Assembly (NCBI GenBank): GCA_043228905.1
Contig: JBHGNT010000011.1
Span: forward strand, 13,082,001 to 13,146,000
Direction: 5' to 3'
Origin: Azolla caroliniana
Taxonomy: Eukaryota > Plantae > Polypodiophyta
Length of the DNA: 64,000 nucleotides
Shown: in pieces, positions 1 through 64,000 of the stretch
How positions within the stretch are numbered: the stretch's first letter is position 1
How the letters are laid out: each line of letters begins with the position of its first letter
Translations under genes and position numbers: made by a program
Notes under the pieces: model-generated
Seen by the model: only the letters and a program-made list of their open reading frames with translations
What the model was told of the DNA's origin: nothing
The model's database searches: none

Positions 1-1095
1 TGGTCAATGCTTATGTCATCTATTGTGTAAAAATAACGGGAGCCATGTGTTTCTTAGGATGATGCTTATTCATCAGTGATCACTATGAAAGTCTATGATG
101 ATCATTCTAATCATATCATATTCTTCCAATATTTGATAAATTGTCATACAAAATCTATTGTTACTTCTGAAAATGGTTAGTTAGGCCATTATATCATATT
201 CGGGTGTTCAACGCAAATACTTTGTTCATTTTTTAGATATCCATTGTTTATTAAATAAAGTTCATTATATAATAAAACATAGACCAAGCATGTTGACATA
301 AAAATACATCCAAACGGCACAACCTTGGAATTCATAAAATTAATTTAATGAGACATTTGTCTTGCTCGATTGTGATATGGCACATCAAAGATTTTTCTAG
401 TGATAAACATAACTTCACATTTGCATGCAACAAGTTGTAGAAGGTTACTTGCAAGTTGCAGTAGGTTACTTGCAACAAGTTGTGGTAGGCCAAAACATGT
501 GTTGCACATTACAAACAAACTGAAAAACAAGTAAGGTATATAAAACATTAGCCTCATTTGTCAATGGCAAGATTAGTTAGAAAAGTTCTTGTATATATGT
601 ATAGGTATGTTAATGGCATATACAATAGACATTTTGTTAAGTGCGCACTTTGAACACAAGGAAGAAGTGTGCACTTAACCGAGTTGCGCACTTAGGGGTT
701 TTCTAAAACATTTTAGGGTTTTTTGGAAATTTTTAGGGTTTTTTGAAATATTTTCCTTCTGTGCTCTAATCATACAATTCTTGATAAGAAAAGTGATCAA
801 TTTACGTGATATAATTGACCTGAAACGTTTCTGGTTTCAGCATACATACTCTTTACTTTCTTTCTCGATTCTAGATTACCTTTAGTTTTCGCCTTTTTGC
901 TACGTTTGAGGAATACATCCATTACGCATCAAAACTAATGAACTTCCTTGGATGTGATGAGTTTTTTCTTGCGTTTTCTTCCTAGTGGCGGTAGGTTTGA
1001 GGAATCGAAGTGCAGATGGAGGAGATAGGAAAAGAGAGTGGAGGAGCAATGGACAAATCACAGGCTGCAACTTCTATCATCTTGAGAATAAACAA

Positions 1096-1467
1096 TGTAG
1101 AAAGTAGCGTGCAGAAGCAAGTATGAAGACCGAATAGAAGAGAGGAAACTCAGGTTTAATGGAGAGCTTGAGCTTACACGGTATACGCAGGAGAGACAGA
1201 GAGAAACACAAAAAAACTATGTTCAACAATAATACTCGATCTGTACATAAGACGTGCTTCAGTGAACACTTTTATACAAGTCCTAGAAGGACTGACCGAC
1301 GTACTGACAGTACTTCAATGCTCATTAAGAGCTCCTACACTAACTCCCAAATATATTCCTCACGGAATATCTTTCCTAACGGCCTCCCGGTTTACGCACT
1401 CGGCCTAACCAATCCGGTCCTCGGCTTCTTCAGCCGATCCAGCCGATGTTGAGCTTGTCTCTCAACA
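1096..1467 (-). repeat. LTR of element B
   Basis: TG...CA termini; about 6 differences from 8146-8517; AACAA on both sides. Confidence 0.92.
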
Positions 1468-1961
1468 AACAAGATGCACATAAAGAGAGAGAGAGAGAGA
1501 GAGAGAGTCTTTCTTCATGCAGGAAAAGAGCACGCATGCACGTGGCACAAGCACACACAGAAAGAGGACAATAGACGGAAGTTTTGTTGCACATGGTCCG
1601 TTTCATTGAGTTTGCTTCATGTCTCATCACAAAAGCAGACCCTTCTCCGGCTCTCTCGGAGTCTTCGGCGTAGTGCGATCGCTGCCGATTTCCCTTGTCG
1701 GTATGTCCGGAGCCGTTTTCGGAACCGGTTCTCTCCGAATCGGCGCGCTTCTTCCAGCACTCACTTTCCCTGTGGCCTTTCTTGCCATAGTACTAGCACT
1801 CTGCGATGGTCTTCCCTTGCCGGTTCTCATCGCTTCGACTCCCCCTGTTTCCGGAGGGTCCGGAGTTGCTGTCGGCATCACTTCGGTGCCTTCTTCCTTG
1901 ATCTCGTCGGCCGCCTCCATTGCGCGCCAACTCGCCTCCTTGATCTTCGAGGTATAGTCTG

Positions 1962-4900
1962 TGTTGAGAGACAAGCTCAACATCGGCCGTATCGGCTGAA
2001 GAAGCCGAGGACCGGATCAATTGGGACCGATCGGTTAGGCCGAGTGCGTAAACCGGGAGGCCGTTAGGGAAGATATTCCGTGAGGAATATGTTTGGGAGT
2101 TAGTGTAGGAGCTCTTAATGAGCATTGAAGTACCGTCAGTACTTCGGTCAGTCCTTTGAGGACTTGTATAAAAGTGTTCACGGAACACACATGTGTATAG
2201 AGTGGTGAATAGAGATTTGAGTTGTTGTTGAATATAGTTCTTGTGTTTTCTCTCTCTCTCTCTCTCACTCTCTCTGTCTCTCCTGCGTATACTGTGTAAG
2301 CTCAAGCTCTCCATTAAACCTGAGTGTTCTTCCTTCTGTTCGCTCTTCATACTTGCTTCTGCACGCTATTTTCTACAAGGTATCAGAGCGCGAGGGTTGA
2401 GAACCTCTCTGCAGCCGACACAGTTTGACGAAGAAGAACAAGAAGAACAATGGATAGAGGCATGGCGAGCTCGCTTCCAACAGAGAAGCTCGACAGAACC
2501 AACTACGCCTCTTGGTCCTACAAGATGCACCAGTACCTGCTCGGGCACGACTACTGGAGTTATGTCGAAGGAGCTAATGACGCGGCACCCGAATTGACAC
2601 ATAGAGACTTCCCGTCGTGGGAGCAATCGGCGAGCAGGGTACTATACTTCTTCGCATCATGTGTGGGCGAACAACTATTGAGCTATGTTCAGGATGCAAA
2701 GACGCCGAAGGGTGCGTGGGAAAATCTGAAGAAGATTTTCGCCGCGAGCACCACATCTAGGAAGCTCCAGCTCCGACAGGAGTTGAGCAACCTACGACAA
2801 CGCGACTTGTCGGTGGCGGACTATACCTCGAAGATCAAGGATATCTGCGACTCCCTCGCCTCCATAGAGGTGAATATCGAGGAGAGCGAGATGGTCCAGA
2901 TCTGTCTCGGAGGTTTGGCGTCGAAGTTCGGAGCGTTCCGAACGGCTGTGTGTACCCGGGAGAATACGCCGTCCTTTTTCGACTTACAGTCGATGCTCCT
3001 GGTAGAGGAGAACCACGCGGGTGCATCGACGAGCACGCACACCGACAGCAAGATGTTGTACACGGAGGGAGAAAGGCCCCGTGGTTGTGGCGGACGAGGC
3101 GAGTCGGTACGCAATGGAGGCGACCGACGAGATCAAGGAAGAAGGCACCGAAGTGATGCCGACAGCAACTCCGGACCCTTCGGAAACAGGGGGAGTCGAA
3201 GCGATGAGAACCGGCAAGGGAAGGCCATCGCAGAGTGCTGGTACTGTGGCAAGAAAGGCCACAGGGAAAGTGAGTGCTGGAAGAAGCGTGCCGATTCGGA
3301 GAGAACCGGTTCCGGAAACGGCTCCAGACATACCGATAAGGGAAATCGACAGCGATCGCACTACGCCGAAGACTCCGGGAGAGCCGGAGAAGGGTCTGCT
3401 TTCGTGACGAGACACGAAGCAAACTCAATGAAACGGACCACCCCGAGATCGGACGAGGTGTGGTACGTAGACTCCGGCGCGTCAAACCACATGACGAGCC
3501 ATAAGGGGTGGTTCTCGTACCTGGAAAAACCGATACAACCTGGAGTAGTCGCAACAAGAGACGACACTCCGCATCTGATCGCGAATGTCGGAGAAGTTCC
3601 CCTTAGCCATGTCGGGCAGAAAGGGAAACTCATGAACATGCTGCACGTTTCGACAATCACGAAAAACTTGGTCTCGGTCGGACAGATCGTCGACCAAGGG
3701 ATGGAGGTTCGGTTTACACACCTCGGGTGCTTCATTGAGGAAGAAGGCCGTGTGATTGCGCAAGGGCGCAGAGACGGGAGGATGTTCATCCTCGACTCCA
3801 CTGACGGTGGCACCACAATGTTCACGAAGGGACAAAAACCCGAGTCGGACATCGACTTGTGGCACAAGCGGATAGGCCACGTCAACTACTAGCGGCTTCA
3901 AGATCTGCAATCGAAACAGGTAGTGTTCGGATTGCCCAAATTTAGAGGCTGAAAGGCACAAATTTGTGAAGCCTGCCAGCTCAGGAAGCAACACCGACTT
4001 CCTTTCCCCAACGAGCGAAATCGGAGCCGGAACAAGCTCGACCTTATACACTCCGATGTGTGGGGGCCGGCACAAAACGTTAGTCTTGGCGGGAGCCGAT
4101 ATTTCGTCTCCTTCATCGACGACCACACGCGGCACACGTGGATCTACCTCATTGAGAGGAAGAGCGAAGTCTTCGACTGTTTCCGTGACCTCAAAGGGTT
4201 CGTGGAAACGGAAACGGGACGGAAGATCAAGTGCCTGCGGTCAGATGGCGGGAAAGAGTACTTTTCTGGTCAATTCAACAGTTATCTACAACAAATGGGA
4301 ATTCGGCGCGAATTAAGTTGTAGATACACGCCAGAGCAGAATGACGTGGCCGAGAGGAAGAATCGGTCAGTTGTGGAAGCGGCACGGGCAATGCTGGAGG
4401 AGAAGAGCTTGCCCAAGTTCTATTGGGCCGAGGCGGTAAGGACCGCGGTATACATCCAGAACCGGATCGGAGACAAAGTGTCGGCGCACGAGCTATATTT
4501 CGGAACGAAGCCGAACTTGCGACACTTGAGGGTGTTCGGTAGCATTGTGTATGTGCATATACCGAAGGAGAAAAGGAGGAAGCTGGACGCAAAGGCCGAG
4601 AAATGCATCTTGGTCGGTTACTCGGACGAGCAGAAGGGTTATAAGTGCTATAACCCTCACACCAAACAAGCGCATGTCAGCCGCGACGTTGTGTTTGACG
4701 AGTCCGCGTCCTGGTACCTGCCCCCGACTACGAACCTCGCCTCCAATCCGAGCTCTGACGATGGGGTCAGCGAGGCCGAGATGCCTCCGGATGAGCCCGA
4801 AATCGAGACCCACGAAGAGAGTCCGATTTCACTCCGGTTAAGTGGACCGATTGGACGACTGAGTCGGTACGACCAGTCCGATGAAGAGCCGGCGAGTAGT

Positions 4901-7701
4901 GGAGACTTGGCCGTGCATTCCCTGCGCAGAAAGCCGAGGAGACGGCTTACGCGCAAAGAGAAAGGGAAGAAGAAGGTGTCGGATTCCGGCACGGATAGGA
5001 ACGAGTCAGACCGACGCGAGTTCGACTCCGAGGGAACCGGTGACGGGTCTTTAAAGATAAAGACCGCGTCGACCGAGAAGGCCTCGACATCGGCTAATGT
5101 GAGATTACACCGATCTACCCGCCAGAAGAATCTTGTTTTGCGGTTCGGATACAACGAGTACATGGCGCATCATTATGCGTACATGACCCGTGTAGCGGAA
5201 GTGTGTGAGCCGGAGAGCTACGCAGATGCGGCTAAAGACGCGAATTGGCGTGCCGCGATGGAGGAAGAGATGCACGCATTGGCGGAGAACAAGACCTGGG
5301 ACCTGGTTGACGCCCCAAGAGGGGTAAAACTGATCGGGTGTAGGTGGGTATACAAAGTCAAGTACAACACCGATGGCTCGGTCAACCGGTACAAGGCTCG
5401 GCTAGTGGCAAAGGGCTACGCGCAGAAACACGGCATCGACTACGATGAGACGTTTGCGCTGGTCGCGAAGATGACGATCGTCCGTGTTTTGCTCGCAGTA
5501 GCTGTGGTGAAGGGGTGGCACTTACATCAGATGGATGTAAAGAATGCGTTCCTGCAAGGTGACCTTGAGGAACAGGTGTACATGGTACAACCCCCCGGAT
5601 TTCACTCCGGAACGAACTCCTTGGTAGTATGCCGACTCAAGATGTCCCTTTACGGACTGAAGCAAGCCCCGCGTGCCTGGAATGCGAAGATCACGCAACA
5701 ACTGCGTCGGTTGGGCTTCGTCACGTCAAAATCGGACTCTTCCCTGTTCATCCGGAAAGATTGACTCGGACCGGTTAGTATTCTACTATATGTTGATGAC
5801 TTGGTCATCACCGGTGCCGACCTAGGTGAAATCGACCGCGTGAAGCTCCAGCTTGCGGCATCGTTCGACATGAAGGATATGGGGGACCTTCATTACTTCC
5901 TCGGGATCGAAGTAATCCGTACCCCCGAAGGCATATTGATCAGCCAACGTCATTACGTGTTGAGTATGCTCTTCAAATTCGGGATGGCCGACTGTAAGTC
6001 CGTCTCGACTCCTCTGGACAGAACCATCAAGCTTCGTCCCGATACGGGAAAGGTATGCGACCCGACGAGGTTCCGACAAATTGTCGGAAGCCTCATATAC
6101 TTGACCATCACCCGACCCGACCTCAGTTATCCGGTCGGAGTGATCAGTCAGTTCATGGCGCGACCTACCGAGGAGCACCTTCAGTGTGCGCAACGCATAC
6201 TTCGGTATGTCAACGGCACTAAGGACCGGGGATTGCTATATCGGACCGGTGCAGCCGCGCAGTTAGTCGGCTACACCGATGTTGATTGGGCTGGCAACGC
6301 TGCCAATCGCCGATCCACGTCCGGATACGCGTTCTCCCTCGGGAGTGCCGCGATCGCGTGGAGCAGTAAGAAGCAGCCGACAGTTGCACTGTCGAGCACC
6401 GAAGCTGAGTACCGAGGAGCGGCTGTCGTGACATGCGAAGCCATATGGTTGAAGCGGCTACTTTAGGACCTGCAGGAGGAGGTGTTAGATCCGACGACGA
6501 TCTACTGCGACAACCTCAGCAGCATCCAACTCGCGAAAAACCCCGTTTTCCACGCACGGACCAAGCACATTGAGGTGCATTACCATTTCGTCCGTGAGCG
6601 TGTCCTTTCCGGTGAAGTCGAACTTCAGTACGTTCCGACGGATCGGCAGACTGCCGACATCTTCACCAAGCCTCTTGGTCTGGACAAGTTGCAGCAATTC
6701 TCAGGTTCGCTCGGATTGCGTCACCTCGACGTGCCAAACTTGAGGGGGAGGAAAGTCCCGAATGACTAAGCAAGGCAGTAGGAAAGGAGCAGAGACCGCG
6801 ACATCGAGTCCGAGTCGGTTGACTCGGTTGTCGAGTTCGACTTCGGATCGGCTGAAGAAGCCGAGGGTGGACCCGCGGAAAAGTTCGGAAGAGGACAGAA
6901 GGGGAGCAACCGAAGGAGAGAGCCGAAGCCAACCACGCATGGGGAAGATGACGCCACCGAGGGCGAGAAGACCGAAGACGAGTTGGAGACAGCCAACTCG
7001 AACGAGAGCGAAAACCGATCGGAGGTAGCCGAGTCGGTTCAGATGTTTGATTCAGACACGCTGAATCAACCGAGGCCCAAGCGGAAGAAAAGGCAGCAGG
7101 AGAAGCGTCAACACCGCAACAACAGAAGAACTGATAAGGGCCACATGTGTAGACAAGCCGACCGGAAGGGTCGAAGCGCACGGAGTCGAACAGGTCGAGG
7201 AGCGCGAGCGAGGCGTGGAGCCAGGAGGAACCGGAGCTGTGAGCCCAAGGATCCCGAAGAGCCTCGAGTTGAGCTTGAGGGGGAGTGTTGAGAGACAAGC
7301 TCAACATCGGCCGGATTGGCTGAAGAAGCCGAGGACCGGATCGGTTGGGACCGATCGGTTAGGCCGAGTGCGTAAACCGGGAGGCCGTTAGGGAAGATAT
7401 TCCGTGAGGAATATGTTTGGGAGTTAGTGTAGGAGCTCTTAATGAGCATTGAAGTACCGTCAGTACTTCGGTCAGCCCTTCGAGGACTTGTATAAAAGTG
7501 TTCACGGAACACACATGTGTATAGAGTGGTGAATAGAGATTTGAGTTGTTGTTGAATATAGTTCTTGTGTTTTCTCTCTCTCTCTCTCTCACTCTCTCTG
7601 TCTCTCCTGTGTATAATGCGTAAGCTCAAGCTCTCCATTAAACCTGAGTGTTCTTCCTTCTGTTCGGTCTTCATACTTGCTTCCGCACGTTATTTTCTAC
7701 A
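1962..7701 (+). mobile_element. Element A: full-length Ty1/Copia retrotransposon nested in gag of B
   Basis: 416-bp LTRs at 1962-2377 and 7286-7701; PBS AGGTATCAGAGC at 2378; PPT GAGGGGGAG before 7286; degenerate TSD GTCTG/GTTCG; domain order gag-PR-INT-RT-RH. Confidence 0.96.
2450..7291 (+). pseudogene. Copia gag-pol of element A with in-frame stops and a C-terminal extension
   Basis: Zinc knuckle CWYCGKKGHRESEC; protease WYVDSGASNHM; integrase [15 protein letters not shown]; [16 protein letters not shown]; RNase H IYCDN. ORF pieces 2450, 4058, 5801, 6482 and 6983 share one frame. Confidence 0.93.
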
Positions 7702-8145
7702 GTTCGCCACTGACAAGTCGCGTTGTCGTAGGTTGCTCAACTCCTGTCGGAGCTGAAGCTTCCTAGCTGTGGTGCTCACGGCGAAAATCTTCTTCAGATT
7801 TTCCCACGCACCCTTCGGCGTCTTTGCATCCCGAATATAGGTCAATAGCTGTTCGCCCACACACGACGCGAAGTAGTATAATACCCTGCTCGCCGATTGC
7901 TCCCACGACGGGAAGTCTCTGTGTGTCGATTCGGGTGCCGTGTCATTAGCTCCTTCGACATAAATCCAGTAGCCGTGCTCGAGCAGGTACTAGTGCATCT
8001 TGTAGGACCAAGAGGCGTAGTTGGTTCTGTCGAGCTTCTCTGTTGGAAGCGAGCTCGCCATGCCTCTATCCATCGTTCTTCTTGTTCTTCTTCGTCAAGC
8101 TGTGCCGACTGTAGAGAGGTTCTCAACCGTCGCGCTCTGATACCA

Positions 8146-8517
8146 TGTCGAAAGTAGCGTGCGGAAGCAAGTATGAAGACCAAATAGAAGAGAGGAAACT
8201 CAGGTTTAATGGAGAGCTTGAGCTTACACGGTATACGCAGGAGAGACAGAGAGAAACACAAGAAAACTATGTTCAACAATAATACTCGATCTGTACATAA
8301 GACGTGCTTCAGTGAACACTTTTATACAAGTCCTAGAAGGACTGACCGAAGTACTGACAGTACTTCAATGCTCATTAAGAGCTCCTACACTAACTCCCAA
8401 ATATATTCCTCACGGAATATCTTTCCTAACGGCCTCCCGGTTTACGCACTCGGCCTAACCGATCCGGTCCTCGGCTTCTTCAGCCGATCCAGCCGATGTT
8501 GAGCTTGTCTCTCAACA
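8146..8517 (-). repeat. 5' LTR of element B
   Basis: Adjacent to PBS (GCTCTGATACCA on plus strand); direct repeat of 1096-1467. Confidence 0.92.
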
Positions 8518-8531
8518 AACAAGATGCACAT

Positions 8532-8576
<45 letters not shown>

Positions 8577-8786
8577 CTTTCTTCATGTAGGAAAAGAGCA
8601 CGCATGCACGTGGCACAAGCACACACAGAAAGAGGACAATAGACGGAAGTTTTGTTGCACATGGAGAAGGAGAGCTCGCGTTCACGAACGATCACTACAC
8701 AAACTTGACTATTCACAATCATCAAGAATTGTTTGCCCTTCTTTGCTTATGTTCTTTAATCAGGAATCAAAATCATAGACTTGTAA

Positions 8787-8895
<109 letters not shown>

Positions 8896-9939
8896 AGAAC
8901 ACATGACACACACAAAGACATATACATAGACATACACACATAAACTCCTTTTGTTTTTTTTGAATGTTTGAACATAATTTCAATTTGGTTTAATGTAATT
9001 TCGTCATGAAACAATGTAAATTTTTTGATTTGGATTTTGACCTCTATAAAAAACGCACTTAATAGAATGGTGCAGTTAAGTGGGCACACACTTAACCGAA
9101 TGTCTACTGTATGTGCAACTAGTGATTTTCAAATGGGTTCATGATTAGTTCATTAATTGTGAGGATGGTGCACTCAAACGACTTAGAAGATCAAGAAACA
9201 TTTCATGAAAGACAATCAACGATAATATCGTCTAGCTAGGTTGATGCATTATTCGACTGCAATTATGGTCTAGATAGGTTGATGCATTATTAAACTACAA
9301 TTGCGCCTTCCTTTTATTTATTGGTGCTACTGTGGAATACCATGTGTGTGAGAGTGGGGTTGAATAGCTCTATCATCAAAAGTTGACTATACAAAAGTGC
9401 ACGTTAAGTCTTTAGTAATGTAGTGTCTAGACAACTTGTATTCAAAGCCCTGAGGCTCTTACATTTTGTGGTTTGATGGGAAGTTTCTTTATAGATAATT
9501 AATTAATGTACCTATTAAATTTCAAGGAAGGATCAACAACTAATCCACACGAGGTTCAATGATTTTCACTTTCTTGATAAAATTGTCCTATTGTCAATAG
9601 TTAATTGATCCACGAGAGGTAGAATGATTTTCACTATCATCAATTAATAGGTAATTGCTAACATTTATCGTAATTATTTCTCTTATTGGTTCATATAAGT
9701 GGCATTACTAAATCCAGATTGACCACAATTATACTTTTTTGATGTAATCAATAACCTTAATCATTAGGCCATTAACTTTTTACTCCTTTTTTTATATTTA
9801 CTCATTTGTATGAATTTATGTGGTTGTCCCCCCCACATCAATTCATTAGGCTCTCTATGTTTGGGTCGTCCTCCTGCAACTTCTTCTAATTGTTGTAAAA
9901 CTTTGTTGCAATCATCAATGTGATCACGGTCTCGTTTTT

Positions 9940-10541
9940 GTCTTCTTTAGAACACCCCTTGATTAGCATATTGTCAAGGAAAGGCACGATGATGTGTGCG
10001 ATACAATCTCTTAGCATCTTGTTCATTGCATGTGGGGTACAAAGTTAGTGCCACCTTGCATCGTGAAGGTTGCACATCCTCAATGAAGTGCAAAGTCCCA
10101 TTCTTCTTTGGCACTAAACCAGTGATTAGAGTAAGATACACTTGATGGCTAAAGTATACCCATGTTTATCTTCTCTTCCAATACTCTATCAACTTTAGAA
10201 TGTGAGCTCTTTACACAAGGATCAACTTAATGTTCCATGGCATGTGCAACATATTGAAAATCACCATTGGCTCCACAATTTTATGGTTAGCATACCCTAT
10301 CTCCTTTGGTGAGAAGATAAAATCCTTTCTATGGCTTTTGATCATCCTTCCAAACTCAGAGTCCTATTTGGGCAATAGGAAAACACCTCCTTTGATTTGG
10401 AGCTTCCCTTGTGTTTCGTCAATGAAGATGTGCCCAATGCTTCTCGTAAACTAGGATCAACCACTACTCCCTTCATCCTTTGCCAACTATCTGTTGGCAT
10501 AAAAGGCTGACTCCTTCTAGCTTGTATCCTAAGTGTGAACA
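9940..10541 (-). pseudogene. Highly decayed Ty3/Gypsy RT relic
   Basis: Minus strand near 10080-10125 reads WF-x-VPKKNGTLHFIEDVQP, resembling the RT N-terminal motif; many frameshifts. Confidence 0.45.
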
Positions 10542-11755
10542 TGTTCTTGAGATAGGGGTTGACTATATAAGCTCACCTAATGTAACAAAGTCTTCTTTTG
10601 AGCACATCTCTCTTTCTCACTATCTCTCAATGTAATTGTGCATATCTCTAGTTGCGTTGTTTGCTAGATTCATTGACAAGTCCTTAATCATCTTCCACAC
10701 CAACATCTCTACATATTATCTCCATCAAGTGGTATCAGAGTGACTTGCAATCCAACAACAACAGTAGCACAAACCTGAGAAGAGAAGAAACGTTTGAAGG
10801 GAAGGACCATGTCAACAAATCCCCATTCCCAAAGAACATGGCCTCTACATCCGGCACTCGAGTAGAAATCCAAAAGTTCGACGGCAAAAACTTTTCCCTA
10901 TGGAAGGAGATGATGCAAGATGTACTGATAATCCGACGTCAAATTGAGGCAATACGACACAATAACAAGTCAACCTCGATGGCAACAGACCAATGCTGTT
11001 CACTGGAGGAAATAGCCAGGTCGACCATTTGAATGCATCTGGTCAAGAACATCTACTTCAGTACGACCAAAGAGACGACGGCATTTACCCTATCGGAGAA
11101 GCTTTAGGCCGTTTATGAGAAGCAATCCTCCTCATCAAAGCTCATATTGATCCGACAGTTGTTCAAAATGAAGATGAGAGAGATAGATATGCCGACCTCC
11201 CACATCAACACCTTCAACCGGGTGTTATCCGAACTCTCCTCCCAAGGGATTAACTTTGAAGAAGAAGAGAAAGCCCTTGCCTTACTTTTGAGTTTGCTGG
11301 CGAGTTGGGAGGTATTCTGCACGACATTCGCCAATAGCTACCCAAAGCTGAACCTAGATGAAACGATTGGCCAAATCCTCATAGAGGACATTCACCGAAA
11401 ATCGATGGGATCACCATCAACGACTTGGTAGAAGCCCACCACTCGACTGAACAAGCCGAAAGAACCGACCGAAGAAACAGTCGGTCAAGAAGGAGGATCG
11501 ACAATTGACATCAGTCGAAGTCGAGGAATAGTTGATCAAGTGCTTTTTGCACCGATTGCAGAAAGTCTGGTCACGATGCCTCTTACTGTTGGTCAATCAA
11601 GAAGAAGGAGAGCGGTCGACAATTCGAGCAGAATCCAAGAAAATTCGACTCGAACCGTTCTCCCACTGGAAATCAAGTTAATGTTGCCGAATCCTGGTCG
11701 GGAGAAATCCTCTCATTAGAGGAATCATCGACTAGTGAAGTCTTATACAACGCGC

Positions 11756-12674
11756 TGTCGGGGTAGTTGTGGTTCGTGCGGCGAAGTCGCGGGGACTAAG
11801 GTCAAGGGGGAGTTGAAGGAACTTTTATAAGGCTTGCGCACAAATGTTAGGAAGATTAAGGATAAAAAGAATAAGAGTTTAAAGTAATGTGTGTGAGAGA
11901 GAGACAAGTATAGATAAAGGATAGAGACAATGTATGATTCAAGAAAGAAGATTGAGACAAAGTATGATTCTAGAAAGAAGATTGAGACAAAGTATGATTC
12001 AAAGAACAAGGGTATATGATATAAACATGATGTATATTAACAATATAATATTTTACCAACTTTACAATCCTCGATCGCAAACTGAACACATTCTCTATCG
12101 ACCCTTGATTTGAACCCACGACCTCAACTTCGAAACGAGAGGTTCTCCACCCAATGAGCTAGTCTTCTTTAATTGATTGTATTATTTTCTCACTCTCTCT
12201 TGATTCCTTGATTCCCTTTTGTTTTCCTTTCCCCTCTTTTTATAAGTATTTCCATGCATATGGTAATGTCATGCATGTAATGCATGAGTTACATCTGATG
12301 CATGATCGCCATTTGGCGCACATGCATTGCATGTGATGCATGATAGCCATCATGCTCATTTGAGCTCCCATGTATTGGGATAAGTATAATAATGGATATA
12401 ACCCTAAAACAAATAACCTAGCTTAGTGGTGTATGGTTTGTGCTTGATATACAAGGTTGAGGGTTCAAGTCCCTCAATTTTACTTAATACAATATTTAAG
12501 TTTATTCTTATATAGTGAAACACATTCTTGACAACATTTCTAAAAACAAATAGCCTACCCTAGTGGTATATACATTGTGCTTGGTTTATAAGGTTGTGGG
12601 TTCAAGTGTTTGAAATATTATTGAATTCAATATTAAAATTTATTTTTATATCGTGAAGCAAATCCTTCACGACA
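11756..12674 (-). mobile_element. Solo LTR of the TGTCGTGAAG-terminus Gypsy group
   Basis: TGTCG...CGACA termini; 4-bp TSD GCGC; removing it restores the host frame EVLYNAQDAHTWLLDS. Confidence 0.88.
12415..12481 (+). other. tRNA-like cassette (A box, anticodon arm, T arm, TTTT) inside a solo LTR
   Basis: TAGCTTAGTGG at 12419; TTGTG-CTTGATA-TACAA arm; GAGGG-TTCAAGT-CCCTC arm; diverged second copy at about 12555-12611; no convincing acceptor stem. Confidence 0.6.
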
Positions 12675-13557
12675 GCGCAAGATGCGCATACGTGGCTACT
12701 AGATTCCGAAGACACATTTCATGTCACCCGGAATATTGAATGGTTTTTGAACTATTCGGCTAGAGCCAACGGCACAATCCGACTAGTCAATGGGCAGGAA
12801 TGTAAAATTGCCAGAATTAGCGATGTGTCAATTCGACTGCCAAATGGCAATACAATCGTCCTACACCAAGTTCGGCATGTACCCGTGTTGAAGAGGAGTT
12901 TGGTCTCCATCGGCATGCTAGCCGAAGCTGGGTATAGAATGACTCTCAACAAGTGATCATGGATGATCAACCAAGGAAATCTGAAAATCGAGAATGGATA
13001 CAAGTACAATAACTTGTATCCTCTAATGGCTATCAATTTAGAAGGGGTCGTGAACATAGCCGAATCTTGTCACTCGAACCTATGACATGGCCTTCTCGGC
13101 CACATGTCACAAACCGAACTGGACCAGTTGATAGCGATTAGCTACATGCCGAAGCTCCAGACAAAGATGGACTTCTATGAGCATTGTCGCTACGGGAAAC
13201 AGACCCAAAGTTCTCACTCTCTCTACTACTCGCTGGTACATCATCCCCTAGAATTGGTCCACATAGATATATGTGGACTAATGCCTGAAAGGTCACTAGG
13301 AGGCTCCCGGTACTTCATCATATTCATAGATGACTGTACACGGAAGGTCTGGGCCTACTCGATTAGGTCGAAAGGAGAAGCACTCGAGGTCTTCTCTCGG
13401 TGGTTATCCGAAGTGGAGAACTGACCAGGACACCGAGTAAAGACACTTCGGTTGTTGAGGCCACATTTGTAAATAGCCCCTAAAATTATATATGTATAAA
13501 TATAACTAGGGCAACACTGTTCTATGGGAAAAGTTGTTGCCGTTGTTGTGTGTGTTG

Positions 13558-13589
<32 letters not shown>

Positions 13590-14434
13590 CAAAAAGCATT
13601 TTATGTTGTAACCGCTAGTTGCCGAAGGCAGAGCTCGAGGTCATTGCCTCTGAGTCTCACATTGTAATACCTCTCCTCACAGTGATCCTATTCGGAGTTC
13701 AGTGAACTCCCGTGGTTTCCCCCTATTAGGGTTTCCACGTTAATATCCTGTGTCGTCTCATTGTTTTTTGACTGTGTAAGTGCATTCATCATTATTTTAT
13801 TTCCATTTCTTCCATTGAGTGATTAAGACTTGGTTTTGGCGCCACTCCAATCGAGTTGTTTGGCCCTATGCACAAGCACTATTTGCAAAAATATGGTATC
13901 AAAGTGAACAACAAAGGAAAGAAAATGGAGGATTCATTCGGCGGCATGTTCAAGCTCACCGGCTCCAACTACCCTATATGGAAGTCGAAGATGAGGGACA
14001 TGTTGGTGATCAAAGATCTCTGGGCGCCGGTACAGTTTGGAGATGCAAGACCAGAAAAAATAGATGCTCTGAATAATGTTTCAAAACAAGAATGTTGTAA
14101 ATCGAGTCTCAGTATTTCGGAAGCTGGTGAGCCTCAGAAAGCTCGTGAGACTCATATATCAAGATGGCTCCAACATGGCGGAGCACATGAATGCTTCGAG
14201 GGGCTTATAAATCAAACAAGCTCGTTGGAGATACCTCTAGTCAATGAAGTACTTGCGTTGTTGCTGCTCAGTTCTGTCATGAAGACATACATCTTGGCTT
14301 ATCATGACATTCATCTTGGCGAACCAGGAATCGAACCCATAACCTCTTGGTTTACATATTGTACTTTAACCATTGTAATAACATATGTGAGATGTAATCA
14401 TAATAATTATATGTTTAGTTATTACGAGATATTT

Positions 14435-14541
14435 AGAACATTCTAGATTATTCTAGAATGTTCTTGAATATTTCATGATTATATTTATTATTATTATTAT
14501 TCATAAATATCTAAAATATTCTAGAACATTCTAGAATACTC
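14435..14541 (+). promoter_or_regulatory. Heat-shock-element arrays upstream of the LTR TATA box
   Basis: GAAcaTTCtaGATtaTTCtaGAAtgTTCttGAA and TTCtaGAAcaTTCtaGAA; TATAAATA at 14552. Confidence 0.65.
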
Positions 14542-14825
14542 CATAAGGGCCTATAAATAAGAGTCCATACACTCATCACAACTCATTCGGTTCAACACCA
14601 GTCTTTAGCCCTTAGCCTACTCCTTGTAATCTTCTTTCTCGTAATATAATCGCATTCCCATTTCTTATCTCTCACTTATACTTTTCTCTCTCTCGCACTC
14701 TCTCCCTCTTTCACTCTCTTTTGCTATCACTATCGCTATCTCTACCGCTCTCGCCATCTCTATCGTTATCGTTATCTCTATCGCCATCGCTCTCTCTCTG
14801 CTTCCTACTCAAGAGTCACGACAGT

Positions 14826-14836
14826 TTGAACCGAAT
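14826..14836 (+). promoter_or_regulatory. Self-priming PBS of element D
   Basis: TTGAACCGAAT is the exact reverse complement of ATTCGGTTCAA at 14585-14595, 33 nt after the TATA box. Confidence 0.8.
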
Positions 14837-14908
14837 ATTTCTTTTCCCTTTCTCCAATAACCCTAGCAAGCTTTCTTCTTTATCCTTCTTCCTTTTTCCC
14901 CCGCGGTT

Positions 14909-16036
14909 ATGGAGTCGGTCAGCAAGCAAGAGTATATGCGTGTCCTTTCGGAGCTCGATATGCTCACCACTAAGTTTGTGGCATTAGAGCAAGAAAATCA
15001 AAGGCTACTCGGGGATCTTCAACAAGTCAGTACTGAGAAAGCTCATCAATATGAGGAGTTATCACAACGGGTTCATCAACTTGAGGCTACTATATTAACA
15101 TTACGAGAACAAGCGGCGGGGGTTCAAAACTCCCCAAGGGAACCAAAGATTAGCCTCCCTGCCAAGTTTGATGGTACCAGATCTCTCTTTTGAGGTTTCC
15201 TGAATCAAGTTTGTTTGGTGATTCAGTTACATCCCAATCGGTATCCAACTGATGCTGCCCGTGTGGGATTAATAGGAACCTTGCTAAGCGGTACAGCGTT
15301 AGCATGGTTTGCACCACTTCTTGAGAAGAAATCACCATTACTGGAGGATTTCGAGGCATTCGTTAAGGAGTTTCAAGCTAGTTTTGGAGATACGGATAGC
15401 ACTAGGACTGCAATAAACAAGATTCGAAGACTCCGACAAGGAGATCGTCCCGCTTCAGCTTATGCCGCAGATTTCCGTCTCTTGGCATGCGACATCCCTT
15501 GGGATGAGGCAGCCTTAATGGATCAATTCCGTCAGGGTTTGCGTAACGATGTCAAAGATCTTCTTCTTACTTTCCATGAAGATCCAAAGTCTCTTACTGA
15601 AGCTATTAGCCGAGCTGTGCGATGTGATAATCGCCTATTTGAGCGACGTTCTGAACGTCAACAAATGTTACGCCGCCAACCGGAACAGACATACGCTTCT
15701 ATAGTCGCCACACCGCCACAAGGTTCTAGACCCGTTACGAGGGATGGTCCCACTCCGATGGAAATAGAGTCGACACAACGTCGAGGGCCCTTATCAGATG
15801 CTGAGAAACAACGACGTCGGGCGCATCGCCTATGCCTCTACTGTGGTGGTCCAGGACATATAGCTGTGAATTGTCCACATAAACCCAGGCGTCAAGTTTA
15901 CCAAGTAAGTGCACATGACAACCCTACATCAAGTTCTACTATCACTTCTAATAACTTAAGTACTAAGCCTAATAGCCCATGCCATGAGAATAGATTTGAT
16001 GTCTTGAGCCAATTAGAGGATGTGTTAAACGAATAA
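14909..16036 (+). pseudogene. Gag of element D (one in-frame TGA at 15191)
   Basis: N-terminal coiled coil; LPAKFDG; LRQGDRPASAYAADF; CLYCGGPGHIAVNC. Confidence 0.9.
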
Positions 16037-19000
16037 GTCCGGCCAAAATAGGAGCCATTTGGTTGGACCATCCTAGTTATGTAGAGTCAGTACCTAGTTG
16101 TGGTTCCATTTCATCAAATCAAGTTAGTAGAGTTTTTTCTGCACAAGTCGAGCTTAGCACATCTACAGGTCATCGCGCCCTAGCCTCTGCCCTCCTAGAT
16201 TCCGGAGCCAATTCTTGTTTCATGGATCGCGAGTTTGCATTGACTCAAAACATCATCTTGAAAAAACTCCCAAACCCAGTAGCTGTAGGAGTCATCGATG
16301 GTCGCCCTATAGCATCAGGAGATATAGTCGAAGAGTCTGAACCAATTCGTGTAGTCCTAGGTAATTTGGCTAGTGTCATCTCATTTAACATCATTAGTAG
16401 TCCGGAGCACTCTCTAGTTCTTGGTCTTCCTTGGTTTGAGTTACATAACCCAACCATTGATTGGAGAAAAAGAACTATTGAAGAGGTCACCGTACAATCC
16501 AAGTCTCTTGAAGCTCCAACTAAGGATCTAGGATCCCCCACAATTTCAACAATCTCTATACATCAATTACGAGAGGATGGAAGAAAGGAAGACATGATGG
16601 TATTTGCGGTTTTAGCAACTCCCTCATCTAGCTCACAAGAATTGGGGGTCCAACTACCAAAGAAGTACATAGAATTCTCCGATGTGTTCGATAAGGTGAA
16701 GGCTAATAGACTACCAGAGCATCGACCATATGATTGCCCAATTGATTTGCAGCCAGGAAAAGAGCCTCCATGGGGACCAATTTATAATCTTTCGCCCACG
16801 GAGTTAGAGGTTCTTCGAGAATATATCAATGAGAACTTGGCAAATGGTTTTATCCAACATTCAAAATCTCCTGCTGGTGCACCCATCTTTTTCGTTAAGA
16901 AGAAAGATGGTACGCTTCGTATGGTCGTGGATTATCGAGGCTTGAATAAAGTGACCGTTAGAAACCGATATGCTCTCCCATTGATCTCAAGCCTTCTAGA
17001 ACGCCTCAGTGAAGCAAAGTATTTCACGAAGTTAGATCTTCGAGGTGCCTACAACCTTGTTCGAATTCGTCCTGGGGATGAATGGAAGACGGCGTTCCGC
17101 ACTCGCTATGGTCATTTTGAGTACACAGTGATGCCTTTTGGCCTCACGAATGCACCAGCAGTCTTCCAACATATGGCGAATGATATTTTTCGAGACTTCC
17201 TCGATATCTTCATCATTGTTTACCTGGATGATATCTTGATCTACTCAAAAACTCAAGAAGAACATGATATACATGTTCGCCAAGTTTTGCAACGGCTACG
17301 AGAGTATGGTCTCTATGCAAAATTGGAGAAGTGTAGTTTCGACCAATGTCAAGTGGAGTTTTTGGGGTACATAGTCTCTTCAAATGGCATCTCTATGGAT
17401 CCATCAAAGGTTCAAACAATTTTGGATTGGCAAACACCACAGTCCGTGCGAGATGTGCAATGTTTTTTGGGGTTCGCAAACTTTTATCGCAAGTTCATCA
17501 AAGATTATTCAAAAATTGTGTTGCCCCTCACTCAACTGACGCACAAGAATCGATCATTTGTATGGAGTATAGATGCGAACTCTGCATTTGAGGGTTTAAA
17601 GCAAGCATTTACATCCGCACCAATCTTAATCCATGTCGATCCAATGAGGCGCTTTATACTTGAAGCTGATGCATCGGATTTCGCACTCGGAAGTGTACTA
17701 TCCCAAATTGGTGATGATGGTGAACTGCACCCGGTGGCTTTTCACTCACGAAAATTTGAAGCCGCAGAAATCAACTATGAGATTCACGACAAAGAGCTTC
17801 TTGCCATTGTGGATTCTTTTCAACAATGGCGTCATTTTCTGGAGGGTTCTTCTCAGCAGATTATTGTCTACAATGATCATAAAAATCTAACATACTTTCA
17901 AAGTGCTCGAGTCTTGAATCGACGACAAGCTCGTTGGGCGCAGTTCTTAACTCGTTTCGATTTTGTAATTCTATATCGCCCTGGGATGCAACAAGGAAAA
18001 GCAGATGCTTTATCTAGACGTTCGTATATGGAACTTCAACCTGGAGAGGCCGCATTTGAAAGCCAAAAGCAAATCCTCTTAGGTCCTGATCGTCTACGAA
18101 TAATGGCAATGCATACCATCAACACACCGGGAGATTCAAGGCTTCTTGATTCCATTCGTGAGCAGATTGCGACTGATGCGTTCGCCCAAGAGGTTTTGAG
18201 CCATATTATCCCAAATCGTGCATCTAGCTCCCAAACTCAAAATCCTCGTCTAGACTACACCCAGTTTAGTTGGCATGATGGGTTACTTTTTCGACAAACT
18301 CTCTTGTAAGTGCCTGACGGTCCTTCTCGACTCAAAGTCATGCAACAATGTCATGACACACCAATGGCGGGACACTTCGGCATCCACAAGACTTTTGAGT
18401 TGATTTCTCGCCGATATTGGTGGCCACGGCTTCGCCATTTTGTTACGGATTATGTTCGTAGCTGTGATACATGTTGCCGATCAAAAAAGCCTCGACATCA
18501 TCCATATGGCTTATTACAGCCAATGCCTATTCCGGAGAGCCCATGGAAATCTATTTCCTTGGACTTTATTACGGATCTTCCACCTTCCAAGGGATTTGAT
18601 TCGATTCTCACGGTTGTCGATCGTTTTACGAAGATGGCACACTTCCTTCCATGCACAAAGACCATTACTAGTCAAGAGACAGCTGATTTACTCATGCGGG
18701 AGGTGTTTCGCCATCATGGTCTTCCGGATGATATTATCAGTGATCGGGGTCCCCAATTCATCTCGAAATTTTGGCGGCACATGTTCAAACTCTTACATAC
18801 TTCTTGTAAACTCTCTTCCGGCTACCATCCAGAGACTAATGGGCAGAGTGAGCGCACCAACCAAACAGTCGAGCAATATCTACGTTGTTTTGTCAACTAT
18901 CAACAAGATGATTGGGTGGATTTACTACCTTTGGCAGAATTTGCTTATAACAACTCCGAGCATTCTTCTACTGGATATTCCCCATTTTTTGCAAACATTG

Positions 19001-19668
19001 GGTACCATCCTCGTTGGACGATGCTTGAACATCCTGAACTCCCAAAAAACCCAGCTGCTGAAGATCGGCTCACTCGACTCCAAGAAGTTCAGGATATGCT
19101 TTTGCATCATTTATGTGAAGCCCAAAACACTCAAAAGAAGATTGCTGACCGTCATCGGCGTGATTCATCGACTACATTTCAAGTAGGCGATCGTGTATGG
19201 CTCTTACAAGGTAGCATTAAAACAACCCGACCTTGCTACAAATTGGATTATCAACGTTTTGGCCCATATGTCATAAGTGGTAAGATCAATGATGTGACAT
19301 TTCGTCTTGATCTTCCTCCTCATATGCGTCTTCACCCGGTCTTCCATGTTTCACTTTTGGAGCCCTACACAACGAGCTCTATTCCGGGTCGTGTTACACC
19401 TCCCCCACCTCCAATTGACGTTTCCAATGGCTCTGAATATGAGGTTGCCGCTATCCTCGACTCCAAGATCATTCGCAACAAACTATACTACTTGGTTGAT
19501 TGGTTAGGCTATACACCTAATGATCGAACATGGGAGCCTGCCGAACATCTTGCCAATGCCTCCGACATGGTTGTTGCATTTCACAACCAATATCCTCATA
19601 AACCAAGTCTGAACTCTTTTCTTCCGACTCGTGCAACTCGTCATCGAAAAGGGGGGATAATGTCATGA
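16030..19668 (+). pseudogene. Pol of element D (one in-frame TAA at 18307), -1 frame relative to gag
   Basis: LLDSGA; YLDDILI; EADASD; HHCC integrase; GPY motif; chromodomain EYEVAAILDSKIIRNKLYYLVDWLGY...TWEP. Confidence 0.93.
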
Positions 19669-22600
19669 AGACATACATCTTGGCTTATCATGACATTCAT
19701 CTTGGCGAACCAGGAATCGAACCCATAACCTCTTGGTTTACATATTGTACTTTACCCATTGTAATAACATATGTGAGATGTAATCATAATAATTATATGT
19801 TTAGTTATTACGAGATATTTAGAACATTCTAGATTATTCTAGAATGTTCTTGAATATTTCATGATTATATTTATTATTATTATTATTCATAAATATCTAA
19901 AATATTCTAGAACATTCTAGAATACTCCATAAGGGCCTATAAATAAGAGTCCATACACTCATCACAACTCATTCGGTTCAACACCAGTCTTTAGCCCTTA
20001 GCCTACTCCTTGTAATCTTCTTTCTCGTAATATAATCGCATTCCCATTTCTTATCTCTCACTTATACTTTTCTCTCTCTCGCACTCTCTCCCTCTTTCAC
20101 TCTCTTTTGCTATCACTATCGCTATCTCTACCGCTCTCGCCATCTCTATCGTTATCGTTATCTCTATCGCCATCGCTCTCTCTCTGCTTCCTACTCAAGA
20201 GTCACGACAAGTTCCCTCCTAAATAATTGGGAGACATTAGTTGTCACTTTGGGTAATGCTGGGCCGGAAGGTAAACATTTATCCCTAGCGAGAGTAAAAT
20301 CAAGCTTGCTGAATGAAGAGGCTCATCGAAAAGACAAAGAAGTGATCTCTGACTCAAAAGCCCTAGTTACCGAAACCGATACACAACGAGGGAGAGGCCG
20401 GAATCGGAGTCCCCTGAACCGGGAAAAATTGGGGACAAGGTCAAAGTCAAGGGGGAGGCCTACGTGCTTCTATTGTGGGAAGCCCGGGCACTTCTAGAAG
20501 AATTGTCAACAATTCCAGATTGACTCCCAAGTATGCTCACTGGGACTATATCCTAGCCAATCGACTAAATAGTAGAGCTTGTTGCGAATAATCTTAGAAT
20601 CAAGGATGGCGGAAACCTCGTACTCAGGTCCATCTTCAAGTTTGATCGGGGGTGGAGGTGGTTTAATACGACTTGGGATGGTTCTATCCTGATAGGGTTC
20701 TAGGAGAGAACTATGAAACACCGGATGTATCTGTAGTTGCGGAGGTAGATCGAGACGGAAAGTGACACCATTAATTTTTTCGATAATACGGAAAGGACCT
20801 AATCACCGATAATCCAAGTTCTCACATGGGCGAGTAGTCTTGATGTGTCGTCGTAGTAGCCATACCCGATCTCCGATATTAAAACAAGATGGAAGCCGAT
20901 GAGGATCTGCGTAAACCTTGTGTGTTCGTTGAGCTTGCTGTAGATGAGTAGATAAATCCGCTTGTATCTTGCAGAGCCACTCCAAACGATTCTTGAGTAG
21001 ATGTGTGTAACTATGGGGTTTCAAATACACACCACTGGGGGTGACAACCCGTGTAAGCATAAAATGGTGTAACCTTTGTCGATGAGTGGACAGAGTTATT
21101 ATATGCAAATTCGGCGAAGTGGAGAATATCTGCTCAGCCATCTTGATGATAGCTTAGAAAGCACCGAAGATATTGCTCCAGTATTTGATTTGTTCATTTT
21201 GCTTGGTCGTTTGTTTGTGGGTGGTAGTTGGAGGAGAGGTTACAAGTGACCTTGAGAATTTTGAAGAGGTGCTTCCAGAATTTCGAGACGAACTGGGGTC
21301 TACGGTTGCTGATGATACTATCGGGGAGGCCATGATGCCGACATACCTCACGCATGACAGTTTCGGCGGTTTCTTCACTGGAGATTTCTTAGTACATGGC
21401 AGGAAATGGGCCATCTTCGTATATCAATCTACTAATGTGAAGATCGCATCGAATCCCTTAGAAACCGGAAGATCTGTGATGAAATCTAGAGCAATGGATT
21501 GCGACGGCTTGCTTGGAATTGGTAATGGTTCTAATAAACCATATGGATGATGCCTTGGCATTTTTTCTCTCCAACATGTATCACAAGTCTGAACAAATTC
21601 TTCAACAAATTGTCGCATATGGGATCACTAGAATTATCGTTGTACTAAATCTAATGTTTCAGTACTAGCAAAATGCCCAGTTGTATATGTGTCATGATAG
21701 TTTTGGACTACTTGAAGGCGACAAGAACCATTAGGAACATACAAGAGTTTCTTAAAGAATAGTAATCCATCATCATGACATTCGAATTGTCGATAGTCCG
21801 TACTTGGTTGTTGCGACTGTGAACAAGATGCTCGAGAGGGATCAATTTGTGCGAGAATGACTTGGGTGAAAGCATCTGTCTTCAAGTCCTCCCATATGGT
21901 AGCGATAACGTGTGAATCTAATGGCATACCGAAGACCTGCGTTGCTTGCAGTCGAGCCGGTCCTAGGATTACTTGCTTTTGGTTATCGAAAGCTGGCTCG
22001 CTGGGATGCGGTGCTAGATACGAGCGCCATGATAATGCATTAGCCTTCCCTTGTTGATTTCCCAGATGATATGTAATTTTGAAGTTGAAACGAGTGCGGA
22101 ATTGGGCCCACCGAGCTTGACGTCGATTTAACACACGAGCATTCTGAAAGTAAGCAAGGTTTTTGTGATCACTGAATACGGCGACTTGATGAGAAGATCC
22201 CTCTAGAAAATGTCTCCATTGTGTAAAAGAGTCCATTATTGCTAATAGCTCCTTATCATGAATTTCATAGTTGATTTCGGCATTGTCAAACTTGCGTGAG
22301 TGGAAAGCCACAAGATGTAGCTTTTCATCATCGCCTTGTTGTGACAGAATGCTACCCAAGGCGAAATCCGACGCGTCTACCTCAATGATGAATGGTTTTC
22401 CCGGATCAACATGAGCTAGAATAGGAGCTGATGTAAATGCCTTCTTACGATTCTCAAAAGCCATGTCCGCTTCTTCAGACCAAACGAACGATTGTCCCTT
22501 CCTGGTAAGCTGTGTGAGAGGTAGAACAAGCTTTGAGTAATCCTGTATAAACTTGCGGTAGAAATTGGCAAATCCTAAAAAGCATTGCACATCTCCCAAC

Positions 22601-22955
22601 GAACGTGGAGTCTGCCATTCTACCACTATTTTGACCGTAGCTGGATCCATGGAGATGCCTTTTGTGGAGATGACATAGCCCAGAAATTCCACCTGGTTGT
22701 ACTCGAAGCTACATTTTTCTAGTTTTGCATAAAGATCATGTTCTCGAAGCCGTTTTAGTACTAACAATATATGAGAATCCTGCTCTTGTTGGGTCTTCGA
22801 ATAAACCAGTAGATCATCCAAATAGATGATCAAACAAACATCCAAGAGATCTTAGAATATATCATTTGCCATGTGCTGGAAGACTATTGGTGCATTAGTG
22901 AGACTGAATGGCATGGCCGTATACTCGAAGTGCCCATATTTGGTGCGGAACGCGG

Positions 22956-25256
22956 TAATTCGCGCTTGCATGTCGGATCTGGGCGGGATTGTCGGGGTCA
23001 TGGATCAGGAGGGGAGGAGCTGCCGAGAACCCGAATCCTTTGGAGCTTGCCACGTCGCCGGTCGGTTCGATCTCGGATACTCTCCGGACGCGGCCGGTAA
23101 CCGCATGAGAAGTGAGAGAGCTCACCCTCGTCCTTGCCGCCCCTTTCGCCCTTATGTACAAGGGGCCCAAAAGAGGCACGGGGCACGACCTGGTTAACCG
23201 CGCCCGCGCATCCAGTTACGACCAACACCTCTACACCGGCGACCACGCACTCACCCTCTCTCGTATCCTACGCTACCCGAAAACACACACACACACACAC
23301 ACGTGCGCACGACATTTGCTGCGACGCTAGTTCCACACAGAGAGGAAGAGGGAGCTTGCATCCTAGGGCCGGTCGGGGAGCTCCCAGGCTCGTTCGCGCG
23401 ATGGGACCCTCTTGCAGGGCACGCCTCTTCCAGAACGACCACCTCCTGTGCTAAGCCGCCTTTTGGGAGCGCACGGGCTCGCTGAACTGAGTTGGGTCTT
23501 GCGCACCAAGGAGGGAAACCTGCCAATGAATCACCTAGCATGCGAGCTCTTCACAGGCGATAGAAGCCAACACCCACACACACACAGATGTGCTGGACCG
23601 TTGTCGTGAAGATCCGTCACTACACGCGGATCGTGAGGCGGAACCATCGGGGTTCTGGACCGGAAGGACTCAAATTTTGCACAAGCTTTAGCGAGAAAGG
23701 AATTAAGATAGATTGAAAGAGAGAGAGATTGAGATAAAGATAGAACGATTGCCTTTAGATTGAGAGAGATTAAGATTAAACTCTTGACTTTAGATTTCAA
23801 GAACAAGATTGATACATCAATTGGTTATCGAATTTCTTACTTTTAATTTCTTGATTAATACATCAATTGGATAACGAATTTTCTTCTTAATATTAATTTT
23901 GATATAAAGTACAAAGCTCGCTTCATGAAAAAATTCCCCTTTTGCTTGATTCCTCCACTCTTTTATAGATGCCCTTATGCATATGGTGCATGTGAGGGTG
24001 CAAGACATGCACGGAATGCATGCAATGCACGCAATGCATGCTTGCCATGTCATCATCTAAGCTCTCACACATGAGAATTTACATGTAAAGCTATAATGAT
24101 AAAAATATAATCCTTAAAGAAATGGTTTGGCTTAATGGTAAGCCTATTGCTTCCTATCTTGGAGATGTTAAGTTTGAGTCTTGCTTAAGTCTTTTTCTTT
24201 TATGCACAAAATACTATTAGGCTTTTGAACCAAATATCTTTAAGACACCATGCACCGCGATCAACCGACCCGACCGATTCGTCCGATTTGCATCCGTTTG
24301 GTTCGGCCGAGTCTGCATCCCGAGTTGTTTGCCGGTAATCGACGCCGGCTCAAGCATCTTGATTGCCGCCGATTTTGGTTGGCCAAAGACTTTACAAGTA
24401 GCTAAGCCACACAACTCATCCAATTAACTTAGTCCAAGTCAGCTTGAACTCTCTATGCTCCATACATAGACACAAAGACAATAGTTTTTGCTCTGCCTTA
24501 TATAAGGTGGGATCCTTATTTGTCCTGTCTATGTGGGATATCTCATAGTTTTATCTTTCTCTTTTTCTTTGCAAACTTCCTACCCACATAACTTGAGACT
24601 TAGATGTTTGTTTGTTATGTAGTAAAGTGCATTCGAAAGCTCTTGAAGACCTCCATCTTTTTGTACCATGATATTAAAATAGTATTTTTACTATTATTGT
24701 TTTATATTATTCATGCTCGATTTTGTATGTTTTATGTGATTTTCACACCATTGCCGAAAATCTTCATGACACCGTGGAGTACTAAGAACCAACAAGCAAG
24801 AACACAAGAGAGGTGTAGACAGTCCGCACGCTGCCCGCCACAACTGAACACACCACCTACACACGCACACAGATGGCACCGAAACCCTGACAAAGGATAG
24901 AGACAACACACACACCAAGATGAAACCCTAACAAAGAATAGAGAAAGACGTTATACACAAAAGTTATTAACACCAAAAATGGAACCCACGAATGGGAACC
25001 TATGGAACCTCAAAAACAAGGAACCCTTTTACAAGGGGAGCGCCTTCCCTTTTATAGAGCAAGGTGGAGGTCGCGTGACTATGTGGGATAAATCTCGACT
25101 TATAAGGGATATTCTGTCCCAAATTAACTCCTACTCGGCGCCATTAAGGCACCCCTATTATTCACACGTTTTAATAAGGGTGAGTGCACACGATGCACTC
25201 CGCCAATTCTTTCGATTTTCCCCAGTTTCTCACCATGGCCCGGAATCTTCACGACA
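22956..25256 (-). mobile_element. Probable solo LTR (about 1.1 kb, TGTCGTGAAG group) containing a second solo LTR
   Basis: Right end CTTCACGACA; interrupts the RT motif EWKT|AFRTKYG; possible TSD GCGG/ACAG; left terminus eroded. Confidence 0.6.
23602..24771 (-). mobile_element. Solo LTR (TGTCGTGAAG group)
   Basis: Termini TGTCGTGAAGAT...ATCTTCATGACA; 4-bp TSD CCGT; organisation resembles 11756-12674. Confidence 0.82.
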
Positions 25257-25974
25257 ACAGTCTTCCATTCATCTCCTGGTCGGATCCGAACGAGGTTATA
25301 CGCTCCTCGTAGGTTGATCTTTGTGAAGAACCTTGCACCATTGATCTGTTCTAAAAGACTTGAGATAGGGGTAAGTGCATACCTATTCCTGATGGTGACC
25401 TTATTCAAGCCGCGATAGTCTATGACGAGACGAAGTGATCCATCCTTTTTCTTGATGAAGAAAATGGGTGCACCGGTTGGAGATTTCGAATGTTGAATGA
25501 AATCGTTTACCAAATTCTCGTCTATATAGGCTCGAAGGACTTCTAGCTCGATTGGTGACAAATTGTAGATCGGTCCCCATGGTGGCTCTTTTCCCGGTTG
25601 TAAATCGATGGGGCATTCATACGGTCGGTGGTGACTCGGTGAGGAAGCGTATTGGCTTGTACCTTATTGAACACATCAACATACTTAAGATACTTCTCTG
25701 GAAGTTGAACTGTGGATTCCTTTTTAGTAGTGTTGGAAGGTTTTACTGTTACCACGAAGACAAACTTTGCTTCCTTGTGTCCTTCCTCACGCAATTGATG
25801 TAGCGAAATGGTTGCAATCTTATGAGTAGATCCTCAGATTTGTTGATACCGGATTTCTCTTGTTCTCTAATCTATGTTTGGGTTATGTAATTCAAACCAC
25901 GTTAACCCCAAGACAATTTGATGATCTGGACTACTAATTATATTAAATGATACTACACACACTAAGTTATATGG

Positions 25975-28900
25975 TTGGATCCAAAGTCCCGGCCTTGCAT
26001 ATTCCTCGGATACGGTGATGATGAGTTCGGCTACCGAGTGTGGGATCCGGTCGACAAGAAGGTTTTCTGGAGTCGAGATATTATCTTCATGGAGGACAAC
26101 ACCCTTGCCGACTGGGAGTTAGAGAAGAAGATAATGAACTCTGAGTTGATCGGTAAGGATCGGTTTGATGAGATTCGGACCTACCCGGCTAAGAGCCAGT
26201 TGACACTCAAAGAACCGTCCGGTTACGGTGAGAATACTGAACCGACAGAAGAAGAAGAAGAGGAAGCGGAAACTGGAACAACCCAAGACCCTGAATCGGA
26301 TTCGGATGAAGAACAAATAGAGGAGCCAGTTGCCGAAAGCCAAAGACGGAGATATCCTCTCAGAGAAAGAAGAGCCCCTCGGAGATTTTCGGATGTAGAG
26401 CATTTGTTGCTGACCGATGAGGGGGAGCCGGAAAGCTTCGAAGAAGCAAAGGAGGACACCCACAACTGCAAGTGGTTGAGTGCCATGCAGGTCAAGATGG
26501 ATTCCCTGCATGAGAACCACACATATGAACTAGTGGAGTTGCCAAAAGGAAAGCGGGCACTCCAAAATATGTGGGTGTACAAGCTGAAACTGGGAGATGC
26601 CGGCAACCCCCCGAGATACAAAGCTAGGATCGTGGTGAAGGGGTTCCAACAGAAGAAGGGCATGGACTTCGATGAGATATTTGCCCCGGTAGTAAAGATG
26701 ACTTCCATTCGGACAGTGGTGAGCATGGCAGCAAGCATGGACCTTGAGGTAGAGCAGTTAGACGTGAAGATGATGTTCCTCCATGGTGACCTCGAAGAGG
26801 AGATCTACATGCAGCAACCGGAGAGATTTGTGAAGAAAGGGAAGGAGCACCTGGTTTGCTGGTTGAAGAAGAGCCTCTATGGTTTGAAGCAGACTGCCCG
26901 GAAATGGTACCGGAAGTTCGACTCCTTCATGATCGATCAAGGGTACCACAAGATGCAGGCTGATCACTGCGTATTTGTGAAAAAGTTCGTGACGAAAACT
27001 CAAGGCTCCTTATGCGCTACGCTCGGCCACAACCGAGATTCTTTTCATACACAGGAAACAAGAAACGAAAAAAACACGCGACACAAAGGAGAGAAAAGGG
27101 TACACAGAATGTTTACGTGGAAAACCCCAAACTAGGGGAAAAACCACGGCAGCCCACAGGCTGCAAACTATCACTAAGTTGGAATGTACAAAACAGTGAG
27201 TTCACGAAGGCAACGACCTCGTGCTCACGATCTTCGCTACAGGTGGCGGTTACAACAGAGGCAGCGACCTCTTTCTCTCTCTCTCTCTGTACATTGTTAT
27301 GTGCTCTCTCTTCTTCTTGCACCAACAAGAAAATAACAAAAACTCACTACACATATTTGCCATAAGTCATATTTACACTAATATGACTTTTCGGCTATTT
27401 ACAAATATAGCCACGATGGGCTCTCAGAAACATATTTACGAATATGTCTCTTCCTCCGGTTCTCACCGGGTCTGTACCATCCGGTTCTCCGTAGTCGGGT
27501 ATTCCTCATCCGGTTCATACCGGGCTTGCACCATCCTGCTCTCCGTAGCCGGGTACTCCTCATCCGGTTCATACCGGGCCTGCACGATCCGGCTCTCCGT
27601 AGTCGGGTACTCCTCATCCGGTTCATACCGGGCCTGCACGATCTGGCTCTCCGTAGCCGGGTACTCCTCATCCGGTTCTCCGTAGCCGGGTACTTCTCTT
27701 CCGGTTTCGGTCGAGGCCTATCGGCCTCGGTCGAGATTGTTCGTCGGCACTGTTCTTCTCCCTTCCCATCCGGAGGGACCTGTCTCCCAACAATTCGAAG
27801 TTGGAGACTTCCTGATACTCCTCCTATACGTGGACGACATGTTGATCTTCGGTCGAGACCAAGTCAAGATACGGATGTTGAAGAAGGCCCTCAATCGGAC
27901 CTTCTCAATGAAAGACTTGGGTCCGGCAAGACAAATACTGGGGATGCATGTCATCCGGGACCAGTCAACGAAGCAATTGTGGCTGTCAAAGGAGAAGTAC
28001 GTGACAAAGGTGCTTCAACAGTTCAACATGTTAGATGCGAAACCGATCGGATTGACACTTCTGGCAAACTGCAAGCTATCTGGTAAGCAAAGCCCGAAAA
28101 CGAAGGCAGAGAAGGCGGATATTATGAAGATACCATATGCCTTTGCCGTTGACAGCTTAATGTACGCACTGGTGTGTACCCGACTGGATATCGGATACGC
28201 AGTCGGGGTGGTGAGCCGATTTATGAGCAATCCTGGCAAGGAACACTGGAATGCGGTAAAATGGATACTTCGGTACTTGAAAGACACGTCAAGTATGTGT
28301 CTCCGATTCGGCTCCAGTAAACCCCAACTTGATGATTTCACTGATTTGGATATGTCGGCTGATGCGGGTACCAGTTGGTCAACATCGGGATATGTTATGA
28401 CATATGCAGGGGGAGCTGTTTCGTGGCAGTCGAGGCTGCAGAAGACGATTGCGTTGTCAACCACATAGGCGGGCGGAGTACATGGCAGCCGTGGAAGCCG
28501 GTAAAGATATTATGGATGAAGGACTTCATCGGAGAGCTAGGGATCTGGCAAGAGGAATACCGGCTCTATTGCGATAGTCAAAGTGCCATCCACCTTGCAA
28601 AGAATGCGGCGTATCATTTTAGGATGAAGCACATCCATCGGAGGTACCACTGGATCTGGGAGCAAGTGGAAGATCGAGAGTTCGTGCTGATGAAGATCCA
28701 CATGGAGGAGAATGGGTCAGATATGCTGACCAAGGTGCTGACGTCTGACAAGGTGGACACATGCCGGAAGTGAATTGGACTAACCAGACATCGCCTGCCG
28801 GAGTGAAGGGGGAGTTTGTTAGGATTTTGGTCCCTCTGGATGGGCTGATGAAGGCCCGATGAAGGCCCGATAAGAACCGGACGTTGCAGGCTTGGTGAGA

Positions 28901-29072
28901 ACCTCTCACCGGATGAAGGGACATATATGTAAATATATTCAAGAGAGCCCACTAGGGCTATATTTGTAAATAGCCCGAAAGTCATATTAGTATAAATATG
29001 ACCTAGGGCAAACATTATTGTGAAGTTGTCATTATTTTGTATAGAGTTATTGGTGTAACTAATGTACAGAGC

Positions 29073-29111
<39 letters not shown>

Positions 29112-29376
29112 TCTGTTGTAACCGCTGCCAGGCGAAGATTAAGAGCAAGAGGTCATTGCCTCTGTGTTCCTCTGTTGTATTCTCCTTACATAGTGATAGT
29201 TGGAACTAGTGGGGCTCCCGTGGTTTTTCTTGTTCAGGGTTTTCCACGTAAACATACTGTGTACTCTCTCTTGCTCCTATTGTTTGTGTGTATATGTGCA
29301 TTTCTTCCTATTCCCATCTTCCTGTGGTTGATTCTAAAACGGTTGTGACCGAGCAATATTCCGCATATTCCTATCA
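25975..29376 (+). mobile_element. Element K: 5'-truncated Copia (integrase end, RT, RNase H, 3' LTR)
   Basis: CIFLGYG; YKARIVVKGF; YVDDML; PPT GAAGGGGGAG; LTR at 28817-29376. Confidence 0.88.
26990..27792 (-). mobile_element. Copia solo LTR in RT of K
   Basis: TG...CA termini; TSD GTTCG/ATTCG; 54-bp tandem repeats; related to 31002-31646. Confidence 0.88.
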
Positions 29377-30356
29377 TTTGGTTTGTAAAAGAATACGTGC
29401 GGAAGCAATAGAAAACCGAACACAGAAAATACGCAAGTTTAATGGAGAGCTTAGGATATACACAGAGTACGCGGGAGAGATAGAGAGAGAACACACAGAA
29501 ACTCAATTCAAAATAATACTCAATCTGTACATACATCATGCTCAATGAGCACCTTTTATACAAGCCCTGGCAATAGGGTTGACACAAGTACTAACAGTAC
29601 TTGACCGCTCATAAATGAGCCTACTACACTAACTCCCAAAATTATTCCTCAAGAGGAATATCTTCCCAACGTCCTCACGGTTTACGCACCGATATGGCTA
29701 TGTTATGTGTACCGATTTACGCACCTAGTCTATGCACTGGTTTACGCATCGTATTATGCACGAATGTTGAGCTTGTCTCTCAACACTCCCCCTCAAGCTC
29801 AACTTGAGGTTCAACCTGCTCTGCCGGATCTACGCTTCAGTTCCTTTTGGCTTCACGCCTCGCTCGCGCTCCTCGACCTATTCGATTCCACACGCCTCGA
29901 CCCTTTCGCTTGTAATTAAGTCGATTAATCTCCTTTACAATTGTTAGGAAATAGGTCCCTCCGGATGGGAGGCCTCGGCCGAAACCGGATGTGGTGAACC
30001 CTGTTACGGAAGACCCGGTGAGAACCGGATGACGAGTACCCGGCTACGAAGAGCCGGATAGTGCAGACCCGGTGAGAACCGGATGAGGAGTACCCTGCTA
30101 CGGAGAGCTGGATGGTGCATACCCGATGAGAACCGGATGACGAGTACCTGGCAAGCGCCGGATGATGCAGGCCCGGTGAGGAGTGCTCACCGGATGAAGG
30201 GACATATTCGTAAATATGTTTCCTGAGAGGCCATCGGGGCTATATTTGTAAATAGCCGAAAAGTCATATTAGTATAAATATGACTTAGGGCAAACTTAGA
30301 AAGCAGTGTGTTGTTGTCATTCTTGTTGGTGCAAGAATAGAGAGCGCATAATAGTG

Positions 30357-30392
<36 letters not shown>

Positions 30393-31001
30393 AAAAGAGG
30401 TTGTTGCCTCTGTTGTAACCGCCGCCTGTGGTGAAGATCGTGAGCATGAGGTCATTGCCTCCGTGAGCTCACTACAGTAATCATTGTGATATAGTGATAG
30501 TTTGGAGTCTGTGGACTCCCGTGGTTTTTCCCTCTTACGGTTTTCCACGTTAAACATCCTATGTACTCTTCTCTCCTTTGTGTCGTGCTTTCATTTCCCG
30601 TTTTCTGTGTATGATTCTAAGCTCGGTTGTGGCCGAGCGTTACGCACAGGGAGCGTGCAGTTCCTGTCAAAGTGGTATTAGAGCGAAACGACACAGAAGA
30701 TGGACGAATTGTTGGGCGGCATGTTCAAGCTCACCGGCTCCAACTATTCAGTGTGGAAGTCGAAGATAAGGGACATGCTTGTGGTTAAAGATCTTTGGTT
30801 ACTGGTTTAGTTTGGGGACAAGAGACCAGACAAAATCGACGCCACGATATGGGAGGTGATGCACATGAAGACAACGGCGTACATACGGTGCTTCATCGAC
30901 ATGAGCCTTTACAACAACCTCAATGAAGAGAGCAAGACTCATGAGCTTTGGGAGAAGATCGGCATTATGTTTCAGAACAAAAATGATGTTAACCAGGTTT
31001 T

Positions 31002-31646
31002 TGTTGGGAGACAGGTCCCTCCGGATGGGAAGGGAGAAAAACCGTATGAGGAGGACCTGACTACGGAGAGCCGGATGGTGCAGACCCGGTATGAACCGGA
31101 TGAGGAGTACCCGGCTACAGAGAGCCGGATGGTGCAGACCCGGTATGAAACGGATGAGGAGTACCCGGCTACGGAGAGCTGGATGGTGCAGACCCGGTAT
31201 GAACCGGATGAAGAGACATATTCGTAAATATGTTTCTGAGAGTCCATCGAGGCTATATTTGTAAATAGCCGAAAAGTCATATTAGTATAAATATGACTTA
31301 GGGCAAACTTTTAGGTTGTTATTCTTGTTTGAAAAAGAATAGAGAGAGCGCATAACTGTGTATAGAGAGAGAGAGAGAGAGAGAGAGAAAGAGGTCGTTG
31401 CCTCTGTTGTAACCGCCGCCTGTGGCGAAGATCTGTGAGCACGAGGTCGTTGCCTCAGTGAACTCACTATTGTACATTCTTACATAGTGACAGTTTGCAG
31501 CCTGTGGGCTGTCGTGGTTTTTTCCCCTAGTTTGGGGTTTTCCACGTAAACCTCCTGTGTATTTTTTTTATTTCCCGTTTTCTGTGTATCATTCTAAGCT
31601 CGGTTGTGGCCGAGCGTTGCGCATAAGGAGCGTTCAGTTCCCGTCA
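31002..31646 (+). mobile_element. Copia solo LTR in gag of J
   Basis: TG...CA termini; perfect TSD GTTTT. Confidence 0.92.
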
Positions 31647-32836
31647 GTTTTGGTATTCCGGAAGCTAGTAAGACTCCGGTACCAAGATGGCTCTAGCATG
31701 GCGGAGCACATGAATGCCTTCCAGGGGCTGATACACCAGGCAACATCATTGGAAGTACCTCTCGCCGATGAGGTACTAGTGCTACTCCTGCTTGGTTCCC
31801 TCCCGGATAGCTGGGAGACGTTGGTTGTCACTTTGGGCAACGCCGGGCCGGAAGGGAAACGGTTATCCCTAGCAAGAGTAAAGTCAAGCTTGCTAGATGA
31901 GGAGGCGCGTTGGAAAGATAAGGATACGAGCTCCGATACCAAAGCGCTCCTTACCGAATAGGAACGTGGAAGACAAAGGAACCGTAGTCCCCAAAACCGG
32001 GAAAAGTTGGGGACACGGTCAAAGTCGAGGGGGAGGCCTACCTGCTTCTATTGCGGCAAGCTGGGACACTTCCAGAAGAACTGTCGGCACTTACGAAAAG
32101 ACAAGGAAACCGACGGTACCGATTCAAAACGGACACCGGACCGGAACGGTAAAGACCGGAGGGGGCCGGACCGGAAGGGAACGACGGCAATTGCGGGAAG
32201 TGAAGAAGAGTTGATGCTCATCACCGAAGAGAGCGAGCTAAACCTTGTCGGCGACGAGATGACCTGGGTGGTCGACTCCTGAGCGTCATTCCACCTTACC
32301 CCGGACCGGAAATGCTTCTCATTCTACTCAGCCGGTGATCACAGTTGTGCCCGGATGGGGAATGAAGGTACATGCCCGAATTGTCGGCATAGGAGACGTG
32401 TGGTTGACAAAACAACCCGGATGCAAGCTGCTGGTGAAGGATGTACGACACGTTCCGGAGGTTCGTCTGAACCTGATATCAGCCAGTCGGCTAGACGATG
32501 AAGGCTACACGGGTAGCATCCAGAACGGTGTTATGAAGTTCAGCAAAGGGAGCCTGATTGTGGCTCGGGCCCGGAAGGTAAACACGTTGTACCTGATGAA
32601 TGCCCGGTTATGTTTAGAAGAAGTGAACGTAGCATCGGACACTGCCGGTGAGCTGTGGCACAAAAGGCTATGTCACATGAGCGAGAAGGGGATGAAGAGG
32701 CTTGTAGATGACAACCTCATTTCAGTGAAGAACGTGCACTTGGAGAAGTGCACTGATTGTCTGGCCGGTAAGCAAAACCGGACCTCCTTCCGAACAAGGC
32801 CACCGATGAGACGTAATGCACCACTGGAGCTGGTGC

Positions 32837-33268
32837 TGTCAGGAACAGTACTAAGACAGAGAAGGACTTAGTACTAAAAGAAGTATTAGTACTAAGAGAG
32901 GTGAAGAACTCTAAAGAGAAGGAAAGAGTGAGTGAGAGGGAGGGAGAGAGAGATCGAGAGAGAGAGAGAGAGTGATGATAAGAAAAGATATATATTATGT
33001 GAAGAAAATGTATAGTAGCTAGGAGGCTTAAGACTGGCGTTGAACCGATTTGGTTCGAAATAATGCCTTGTGCCTCCTTTTATAGTGTTCTAAAGAATAC
33101 TCCTGAAGTTTCTAGAATGTTCCAGAGAAATCTGGAATATACATCAATTTTCTATAATAAAACATAAATGAAAATAATATTTTACGTATTACAATGTATA
33201 ATCTAATGGTCAAGAGCTCGACCCATGTAGCATAAGGTCATGGGTTCGAGTCTTGCCATATCATGACA
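32837..33268 (-). mobile_element. Chromovirus (F family) solo LTR in integrase of J
   Basis: TGTCA...TGACA termini; perfect TSD GGTGC; homologous to 60215-60597. Confidence 0.92.
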
Positions 33269-33316
33269 GGTGCATACTGATGTGTGTCAAGTGGACACGA
33301 AGTCACATGCAGGATC

Positions 33317-33650
33317 ACAATACTTCGTGACGTTCATAGATGACCACAACCGGAAGTTGTTGAAGACGAAGGATCAGGTGTTATCCGTCTTCAAAGAACT
33401 CCACGCGAGAGTGGAAAGAGAAACCGGCCAGAAGCTGAAGGCGGTTCGAGCAGATAACGGAGGTGAATATCGGGGGCAGTTCGACAATACTTCGTGACGT
33501 TCATAGATGAACACAACCGGAAGTTGTTGAAGATGAAGGATCAGGTGTTATCCGTCTTCAAAGAACTCCACGCGAGAGTGGAAAGAGAAACCGGTCGGAA
33601 GCTGAAGGCGGTTCGAGCAGATAACGGAGGTGAATATCGGGGGCAGTTCG
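33317..33650 (+). repeat. 167-bp tandem duplication in J integrase
   Basis: Copies start at 33317 and 33484. Confidence 0.9.
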
Positions 33651-36424
33651 AGGAGTACTGTCGCTCGAAGGGAATCCGGCTTGAATTTACCGTGCCGAAG
33701 ACGCCGGAACTAAACGGGCTGGCCGAGAGATGAACTAGACCATAATGGAGAGGGTCCAGAGTATGCTGGCGCATGCAAAGTTACCCAAGACGTTTTGGGC
33801 TAAGGCGCTGTCGACAATGACGTATGTGATAAACAGATCACCCTCAGTACCCTTGGACGGAGACACGCCACAGAGAGTCTGGACCAGTAAGGAAGTGTCT
33901 TGCGTATGTGCATGTAGCTAAGGACCGGAGAGAAAAGTTAGATCCAAAGATCCGGCCATGCATATTTCTTGGTTACGATGACGATGAGTTCGGCTATCGA
34001 GTGTGGGACCCGGTCGACAAGAAGTTATTCCGGAGTCGAGATATTATCTTCAAGGAGGACAAGACGCTCACCGACTGGGAGTCGGAGAAGAAGATAATGA
34101 GCTCCAAGTCGACCGATAAGGATTGATTCTACGATGAGCAGAACCAATCGGCAAGAGATCGGTTAGCACTCGAGGAACCAACCGGTTACGGTGAGGATAC
34201 CGAACCGGCAAAAGAAGAAGTAGAGGAGGGTGAAACCGGAACCGGCGAAGACCCTGAATCGGATTCGGATGAAGAGCAAATGGAGGAGCCGGTTACTGAA
34301 GCCCAAAGACGGAGATATCCTCTCAGAGAGAGAAGGGTCCCCCGAAGATTTCCGGATGCAGAGCATGTGCTGCTAACTGATGAGGGGGAGCCAGAAAGCT
34401 TCGAAGAAGCGAAGGTTGACACTCACAACCGAAAATGGTTAAGTGCCATGCAGGATGAGATGGATTCCCTGCATGAGAACCATACGTACGAATTGCTTGA
34501 GTTGCTGAAAGGAAAGCGGGCACTCCAAAACAATTGGGTGTACAAGTTGAAACCAGGAGATGCCGGCAACCCCCCGAGATACAAAGCCATGATCGTGGTG
34601 AAGGGGTTCCAGCAGAAGAAGGGCATGGACTTCGACGAGATATTTGCCCCGGTAGTAAAGATGACCTCCATCCGGACGGTGCTGAGTATAGCGCCAAGCA
34701 TGGACCTCGAGGTAGAGCAACTAGACGTGAAGACGACATTCCTTCACGGCGACCTCGAAGAGGAGATCTACATGCAGCAACCGGAAGGATTCGTGGAGAA
34801 AGGGAAGGAGCACCTGGTATGCCGGTTGAAGAAGAGCCTATACGGACTGAAGCAGGCTCCCCAACAATGGTACCAGAAGTTCGACTCCTTCATGACCGAT
34901 CAAGGGTACCACAAGACGCAGGCCGATCACTATGTGTTTGTGAAGAAGTTCGAAGGAGGCAACTTCCTGATACTCCTTCTGTACGTGGATGACATGTTGA
35001 TCGTTGGACGGGACCAAGTCAAAATACGGATGCTGAAGAAGGCTCTCAACCGGACCTTCTCAATGAAAGACTTGGGTCCGGCAAGACAGATGCTGGGGAT
35101 GCACATCATTCGGGACCGGTCAAAGAAGCAATTATGGCTGTCACAGGAGAAGTACGTGACAAAGGTGCTTCACCGGTTCAACATGTCAGATGCGAAACCG
35201 GTCGGATCAACACTTCCGGCAAATTGCAAGCTATCCGGCAAGCAAAGCCCGAAGACGAAAGCAGAGAAGGCGGATATGATGAAGATCCCATATGCCTCTG
35301 CCGTCGGGAGCTTGATGTACGCAATGGTGTGTACCCGACCGGATATAGGATATGTAGTCAGAGTGGTGAGTAGGTTTATGAGCAATCCCGGAAAGGACCA
35401 CTGGGATGCGGTCAAATGGATACTCAGGTACTTGAAGGGGACTTCGAATATGTGTCTCCGATTTGACTCCGGTAAACCTCAACTTGACGGTTTTACTGAT
35501 TCGGACATGTCGGCTGATGTGGATACCAGCCGGTCTACATCCGGGTATGTAATGACATATGCAGGGGGAGCTATTTCGTGGCAGTCGAGGCTGCAGAAGA
35601 TGGTTGCATTGTCAACCACGGAGGTGGAGTACATGGCGGCTGTGGAAGCCGGCAAGGAAATATTATGGATGAAGGACTTCATCGGAGAGCTCAGTATCCG
35701 GCAAGATGAATACCGGCTCTATTGCGACAGTCAAAGTGCCATCTACCTTGCTAAGAATGCGGCCTATCATTCCCGGACGAAGCATATCTAGCGAAGGTAT
35801 CACTGGATCCGGGAAAGAGTAGATGACCAGGAGTTCGCGCTGACGAAGATCCACACGGCCGAGAACGGGTCAGATATGCTGACCAAAGTACTGATATCCG
35901 ACAAGCTGGATGCATGCTGAAAGCGGATCGGACTAGTAAGACATCCCATGCCGGAGTGAAGGGGGAATTTGTTAGGAAACAGGTCCCTCTGGATGGGAGG
36001 CCTCGACCGAAACCGGATGTGGTGAACCTTGCTACGGAAGACCCGGTGAGAACCGGATGATGGCAACTCGGCTACGGAAGACCTGGTGAGAACTGGATGA
36101 CGAGTACCCGGCTACGGAGAGCCGGATAGTGCAGACCCGGTGAGAACCGGATGAGGAGTACCCGGCTACGGAGAGCTGGATGGCGCAGACCCGGTGAGAA
36201 TCGGATGACGAGTACCCAGCAAGCGCCGGATGATGCAGGCCCAGTGAGGAGTGCTCACCGGATGAAGGGACATATTCGTAAATATGTTTCCTGAGAGGCC
36301 ATCGGGGCTATATTTGAAAATAGCCGAAAAGTCATATTAGTATAAATATGACTTAGGGCAAACTTAGAAAGCAGTGTGTTGTTGTCATTCTTGTTGATGC
36401 AAGACTAGAGATCGCGTAATAGTG

Positions 36425-36491
<67 letters not shown>

Positions 36492-36997
36492 GTTGTTGCC
36501 TCTGTTGTAACTGCCGCCTGTGGCGAAGATCGTGAGCACGAGGTTGTTGCCTCTGTGAGCTCACTACAGTAATCATTGTGATATAGTGATAGTTTGGAGT
36601 CTGTGGACTCCCGTGGTTTTTCCCTCTCTGGGTTTTCCACGTTAAACATCCTGTGTACTCTTCTCTCCTTTGTGTCGTGCTTTCATTTCCCGTTTTCTGT
36701 GTATGATTCTAAGCTCGGTTGTGGCCGAGTGTTGCGCATAGGGAGCGTGCAGTTCCTGTCAGTAATATACATATTCTTGAGTATTCTATTGTTGCCTAAA
36801 ATCTATCTTTTGTTTCTCTCCTCTCTCTCTCTCTCTCATACGCACAGAGTCACAATAGATATCTCTAGTCTATTCTGCTGCACAAGAATCACCATAGATT
36901 CTTTACATGGTATCAGAGCGTTTTGGTAGCTTGATCTCGCCCATCCGCGTGTGTTGAGCTCTACGCTGACGTTCAAGAAGAATCGACACATCGCTAT

Positions 36998-37422
36998 TGT
37001 AAAAGAATACGTTGTGCGGAAGCGTGTGCGTAAACATAGAGTACATAGTTCGGAGGAATAAGACAATTCGGTAAAACACAGAAAACGCAGAGATGGAGAT
37101 GGAGATGGAGAGAGAGACAGCAGACAACAGGAGAACTTAGATTCAAAATAATGTCTCTCTGTTCTATACATACTTCGTGCTCAGTGAGCATCTTATATAC
37201 AAGCCTTGACAATCGGGCCGACACAAGTACTGACAGTACTTGACACTCATAAATGAGCCGTTACACTCACTCCCAAAATTATTCCTTTCGAGGAATAGCT
37301 TTCTAACGGCCTCGCGGTTTACGCACCGCTATGACCTATTGTGCGCATGGTTCTACGCACCCAGTTTACGCACTGGGTTACGCACCCGATTAGGCACCGA
37401 ATGTTGAGCTTGTCTCTCAACA
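36998..37422 (-). repeat. Third, divergent A-family 3' LTR inside L
   Basis: TG...CA termini; PPT adjacent at 37423; clearly more diverged from 42004-42405 than 29384-29785 is. Confidence 0.85.
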
Positions 37423-39432
37423 CTCCCCCTGAAGCTCAACTTGAGGTTCCGTTCGCTCTTCCGGATCTACGCTCTGGTTCCTTCTGGCTTCACGCTCTTC
37501 GACTCGTTTGATTCCGTGCGCCTCGACCCTTCCGATCGGCTTGTCTGTTCACACGGCCCTTCTCAATTTTCTTGCTATTGCGGTGTTGGCGCCTCTTTTG
37601 TTGCCCTTTTTCCCGCATGGCTTTCAGTTGATTCGGTGTATCCGAATCGAACATACCGATTGAATCAAACACTTCCGATTCAATTCCGCCCTCATTTGAA
37701 TTGGCTGTCTCCAATTCTTCTCTTGTCTTTAGGCCTTTGACTACATCAGACCACGTCTTGGTCTTAGCCTTTACGTCCTTCTTGGCTGTATCTCCCCCTA
37801 ATTCGTCTATCCTCGGCTCCTTCTTATGCTTACGGCCCTTGGTCTTGCTTCCGTCTTCGGCTTCTTCGGCCGGTTCAAAGTCAGATTCTCCATCCGACTC
37901 CGCATCTCGGTCACTTTTGTCATGATGCTTACCTCCGCTCCTTTCACGTTCTTGTTCCTGTTTGTCTTCCTTTCTCCCCCTCAAGTTTGGCGTGTTTCGG
38001 AGGTACGGATCACTTCGATCCCGAGGAAGTAATGAAGGTCTCTAAGATCGTTCATTTCAAACGATGCCGCAAGCTGAGACTTCACGTGGCGGATTTCGTG
38101 ACGGTCGGCACCGGCGATGACTAAATCATCAACGTACAAGAGCAGGCTGACCGGTCCATATTGTCCTTGCTGAACAAATAGAGAAGAGTCTGATTTCGAT
38201 GGCGCAAACCCCATCCTACGCAACTGTTGTGTAATCTTTGCATTCCAAGCTCGCGGGGCTTGCTTTAGTCCATACAAGGATTTCTTCAATCGGCAAACTA
38301 CCAAGGTGTTTTGTTCGAATAGAAATCCAGGGGGCTGTACCATGTACACTTGTTCCTCAAGATCACCTTGTAGGAACGCATTCCTTACTTCCATCTGATG
38401 TAAGTGCCACCCCTTTGTCGTTGCTACCGCAAGCAAAACACGGATGATCGTCATCATTGCGATAGGTGCGAAGGTCTCGTCATAGTCCACGCTGTGCTTC
38501 TGCATGTAGCCTTTCGCTACTAAACGGGCCTTGTAGCGATTGATGGAGCCGTCTGTGTTGTGTTTCACTTTATACACCCATCGGCAGCCGATCGGCTTCA
38601 TACCCTTTGGTGTGTCAATCAGGTCCCATGTCTCATTCTGCGTTAAGGCGCGCATCTCTTTCTCCATTGCGGCAGGCCAATTTGCGTCCTTCATTGCTTC
38701 TGCGTAGCTCTCCGGCTCACGCACTTCCAGCACTCGCGTCATGTACGTGTAATGGTGCACCATGTACTCATTTTACCTGTATCTCTTTATGGGGTTCTTG
38801 CGGTGGGTAGATCGGCGTAATTTGTGATTACCGAATTTCACGACCTTTTCGGCTACCGTCGACCTCTTTCGTGGAGGTTCCTTTTTAGTTTGCCCGTAGT
38901 CAGACTCACTCCGATCTGACTCGGCGTTGCCGAAGTCGTATTCCAGCATTTTCTTCTTGCCTTTTTCCTTGCGTGTAAGCCGTCTCCTCGGCTTCCTGCG
39001 AGTGGAATGCACGACCGAGTCTCCACTACTCGCCGTCTCATCATCTGGTTGGCCATCTCAGCCCAACCCCTCATTCGGCCTGCTTAGCCGAAATGAGATC
39101 GGACTCTCTCTCAGAGCTCCGACGTCCTCATCATGCAGAGGCATTTCAGCCTCGTTGATATCTTCTTCAGAAATCGGAATGGAGTCATGAGGTTCTGGAG
39201 GAGAAGGCAGGTACCACGAAGCAGACTCATCAAACAAAACGTCGCGGCTTACGCGTACTTCCTTTATTCGAGGGTTATAACACTTATACCTTTTTTGCTC
39301 ATCTGAATAGCTGACCAAGATACATTTCTCAGCTTTAGCATCTAGTTTCCTCCTTTTCTCCTTCGGCACATGCACATACGCGATGCTGCCGAAGATCCTC
39401 AAGTGTGCCAAGTTCGGCTTCTTCCCGAAATA

Positions 39433-39906
39433 TGTTACCGTACGAGATGTATGGGTGATTGATAAGTGAGGGTGAAAAATGTAATGTATGTGTAATGTTA
39501 TACAATTGTGAGTGTGAATGTAAGTGTGAGTGTGGTGGATAAAAAGAGGTGTGAATGAGTGACTAGGTGTGAATGGCCCAAGGGGACTTGCACCCTTGTG
39601 TATCTACCCTTTTGTAACTATTTAACCCCTTATGGGGAATGAATGAATACAATAATCAATTTCTCTCTCAATCTCTCTCTTATCCTCTCTCTCTTCCCTC
39701 CCCTTAACGTTGAACCCCCTTGGGAGGGGGTTGGAGCCATTCTAGGCACCACCCCCCACGTCGCAATGCTTTTCAATGATTCTCAACCTCTTCATGATCT
39801 CTCTCACCATCATACTCTCCATCGTCATCACACCCACCATGTCTATCTTTATCATCAATCGTCATGATTATCATAAATGTTAACCCTAACCCTAAAACAT
39901 ACAACA
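39433..39906. mobile_element. Solo LTR of an otherwise unrepresented family, in L integrase
   Basis: TGTT...AACA termini; perfect TSD AAATA; the host motif ELYFGKKPNL is restored on removal. Confidence 0.85.
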
Positions 39907-42900
39907 AAATACAGCTCATGTGGCGACACTCCTCCATTAGCAGAAGTCCGATTCTGCAAGTAGACAACCGTCTTCATGGCTTCAGCCCAATAGAATTTCA
40001 GCATATGCTTCTCTTCAAGCATTGCCCTGGCCACTTCTTCAATTGTTCGATTCTTCCGCTCGGCTATGTCGTTCTGCTTCGGCGTATATCTACATGAGAA
40101 TTCGCGTCGAATTCCCTCCTTCTATAGATAACTTGTGAACTGGTCGGAGAAGTACTCCTTCCCGCCATCAGATTGCATGCATTTGATCTTACACCCTATT
40201 TCCCTTTCCGCAAGGCTCTTCACCTTCAGGAAACATGCGAAGACTTTGCTCTTCTTCGCGATTGTGCATACCCACGTGTGCCGAGTGAAGTCGTCGATGA
40301 AGGTTACAAAATAACGGCTTCCACCGAGATTCACGTTCTGTGCCGGACCCCACACATCCAAATGGATCAAATCCAGCGGACTTGGACTACGATTACGCTA
40401 ACTGGGGAATGGAAGTCGGTGCTGTTTTCCCATCTGATAGGCTTCGCAGACTTGGGCATTACGGCCCTGAAATTTCGGCAATCCGAATACGATGTTCCTC
40501 GTCTGCATTTCACAAAGCCATGGGAAATTTACGTGGCCGAACCGCTTGTGCCACAGGTCGATGTCCGATTTGACCTTTTGTCCTTTCGTGTACAACACGG
40601 TTCTGGCTTGATTAGTGTCAAGGATAAACATCCACCCTTCACGGCGCCCTTGCGGGATTACTTTGCCTTCCTCTTCTATGAAGCATCCGAGATGCGTGAA
40701 TCGAACCTGCATTCCCTGGTCGACGATCTGACCGAACGACACTAGGTTCTTCATTATTTTCGGGATGTGCAACATGTTCATTAGCTTCCCTTTCTGCCCG
40801 ATGTGGCTGAGAAGACCGGTTTCGACCACTCCTCATGATTCCAGCTTCTCCAGGTACGAGAACCATTCCTTGTGACTTGTCATATGATTTGACGCCCGAT
40901 ATCAACATACAACACCTTGCTTGATTTCGAGGTGTTCACGGCCATTGGCTTGGCCTTATGCTTCATTACAAAGGCTGAGTCCGATTTGTTTCCGGCTCGT
41001 TCAAAGCCTTCTGCGTAGTGCGATCTCTGACGCCTCTTTGCGTCTCTTCGGCTCGATCCGGCTTTATCCGAATCAGCTCGCTTTTTCCAGCACTCGCTTT
41101 CCTTGTGGCCTTTCTTGCCACAATACTAGCAATCCGACACGGTCTTCTCTTGCCGTCTTTCGGTGCCGCCATGACTCCCCCTGCTTGCGGAGGGTTCAGA
41201 ATTGCTTTCGGCATCTCGATTATGCCGTACATTCTGCTCTTCTTGGCCGCCTCCATTGCGCGCCGATCCGCCTCGTCCACCACGACCATGGGGCCTATCA
41301 TCCTCCATGTAAAACATCTTGTTGTCGGCATGCGTGCTTGTCGACACACCCGTGTGGTTCTCTATAAGGAGCATCGACTGTAAGTCGAAAAACGACGACG
41401 TATTCTCCTGTGTACACATAGCAGTTCGGAACGCTCCGAACCTCGACGCTAGTCCCCCGAGACAGATTTGCACCATCTTGCCTTCCTTGACGTTCACATC
41501 GATAGAGGCTAAGGAGTCGCATATCTCTTTGATCTTCGAGGTGTAATCAGCCACTGACAAGTCGCATTGTCGCAAGTTGCTCAGTTCCTGTCGGAGTTGA
41601 AGCTTCCTGGCTGTGGTGCTTGCGGCGAAGATCTTCTTTAGATTTCCCCAAACATCCTTTGGCGTTTTCGCATCCCGAATATAGCTAAGGAGTTGTTCGC
41701 CCACACAAGATGCGAAGCAATATAGTACTCTGCTCACCGACTGTTCCCACGTCGGGAAATCTCTGTGTGTCGATTTGGGTGCTATGTCATTTGCTCCGTT
41801 GACGTAGCTCCAGTGACCGTGTCTGAGTAGGTACTAGTGCAACTTATAGGACCAAGACACGTAGTTGTTTCTGTCGAGCTTCTCGGTAGGAAGCGAGCTA
41901 GCCATGCCTCTATCCATTTTGTTTTTCCTGTTCTTCTTGGTTAGTTTTCTTTTCAAGCTATGTCGGCTGTAGAGGTTCACAACCCTCGTGCTCTCATTTG
42001 GTTTGTAAAAGAATACGTGTGGAAGCAATAGAAAACTGAACATAGAAAATACGCAGGTTTAATGGAGAGCTTAGGATATACACAGAGTACGCGGGAGAGA
42101 TAGAGAGAGAACACACAGAAACTCAATTCAAAATAATACTCAATCTGTACATACATCGTGCTCAGTGAGTACCTTTTATACAAGCCTTGATAATAGGGTT
42201 GACACAAGTACTAACAGTACTTGACCGCTCATAAATGAGCCTATGACACTAACTCCCAAAATTATTCCTTACGAGGAATATCTTCCCAACGGCCTTGTGG
42301 TTTACGCACCGATACGACCATGTTATGCGTACTCATTTACGCACCTAGTCTACGCATTGGTTTTCGCATTGTATTACGCACGAATGTTGAGCTTGTCTCT
42401 CAACATGGTTCTTCGAGGAAGGTCAAGAGTAAATCCTTGACATCGTTACGTAGGCGATAACAAAATTTCTCCATTAATGCTTGGTCATCCTAGGGGATAT
42501 CAGAGAGGAGTAGACGGAAATTTGCAGCGTTGTCGCGTTACTACGCGCGTGGGTGGAGAAACGAGGCGGGACCATTGGGGTCTTGAACCAAAGAGTAGGT
42601 GATAGAAGGGGAAAGAGAAAGAGAGAGACGCTCGATTACGTATGAGCAAAGAAACACAGGGACATGGCCCTGTCAACGCAGAAGACACGAATGGACACAG
42701 AGACAGAGAGACACGAATGTTTGTATATTAATGAATGACAAATAAACAACAGAGCACGTGAGCGGTTACAACCGAACAGGCCGGCGAACAGATATCGATG
42801 CCTGCTCGTCTGAGCACGAAAGGGGATAGGATGGAGGTGCTGCTGGAAGCACACGGGCGTTCCTCGAAGCAGCGCAAGCCTCCCGAAAACCTGCAGAGAA

Positions 42901-45900
42901 GAGCGATGGAGAACGAACAGAGGAGAAGCGTTCGGTTTCGGTCCGACAACACTTCGTCGTCCTCAATAAAATTCCTCTCCTTTCTCCCCGCGTCTCCCTC
43001 TCTTTTATAGCTTCAAGAAGGGAGCCGTTTCCCTCATTAACTTCCTACCTACCGAATCTAACTACCTAGGATATACCTTTGTACCTAATTCTCTATTATA
43101 TACATTAAAGGGCGCACACGTGTGAAGAGCCGGTTCACGCGCGCTATGCACCGATTACGCTAAGGGACGGTTTTCTTCACGACATCCGCCCCCACCTAAC
43201 TGCGCATCCACCGGTATGCGCCAAAATTGGGTTCTGGTTGGAGAAAACCGGTCCGGGTTCCGGTTCCTCGTCCACCGGTTCGTCCTCCGTTTCAGACTGT
43301 TCGTCGTCGCTGTCCAGGCCTCTTAGATCCGGTTCGCCGTCGTGGCGCTTCTTGAACGCTTTGATCCGCTTCCCTGCTACCAGTATCGCCATCCTCGTAC
43401 TGTCGAGTTCTGCCAGGTGATACGTCCCGTTGTCGTTGGCGCTTGTTACCACATAAGGCCCGAACCACCGCTTTGCAAACTTCCGTGTTGCCCAGTGCTG
43501 GTTGTCGAGGCTGCTGTCGTAGACTAGCACCCAGTCGCCTTCCTCGATTTTCTTTGGTTGGAGCCGGTGCGTTCGGTCGAACCGGGCTTTGTTCCTCATC
43601 CTCGCCGTCCGAAGTCTCTCTGCCGCTTGTTCCACGTCCTCTGGCCTCCGCTCGAGCTGCCGTATACGCGCCGCTAGCAGTTCTTCTCGGCTCATCTCGT
43701 CTCTCCAGTCCACTGTCGCCCAAGAGGAGATCGTCCGTTCCATCGGCATGATCGGCTTCTGTCCGAAAATGAGCTCTGACGGCATGAACCCAGTTACCGA
43801 ATTGTGCATTGTTCGGTCCGCCCACAAGGTAAAAGGTAACAGTCGTGGCCAGTTCCTGACCTGGCCTCCGCACGCCCGGAGTAGCGCTTTGACGATCGGT
43901 CCGTGTCCGCGCTCCACCTTTCCATTCGCCTCCGGATTGTACGCTGTGGTGAGCGAGAGCTTGACCCCTAACCGGTCGAATAGCTCCTCGGCCTCTTCGG
44001 CGTCCAACTCCCCGCAGTCAGCCACGATCTTCCCGACGCACCCGTACCGGCATATCACGTCCTCGATTAGGAACCGACACACGGCTGCGGTCGTTTTGTT
44101 CTGCAGGGCTCGGCCTTCCACCTGGTTCGTCAGGTCCTCCTGGGCCAGCACCAGATATCGCATCTGCCCTATGCCCATCGGCATCGTCACCAAATCTACC
44201 ATCCATTTGAAGTGGATGGCCGGAGGGTATGTAGGGTGAAGCTCGTCCCGATGTTGGACTATGGAGTGTATCTGACAGCTCTCACAAGTTGTCACGAACC
44301 AATGCACGTCCTGGTACAGTCCCGGCCACCAGTACTTCCCCTTTAGTTTCTCGAATGTGGCCCACGTCCCACGGTGTCCAGCCCAGGGGCTGTCGTGGTA
44401 GGCCTTCAAAACTCCTCATGTTCCTCCTCCATCGCCACTACTCGGAGCGGGATGCCGTTTCTCTTCTTCGGGTGCTTCCACAAGTATCCGTCCCGGAGAA
44501 AGAATCGGTATGCTTTCTTCCGGATCCGGTTGGCCTCGTTCTTTGTCCATGACGCGTCCGGCGTCATCGTCCTCAAGAATCCCCCAATCTGCAGCCACTC
44601 CCCGTCGTACTTGCTCTCATTGAAATCGTTAAGCGCCGGAGTGCTCCCCCCCTCGGTTGTTACGTAAGCCGCCTCGAAGAAGTCCACGCCGACTTCCTCG
44701 TCCTCCGAAACCATGCCGCCCTCATTGTCGAATTGCGCCCTCGAAAGCATGTCGGCCATGGCATTGTCTTTCCCGGAAATGTGTCGTATTTCCGGATCCA
44801 GGGACTTGATGTACGCTATCCACCTGAGCATTGCCAGGTCCGAGGTTGCGCATCCGGAAACCATGCCGAGAATCGGCAGGCAGTCCGTCTCGATAATCAC
44901 CTCTGTCCCGATCAGATAGTCTTTATCGGCCTTCACCGCCGAAACGATACCCTAGAGTTCGCGTTTAACCTGCGCGTATCCTCGCTCTCGCTCGTTGAGG
45001 ACCTTCACGCCGAACCGAATTGGGAACCGAATGCCATCCTCATCTTCTTGGTTGACGACCCATCCGATCCCGGTCGGACTTGTATCTACCGTTATGTAGA
45101 TGGGAGTGCCTTTCTCGTAGACAGCCTTCCGGAGTGCCGGAGCTGCAGCAAGAGCCTCCATCTTTCGGACCGACTCCATATGCTCGTCTTGCCACTCGAA
45201 TTTTCGCCCCTTTTTCAGCAACCCGTATAGCGGCTTGGCAACGTGGGCGTAATGTGGGATCCATATGTGGTAGAACGCGCATGCTCCCAAGAACCTCCGT
45301 ACCTCCGTGACCGAGTTACATTCGGGCTTCATTGCGGAGATGGCTTCCACCTTAGCCGGAGACGGTTTCCGGCCATACGGTCCGCATAGATGTCTGACGA
45401 CCATGATCTCTGATTGCCCGAAGGCCGATTTCTCCCCGGAGAAGGTGAGCCTCGCGTCCTCTAGCCTCTGCAGCACCCTCTTGCAGTCGTCAATGTGTGT
45501 CGCCACGAATTTCCGGCATCCGTCCCTTTCCTCCACCGGACATCCCTTCGCACATTTCTTCTGAACAAACCGGTATCGTCCGGTCCTCTTTAAGGCCCTC
45601 TCCGACCACCTCTCGCAGTATTCCCAAGGTATCGTCGAAGGAGACCGCCTCCACGGCTCCGTTGATTTCCTCGCTGGGCCCGAGAACTCCGCACGGCCGA
45701 AGTCGCTCTTCCGCCCTTGTCTTTTCTCGGCCAATGACGCCAACTATCGTACACCCTCCGTTGTCGGAGAAACAAAACTTCCTACTTATGGTACAAGGTT
45801 TCTTCGGTTTCGCCTCTATCGTACATTTGTGGGGTTTTCCCAGAGTGTCCGGACTATCGCGGCCCCACGCCTTGACAACCCTCTCTAAAAATCCTCTCGG

Positions 45901-46876
45901 TTCTCGCCACCGAGGGACTCGCGGTTTCGCTCGTGGTTCGGTCGCATCGTCAGGAACTGGACCGAATGACGCCCGTCCTGACTCTTGACCCTCGCGTAAG
46001 CCGACCCATTGTCCAGCACCTTGGTCTCTATCTGTGCTGCTGTAATGTATGGTTCTCCCAGTATGATCGGGTGCGAGGACGTCTCCTGCACAAAGAAGTG
46101 TTGGTCTATCTCGACGTCCCTGATCTTGACTCGCACGTTTGGGCAGGCCCCATGTAGTTCCTCGGTGGCGCGCATCGCCGCCCGTATCTTCCACTCGTGC
46201 TTGGTGTTGATCGGCCATTTCCCCTTCTTGTAGAGGTCCATGGACATCAGGTTTATTTCCGAACCGTGGTCCACCAGCGCCACCACCGGTTCCTGAACAT
46301 CTCCGATCTTCACCGGGGTTTCCGTGGTCGCTCGGGCCCAGTGTGTCTTGGAATAGTGGCTCTCCGCCCACTCGTCTTCCAGTGCCATGTCCTCTATGTG
46401 CGTCGTCCGCACCTCCACCGGCCTTTCCGGTTTTGTCTCCGTCGACAACCTCTTCCTCTTCACCAAGTCTACGATGGAGTCGTGGAACTCCTTCTTGGCG
46501 ATTCCGAGCACCTCCCGCAACGACAGTTCCACCTTGCTGTCGAGGATTCATTCTTCCAGGACCTTTCGTAGGTCCGTGGTCCTTTTGATCTTCGTGCCCA
46601 ACTGGTATCCGCCCTTCTTGTGGTTATCCTGGGCACTAGTCTCACCGGCCTCGTTCTGTTTCGGCCCGAATTGGGTTTCGTATCTCTGTGAGGGTCCGGC
46701 CCCTCCGGTTTTACCTACCCGTTTGTCTTCAACCAGAGCCTCGTAGTTCTGGCAAGCTACTTCGACGAAACCTGTCTTTTCTTCGATTGGGTCACTCCAC
46801 CCGGTTACCTCTTGTGTTGGGATTTCGGTCCCTCCGGATGGGATGTCCGGGGATGAATGACAGCAAGCCCGGTTGC

Positions 46877-47075
46877 GGTTACGGAGCCGGATGATGAAGA
46901 CCCCGGAAGACCCCGGTTACGGAGCCGGATGATGAAGACCCCGGTTACGGAGCCGGATGATGAAGACCCCGGTAACGGAGCCGGATGATGAAGACCCCGG
47001 TTACGGAGCCGGATGATGAAGACCCCGGTTACGGAGCCGGATGATGAAGACCCCGGTTACGGAGCCGGATGACGA
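46877..47075 (+). repeat. 28-bp tandem array in U3 of the 5' LTR of I
   Basis: Unit GGTTACGGAGCCGGATGATGAAGACCCC; 6 full units plus fragments. Confidence 0.95.
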
Positions 47076-47606
47076 ATGTACCCGGAGAGAGATCCGGATG
47101 CGGAGACATATTTGGGAATATGTTTGCCAAGAGCCCTTGAGGCTATATTTGTAAATAGCCCGAAAGTCATATGTGTATAAATATGACTTAGGGCAAACAG
47201 TTAAGTTGTTGCTACTTATTTTTTTCTGTTTTTCCACTCAAGAGGAGTGAAGAGTGAGCAGCCGTGAGAGAGAGAGAGAGAGAGATAGAGCGCGAGAGAG
47301 GAAGAGGTAGACGCCTCTGTGTATTTCCGCCGCCTGTGGCGAGGACAGCGAGCTCAAGGTCGTCGCCTTGCAGCTCGCCATTGTATACTTCTCTGTATAG
47401 TGTTGACTTGGAGTCTTGTACTCCCGTGGTTTTTCCCGTCTAGGGTTTTCCACGTTAATCCCTGTGTGCTCGCGTTTTTTGTTTCTCTTTGTGGTTCCTA
47501 TTTTCTGCTCCACTGATTCGCGCTTACTCGGTTGTGGCCGAGTGGTGAAGGTGAATAGAAGCGTCTATTCCTTACAAACTGGTATCAGAGCGAACTGCTG
47601 CAGAAA

Positions 47607-50600
47607 ATGGAAGGCGGCGGCAGCGGGCAGCCGGGGATGATGGTGCTGACTGCGCAGAACTACGCCGACTGGAAGATCAAGATGGAAGATCTTCTGATTG
47701 TTCGGGACCTGTATGAACCGATCGACAGGTCGGAAATACCCAAGGGGGTACTTGAGACGGAGTGGAGGCTTCTGAACCGGAAAGCCGTTGCAAACATTCG
47801 GCAATACGTCGACGTGAGTGTTCTACAACACGTGGCGAACGACACCAACGCATATGAGATGTGGAGGAAGCTATCAGGCCTCTACGAGAGGAAGAATGCG
47901 TTGAACCGGACCTCCCTGATGAGAAAGATAGTGAACCTCAAGTACCGGGACGGCGAGAGTATGGTGGAACACGTAAGCACGTTCATGGGATTCGTGAACC
48001 AGCTTGCGGCGATCAAGTTCCCGTTGGAGGATGCAATGCAAGCCATCATCCTGATGTGTACATTGTCGGACAGCTGGGAGAACTTGGTGGTGACTCTCAG
48101 CACCTCCTGCGCCGAAGATAACTTGTCCCTACAAACGGTAAAGACAAGTATTTTGAACGAAGAAGCGCGTCGGAGAGATAAAGAACCGGTCTCCGACTCG
48201 AAGGCGCTGCTTACCGAATCGGAACGGGGAAGACAATGGAACCGGAGTCCGCAAAGACGGGAGAAGTCGGGGACCCGGTCGCAGTCAAGAGGAAGACCCA
48301 CATGCTTCCACTGTGGGAAGCCGGGGCACTTCCGGAAGAATTGTCGGCATTACCGAAAAGACAACGGAGCCGACGACACCGATTCGAAGAAGTCACCGGA
48401 GAGAAACGGTGCATACCGGGGAGCCACAGACCGGAGAGGTCCGGATCGGCGAGGGCAGGACCGGAAAGGAACGACGGCACTCGCGGCAAGTGAAGAGGAG
48501 ATCATGCTCATCACCGAAGAAGGTGATCTAAACATTGCCGGCGATGAGACTACCTGGGTGGTCGATTCCGGAGCGTCGTTCCACCTGACCCCGGAAAGCA
48601 GATACTTCTCATCCTACATAGCCGGTGAACATGGCTGTGTTCGGATGGGAAATGAAGGTACATGCCGGATTGCCGGCATAGGAGACGTATGGTTGACAAC
48701 CCCGACCGGATGCAAAATGCTGCTGAAGGATGTCCGACACGTTCCGGAGGTTCGATTGAACCTGATTTCGGCCGGGAGGCTAGACGATGAAGGCTACACA
48801 GGTAGCATCCGGAACGGCGTAATGAAGTTCAGCAAGGGAAGCCTGATAGTGGCTCGGGCCCGGAAAGTCAACACACTGTACCTTATGAATGCCTGGTTGT
48901 GTCCGGAAGAGCTGAATGTGGCAGCCGACACTGCCGGTGAGCTGTGGCACAAAAGACTGTGCCACATGAGTGAGAAGGGGATGAAGAGGCTTGCAGAAGA
49001 CAACCTTATTCCAGTAAAGCATGTGCACCTGGAGAAGTGCACCGATTGCCTGGCCGGTAAGCAGAACCGAACCTCCTTCCACTCAAGGCCACCGACGAGA
49101 CGTAGCGCACCATTGGAGTTGGTGCACACGGATGTGTGTCAGGTAGAAACGAAGTCACATGGCGGAGCCCAGTACTTCGTGACTTTCATTGATGATCACA
49201 GCCGGAAGCTGTGGACGGCGCCGTTGAAGACAAAGGACCAAGTGTTGTCCGTCTTCAAAGAACTCCACGCGAGAGTGGAAAGGGAATCCGGCAAGAAGCT
49301 GAAAGCGATACGAGCGGATAACGGAGGGGAATACCGGGGGCAGTTCCAGGAGTACTGTCGCTCGAAGGGAATCCGGCTCGAGTTTACTGTGCCGAAGACG
49401 CCGGAACTAAACGGGTTGGCCGAGAGGATGAACAGGACCATAATGGAGAGGGTCCGGAGTATGCTGCGCATGCGAAATTACCCAAGGGGTTTTGGGCTGA
49501 GGCAATGTCGACGGCGACATACGTGATAAACAGATCACCCTCAGTACCTTTGGACGGAGACACACCGCAGAAAGTGTGGACCGGTAAGGAAGTGTCCTAC
49601 CAGCATCTGAAGGTGTTCGGGTGTCTTGCATACGTGCATGTGGCAAAGGACCGGAGAGGAAAGCTAGATCCAAAGACCCGGCCATGCATATTCCTCGGTT
49701 ACGGCGACGACGAGTTCGGCTACCGAGTATGGGATCCGGTCGACAAGAAGATATTCAGGAGTCGAGATATCATCTTCATGGAGGACAAGACACTCGCCGA
49801 CTGGGAGTCAGAGAAGAAGGTGAAGAGCTCCAAGTCGACCGGTGAGGATCAACTCTACGAGGAGCAGTCCCGACCGGCAAGGGACCGGTTAGCACTCGAG
49901 GATCCGGCCGAAGACGGTGAAGAAACAGAACCGGCCGAAGAAGATGAAAATAATACCGGAACCGGCCCCGATCCCGAAATGGATTCGGATGAAGAAGAAT
50001 CGGAAGAACCGGTTACCGAAGCTCCGGAAAGGAGATATCCTCTAAGAGAGAGAAGGGCCCCCCGGAGATTTCCGGAACCAGAGCACGTGCTGCTAACCGA
50101 CGAAGGGGAGCCGGAGAGCTTTGAAGAAGCAAAGCATGACACCCAGAGCCGTAGGTGGTTGAGTGCCATGCAGGACGAGATAGATTCCCTGCATGAGAAC
50201 CACACATATGAACTTGTGGAGTTGCCGAAAGGAAAGCGGGCACTTCGAAACAAGTGGGTGTTCAAGCTGAAACCGGGAGATGCCGGAAACCCCCCGAGAT
50301 ACAAAGCCAGGATCGTGGTGAAGGGGTTTCAGCAGAAGAAGGGCGTCGACTTCGACGAGATATTCGCCCCGGTAGTGAAGATGACCTCCATCCGGACGGT
50401 GCTGAGCATAGCGGCAAGCATGGACCTCGAGGTAGAACAGATGGACGTGAAGACGGCATTCCTTCACGGTGACCTCGAAGAAGAGATCTACATGCAGCAA
50501 CCGGAAGGATTCGAGAAGAAAGGGAAGGAGCACCTGGTATGCCGGTTGAAGAAGAGCCTTTACGGACTGAAGCAGGCTCCCCGGCAATGGTACCGGAAGT

Positions 50601-51679
50601 TCGACTCCTTCATGACCGACGAAGGGTACCACAAAACGCAGTCTGATCACTGCGTGTTTGTGAAGAAGTTCGAAGGAGGAGACTCTCTAATACTCCTCCT
50701 GTACGTGGACGACATGTTGATCGTCGGACGGGACCAGGTCAAGATACGGACGCTGAAGAAAGCGCTTCACCGAACCTTCTCAATGAAGGACCTGGGTCCG
50801 GCGAGGCAAATACTAGGGATGCACATCATCCGGGACCGGAAGAAGAAGCAGTTGTGGCTGTCACAGGAGAAGTACGTGACGAAGGTGCTTCACCGGTTCA
50901 ACATGTCGGAAGCAAGACCGGTCGGGTCAACCCTCCCGGGAAACTGCAAGTTGTCCAGCAAGCAAAGCCCCAAGACAAAGGCTGAGAAGGAGGACAGGAT
51001 GAAAGTACCATATGCCTCTGCCGTCGGAAGCTTAATGTACGCAATGGTGTGTACAAGACCGGACATAGGATATGCAGTTGGAGTGGTGAGCCGGTACATG
51101 AGCAATCCCGGCAAAGAGCACTGGAACGCGGTCAAGTGGATACTCCGATACCTGAAGGGCACGGCAAACGTGTGCCTCCGATTCGGCTCCGGTAAGCCCG
51201 AATTCGACGGCTTTACCGATTCGGATATGTCGGCTGATGCAGATACCAACCGGTCCACATCAGGGTATGTGATGACGTATGCAGGTGGAGCTGTTTCGTG
51301 GCAGTCGAGGCTGCAGAAGACGGTTGCGTTGTCAACCACGGAGGCGGAGTACATGGCGGCTGTTGAAGCCGGCAAGGAAATAATATGGATGAAGGACTTC
51401 ATTAGAGAGCTCGGTATCCAGCAGGAGGAGTACCGACTCTACTGCGACAGTCAGAGTGCCATCCACCTTGCGAAGAACGTGGCTTATCACTCCCGGACGA
51501 AGCACATCCAGCGAAGATATCACTGGATCCGGGAAAGGATAGAAGACAAGGAGTTTGTGCTGACGAAGGTCCACACGGACGAGAACGGGTCGGATATGCT
51601 AACCAAGGTGCTCACACCCGACAAGCTGGAAGCATGCCGGAAGAGGATCGGACTGGAGAGACATCCCATGCCGAAGTGA
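47607..51679 (+). pseudogene. Copia gag-pol of I with a single 1-bp frameshift near 49466
   Basis: ORFs 47607-49526 and 49505-51679; ATGCTG-CGCATGC here versus ATGCTGGCGCATGC in J; all catalytic motifs visible. Confidence 0.92.
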
Positions 51680-51751
51680 AGGGGGAGTTTGTTGGGATTT
51701 CGGTCCCTCCGGATGGGATGTCCGGGGATGAATGACAGCAAGCCCGGTTGC

Positions 51752-51996
51752 GGTTATGGAGCCGGATGATGAAGACCCCGGTTACGGAGCCGGATGATGA
51801 AGACCCCGGTTACGGAGCCGGATGATGAAGACCCCGGTTACGGAGCCGGATGATGAAGACCCCGGTTACGGAGCCGGATGATGAAGACCCCGGTAACGGA
51901 GCCGGATGATGAAGACCCCGGTTACGGAGCCGGATGATGAAGACCCCGGTTACGGAGCCGGATGATGAAGACCCCGGTTACGGAGCCGGATGACGA
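51752..51996 (+). repeat. 28-bp tandem array in U3 of the 3' LTR of I
   Basis: 8 full units plus a partial unit. Confidence 0.95.
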
Positions 51997-54900
51997 ATGT
52001 ACCCGGAGAGAGATCCGGATGCGGAGACATATTTGGGAATATGTTTGCCAAGAGCCCTTGAGGCTATATTTGTAAATAGCCCGAAAGTCATATGTGTATA
52101 AATATGACTTAGGGCAAACAGTTAAGTTGTTGCTACTTATTTTTTTCTGTTTTTCCACTCAAGAGGAGTGAAGAGTGAGCAGCCGTGAGAGAGAGAGAGA
52201 GAGAGATAGAGCGCGAGAGAGGAAGAGGTAGACGCCTCTGTGTATTTCCGCCGCCTGTGGCGAGGACAGCGAGCTCAAGGTCGTCGCCTTGCAGCTCGCC
52301 ATTGTATACTTCTCTGTATAGTGTTGGCTTGGAGTCTTGTACTCCCGTGGTTTTTCCCGTCTAGGGTTTTCCACGTTAATCCCTGTGTGCTCGCGTTTTT
52401 TGTTTCTCTTTGTGGTTCCTATTTTCTGCTCCACTGATTCGCGCTTACTCGGTTGTGGCCGAGTGGTGAAGGTGAATAGAAGCGTCTATTCCTTACATCT
52501 TGGACCCGCTTCTCCGCGCGGTCCGCCTCGTCTTTCCTTAGTCGGGCACCAGCGAGGCCTTCCAGCATCGTCGGCCAGAACCCGGCTTTGCTCTCCTTCC
52601 AGGCCTCGCTGCCTCCGACCTGAATATCGGCTGATGCCGAGTAGTGGACGGTCTCTGCGTGTCGGGCCGCCGCCTCTTCCATCAGCCTTTTCATTCCTCC
52701 TCGCCCGTCGTTTCGGTTCAGGGTCCTCCGGGTATCGCTGGCATGCACCCGACGTTCCCACAAGTACACTACTCGGCTTCTCAAAGCCTCCACAAAGTCC
52801 CCGCAGTCTTTCCGGATGTGGCCGACCTCGTCGCACCACATGCACCTATTTCCTGCCGGAGGCCGTCGGTCACGAGCCTGTTCGCCGCCTTCCCTCCGAG
52901 CCTAGGCGATCTGGAGATCCTTTACCGCCTGTGTCAACTCCTCCAAAGCTGTTCCCCCGGACGAGCCTCTGACCATGCCGGTAGAAGCCGAACCGGTTTC
53001 GAGCCACTCCCGGGTCTCTTCCCTTCCCGCCTGTGGTATCGGTTCGAGCTTCCTTGTTGCGACAGGACCCGCCCCGGTCGCCCCTGTATCAGCCCCACAA
53101 ATTCTTTTTACCGCGGCCCAGTCGGCCGTCAGCCCGTCTTCGGTTTCCAGTAAGGAGCCCACTTGCTCCCGATCCCGTGCGTCAACCGATTTGACAAACA
53201 GTAGGACACGACTTGTGTCCAGAATGGTCCAATCGAGTGCCGAAAGGCGCGCAAAGCGTTCCTCAAACTCCCGGAGGAGTACTGACGCATTTCTTCCTTT
53301 GTTGGGGGACTCCACCCACTCCATGAAGCCCCGCTTCGAAAGCCGAAGCGCGTCATCCAGCCCATATTTCTCCAGGAGCCATACTTCGAACTCCTCCCAG
53401 GTCCGGCTTTCCGCCCGGACCTCGAGCACCTCCGCATGGATGCCAGGCATCGCCACTCGAGGGAATTTGGCAAGACGCCTCTCTTCCGGAATATCCCTCA
53501 TCAACATCTCCGCCCGGTAGGACGCCAAATAACTCGTGGCATCCTTTCCACTAAACCAGTCGATCGTACCGACGATCGCCTCAATAGCCCTGTCAAGGGA
53601 GCCGATGCCCTCGCGCGCGTTCACTATCTGGTCCACGGCCGAAGCCATGGCCTCTGCAAGATCCGACCCCCTCATCTTCTGCTCCTCTGCCGCCTTGTTC
53701 ACGTCGGGTTCACCAAAGATGTCGCATTACTACGCGCGTGCGTGGAGAAACGAGGCGGGACCACCGGGGTCTTGAACCAAAGAGCAGGTGATAGAAAGGG
53801 AAAGAGAAAGAGAGAGACGCTCGGTTACGTATGAGCAAAGAAACACAGGGACACGGCCCTATCAACGCAGAAGACATGAATGGACACAGAGACAGAGAGA
53901 CACGAATGTTTGTATATTAAAGAATGACAAATAAACAATAGAGCACGCGAGCGGTTACAACCGAACAGGCCGGCGAACAGATGCCGATGCCTGCTGGTCT
54001 GCGCACGAAAGGGGATAGGATGGAGGTGCTGCCGGAAGCACACGGGCGTTCCTCGAAGCAGCGCGAGCCTCCCGAAAACCTGCAAAGAAGAGCGATGGAG
54101 AACGAACACAGGAGAAGCGTTCGGTTTCGGTCCGACAGCAGTTCGTCCTCCTCAATAAAATTCCTCTCCTTTCTCCCCGCGTCTCCCTCTCTTTTATAGC
54201 TTCAAGAAGGGAGCCGTTTCCCTCATTAACTTCCTACCTACCGAATCTAACTACCTAGGATATACCTTTGTACCTAATTCTCTATTATATACATTAAAGG
54301 GCGCGCACGTGTGAAGAGCCGGTTCATGCGCGCTATGCACCGATTACGCTATGGGACGGTTTTCTTCACGACAACGTATGCGGACGCTGGACGATCACCT
54401 TGACGTAATCGTCGGATTTTGTTGATTGCTGTCCTTACGCTATCAGTATATCCAAAACAGGCTTTAAGCTCACTTAAAAACTCTTCAACGAAGATTCCTT
54501 TTCTAACAACGGAGCGAACCATGCCAAAGTTGAGCCACTTAACAACGTGCCTACTAGACCCAATCGTGATGCATCGGTGGGATATCAGGAAGGATGAATT
54601 TGAATGACTAATCGTACATAATTAAGGAATCCTCTAAACTGTGATCACGTTCCATCAAATTTCATAGGATTGCGTACTTGGTCCTTGTTGTTGTAACGCT
54701 ACAATGGTCGCTTCGAGTTGTTGCACGCTGTCGTGAAGATTTTCGTCCACGAGCAGAAACCCGAGCAACGAGAGCCAAAGAGCGATGTGCAACGTTGCAC
54801 ATGTACATAATGTATATGTAATAATAATAGGGGAAAAGGGTATGGTGCTAGAAATGCCCCATAAGATCCCTAAGGTATAAAGGCGATGTGGTCTTGTGCG

Positions 54901-55468
54901 CACATCCACGCGCGAGAGAGAGAGAGGTACTATGCGGTACATAGGTACCTAGTTGTTTGTGAGGAGGTGGGAGTTAAGGGGCCATCAATCTCACCCTCCC
55001 CAAATCAAGGCAAATATCCCCTTTGAATGAAAGGGTATATTTTAGTCTCGTTTTTGTAAACGGCCTTCCCTCCTTGTGCTATAAAAGGAGAGGGAAGGCA
55101 CCATTGTGAGGGTTGCCTATTTTGAGTGTGCGAGGTATACCACATAGGCCGAGCGTTAGGGTTAGGGTTAGGGTTTCTTTGTCTTTTTTTTCTTCATCTT
55201 CGTCGGTTAGGGTTTCGAGTAGTCGTTTGGTGCGGCCTACGCGGCCACCATTTTGTAATCATTCACTTTGTTTTTATATATCTTGTTGATAATCTTGTCT
55301 CCATCTTCCTCTTGTTCGATCTAATCTCTTGTTCATTCTTCTTCTTCTTGAGCCAAGCTTCCAATCCATGTCCGACTCCTTCTCCTCTACTCCTTAGTCC
55401 AAGACCCCCGTGGTCCCGCCCTTCTCCATGCACACGTGTAGCAACGCGACATATTTGTTGAACCCGAC

Positions 55469-58400
55469 GTGAAGAGGCGGCAAGGGAGGAAGGAGATGGA
55501 AGCCGGAAACATCGCGGAAGTAATTACGAGAATGGCAAGGGATTTCGCAAGAAGGAGAGAAAGACGGGAAGAGGCGTACAAGTACGATCGACGTGAGTTT
55601 GATCTATGGGTGTCGTCGGCAAAGGCTCCTGGAAGCGCAATGAAGGCATTCTGGGAGTTCGATCTCCGGTTTTCCCAACTTTTGGTCCGGGATCAAGAAT
55701 CGGTGGGGGCGGACAAGGTCCCACTATTCTTGAAGTCGGTCAACGAAAGGGGGAGAATGGCCATTTTTCCCTACCTCAAAGACAATGAAGGGGCGTACGG
55801 CCTCACCGAAGATTGGAACGAGGTGGAATGGGCGTGCATACAATGCGATGAGAGGTGGTCAGCCACAACGCGGCCCGCGAGCGGCGGAGAAGAGAGAGCG
55901 ACGACCGACTACGCACTACCGCCGGAAGAGAGCTCAACGCAAATCGGTTCGGAGGAGCTCGACATCGAAGCCTTGGTGCGGGAAGCGTACGAGATCGTAG
56001 AGGCACAAATCGAAGCCGAAAAAGGGCTTATTGCGGAGTCGGGGCCGAGCGGATCGGAGGATGAAGAGGCCGAAAGAGAATAGTACATCGGTACCACGGG
56101 AGAGGGTGCGGAGCGAGCCACCCTCTCGACATGCGGAGAAAGATCGACCAAGGACGAGGTCGGGGACGGTGAGGCGGCGATCGCCGGTTCGAGCGAACAT
56201 GAGGGAGTTCGAGCATGGAGGCCCGAAACATCGAGCGGGGAGAAGACGGGCGGTGGTGCCGGGACCTTACGCACACTGGGCCTAGAGACTCTGGCAACCG
56301 GTCCGAGAGCCGGTGTGAGACCTAGACTGATGGGTGGTGGCAGCGGCAAGGCGGGCGTCCACGATGGTGACATGGGAGAGGGTGCGGAAAGAGCGACCCT
56401 CTCGTCTTGCGGCGAATGGACGGCCATGGAGGCCGGTAACTACGGATTCGGGACATGGCGGCCCGAAACATCGAGCGAGGAGGAGACAAGCGGCGGTGCC
56501 GTGACCTTACACACATCGGCCCTAGAGGCACCGGCGGTCGGCCTGATTGCCGGTGTAAGACCTAGAGCAACGGGCGGTGGTGGCGGCAAGGCGGGCAACC
56601 GAGACAACGGTAAGGAGATCGTGGAAGAGGAGGCGGCAAGCATAATTGATGCTTGCATATACAGAGGCGGGGTAGCCACGGACGACGATGTCCGAATGGA
56701 GGTGGCTACGGGCATAGCATTGACGAGCGGCGGCGTTGCTACCTTACACGCACCGGTTCAAGAGACCCCGGCGGCCGGCCCGAGTGCCTACGTGAGACCT
56801 AGGGTAACGAACGGTGGCGGCGGCAAGGCGGGCGACCACGGCGACGATGTGGGAGAGGGTGCGGAGTGAGCGACCCTCTCGACTTGTGGAAAGAGGACGG
56901 CCACGGATGAGGCCGATATCTACGGAGCAATGGACGCCACCTCGAGTGTGGGCGAAAGTTTTGGGACGCGGTTGCCCGAAACGTTCTACGAGGATTTCAC
57001 GAGCATACTCGAGGCTTGCGAAATCAAGGAAGAAGAGGAGACGAGCGGCGGTGCCGCGACCTTCCACACACCGGTCCTAGAGACTCCGGCAACCGGCCCG
57101 AGAGCCGGTGTGAGACCTAGAGAGACGGACGGTGGTGGCGGCAAGGCGGGCAACCAAAATGACGAACAGGAGGTTTGTAGCGGATGGAGGCGAGATCCCT
57201 CGACACCGGGGCCAGAGACTTCGGCGGTTGCGCCCGAGCGCGGACATAAGACTGGAGAGATGGGCGGTGGCCGTGAGGATGAGAGGCCTGGAGTGGGCAC
57301 GTGCAAAAGGACCGAAGGAGAGGTCCAGAGCGGCATCGAGGAGCGAGTCAGGAACCGACCCGACCGAAAGATGAGCGAGGCGGAGCGGAAGAAGAGTGAA
57401 GCGGGGTCCGGTCAACTGGGCCCAAACCGAAGAAGAACCGGCAAGGCCGGATTTGCGCGGACAAACATGTACCGACTGGTTACGATTACGGAAGGGAGCC
57501 GACCAAACCGGAACTCGATCGGCCGAGACCGATGCGAGCGAAGGCTAAGTCAGCATGACTGGAGATCGGGGAGGACGGGTCACAACATGCGACGATAGCC
57601 GGTGAGCGTACTGAGGAGGCCTAGTGGGCACGGTGATCACGGCTTTCTAGAAGACCGAGAGCGAGAGGGACCTTCCACACCCATTCTAGAGACTTCGGCG
57701 GTTTCGGATCAACGTGAGACCGGAGAGACGGTGTGTGGCGACGAGGAGTCGGAGGCCGAAGCAGACAAAGTTATCGGAGCGGGTATCCGGTATGAGATGA
57801 TGGACGAGCGGGTCCAAGATGGCGAGCCCGGGTTGGAACGGGCTACGGTGACAAAGGAAGAAGTGGCCAACGCGGAGGTCGGGTCTACGGCGAATGAAGC
57901 GCGTAACACGAAGCATGCATTACGGTCGGTGAAGGGCCCAAGAACGAGCATGCATCCGAGAGAGCGTCAACGAGGGATTGGAAACGGTGGACCGATTGAG
58001 CCTTTGAGAGGCGAAGACTCGGTGGTGCACCGAGAGTGGGAGGAACCCTCCACACCTACCCGTGAGGCATTGACGGTCGCGGATCGAAAGGAGAACGAAG
58101 AAACGGTGGGTGGCGGCGAGGAGTTGGAGACTGACGCGGAGGTCGGGTCTACGGCGGAAGCGCGACACGAGACGCATGCAATACGGCCGGTGGAGGGCCA
58201 AGACACAAGCATGCATACGGCGGATGGGCGACAACGATTGACCGACAATGACGGTCGGGTCAAGCCTTCGAGAGGCAAGCGCGGGACGAAGGACGGCGCG
58301 GCGAAACACCAAGACCAACGACATGGGCCGAGCGCGATCGGCACGAGCGGAGAGTCATGTCTAGGAAAACGGAGGAGGTGCGTGGAGAACGGAGGGCTAC

Positions 58401-58483
58401 GCACGGGAAGAGAAAACGCGGTGTCCCGAAGGACATGCGAGGCCAATCGGGCCAAGAGGGCGTGGGTCGAGGCGAAGCGGTAA
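55469..58483 (+). pseudogene. Gag-like N-terminus fused to a repeat-rich low-complexity region, about 1000 codons with three stops
   Basis: ORFs 55469, 56315, 56930 and 57602 are in one frame; the N-terminus aligns by eye with G gag (LFLKSV/LFVKSV, GLTEDW/GLTADW). Confidence 0.65.
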
Positions 58484-58931
58484 CGAGAGCCACGAAGAAG
58501 GATGGGGTGATGACACGCTCTACCGCGAGAGAGCACGGCGAACAACGGGGAAAGCCTACGGAAGGCAAGCGCGGAGCGGAGAGAGTCAGCACGCCGAGGT
58601 GCGCGGCACGCAAAGGGCGGAATCCGGCATGCGAACGGGAACGCATCCGGAGGATATATGAGGCGGACAAAGGAAGAGCAACCGGGTTGGCGACGACGTT
58701 CGGGAGGACCGAACGGGGAGGAAAGCACGGGCATCGGATACGGCGGGTCGGATGTAGTCGGTGGTTCAAGGACCCACGGTGGACATGGTGGATCGGGTGG
58801 AGGCAACGACTCGGTGAACATCGTCGAGTGTGGCAGATCGGATGACGCCGACGGTTCGAGACGATTCGGCGAGGATGGTGGACCGGAAGGCGGCGGTGGT
58901 TCGTGTGGACGGGGTGGTCTTGCTCGAAGTG

Positions 58932-59202
58932 GAAGACAAAACCGGGCGGGCCCACGAGGACGCTAAGGACTCGGCCGGTCGTCGTGGCCGAAAATCTCAT
59001 GTTCTCTCCCCTATGTTTTGGCACATACTGGTGGATGTGCGGTTAGGTGGGGGGCGAATGTCGTGAAGACAAAACCGGGCGGGCCCACGAGGACGCTAAG
59101 GACTCGGCCGGTCGTCGTGGCCGAAAATCTCGTGTTCTCTCCCCTATGTTTTGGCACATACTGGTGGATGTGCGGTTAGGTGGGGGGTGAATGTCGTGAA
59201 GA
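58932..59202 (+). repeat. 133-bp tandem duplication of the PPT and LTR start of H
   Basis: TGTCGTGAAGA at both 59059 and 59192. Confidence 0.9.
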
Positions 59203-60597
59203 TTTTCGTCCACGAGTGGAAACCCGAGCAACGAGAGCCAAAGAGCGATGTGCAACGTTGCACACGTACATAATGTATATGTAATAATAATAGGGGAAAA
59301 GGGTATGGTGCTAGAAATGCCCCATAAGATCCCTAAGGTATAAAGGCGATGTGGTCTTGTGCGCACATCCACGCGCGAGAGAGCGAGAGGTACTATGCGG
59401 TACATAGGTACCTAGTTGTTTGTGAGGAGGTGGGAGTTAAGGGGCCATCAATCTCACCCTCCCCAAATCAAGGCAAATATCCCCTTTCAATGAAAGGGGA
59501 TATTTTAGTCTCGTTTTTGTAAACGGTCTTCCCTCCTTGTGCTATAAAAGGAGAGGGAAGGCACCATTGTGAGGGTTGCCTATTTTGAGTGTGCGAGGTA
59601 TACCACATAGGCCGAGCGTTAGGGTTAGGGTTAGGGTTTCTTTGTCTTTTTTTTCTTCATCTTCGTCGGTTAGGGTTTCGAGTAGTCGTTTGGTGCGGCC
59701 TACGCGGCCACCATTTTGTAATCGTTCACTTCGTTTTTATATATCTTGTTGATAATCTTGTCTCCATCTTCCTCTTGTTCGATCTAATCTCTTGTTCATT
59801 CTTCTTCTTCTTGAGCCAAGCTTCCATTCCATGTCCGACTCCTTCTCCTCTACTCCTTAGTCCAAGACCCCTGTGGTCCCGCCCTTCTCCACGCATGCGC
59901 GTAGCAACGCGACAACGCGTAACGCTCGTTCCCTATGTTGTTGTTGCGTCTGCTGCTTCTCTAAGGAGATTTGTTGAAGCTCCCCCAACAGTTGTTGATT
60001 TTCTTTTTCCAATGCGAGAAATTTCTCTTTCAAGCATTGCAACTCCGAGAAAACGGATTGATATTCTTGAGCGCTAATAATGGCCATAGTATGACGGAAA
60101 AGAGGAATAACAGATTAGTATGAAGGGAGGGAGAAGTAAGAAGATAAAAGGAAGAGGAGGAAGGAGACAAAATCGGTTCAAATTGTCAGGAACAATACTA
60201 AGACAGAGAAGTACTGTCAGGAACAATACTAAGATAGAGAAGGAATTAGTACTAAAAGATGAGGATTAGTACTGAGCGAGGTGTAGAACTCTCAATAGAA
60301 GAAAAGAGTGAGTGTGTGTGAGGGAGAGAATGATGATAACAAAAGATATACATTATGTGAAGAGAATATACAGTAGTAGCTAGGAGGCTTAAGACTGGCG
60401 TTGAACTGATTTGGTTCGAAATAATGCCTTGTGCCTCCTTTTATAGTGTCCCTAGGAGTACTCCTGAAGTTTCTAGAATGTTCCAAAGAAATCTGGAATA
60501 TACATCAATTTTCTATAGTAAAACTTAAATGAAAATAATATCCTTCGTATGACAATGTATAGTCTAATGGTCAAGAACTCGAACCATGTTAGATAAG

Positions 60598-63500
60598 TGT
60601 TGAGCGAGCAAGCTCAACCGGATTTGGATCGACATCCGAAAGGATGAGCCGGATTGGTATCCGGAAACAACCGGACGGATCGGGGAGACGGATCAGAGAG
60701 TTGGATTCGAGTGGGAACCGGAAGCCTAGTAGTAGCCTAAACTACTAGGTAATCATTGTCTCGTAGTTAGTGTCAGTCACACATAGGAATATTGAAGTAC
60801 TTGTCAGTACTTCTGTTAGTCCTCTTTGGACTTGTATAAATGGTGATGTTTAGCATGTTGTATGTACAGAGTTACAAAGTATTTTCAATTTTTGAATCTA
60901 CGCTTACGTTCAACTGTCTCTGTCTCTCCCATGTATACTCTTTTGTATACTAAGCTTCTCCATTAAACCTTCATCTTATTCTCTGTTGCTATCCGGCTGA
61001 GCCGGTTCTATCTAACGCTTTCGCACATTTACATTGACATGGTATCAGAGCATGAGGGTTGAGAACCTCTACAACCGATAGACGCTTTCGAAGACAAACC
61101 CTAATACCTAGTAAGGACAGATAGAGAAAGATATGGACAGAGGTATGGCGAGTTCACTTCTCACAGAGAAGCTCGACCGGATCAACTACACGTCTTGGTC
61201 ATATAAAATGCACCAGTACCTGTTGGGGCATGGATATTGGAGCTTTGTGGAAGGAACGAACAAAGTAGTGCCGGAGCCGACACACAATGACTTCCCGGTT
61301 TGGGAGCAAGGAGTGAGCCGAGTATTGTACTGCCTCGCGTCCTGTGTGCACGACCAGATGCTTGGCTACATAAAGGATGCAAAAACGTCGAAGGAGGCCT
61401 GGGGAAATCTGAGAAAGATTTTCACTGCGAGTACCACAACCCGCAAGTTGCAGCTCCGGCAAGAGCTGAACAACATCCGGCAAAGAGACATGTCGGTTAT
61501 GGACTACACCACCAAGATAAAGAAGATTTGCAATGCACTCGGGTCCATCAATGTGACAGTGGACGAAGATGAGATGGTACAAATCTGCCTCGATGGTCTA
61601 GCGCAATGGTACGGGCCAATCCGGACAACGATCCGCACCTGGGAGAAACCACTGTCTTTCTTCAACTTGCAATCGATGCAGATGGTCGAAGAAAACCACG
61701 CGAGTGGGTCAAGGACCACTCAATCGGATGGCCAGATGCTATATACGGAGATAGATCGGCCCCATGGACGTGGTGGATGAGGTGGGTCAGCACGCAATGG
61801 AGGTAGTCGACAAGAGCAGGACCTGAGGCATAGAGGTAGTGCAGATAGCAGTTTCGGCGTTGGGAACCGGCAAGGAAAGGCTGACACGGAATGCTAGTAC
61901 TGTGTCAAAAAGGGCCACAAGGCAAGAGAGTGCTGGAAGAAGTGCGCCAATTCGGACAAATCTGGATCCAGCAAAACCGATCGAGAGAATCGACAAAGCT
62001 CGCACTACGCGGAAGGATTGGATGGACCCGGAACCGGGAAAACTGGTAAAGGGCTAATCTTCATGATGAAGCACAAGGCTAACTCGATTAAGAAGACTAC
62101 TTCCAAATAGGAGGAAGTATGGTACGTTGATTCTGGGGCATCCAACCACATGAGGAGCCATGAAGAGTGGTTCTCTTTTTTGGAGAAACCGGAACAACCG
62201 GGGATTGTTGAAACCGGAGACGACACCCCTCACCCGATTGTGCATGTCGGAGAAGTCACTTTAAGCCATGTCAGACAAAAGGGGAAGCTAATGAACGTAC
62301 TACACGTTCCGACTATCACAAAGAACCTGGTGTCAGTTGGACAAATCGTCAACCAGGGGATGCAGGTGTGGTTTACACACCTAGGGTGCTTGATCGAGGA
62401 AGAAGGCTGGATAATTGCGCAAGGGCATAGAGAAGGGAGGATGTTCATCCTCAACACCAATGGTGTTGGCATCGCCATATTTGCCAAAGGGCAGAAGGTC
62501 GAGTCGGACATCGACCTGTGGCACAAGCGGATCGGCCACGTCAACTACCGGAGGCTTCAGGACTTGCAATTGAAACAAGTTGATTTCGGTTTGCTGAAAT
62601 TTAGTGGTCGGAAGGCCGAAATTTGTGAAGCCTACCAACTTGGGAAGCAACACCGACTTACATTCCCCACTGAACGAAACCGGAGCCATAACAAGCTTGA
62701 TCTAATACATTCGAATGTATGGGGACTGGAACGTTAGTCTTGGCGGGAGTCGATACTTCATCTCCTTCATCGACGACTACAGCCGGCACACGTGGATCTA
62801 TCTCATTGAACGGAAGAGCAAAGTCTTCGAATGTTTCCGGAACTTGCAAAGCTTAGTTGAACGGGAAACAAAGAGGAAGGTCAAGTGCTTGTGGTTGGAT
62901 GGCAAAAAAGAATACTTTTCCGGCCAATTCTGCAACAGAACGAAATTCGGAGAGAATTCAGCTGCAGATACATTCCGGAGCAAAACAGTGTGGCCGAAAG
63001 GAAGAACCGGTGGATTGTCGACGCGGCAAGGGCAATGCTAGAGGAGAAGAGCATGCCCCAATTCTACTGGGCTGAGGTGGTCCGGACGACCGTCTACATC
63101 CAAAACCGGATAGGAGACAAGGTGTCATCACATGAGCTGTATTTCGGGCGGAAGCCGAATTTGAGACACCTTCGAATATTCGGTAGCATAGCATATGTGC
63201 ATGTACTAGATGAGAAACAGAACAAGCTAGATCCGAAGTTGGAGAAATGCATCCTAGTCGGCTACTCGTATGAGCAGAAGGGGTATAAGTGCTATAATCC
63301 CCGGATTAAGTAGGTCCAAGTAAGCCGAGATGTCGAGTTTGATGAGACGGCATCATGGTACTCCTTACCGACTCCAACTCCCGACGAAGACCTGATTCTA
63401 GAAGATGAGGCTAGTGAGCCCAAGGAGGTCCAGGTAGAAGATGAAGACTTCGGCACTCTAGAAGAGAGTTCGATCTCATTCCGGCTTAGTGGACCGAATG

Positions 63501-64000
63501 AGCGGCTGAGTCGAGATGACCAGTCGGATGAAGAACCGACGAGTAGTGGAGACTCTGCCGTGCTCTCCTTGCGCAAGGAACCGAGGAGACGGTTCACGCG
63601 CAAAGAGAAGGGGAAGAAGAAGATGCCGGAATACGAAACCAACAACATTGAGTCGGATCGGAGCGACTATGACTCCGGAAAGGATGAAGGCGGATCTTCG
63701 GGAACGAAGTCTGAACCGACCAAGAAGGGCCCCAAACTGGGTGATGACAAGTTATGCCGGTCTTCCCGCTAGAAGAACCCCGTTACGCGGTATGGGTACA
63801 ATGAGTACATGGCGCATCACTATGTGTACATGATCAAAGTGGTGGAGAACTACACAGAAGTGCGTGAGCCGGAGAGCTACGCTTGGCGTGCCACTATGGA
63901 AGAAGAAATGCGGGCAGTCAATGCCAATGACACATGGGACCTCGTCGACCCTCCTCGACATTGTAAACCGATAGGTTGCAAATGGGTGTACAAGGTAAAG
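60598..64000 (+). mobile_element. Element N: decayed Copia (A-related) running off the window
   Basis: LTR at 60598-61039; PBS TGGTATCAGAGC at 61040; gag at 61133; protease, integrase and RT start with stops and frameshifts. Confidence 0.92.

What the first reader, a model, noticed from the sequence alone, without database searches (positions are those of the whole stretch)
11752..59918. A Gypsy lineage that appears to integrate at CpG, with 4-bp NCGN target-site duplications
Seen: all four well-resolved insertions sharing the TGTC(G/A)TGAAG terminus have a 4-bp TSD with CG at its centre. These are GCGC (11752/12675), CCGT (23598/24772), GCGT/ACGT (42527/54374) and ACGC (54725/59915); a fifth, GCGG/ACAG (22952/25257), is probable. 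The Copia and chromovirus insertions here have 5-bp TSDs with no such pattern. The LTR bodies differ, so the preference spans several subfamilies. All targets are other retroelements. Established: most plant LTR elements make 5-bp TSDs with weak sequence preference. Inference: the integrase, which shows no chromodomain in G, may read CpG or methyl-CpG and so home into silenced transposons. The sample is only 4-5 sites.
Basis: partly seen in the sequence, partly recalled or inferred. Interest (0 to 1): 0.8.

Follow-up and report, generated by a model that had tools for sequence, protein, structure and literature searches.

The report
Fern retrotransposons that insert at CG
Several jumping-gene families in what is likely a fern insert almost only into four-letter sites with CG in the middle; this habit is already published for the moss Phygy lineage, to which they likely belong, and it likely comes from the integrase reading DNA sequence and shape rather than sensing methylation.

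Summary
At 123 insertion sites of four related LTR families, all 57 two-sided sites have central CG in at least one copy; 51 of 57 show a 4-bp duplication (at most one mismatch), none a 5-bp one. A chromovirus with nearly the same LTR ends makes 5-bp duplications without the motif. The pattern is published: REXdb's Phygy clade (moss) has 4-bp NCGN duplications, a tRNA-Trp primer site and no chromodomain (PMC6317226), all met here; its phylogenetic test could not be run. The host is likely a fern. The motif is tighter than NCGN: VCGB in 105 of 110, matching the T/A exclusion and central pyrimidine-purine step of 4-bp retroviral intasomes (PMC4422553). Homing into silenced elements is not supported: flanks are repetitive in 79% against 71% for ordinary VCGB sites (p=0.09), and CpG is simply denser in this genome's GC-rich, repeat-rich DNA. 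Methyl-CpG reading is untested. The scan met Phygy-like elements in this genome before (e1-10618240), on nesting.

The parts
11752..11755 (.). Target-site duplication GCGC, left copy (solo LTR S1, inside a Copia gag-pol)
11756..12674 (-). Solo LTR S1 (919 bp) of a Phygy-like family; full-length copies elsewhere are 7.47-7.63 kb with Trp primer site
12675..12678 (.). Target-site duplication GCGC, right copy
14275..20209 (+). Control: young chromovirus (chromodomain, no tRNA primer site seen, Tcn1-like), LTRs 14275-14823 and 19661-20209, same TGTCATGAAG start, 5-bp duplication AGTTC
22952..22955 (.). GCGG at the damaged junction of solo LTR S5; the LTR's terminal bases are missing, so these bases are shared between LTR end and flank
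22956..25256 (-). Older Phygy-like solo LTR S5 inside a chromovirus pol, itself interrupted by S2; other flank ACAG at 25257-25260
23598..23601 (.). Target-site duplication CCGT, left copy
23602..24771 (-). Solo LTR S2 (1170 bp); orientation from the primer site and purine tract of other copies
24772..24775 (.). Target-site duplication CCGT, right copy
42527..42530 (.). Target-site duplication GCGT (element G, inside a chromovirus gag)
42531..43184 (-). 3' LTR of element G (654 bp; 27 differences from the 5' LTR)
43185..43197 (-). Polypurine tract of G, abutting the 3' LTR
43180..44415 (-). Integrase frame of G (412 aa): zinc-binding and core domains, SH3-type C-terminal domain, acidic disordered tail; no chromodomain; the frame runs into the LTR
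44416..46814 (-). Broken protease/RT/RNase H region of G; about 0.9 kb shorter than a full-length family copy near 45530
46815..52497 (+). Copia element nested in G, 5-bp duplication TCTTG
52905..53726 (-). gag-region frame of G
53698..53715 (-). Primer-binding site of G, 18 nt complementary to the 3' end of this genome's tRNA-Trp(CCA), 4 nt after the LTR
53720..54373 (-). 5' LTR of element G
54374..54377 (.). Target-site duplication ACGT (one difference from GCGT)
54725..54728 (.). Target-site duplication ACGC, left copy (element H)
54729..59914 (+). Element H, 5186 bp, non-autonomous: LTRs 54729-55451 and 59192-59914 (98% alike), Trp primer site 55456-55473, gag remnant, no pol, purine tract 59178-59191
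59915..59918 (.). Target-site duplication ACGC, right copy

Best explanation
These are Trp-primed, chromodomain-less Ty3/gypsy retrotransposons, likely of the Phygy lineage, that duplicate a 4-bp VCGB target, and their integrase likely picks that site itself by sharp bending of a central C-G step plus base contacts, with no need to read methylation. Steps shown here: 4-bp stagger, central CG, exclusion of T at the first and A at the last position, the same rule in autonomous (G, S1) and non-autonomous (H) families, no chromodomain or second RNase H found. Steps inferred: a symmetric intasome imposes the palindromic rule, as for retroviruses with 4-bp duplications, here narrowed from any pyrimidine-purine step to CG; because CpG is denser in this genome's GC-rich repeat DNA, the rule by itself sends most copies into other transposons; the few non-CG copies arise after insertion by deamination of methylated CG and CHG.
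For: 57 of 57 two-sided sites have central CG in at least one copy, 46 in both; 51 of 57 fit 4 bp, 0 of 57 fit 5 bp; 59 of 66 one-sided sites CG. VCGB in 105 of 110 CG-centred sites against 44.6% of NCGN words in the flanks, p about 1e-30. Serrao et al. [quoted passage not shown] ZAM integrase binds and nicks its CGCGCg target in vitro (PMC2527525 abstract). Flanks are not more repetitive (p=0.089) nor more CG-dense (p=0.60) than those of ordinary VCGB sites; 10 sites lie in DNA with no repeat match, 7 of them with CG density of 2% or less. One decayed copy in 11 of 57 duplications (19%) equals CpG decay between LTR pairs (9 of 48, 6 of 32); all 8 two-LTR elements with LTRs 99% alike or more keep CG in both copies.
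Against: No biochemical test; the residues that read C and G were not identified. Flanks are somewhat more often repetitive than control sites (79% against 71%), and a larger sample might make this significant. Four pairs of independent insertions reuse the same position of a multicopy host against 0.78 expected (p=0.008), so something beyond four bases matters. Fern CG methylation is widespread (PMC9477723 passages), so low-copy targets may be methylated too. In the older family S5, left out of the main count, only 8 of 15 readable upstream junctions keep CG (6 CA, 1 TG) and one pair reads CCAA/CCAG. No Phygy reference sequence was available for a tree.
Confidence: 0.72

Rival explanations
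1. The integrase, or a host partner, prefers methylated CpG, so the element is steered into silenced DNA.
For: Strict central CG; flanks repetitive in 96 of 122 against 332 of 639 random positions (p=3e-8) and slightly above VCGB controls; mutation spectra show that these elements and junctions are CG- and CHG-methylated at some time; Phygy is enriched at liverwort centromeres (PMC12885004 passage) and often nested in Tcn1 in moss (PMC6911290 passage).
Against: No excess over VCGB controls (p=0.089); no methyl-binding, SRA or chromo domain in Pfam scans or the model; no CHG-centred duplicated pair among 57 although CHG is methylated here; ZAM reaches a CG target by direct binding in an animal that lacks CpG methylation (recalled). 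The decay signature shows methylation after insertion, not before.
Confidence: 0.13
2. Two layers: the integrase fixes the VCGB site by sequence, and a separate chromatin or host-factor tether (for example through the acidic C-terminal tail) adds a regional bias to heterochromatin or to hot spots.
For: Reuse of four host positions above expectation; 79% against 71% repetitive flanks; disordered acidic tail 356-412; centromere enrichment of Phygy in a liverwort.
Against: Reuse could come from weak preferences just outside the duplication (C before, G then T after); old insertions are filtered by selection, which also favours repeats; the tail has no recognised motif.
Confidence: 0.25
3. The pattern is an artefact of few sites, boundary calling, copying of nested pairs, or selection.
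For: Searches return only the best-scoring copies (30 loci of 40 or more matches per query); nested pairs can be co-mobilised; one duplicate flank was found and dropped.
Against: 123 distinct sites on many contigs, ends fixed by TG...CA and by primer site or purine tract; the chromovirus treated the same way gives 12 of 12 5-bp duplications and CG anywhere in 5 of 20; empty-site homologues confirm the 4-bp length; independent publication in moss.
Confidence: 0.01

Closest known systems
Phygy clade, non-chromovirus Ty3/gypsy of Physcomitrella patens (REXdb; Neumann et al. 2019, PMC6317226: passages, section 9, supplementary table of lineages)
   Same: 4-bp duplication with NCGN (100% of 186 elements there), tRNA-Trp primer site (81% there), no extra domain, no extra ORF, coding region fills the interior.
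   Different: Host here is likely a fern, not a moss; full-length copies are 6.8-7.6 kb, below the published 7,656-9,968 bp; motif resolved here as VCGB; non-autonomous derivatives of 4-5 kb; no tree against Phygy references could be built.
TatI (and moss Tat) non-chromoviruses (PMC6317226 table; PMC13468544 passages)
   Same: TatI also has 4-bp duplications and a tRNA-Trp primer site.
   Different: Tat carries a second (archaeal-type) RNase H, not found here; no NCGN preference is listed for TatI; about 9 kb.
Retroviral intasomes with 4-bp duplications: PFV, MoMLV, PERV, XMRV (Serrao et al. 2015, PMC4422553: abstract, section 6)
   Same: 4-bp stagger, central pyrimidine-purine step, T disfavoured at the first and A at the last position; PFV integrase is the best structural match.
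   Different: There the preference is a moderate enrichment over all pyrimidine-purine steps; here it is near-absolute and limited to CG.
ZAM errantivirus of Drosophila (Faye et al. 2008, PMC2527525: abstract)
   Same: Ty3/gypsy integrase with a CG-centred target (CGCGCg) and a 4-bp duplication (PMC3276498 table passage).
   Different: Different lineage and host; longer consensus; direct binding shown in vitro there, not here.
Tcn1-like chromovirus in the same window
   Same: Nearly the same LTR termini (TGTCATGAAG...CGACA), also lands mostly in repeats (17 of 20).
   Different: Chromodomain, 5-bp duplication, no sequence motif, no tRNA primer site seen; pol only 26-27% identical.

Membership tests
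Ty3/gypsy LTR retrotransposon | LTRs with TG...CA, primer site, purine tract, domain order protease-RT-RNase H-integrase | tested here: met
Phygy (REXdb) | 4-bp target-site duplication with NCGN | tested here: met
   51 of 57 fit 4 bp, 57 of 57 CG in at least one copy
Phygy (REXdb) | Primer site for tRNA-Trp | tested here: met
   18-nt complement of the 3' end of genomic tRNA-Trp(CCA) genes, 6 of 6 loci scanned are tRNA-Trp
Phygy (REXdb) | No chromodomain | tested here: met
   Pfam finds none in G's integrase or in three full-length copies, finds it in the control
Phygy (REXdb) | No second RNase H, no extra ORF, coding sequence fills the interior | tested here: met
   gag-region frames start near the 5' LTR and pol ends 8 nt inside the 3' LTR; no RNase H1-type hit. 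A stretch of about 300 aa between protease and RT has no match, so a very divergent domain there is not excluded.
Phygy (REXdb) | Placement in the Phygy clade on RT, RNase H and integrase trees (the criterion that defines the clade) | not testable with these tools
   No Phygy reference sequence was returned; named relatives are Riccia (61-66% over RT-RNase H) and Adiantum (66%) proteins
Phygy (REXdb) | Descriptive only: length 7,656-9,968 bp and host Physcomitrella | tested here: not met
   6.8-7.0 kb (G) and 7.47-7.63 kb (S1); host likely a fern. The paper calls size relatively insignificant for classification and Phygy is reported in a liverwort; hence filed as Phygy-like, not as a proven member.
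Tat (TatI / moss Tat) | Additional archaeal-type RNase H | tested here: not met
   RNase H to integrase spacing about 123-128 aa, as in the chromovirus; no room after the integrase
Chromovirus | Chromodomain at the integrase C-terminus | tested here: not met
Methyl-CpG-guided integrase (hypothetical) | Preference for methylated over unmethylated CG targets | not testable with these tools
   No methylome or biochemical data; indirect tests neutral

The most novel reading that the evidence does not exclude
This lineage's integrase selects methylated CG at the centre of its target, making it a natural methyl-CpG-guided integrase that finds silenced DNA without a chromodomain, conserved across mosses, liverworts and ferns.
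Probability: 0.13. Interest if true: 0.72.

Novelty: new member of a known kind. Interest (0 to 1): 0.27.

Why it matters
The CG-centred target is the only strong sequence preference reported among plant LTR lineages, and it is in print for moss Phygy since 2019. What this adds is modest: the habit in a likely fern, the tighter VCGB rule that links it to 4-bp retroviral intasomes, and a first background test that finds no need for methylation reading. A near-absolute four-base rule makes this integrase a good subject for asking how intasomes read bases, and it shows a passive way to avoid genes where repeats are the CpG-rich fraction. If methyl-CpG selection were shown, it would be a new targeting principle.

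Tried and rejected
Terminus TGTC(G/A)TGAAG as lineage marker: rejected, the chromovirus shares it. First automatic junction classifier mislabelled some primer-side flanks and counted two solo LTRs twice; corrected, whose numbers are used. Bryophyte host (my first guess from Riccia hits): rejected by phytochrome. Tat/TatI: rejected for lack of a second RNase H. Search for named Phygy relatives among cluster members gave only one named (Adiantum) protein of any use. PDB search of the protease-RT spacer found nothing. Paper search for NCGN returned kidney-disease papers in the 25 of 93 listed. PMC7466625 (moss RLG families), PMC2864245, PMC10886601 and PMC8282616 (passages) gave nothing on target sites of this lineage. 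Ends of three older Copia elements in the window could not be resolved. Family S5 (25 loci) was left out of the main count because its end was not defined beforehand; its tally is given in the report.
Full report
1. The observation. The four named duplications are in the sequence, directly outside TG...CA ends, and 4 is the only length that fits. They flank two solo LTRs (S1 11756-12674, S2 23602-24771), a broken autonomous element (G, 42531-54373, minus strand, with a Copia nested at 46815-52497) and a non-autonomous element (H, 54729-59914). Uninterrupted homologues of the hosts have exactly four bases between the flanks at all four sites (2 of 2, 9 of 9, 17 of 17, 1 of 1) and five at the chromovirus site (5 of 5). 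The fifth site (S5) has lost the terminal bases of one LTR end compared with family copies; GCGG is present once in several uninterrupted hosts, so it fits but is not clean. All five hosts are retroelements. The shared terminus is not a marker: the chromovirus at 14275-20209 begins TGTCATGAAG, ends CGACA and has a 5-bp duplication.

2. Genome-wide test. The window lies in a 523-Mb assembly. I searched it with the LTRs of H, G, S1 and S2, with G's integrase, and with the chromovirus LTR as control, taking the 30 best loci of each; these are the closest copies, not all copies. Of 300 LTR ends examined in the four families, 104 faced the element's interior, 9 were not reached, 5 were degenerate, 2 were duplicates, and 180 were host junctions, giving 123 sites, four of them the window's own. 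Of 57 two-sided sites, 34 are exact 4-bp duplications, 51 have at most one mismatch, none fits 5 or 6 bp; CG is central in both copies in 46 and in at least one copy in all 57. Of 66 one-sided sites 59 have CG. Overall 116 of 123 show CG and 122 of 123 show CG, TG or CA. Counting one copy per site gives 110 of 123 against a background of 3.5% (genome sample), 5.0% (flanks) or 5.8% (window): p about 5e-120. The control gives 20 sites, 12 two-sided, 11 exact and 12 near-exact 5-bp duplications, none of 4 bp, with CG anywhere in 5 of 20. The older family S5, not in this count, has CG in 8, CA in 6 and TG in 1 of 15 readable upstream junctions among 25 loci, and one pair reads CCAA/CCAG (read by eye).

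3. The motif is tighter than NCGN. Among 110 CG-centred sites the first base is T in 2 and the last base A in 4; 105 fit VCGB, against 44.6% of NCGN words in the flanks (p about 1e-30). ACGT is the commonest exact duplication (9 of 33). Outside the duplication there is only a weak symmetric lean (C before; G then T after). Departures look like later decay: one copy has lost CG in 11 of 57 pairs (19%), the same as CpG differences between LTR pairs of G (9 of 48) and H (6 of 32); all 8 two-LTR elements with LTRs at least 99% alike keep CG in both copies, 14 of 15 overall. G-to-A just after the LTR's CA (9 of 55 pairs) is a CHG-type change.

4. What the element is. The primer site is an 18-nt complement of the 3' end of this genome's tRNA-Trp(CCA). 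Full-length copies are 6.8-7.0 kb (G) and 7.47-7.63 kb (S1), with Gag region, protease, RT, RNase H and integrase, no chromodomain and no second RNase H in Pfam or PDB searches; pol ends 8 nt inside the 3' LTR. G and S1 pol are 59% identical, and only 26-27% identical to the chromovirus. H and the S2 copies examined keep a gag remnant and no pol match. The integrase model (mean pLDDT 70, tail 356-412 disordered) matches PFV and Ty3 integrases. Named relatives are from Riccia and Adiantum. A host phytochrome is 89% identical to Pilularia, 85-86% to other ferns and 76-80% to moss, liverwort and hornwort proteins, so the host is likely a fern, probably a water fern; earlier notes of this scan suggested a fern and prompted that test.

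5. Does it home into silenced transposons? I compared 200-nt flanks with 80 evenly spaced 10-kb stretches. Flanks match a repeat in 96 of 122 sites (79%), against 332 of 639 random positions (52%, p=3e-8) but 336 of 475 ordinary VCGB sites (71%, p=0.089); the chromovirus gives 17 of 20; flank CG density equals that of ordinary VCGB sites (p=0.60). CpG is densest in the GC-rich stretches, so a CG rule alone sends most copies into repeats. Of 27 sites rechecked against a larger set, 10 had no repeat match in 600 nt, 7 of them in CG-poor DNA. By protein similarity 67 of 123 flanks are in Copia (44), chromovirus (12) or own-lineage (11) coding DNA. Limits: the reference sample is 0.8 Mb, so rare repeats are missed; control sites within one stretch are not independent; old insertions are filtered by selection; CG methylation is found in most features of a fern genome (PMC9477723 passages), so unique DNA need not be unmethylated. 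Against a pure four-base rule, four host positions are reused against 0.78 expected (p=0.008).

6. Mechanism. Best reading (0.72): the integrase chooses the site. For four retroviruses with 4-bp duplications, T and A are disfavoured at the first and last position and a flexible pyrimidine-purine step is favoured at the centre (PMC4422553, section 6), largely independent of chromatin for PFV and HIV-1 (abstract). VCGB is that rule with the centre narrowed to CG, which by inference needs added base contacts. ZAM integrase binds and nicks a CGCGCg target directly (PMC2527525 abstract), and palindromic, clade-specific target motifs are general in Drosophila LTR families (PMC3276498 passages). An added regional tether (0.25, compatible with the first) and methyl-CpG selection (0.13) remain open; artefact is excluded.

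7. What is known. Neumann et al. 2019 (PMC6317226) write that Phygy elements have an insertion preference for NCGN and are the exception among plant LTR lineages; their lineage table, read whole, gives 186 elements, 4 bp (100%, NCGN), tRNA-Trp 81%, 7,656-9,968 bp, no extra domain (section 9). Jedlicka et al. (PMC6911290 passages) report 4-bp duplications for Phygy and frequent nesting in Tcn1; Phygy is reported in a liverwort and enriched at its centromeres (PMC12885004 passages). TatI shares the 4-bp length and Trp primer but has a second RNase H (PMC13468544 passages). The clade is defined by phylogeny, which I could not test, and size and host differ, so I file these as Phygy-like. Ten searches listed no paper on target sites of this lineage in ferns or on methylation dependence; the library lacks most subscription papers, and Neumann's per-element file was not seen and may already show VCGB. 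Look-ups in this scan's notes showed none on the CG target; one note (e1-10618240) files nested elements of this genome under Phygy.

8. Verdict. Observation confirmed and extended from 4-5 to 123 sites; interpretation partly supported; a new member of a known kind; interest 0.27.

Noticed in passing
G000:C8:17796786-17823371, C16:4989495-5105657, C5:10105608-10112201: Clusters of matches to the tRNA-Trp 3' end at about 1.2-kb spacing (63 matches genome-wide): possibly tandem tRNA gene arrays. Only six loci were scanned for tRNAs, one from these clusters.
   Followed up: no
window 53716-53719, 55452-55455; L127, L128: The spacer between LTR end and primer site is 4 nt in families G, H and S1 and 8 nt in S2, longer than the usual 0-3 nt (recalled); it implies a longer overhang to be trimmed from one cDNA end.
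   Followed up: no
L002/L005, L008/L019, L024/L054, L109/L134: Four pairs of independent insertions (different family or opposite orientation) at the same position of a multicopy host; 0.78 expected.
   Followed up: partly
right-hand duplication copies genome-wide, e.g. window 54374: G-to-A at the first base after the LTR's terminal CA in 9 of 55 pairs, and C-to-T at the last base before TG in 4: the insertion itself creates a CHG site that then decays.
   Followed up: yes
window 14275-20209 and L151-L180: A very young chromovirus burst: many 5,935-bp copies with LTR pairs 99.6-100% alike.
   Followed up: partly
L093/L094, L095/L099, L107/L106, L111/L110: Young 3.9-4.0-kb deletion derivatives of family S1 with LTR pairs 99.5-100% alike: recent non-autonomous spread.
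   Followed up: partly
window 58932-59202: Tandem duplication of about 135 bp in H that repeats the purine tract and the first LTR bases (59059).
   Followed up: no
L015, L101: LTRs with a purine tract on one side and a primer site on the other: tandem elements sharing an LTR.
   Followed up: no
L286:1460-2914, L288:1056-3185: The Gag region carries weak DUF4100 matches, and Atlas look-alikes include Basidiomycota clusters: a lead to fungal Ylt1-like relatives, not tested.
   Followed up: partly
L206-L285: CpG observed/expected rises with GC content, from about 0.3-0.5 in AT-rich to about 1.0 in GC-rich stretches, although the elements show methylation-type decay.
   Followed up: partly
window 9878-10500: A further fragment of Phygy-like RT on the minus strand, outside the five named sites.
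   Followed up: no
L084 downstream flank: An insertion next to short TTAGGG-like repeats.
   Followed up: no

Follow-up and report, generated by a model that had tools for sequence, protein, structure and literature searches.

The window analyzed here, a stretch of 64,000 nucleotides of Azolla caroliniana DNA, contains LTR elements and solo LTRs of two Gypsy lineages, the Tcn1 chromoviruses (D and F) and the Phygy type (C and E, with G and H as controls). The initial annotation had proposed that tRNA-like A/B-box modules are built into the LTRs of two such lineages, antisense to the LTR and upstream of its TATA box. Lineages, positions, strands and placement are all borne out: the module is antisense in every carrier LTR, and C alone has one additional sense copy. 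The features are as follows.

11756..12674, minus strand: solo LTR C, Phygy-type, 919 bp, 4-bp target duplication GCGC, within a Copia element
12106..12161, minus strand: sense A/B module of C, about 80 nt downstream of C's TATA box
12237..12380, minus strand: array and TATA box of C, with motifs that we take to be RY (CATGCA) and ABRE-like
12419..12472, plus strand: antisense A/B module, the inner of the two in C, with its A box 175 nt ahead of TATA and T4 (TTTT) at 12478-12481
12556..12609, plus strand: antisense A/B module, outer copy of C, from a tandem duplication of the LTR start
14275..20209, plus strand: element D, full-length Tcn1-type chromovirus, 5935 bp; 549-bp LTRs 99.8% identical, 5-bp target duplication AGTTC
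14327..14380, minus strand: antisense A/B module, D 5' LTR; A box 172 nt before TATA at 14552
14430..14540, plus strand: array of D between module and TATA, with TTCnnGAA motifs, presumably heat-shock-element-like
14585..14836, plus strand: self-priming pair of D, in which 11 nt that follow TATA are the complement of 11 nt immediately behind the 5' LTR
19713..19766, minus strand: antisense A/B module, D 3' LTR; the first downstream T4 is the polypurine tract complement
23602..24771, minus strand: solo LTR E, Phygy-type, 1170 bp, target duplication ACGG
24128..24181, plus strand: antisense A/B module of E, 161 nt before TATA at 23967 although 590 nt into the LTR
32837..33268, minus strand: solo LTR F1, Tcn1-type, 432 bp, target duplication GCACC
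33199..33253, plus strand: antisense A/B module of F1, 115 nt before TATA (an outlier)
42531..54373, minus strand: control element G, Phygy-type, LTRs without module
54729..59914, plus strand: control element H, Phygy-type, LTRs without module
60184..60597, minus strand: truncated 5' LTR F2, with the A-box half of a module only (60560-60597, plus strand)

Three of the annotated modules need a different description. The copies at 12415 and 12555 are both there, as the outcome of a single tandem duplication of 137 nt at the LTR start; at 12558 and 12608 of the outer copy, other members of the family have the consensus letters. The sense copy at 12098-12165 is present, lying downstream of the TATA box and not in U3, and has no counterpart in E. 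At 60557-60597 the A-box half stands and the rest is missing, cut at 60598 by another LTR that starts TGTTGAG.

Element D encodes gag, RT, RNase H, integrase and a chromodomain (Pfam Chromo at the integrase C-terminus, E 5e-12), with in-frame stops; among its relatives, the named ones are proteins from fungi, fish, frog and algae at 43-48%. The integrase of G lacks a chromodomain and shares 25% identity with that of D; a viral collection searched with both integrases gave no relatives. Tcn1 is described as self-priming, with no tRNA primer site (available part of PMC6317226). Complementarity of 11-12 nt to the site behind the LTR occurs in D and in the surveyed loci L003, L007, L008 and L015, in four different sequences (D, L003/L007, L008, L015), and F is placed in Tcn1 by LTR likeness and its self-primer. 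On the Phygy side, the target preference given in the available part of PMC6317226 is NCGN. This agrees with the flanks of family C in 28-43 contigs per run and with the 4-bp duplications of C, E, G and H (GCGC, ACGG, ACGC, and ACGT/ACGC for G). The last 90 nt of E align with G and H (0/300 shuffles); for the 3' end of C, shuffles did as well in 57-61/300. The Phygy-side evidence for the module consists of these two solo LTRs, C and E, and read mapping.

Scores and conservation of the modules

The modules stand well above chance. Box pairs with at most two mismatches number 4 in the window versus 0.4 per shuffle. A matrix trained only on 8 modules from other genomes, none of them from the window, gives ranks 1-7 to the seven complete modules (scores 21.7-38.9), with the next window site at 13.3 and the best of 6 shuffles at 15.5, which shows that they are real. 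Their reading as tRNA-derived A/B-box cassettes is supported as well. The module at 12419-12472 on the plus strand has both boxes without mismatches, an anticodon-like stem of 5 bp (one G-T), a 7-nt loop and a T stem of 6 bp. It matches the Rfam tRNA model over positions 8-63 at 21.2 bits (E 0.015 for 111 nt), where the gathering threshold is 29 bits, and the D, F1 and sense modules do not match that model. A functional tRNA gene is rejected on this score, on stems only 53% paired, and on ARAGORN finding 0 tRNAs in the 64-kb window; an Rfam scan of the whole window listed no tRNA either. The GCCA of D and F is rejected as a 3' CCA, being out of register with a tRNA end (positions 70-72 and 65-67). 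Weak Rfam matches to snoRNAs and other families are below threshold and were taken as chance.

What has been kept within the modules becomes apparent when 10 Tcn1 families are compared. Mean pairwise identity is 0.59 in the A box and 0.78 in the B box (positions 52-61), both inflated because these boxes served to select the modules, and 1.0 at positions 44-47 (AGGT), which lie outside the search motif. It falls to 0.47 at positions 48-51, 0.32-0.33 in the anticodon middle and 0.28-0.37 at positions 62-72, against a composition background of 0.26-0.29. The boxes are far more conserved than their neighbours; within family C the excess is weak (variable positions 3/50 in boxes vs 30/206 elsewhere, p = 0.076). 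Core B-box changes occur in several copies (C56 in L003, L005 and E). Stem pairing reaches 53% of 236 cells, and its excess over shuffles is faint (4/500) and within the range that relatedness gives. The A-B spacing is 31-34 nt (39 in L015), as compared with 32 nt in the tRNA gene of the yeast TFIIIC structure, where TFIIIC contacts the 44-47 region and where transcription is sensitive to changes at +44 to +47 (available part of PMC11724288). The pattern matches a TFIIIC footprint and not a tRNA. Separately, AGGT as a splice donor was rejected by eye, as the following letters do not fit.

Placement and distribution among LTR families

The A box lies 158-208 nt upstream of the TATA box in 10 of 11 LTRs, while the distance to the LTR start ranges from 64 to 644 nt. 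Between module and TATA are stress-enhancer-like arrays, and the 50 nt upstream of the modules are 66-92% AT. Ty elements insert upstream of tRNA genes. The modules as a landing pad for other elements were rejected: there is no insertion in the 60 nt upstream of them, and F2 is cut inside its module.

We surveyed 80 loci, in 46 of which the LTR start was uncallable or the LTR too short (L006 was then placed by eye). Among the moss-type Tcn1 contigs whose LTR could be read, 11 of 15 have an antisense module near the LTR start. More distant contigs gave 0 of 20, 9 of these having uncertain LTR starts (41-44% identity). The carrier integrases are 57-87% identical to that of D. Both LTRs of D have the module, as do many contigs from four organisms, and at least 10 families carry it. 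The modules are thus family features and not copy-specific SINE insertions. Neither of the two outcomes that the initial annotation had named as refuting its proposal was observed.

The initial annotation had also suggested convergent acquisition. This is doubtful, because D and F belong to a single lineage and the Tcn1 LTRs L003, L005, L006 and L007 can be aligned to the enhancer segment of C (0/300 shuffles each). The same segment does not align with the module-less Phygy LTRs G and H, and the array of C has an exact 18-mer in common with L003, L004 and L007. The alignments point to transfer of a U3 cassette between the lineages.

A possible TFIIIC boundary and its alternatives

From the kept letters we infer that the module is best read as being under selection as a TFIIIC site. 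On balance we lean towards seeing it as the remnant of an outward-facing tRNA-type promoter, about 170 nt upstream of TATA and likely bound by TFIIIC as a boundary for a stress-type Pol II promoter; as only TFIIIC-read letters are kept, such a built-in boundary would probably shield and point the element's promoter. A tRNA or tRNA-SINE piece would have entered U3 of a Tcn1 ancestor and been copied to both LTRs, after which all but the protein-read bases would have decayed. TFIIIC would bind the B box and positions 44-47, and the 50 nt of AT-rich sequence that separate module and enhancer would receive TFIIIB. The resulting complex could then phase nucleosomes, keep off flanking heterochromatin and stop Pol II from firing backwards out of the enhancer; unblocked, such firing in the 3' LTR would yield RNA antisense to the element. 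The cassette likely moved into some Phygy LTRs through recombination. The proposed role follows the analogy of yeast, in which Pol III complexes serve as barriers and insulators and keep Pol II transcription from running in both directions; counting against the boundary, the same source states that yeast tRNA genes can also repress Pol II promoters nearby (available part of PMC4228148). It also counts against it that the module is dispensable, being absent in 4/15 moss-type Tcn1 contigs and in G and H, and that AGGT exceeds the B box in conservation, for which TFIIIC by itself gives no obvious reason. It is conceivable, though we hold this only tentatively, that autonomous moss Gypsy elements turned a tRNA-gene promoter into a portable TFIIIC boundary, held at a fixed distance of one nucleosome length ahead of a Pol II promoter that responds to stress. 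Boundary and enhancer would have been swapped as one cassette between chromovirus and non-chromovirus lineages, and the elements would thereby remain inducible inside heterochromatin.

We regard it as unlikely that the module is still an active outward Pol III promoter, whose short antisense RNA, made from the 3' LTR, would cover the U3 start and the polypurine tract and would damp the element or set its timing. In its favour, both boxes are kept, as are minimal spacing and the AT-rich upstream region, and of the 14 copies examined 10 have a T4 5-69 nt behind the B box, which in D and L001 coincides with the complement of the polypurine tract. However, the terminator position varies, 4/14 have no T4 within the stretch examined, the transcribed body has no kept structure, and the E module is far from the polypurine tract. 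More unlikely still is that the module is a relic of a SINE or tRNA that evolves neutrally, or that it is bound by some unrelated Pol II factor and resembles tRNA boxes by coincidence. Loss or decay in some families would agree with a relic: some have no module, L012 has only a weak remnant (p about 0.02), the distribution needs at least 2 changes on the integrase tree, and the Repbase LTRs that contain tRNA-like pieces are "not a few" (PMC10886601). A relic should decay evenly, yet three separate blocks persist at tRNA spacing, with the middle at background level, and an unrelated factor would have no need for an A box 31-34 nt away.

The least probable reading is that the module works as part of the genomic RNA, through its complementarity to the D and T arms of host tRNAs, like the U3 half of the bipartite primer site of Ty3. 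Its antisense orientation and U3 position just behind the polypurine tract match Ty3 (available part of PMC5371799). The kept positions are also conserved tRNA loop positions. A tRNA-like segment is reportedly present at U3-R of HIV-1 as well. Against this, the Tcn1 elements self-prime via four different primers of 11-12 nt each, so that a tRNA primer is not needed; positions 48-51, within the would-be duplex, vary (0.47); the E module tracks TATA and not the RNA end; and C also has a sense copy.

Comparison with known systems

Pol III promoter pieces in LTRs were previously described for tiny non-autonomous elements, as their promoter. The modules here have long been kept, backwards, in coding elements with their own TATA box, which suggests some other role. 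If they are TFIIIC boundaries, they would suggest how chromodomain elements that land in heterochromatin remain expressible, would spread numerous candidate TFIIIC sites over a plant genome and would offer a compact natural test of B-box boundary function in plants, in mosses with the advantage of easy gene targeting. The U3 primer half of Ty3 and the reported U3-R segment of HIV-1 are similar as U3 sequences complementary to tRNA T and D arms, but they match one specific primer tRNA, whereas the Tcn1 elements here self-prime and keep box positions only.

The Helenus TRIMs, one family of which is from a club-moss, have tRNA-derived LTR sequence that is conserved around boxes A and B and unlikely to be a working tRNA; they are non-autonomous, 311-1263 bp long and tRNA-primed (Kojima 2024, PMC10886601). 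Their tRNA part is in sense in four LTR consensus sequences and thought to be the element's promoter (same paper, available part). D likewise has tRNA-derived A/B boxes in both LTRs but, at 5935 bp with gag-pol, is not a non-coding TRIM of about 0.3-1.3 kb like Helenus or TRIMp3, and the modules here are antisense, in self-priming, protein-coding 5.9-kb elements, beside a TATA promoter. The Cassandra and Ajax TRIMs also carry a Pol III internal promoter in both LTRs, with a proposed origin by SINE insertion (PMC10886601); theirs is 5S-derived, non-autonomous and drives the element's own RNA (shown for Cassandra), in contrast to an antisense module in coding elements.

Yeast tDNA and ETC boundaries (available part of PMC4228148) resemble the modules in having a B-box site beside a Pol II promoter that acts without an RNA product, as is predicted here; they are host-owned, whereas the modules travel inside the LTR at a fixed distance from TATA. 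The carrier lineages themselves, moss Tcn1 chromoviruses and Phygy non-chromoviruses, have been described with their primers, target duplications and TATA/CAAT boxes, and to this description, which in the available parts of PMC6317226 and PMC2864245 has no tRNA-like LTR boxes, the modules are an addition.

Modules and their host elements in the window

The window is composed of Copia and Gypsy elements nested in one another. The LTRs considered here are listed below.

14275-20209, plus strand: D, a full-length chromovirus (gag, RT, RNase H, integrase, chromodomain; TSD AGTTC)
32837-33268, minus strand: F1, a solo LTR with a 5-bp TSD
cut at 60598: F2, a 5' LTR that belongs to F1's family
11756-12674, minus strand: C, a solo LTR with a 4-bp NCGN TSD, as in elements G and H
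23602-24771, minus strand: E, a solo LTR with a 4-bp NCGN TSD, as in G and H

The two 549-bp LTRs of D differ by a single base, and its reading frames contain stops. D and F have a start motif and a self-primer in common and are thus a single lineage. Neumann et al. (PMC6317226) describe self-priming Tcn1-type chromoviruses in moss as well as club-moss and elements with a 4-bp NCGN TSD (Phygy) from Physcomitrella. Finding both kinds together would point to a moss as the host. NCGN also flanked the copies of family C in all four read runs examined. The 3' end of E can be aligned to G and H, while that of C gave no significant alignment to either; the integrase of G has no chromodomain and is 25% identical to that of D.

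Several further features were seen. The start of C is a 137-nt tandem duplication with a decayed second LTR terminus (12406-12674), and joints in organism contigs suggest that the copy number of this unit varies within the family. H (54729-59914) has young LTRs (97.9%), no Pfam match in five internal frames, internal purine-rich repeats, and a duplicated tract with an LTR-like start at 59059. The primer sites of G (53696-53719) and H (55452-55475) are presumably complementary to the 3' end of plant tRNA-Trp. In the U3 of Copia LTRs at 46878-47233, 51743-52154, 29980-31269 and 35994-36266 there are 28-nt and 54-nt tandem arrays, which are not alike between related families.

The initial annotation had reported tRNA-like modules (Pol III A and B boxes), mostly antisense to the LTR, and all were found where it placed them. 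A matrix trained on eight modules of other contigs gave the top ranks to the seven complete window copies (scores 21.7-38.9), against 13.3 for the next window site and 15.5 for the best of six shuffles. Only the 12419 copy matched the Rfam tRNA model, and that below threshold (21.2 bits); three further copies tested had no match. One module, at 12106-12161 downstream of C's TATA, is in sense orientation; C's core promoter is flanked by two modules, each directed away from it.

The module across related contigs

Metagenome contigs were scanned with the D integrase and the best 80 of 620 relatives were used. An LTR start with at least 120 nt was called in 34 of the 80 loci, and L006 was added by eye. 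Among these best 80 of 620, the module occurs in 11 of 15 readable LTRs of the moss-type clade, the contigs closer to D (counting the near-duplicate pairs L003/L004 and L008/L009), antisense in every case, and in 0 of 20 more distant LTRs. The B box of moss-type carriers ends 5-39 nt from the LTR start. When a profile built from 17 modules was run on the window plus the 80 loci, it made 21 matches: 8 in the window, and 13 in 12 loci that all belong to the moss-type clade or have an F-like LTR. Four of the matches are outside the training set, yet are copies of families trained on. The module was not found in five Copia LTRs, G, H or the LTR hosting E. In contigs of four organisms C's modules are covered and are connected both with the LTR end and with the enhancer. 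Both this and the moss-type count uphold the proposal that the modules are part of LTR families.

On the integrase tree (39 rows; one short row omitted) the module label requires at least two changes: the module was either gained twice, or gained once and lost twice. Loci L012 and L017 appear to be sister families in which the module is being lost: L012 (3255-3330) has a weak remnant of the B side together with a (TA)n expansion, and L017 (1333-1400) has no remnant. In two other Tcn1 LTRs without the module (L016:2129-2330 and L018:2740-3100), U3 is instead an array of ~31-nt repeats.

Conservation and possible function

Mean pairwise identity across ten Tcn1 families was 0.59 for the A box, 1.0 for tRNA positions 44-47, 0.47 for 48-51, 0.78 for 52-61, and 0.28-0.38, near background, for the anticodon region and both flanks. 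Module selection relied on the A/B boxes, and positions 44-47 played no part in it. Because the boxes and 44-47 are kept, the named stems are paired in 53% of cells vs 48% in shuffles, and the T stem is free on its 3' side, the pattern is, judged from sequence, that of a putative protein-read DNA site. Variable sites in family C (3/50 vs 30/206, p = 0.076) give a weak test; of the three, two shift toward consensus.

Other uses of the module can be weighed against this pattern. It could direct an antisense Pol III RNA, but terminators are not conserved. A tRNA could anneal to it, for which Ty3 is a precedent (PMC5371799); this reading is weakened because the carrier elements self-prime, with primers that co-vary with their binding sites (four sequences: window 14585-14836; L003, L007, L008, L015). 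One short motif, CACCAG/CGCCAG, comes after every one of these self-primers, and several of the primers lie within an inverted repeat past the TATA. That the module is a neutral relic is likewise weakened, since conservation comes in blocks.

We give a little better than an even chance to the module being a TFIIIC boundary, by analogy with yeast. Most likely it would be bound by TFIIIC and act without a product. Yeast complexes of this type phase nucleosomes, keep Pol II from firing bidirectionally and serve as barriers and insulators, and can repress neighbours too (PMC4228148). An outward-directed site beside a strong enhancer could shield the promoter against the flank and might reduce antisense transcription out of the 3' LTR.

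Enhancers, proposed cassette transfer and known systems

The A box lies 158-208 nt from the downstream TATA in 10 of 11 LTRs (115 in F1), and E fits this range although its module sits 590 nt inside the LTR. Between the two are 50 AT-rich bases and then motif arrays, which we take to be heat-shock-element-like in D, F, L008 and L013 and RY/ABRE-like in C, E and L003-L007. Heat and ABA switch on one Physcomitrium Gypsy family, RLG2, and heat represses RLG1 (PMC7466625).

With the module excluded, the enhancer segment of C aligns with those of E, L003, L005, L006 and L007 (0/300 shuffles each), with an exact 18-mer within these alignments, and has no alignment with G or H. The match of E's enhancer to Tcn1 is weaker (L003 8/300 shuffles; module-less L012 0/300). 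Short common factor sites could inflate the likeness of C to Tcn1, but transfer of a U3 cassette would explain it better than convergence. The earlier idea of convergent acquisition by two lineages is not supported, D and F being one lineage and C's enhancer aligning with Tcn1 loci, not G/H.

The arrangement, a variant form of LTR-borne Pol III boxes, is real, selected and previously unlisted. For moss Tcn1 and Phygy LTRs we found no account of modules like these in the literature searched, and subscription papers, Repbase reports or supplements might have one. tRNA-like pieces are noted in "not a few" Repbase LTRs by a study whose analysis was restricted to TRIMs (PMC10886601). It describes Helenus, in which tRNA-derived boxes lie in the LTRs of non-autonomous TRIMs. 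The Helenus boxes are in sense orientation in the consensus sequences examined there, whereas the modules of moss-type Tcn1 LTRs are antisense.
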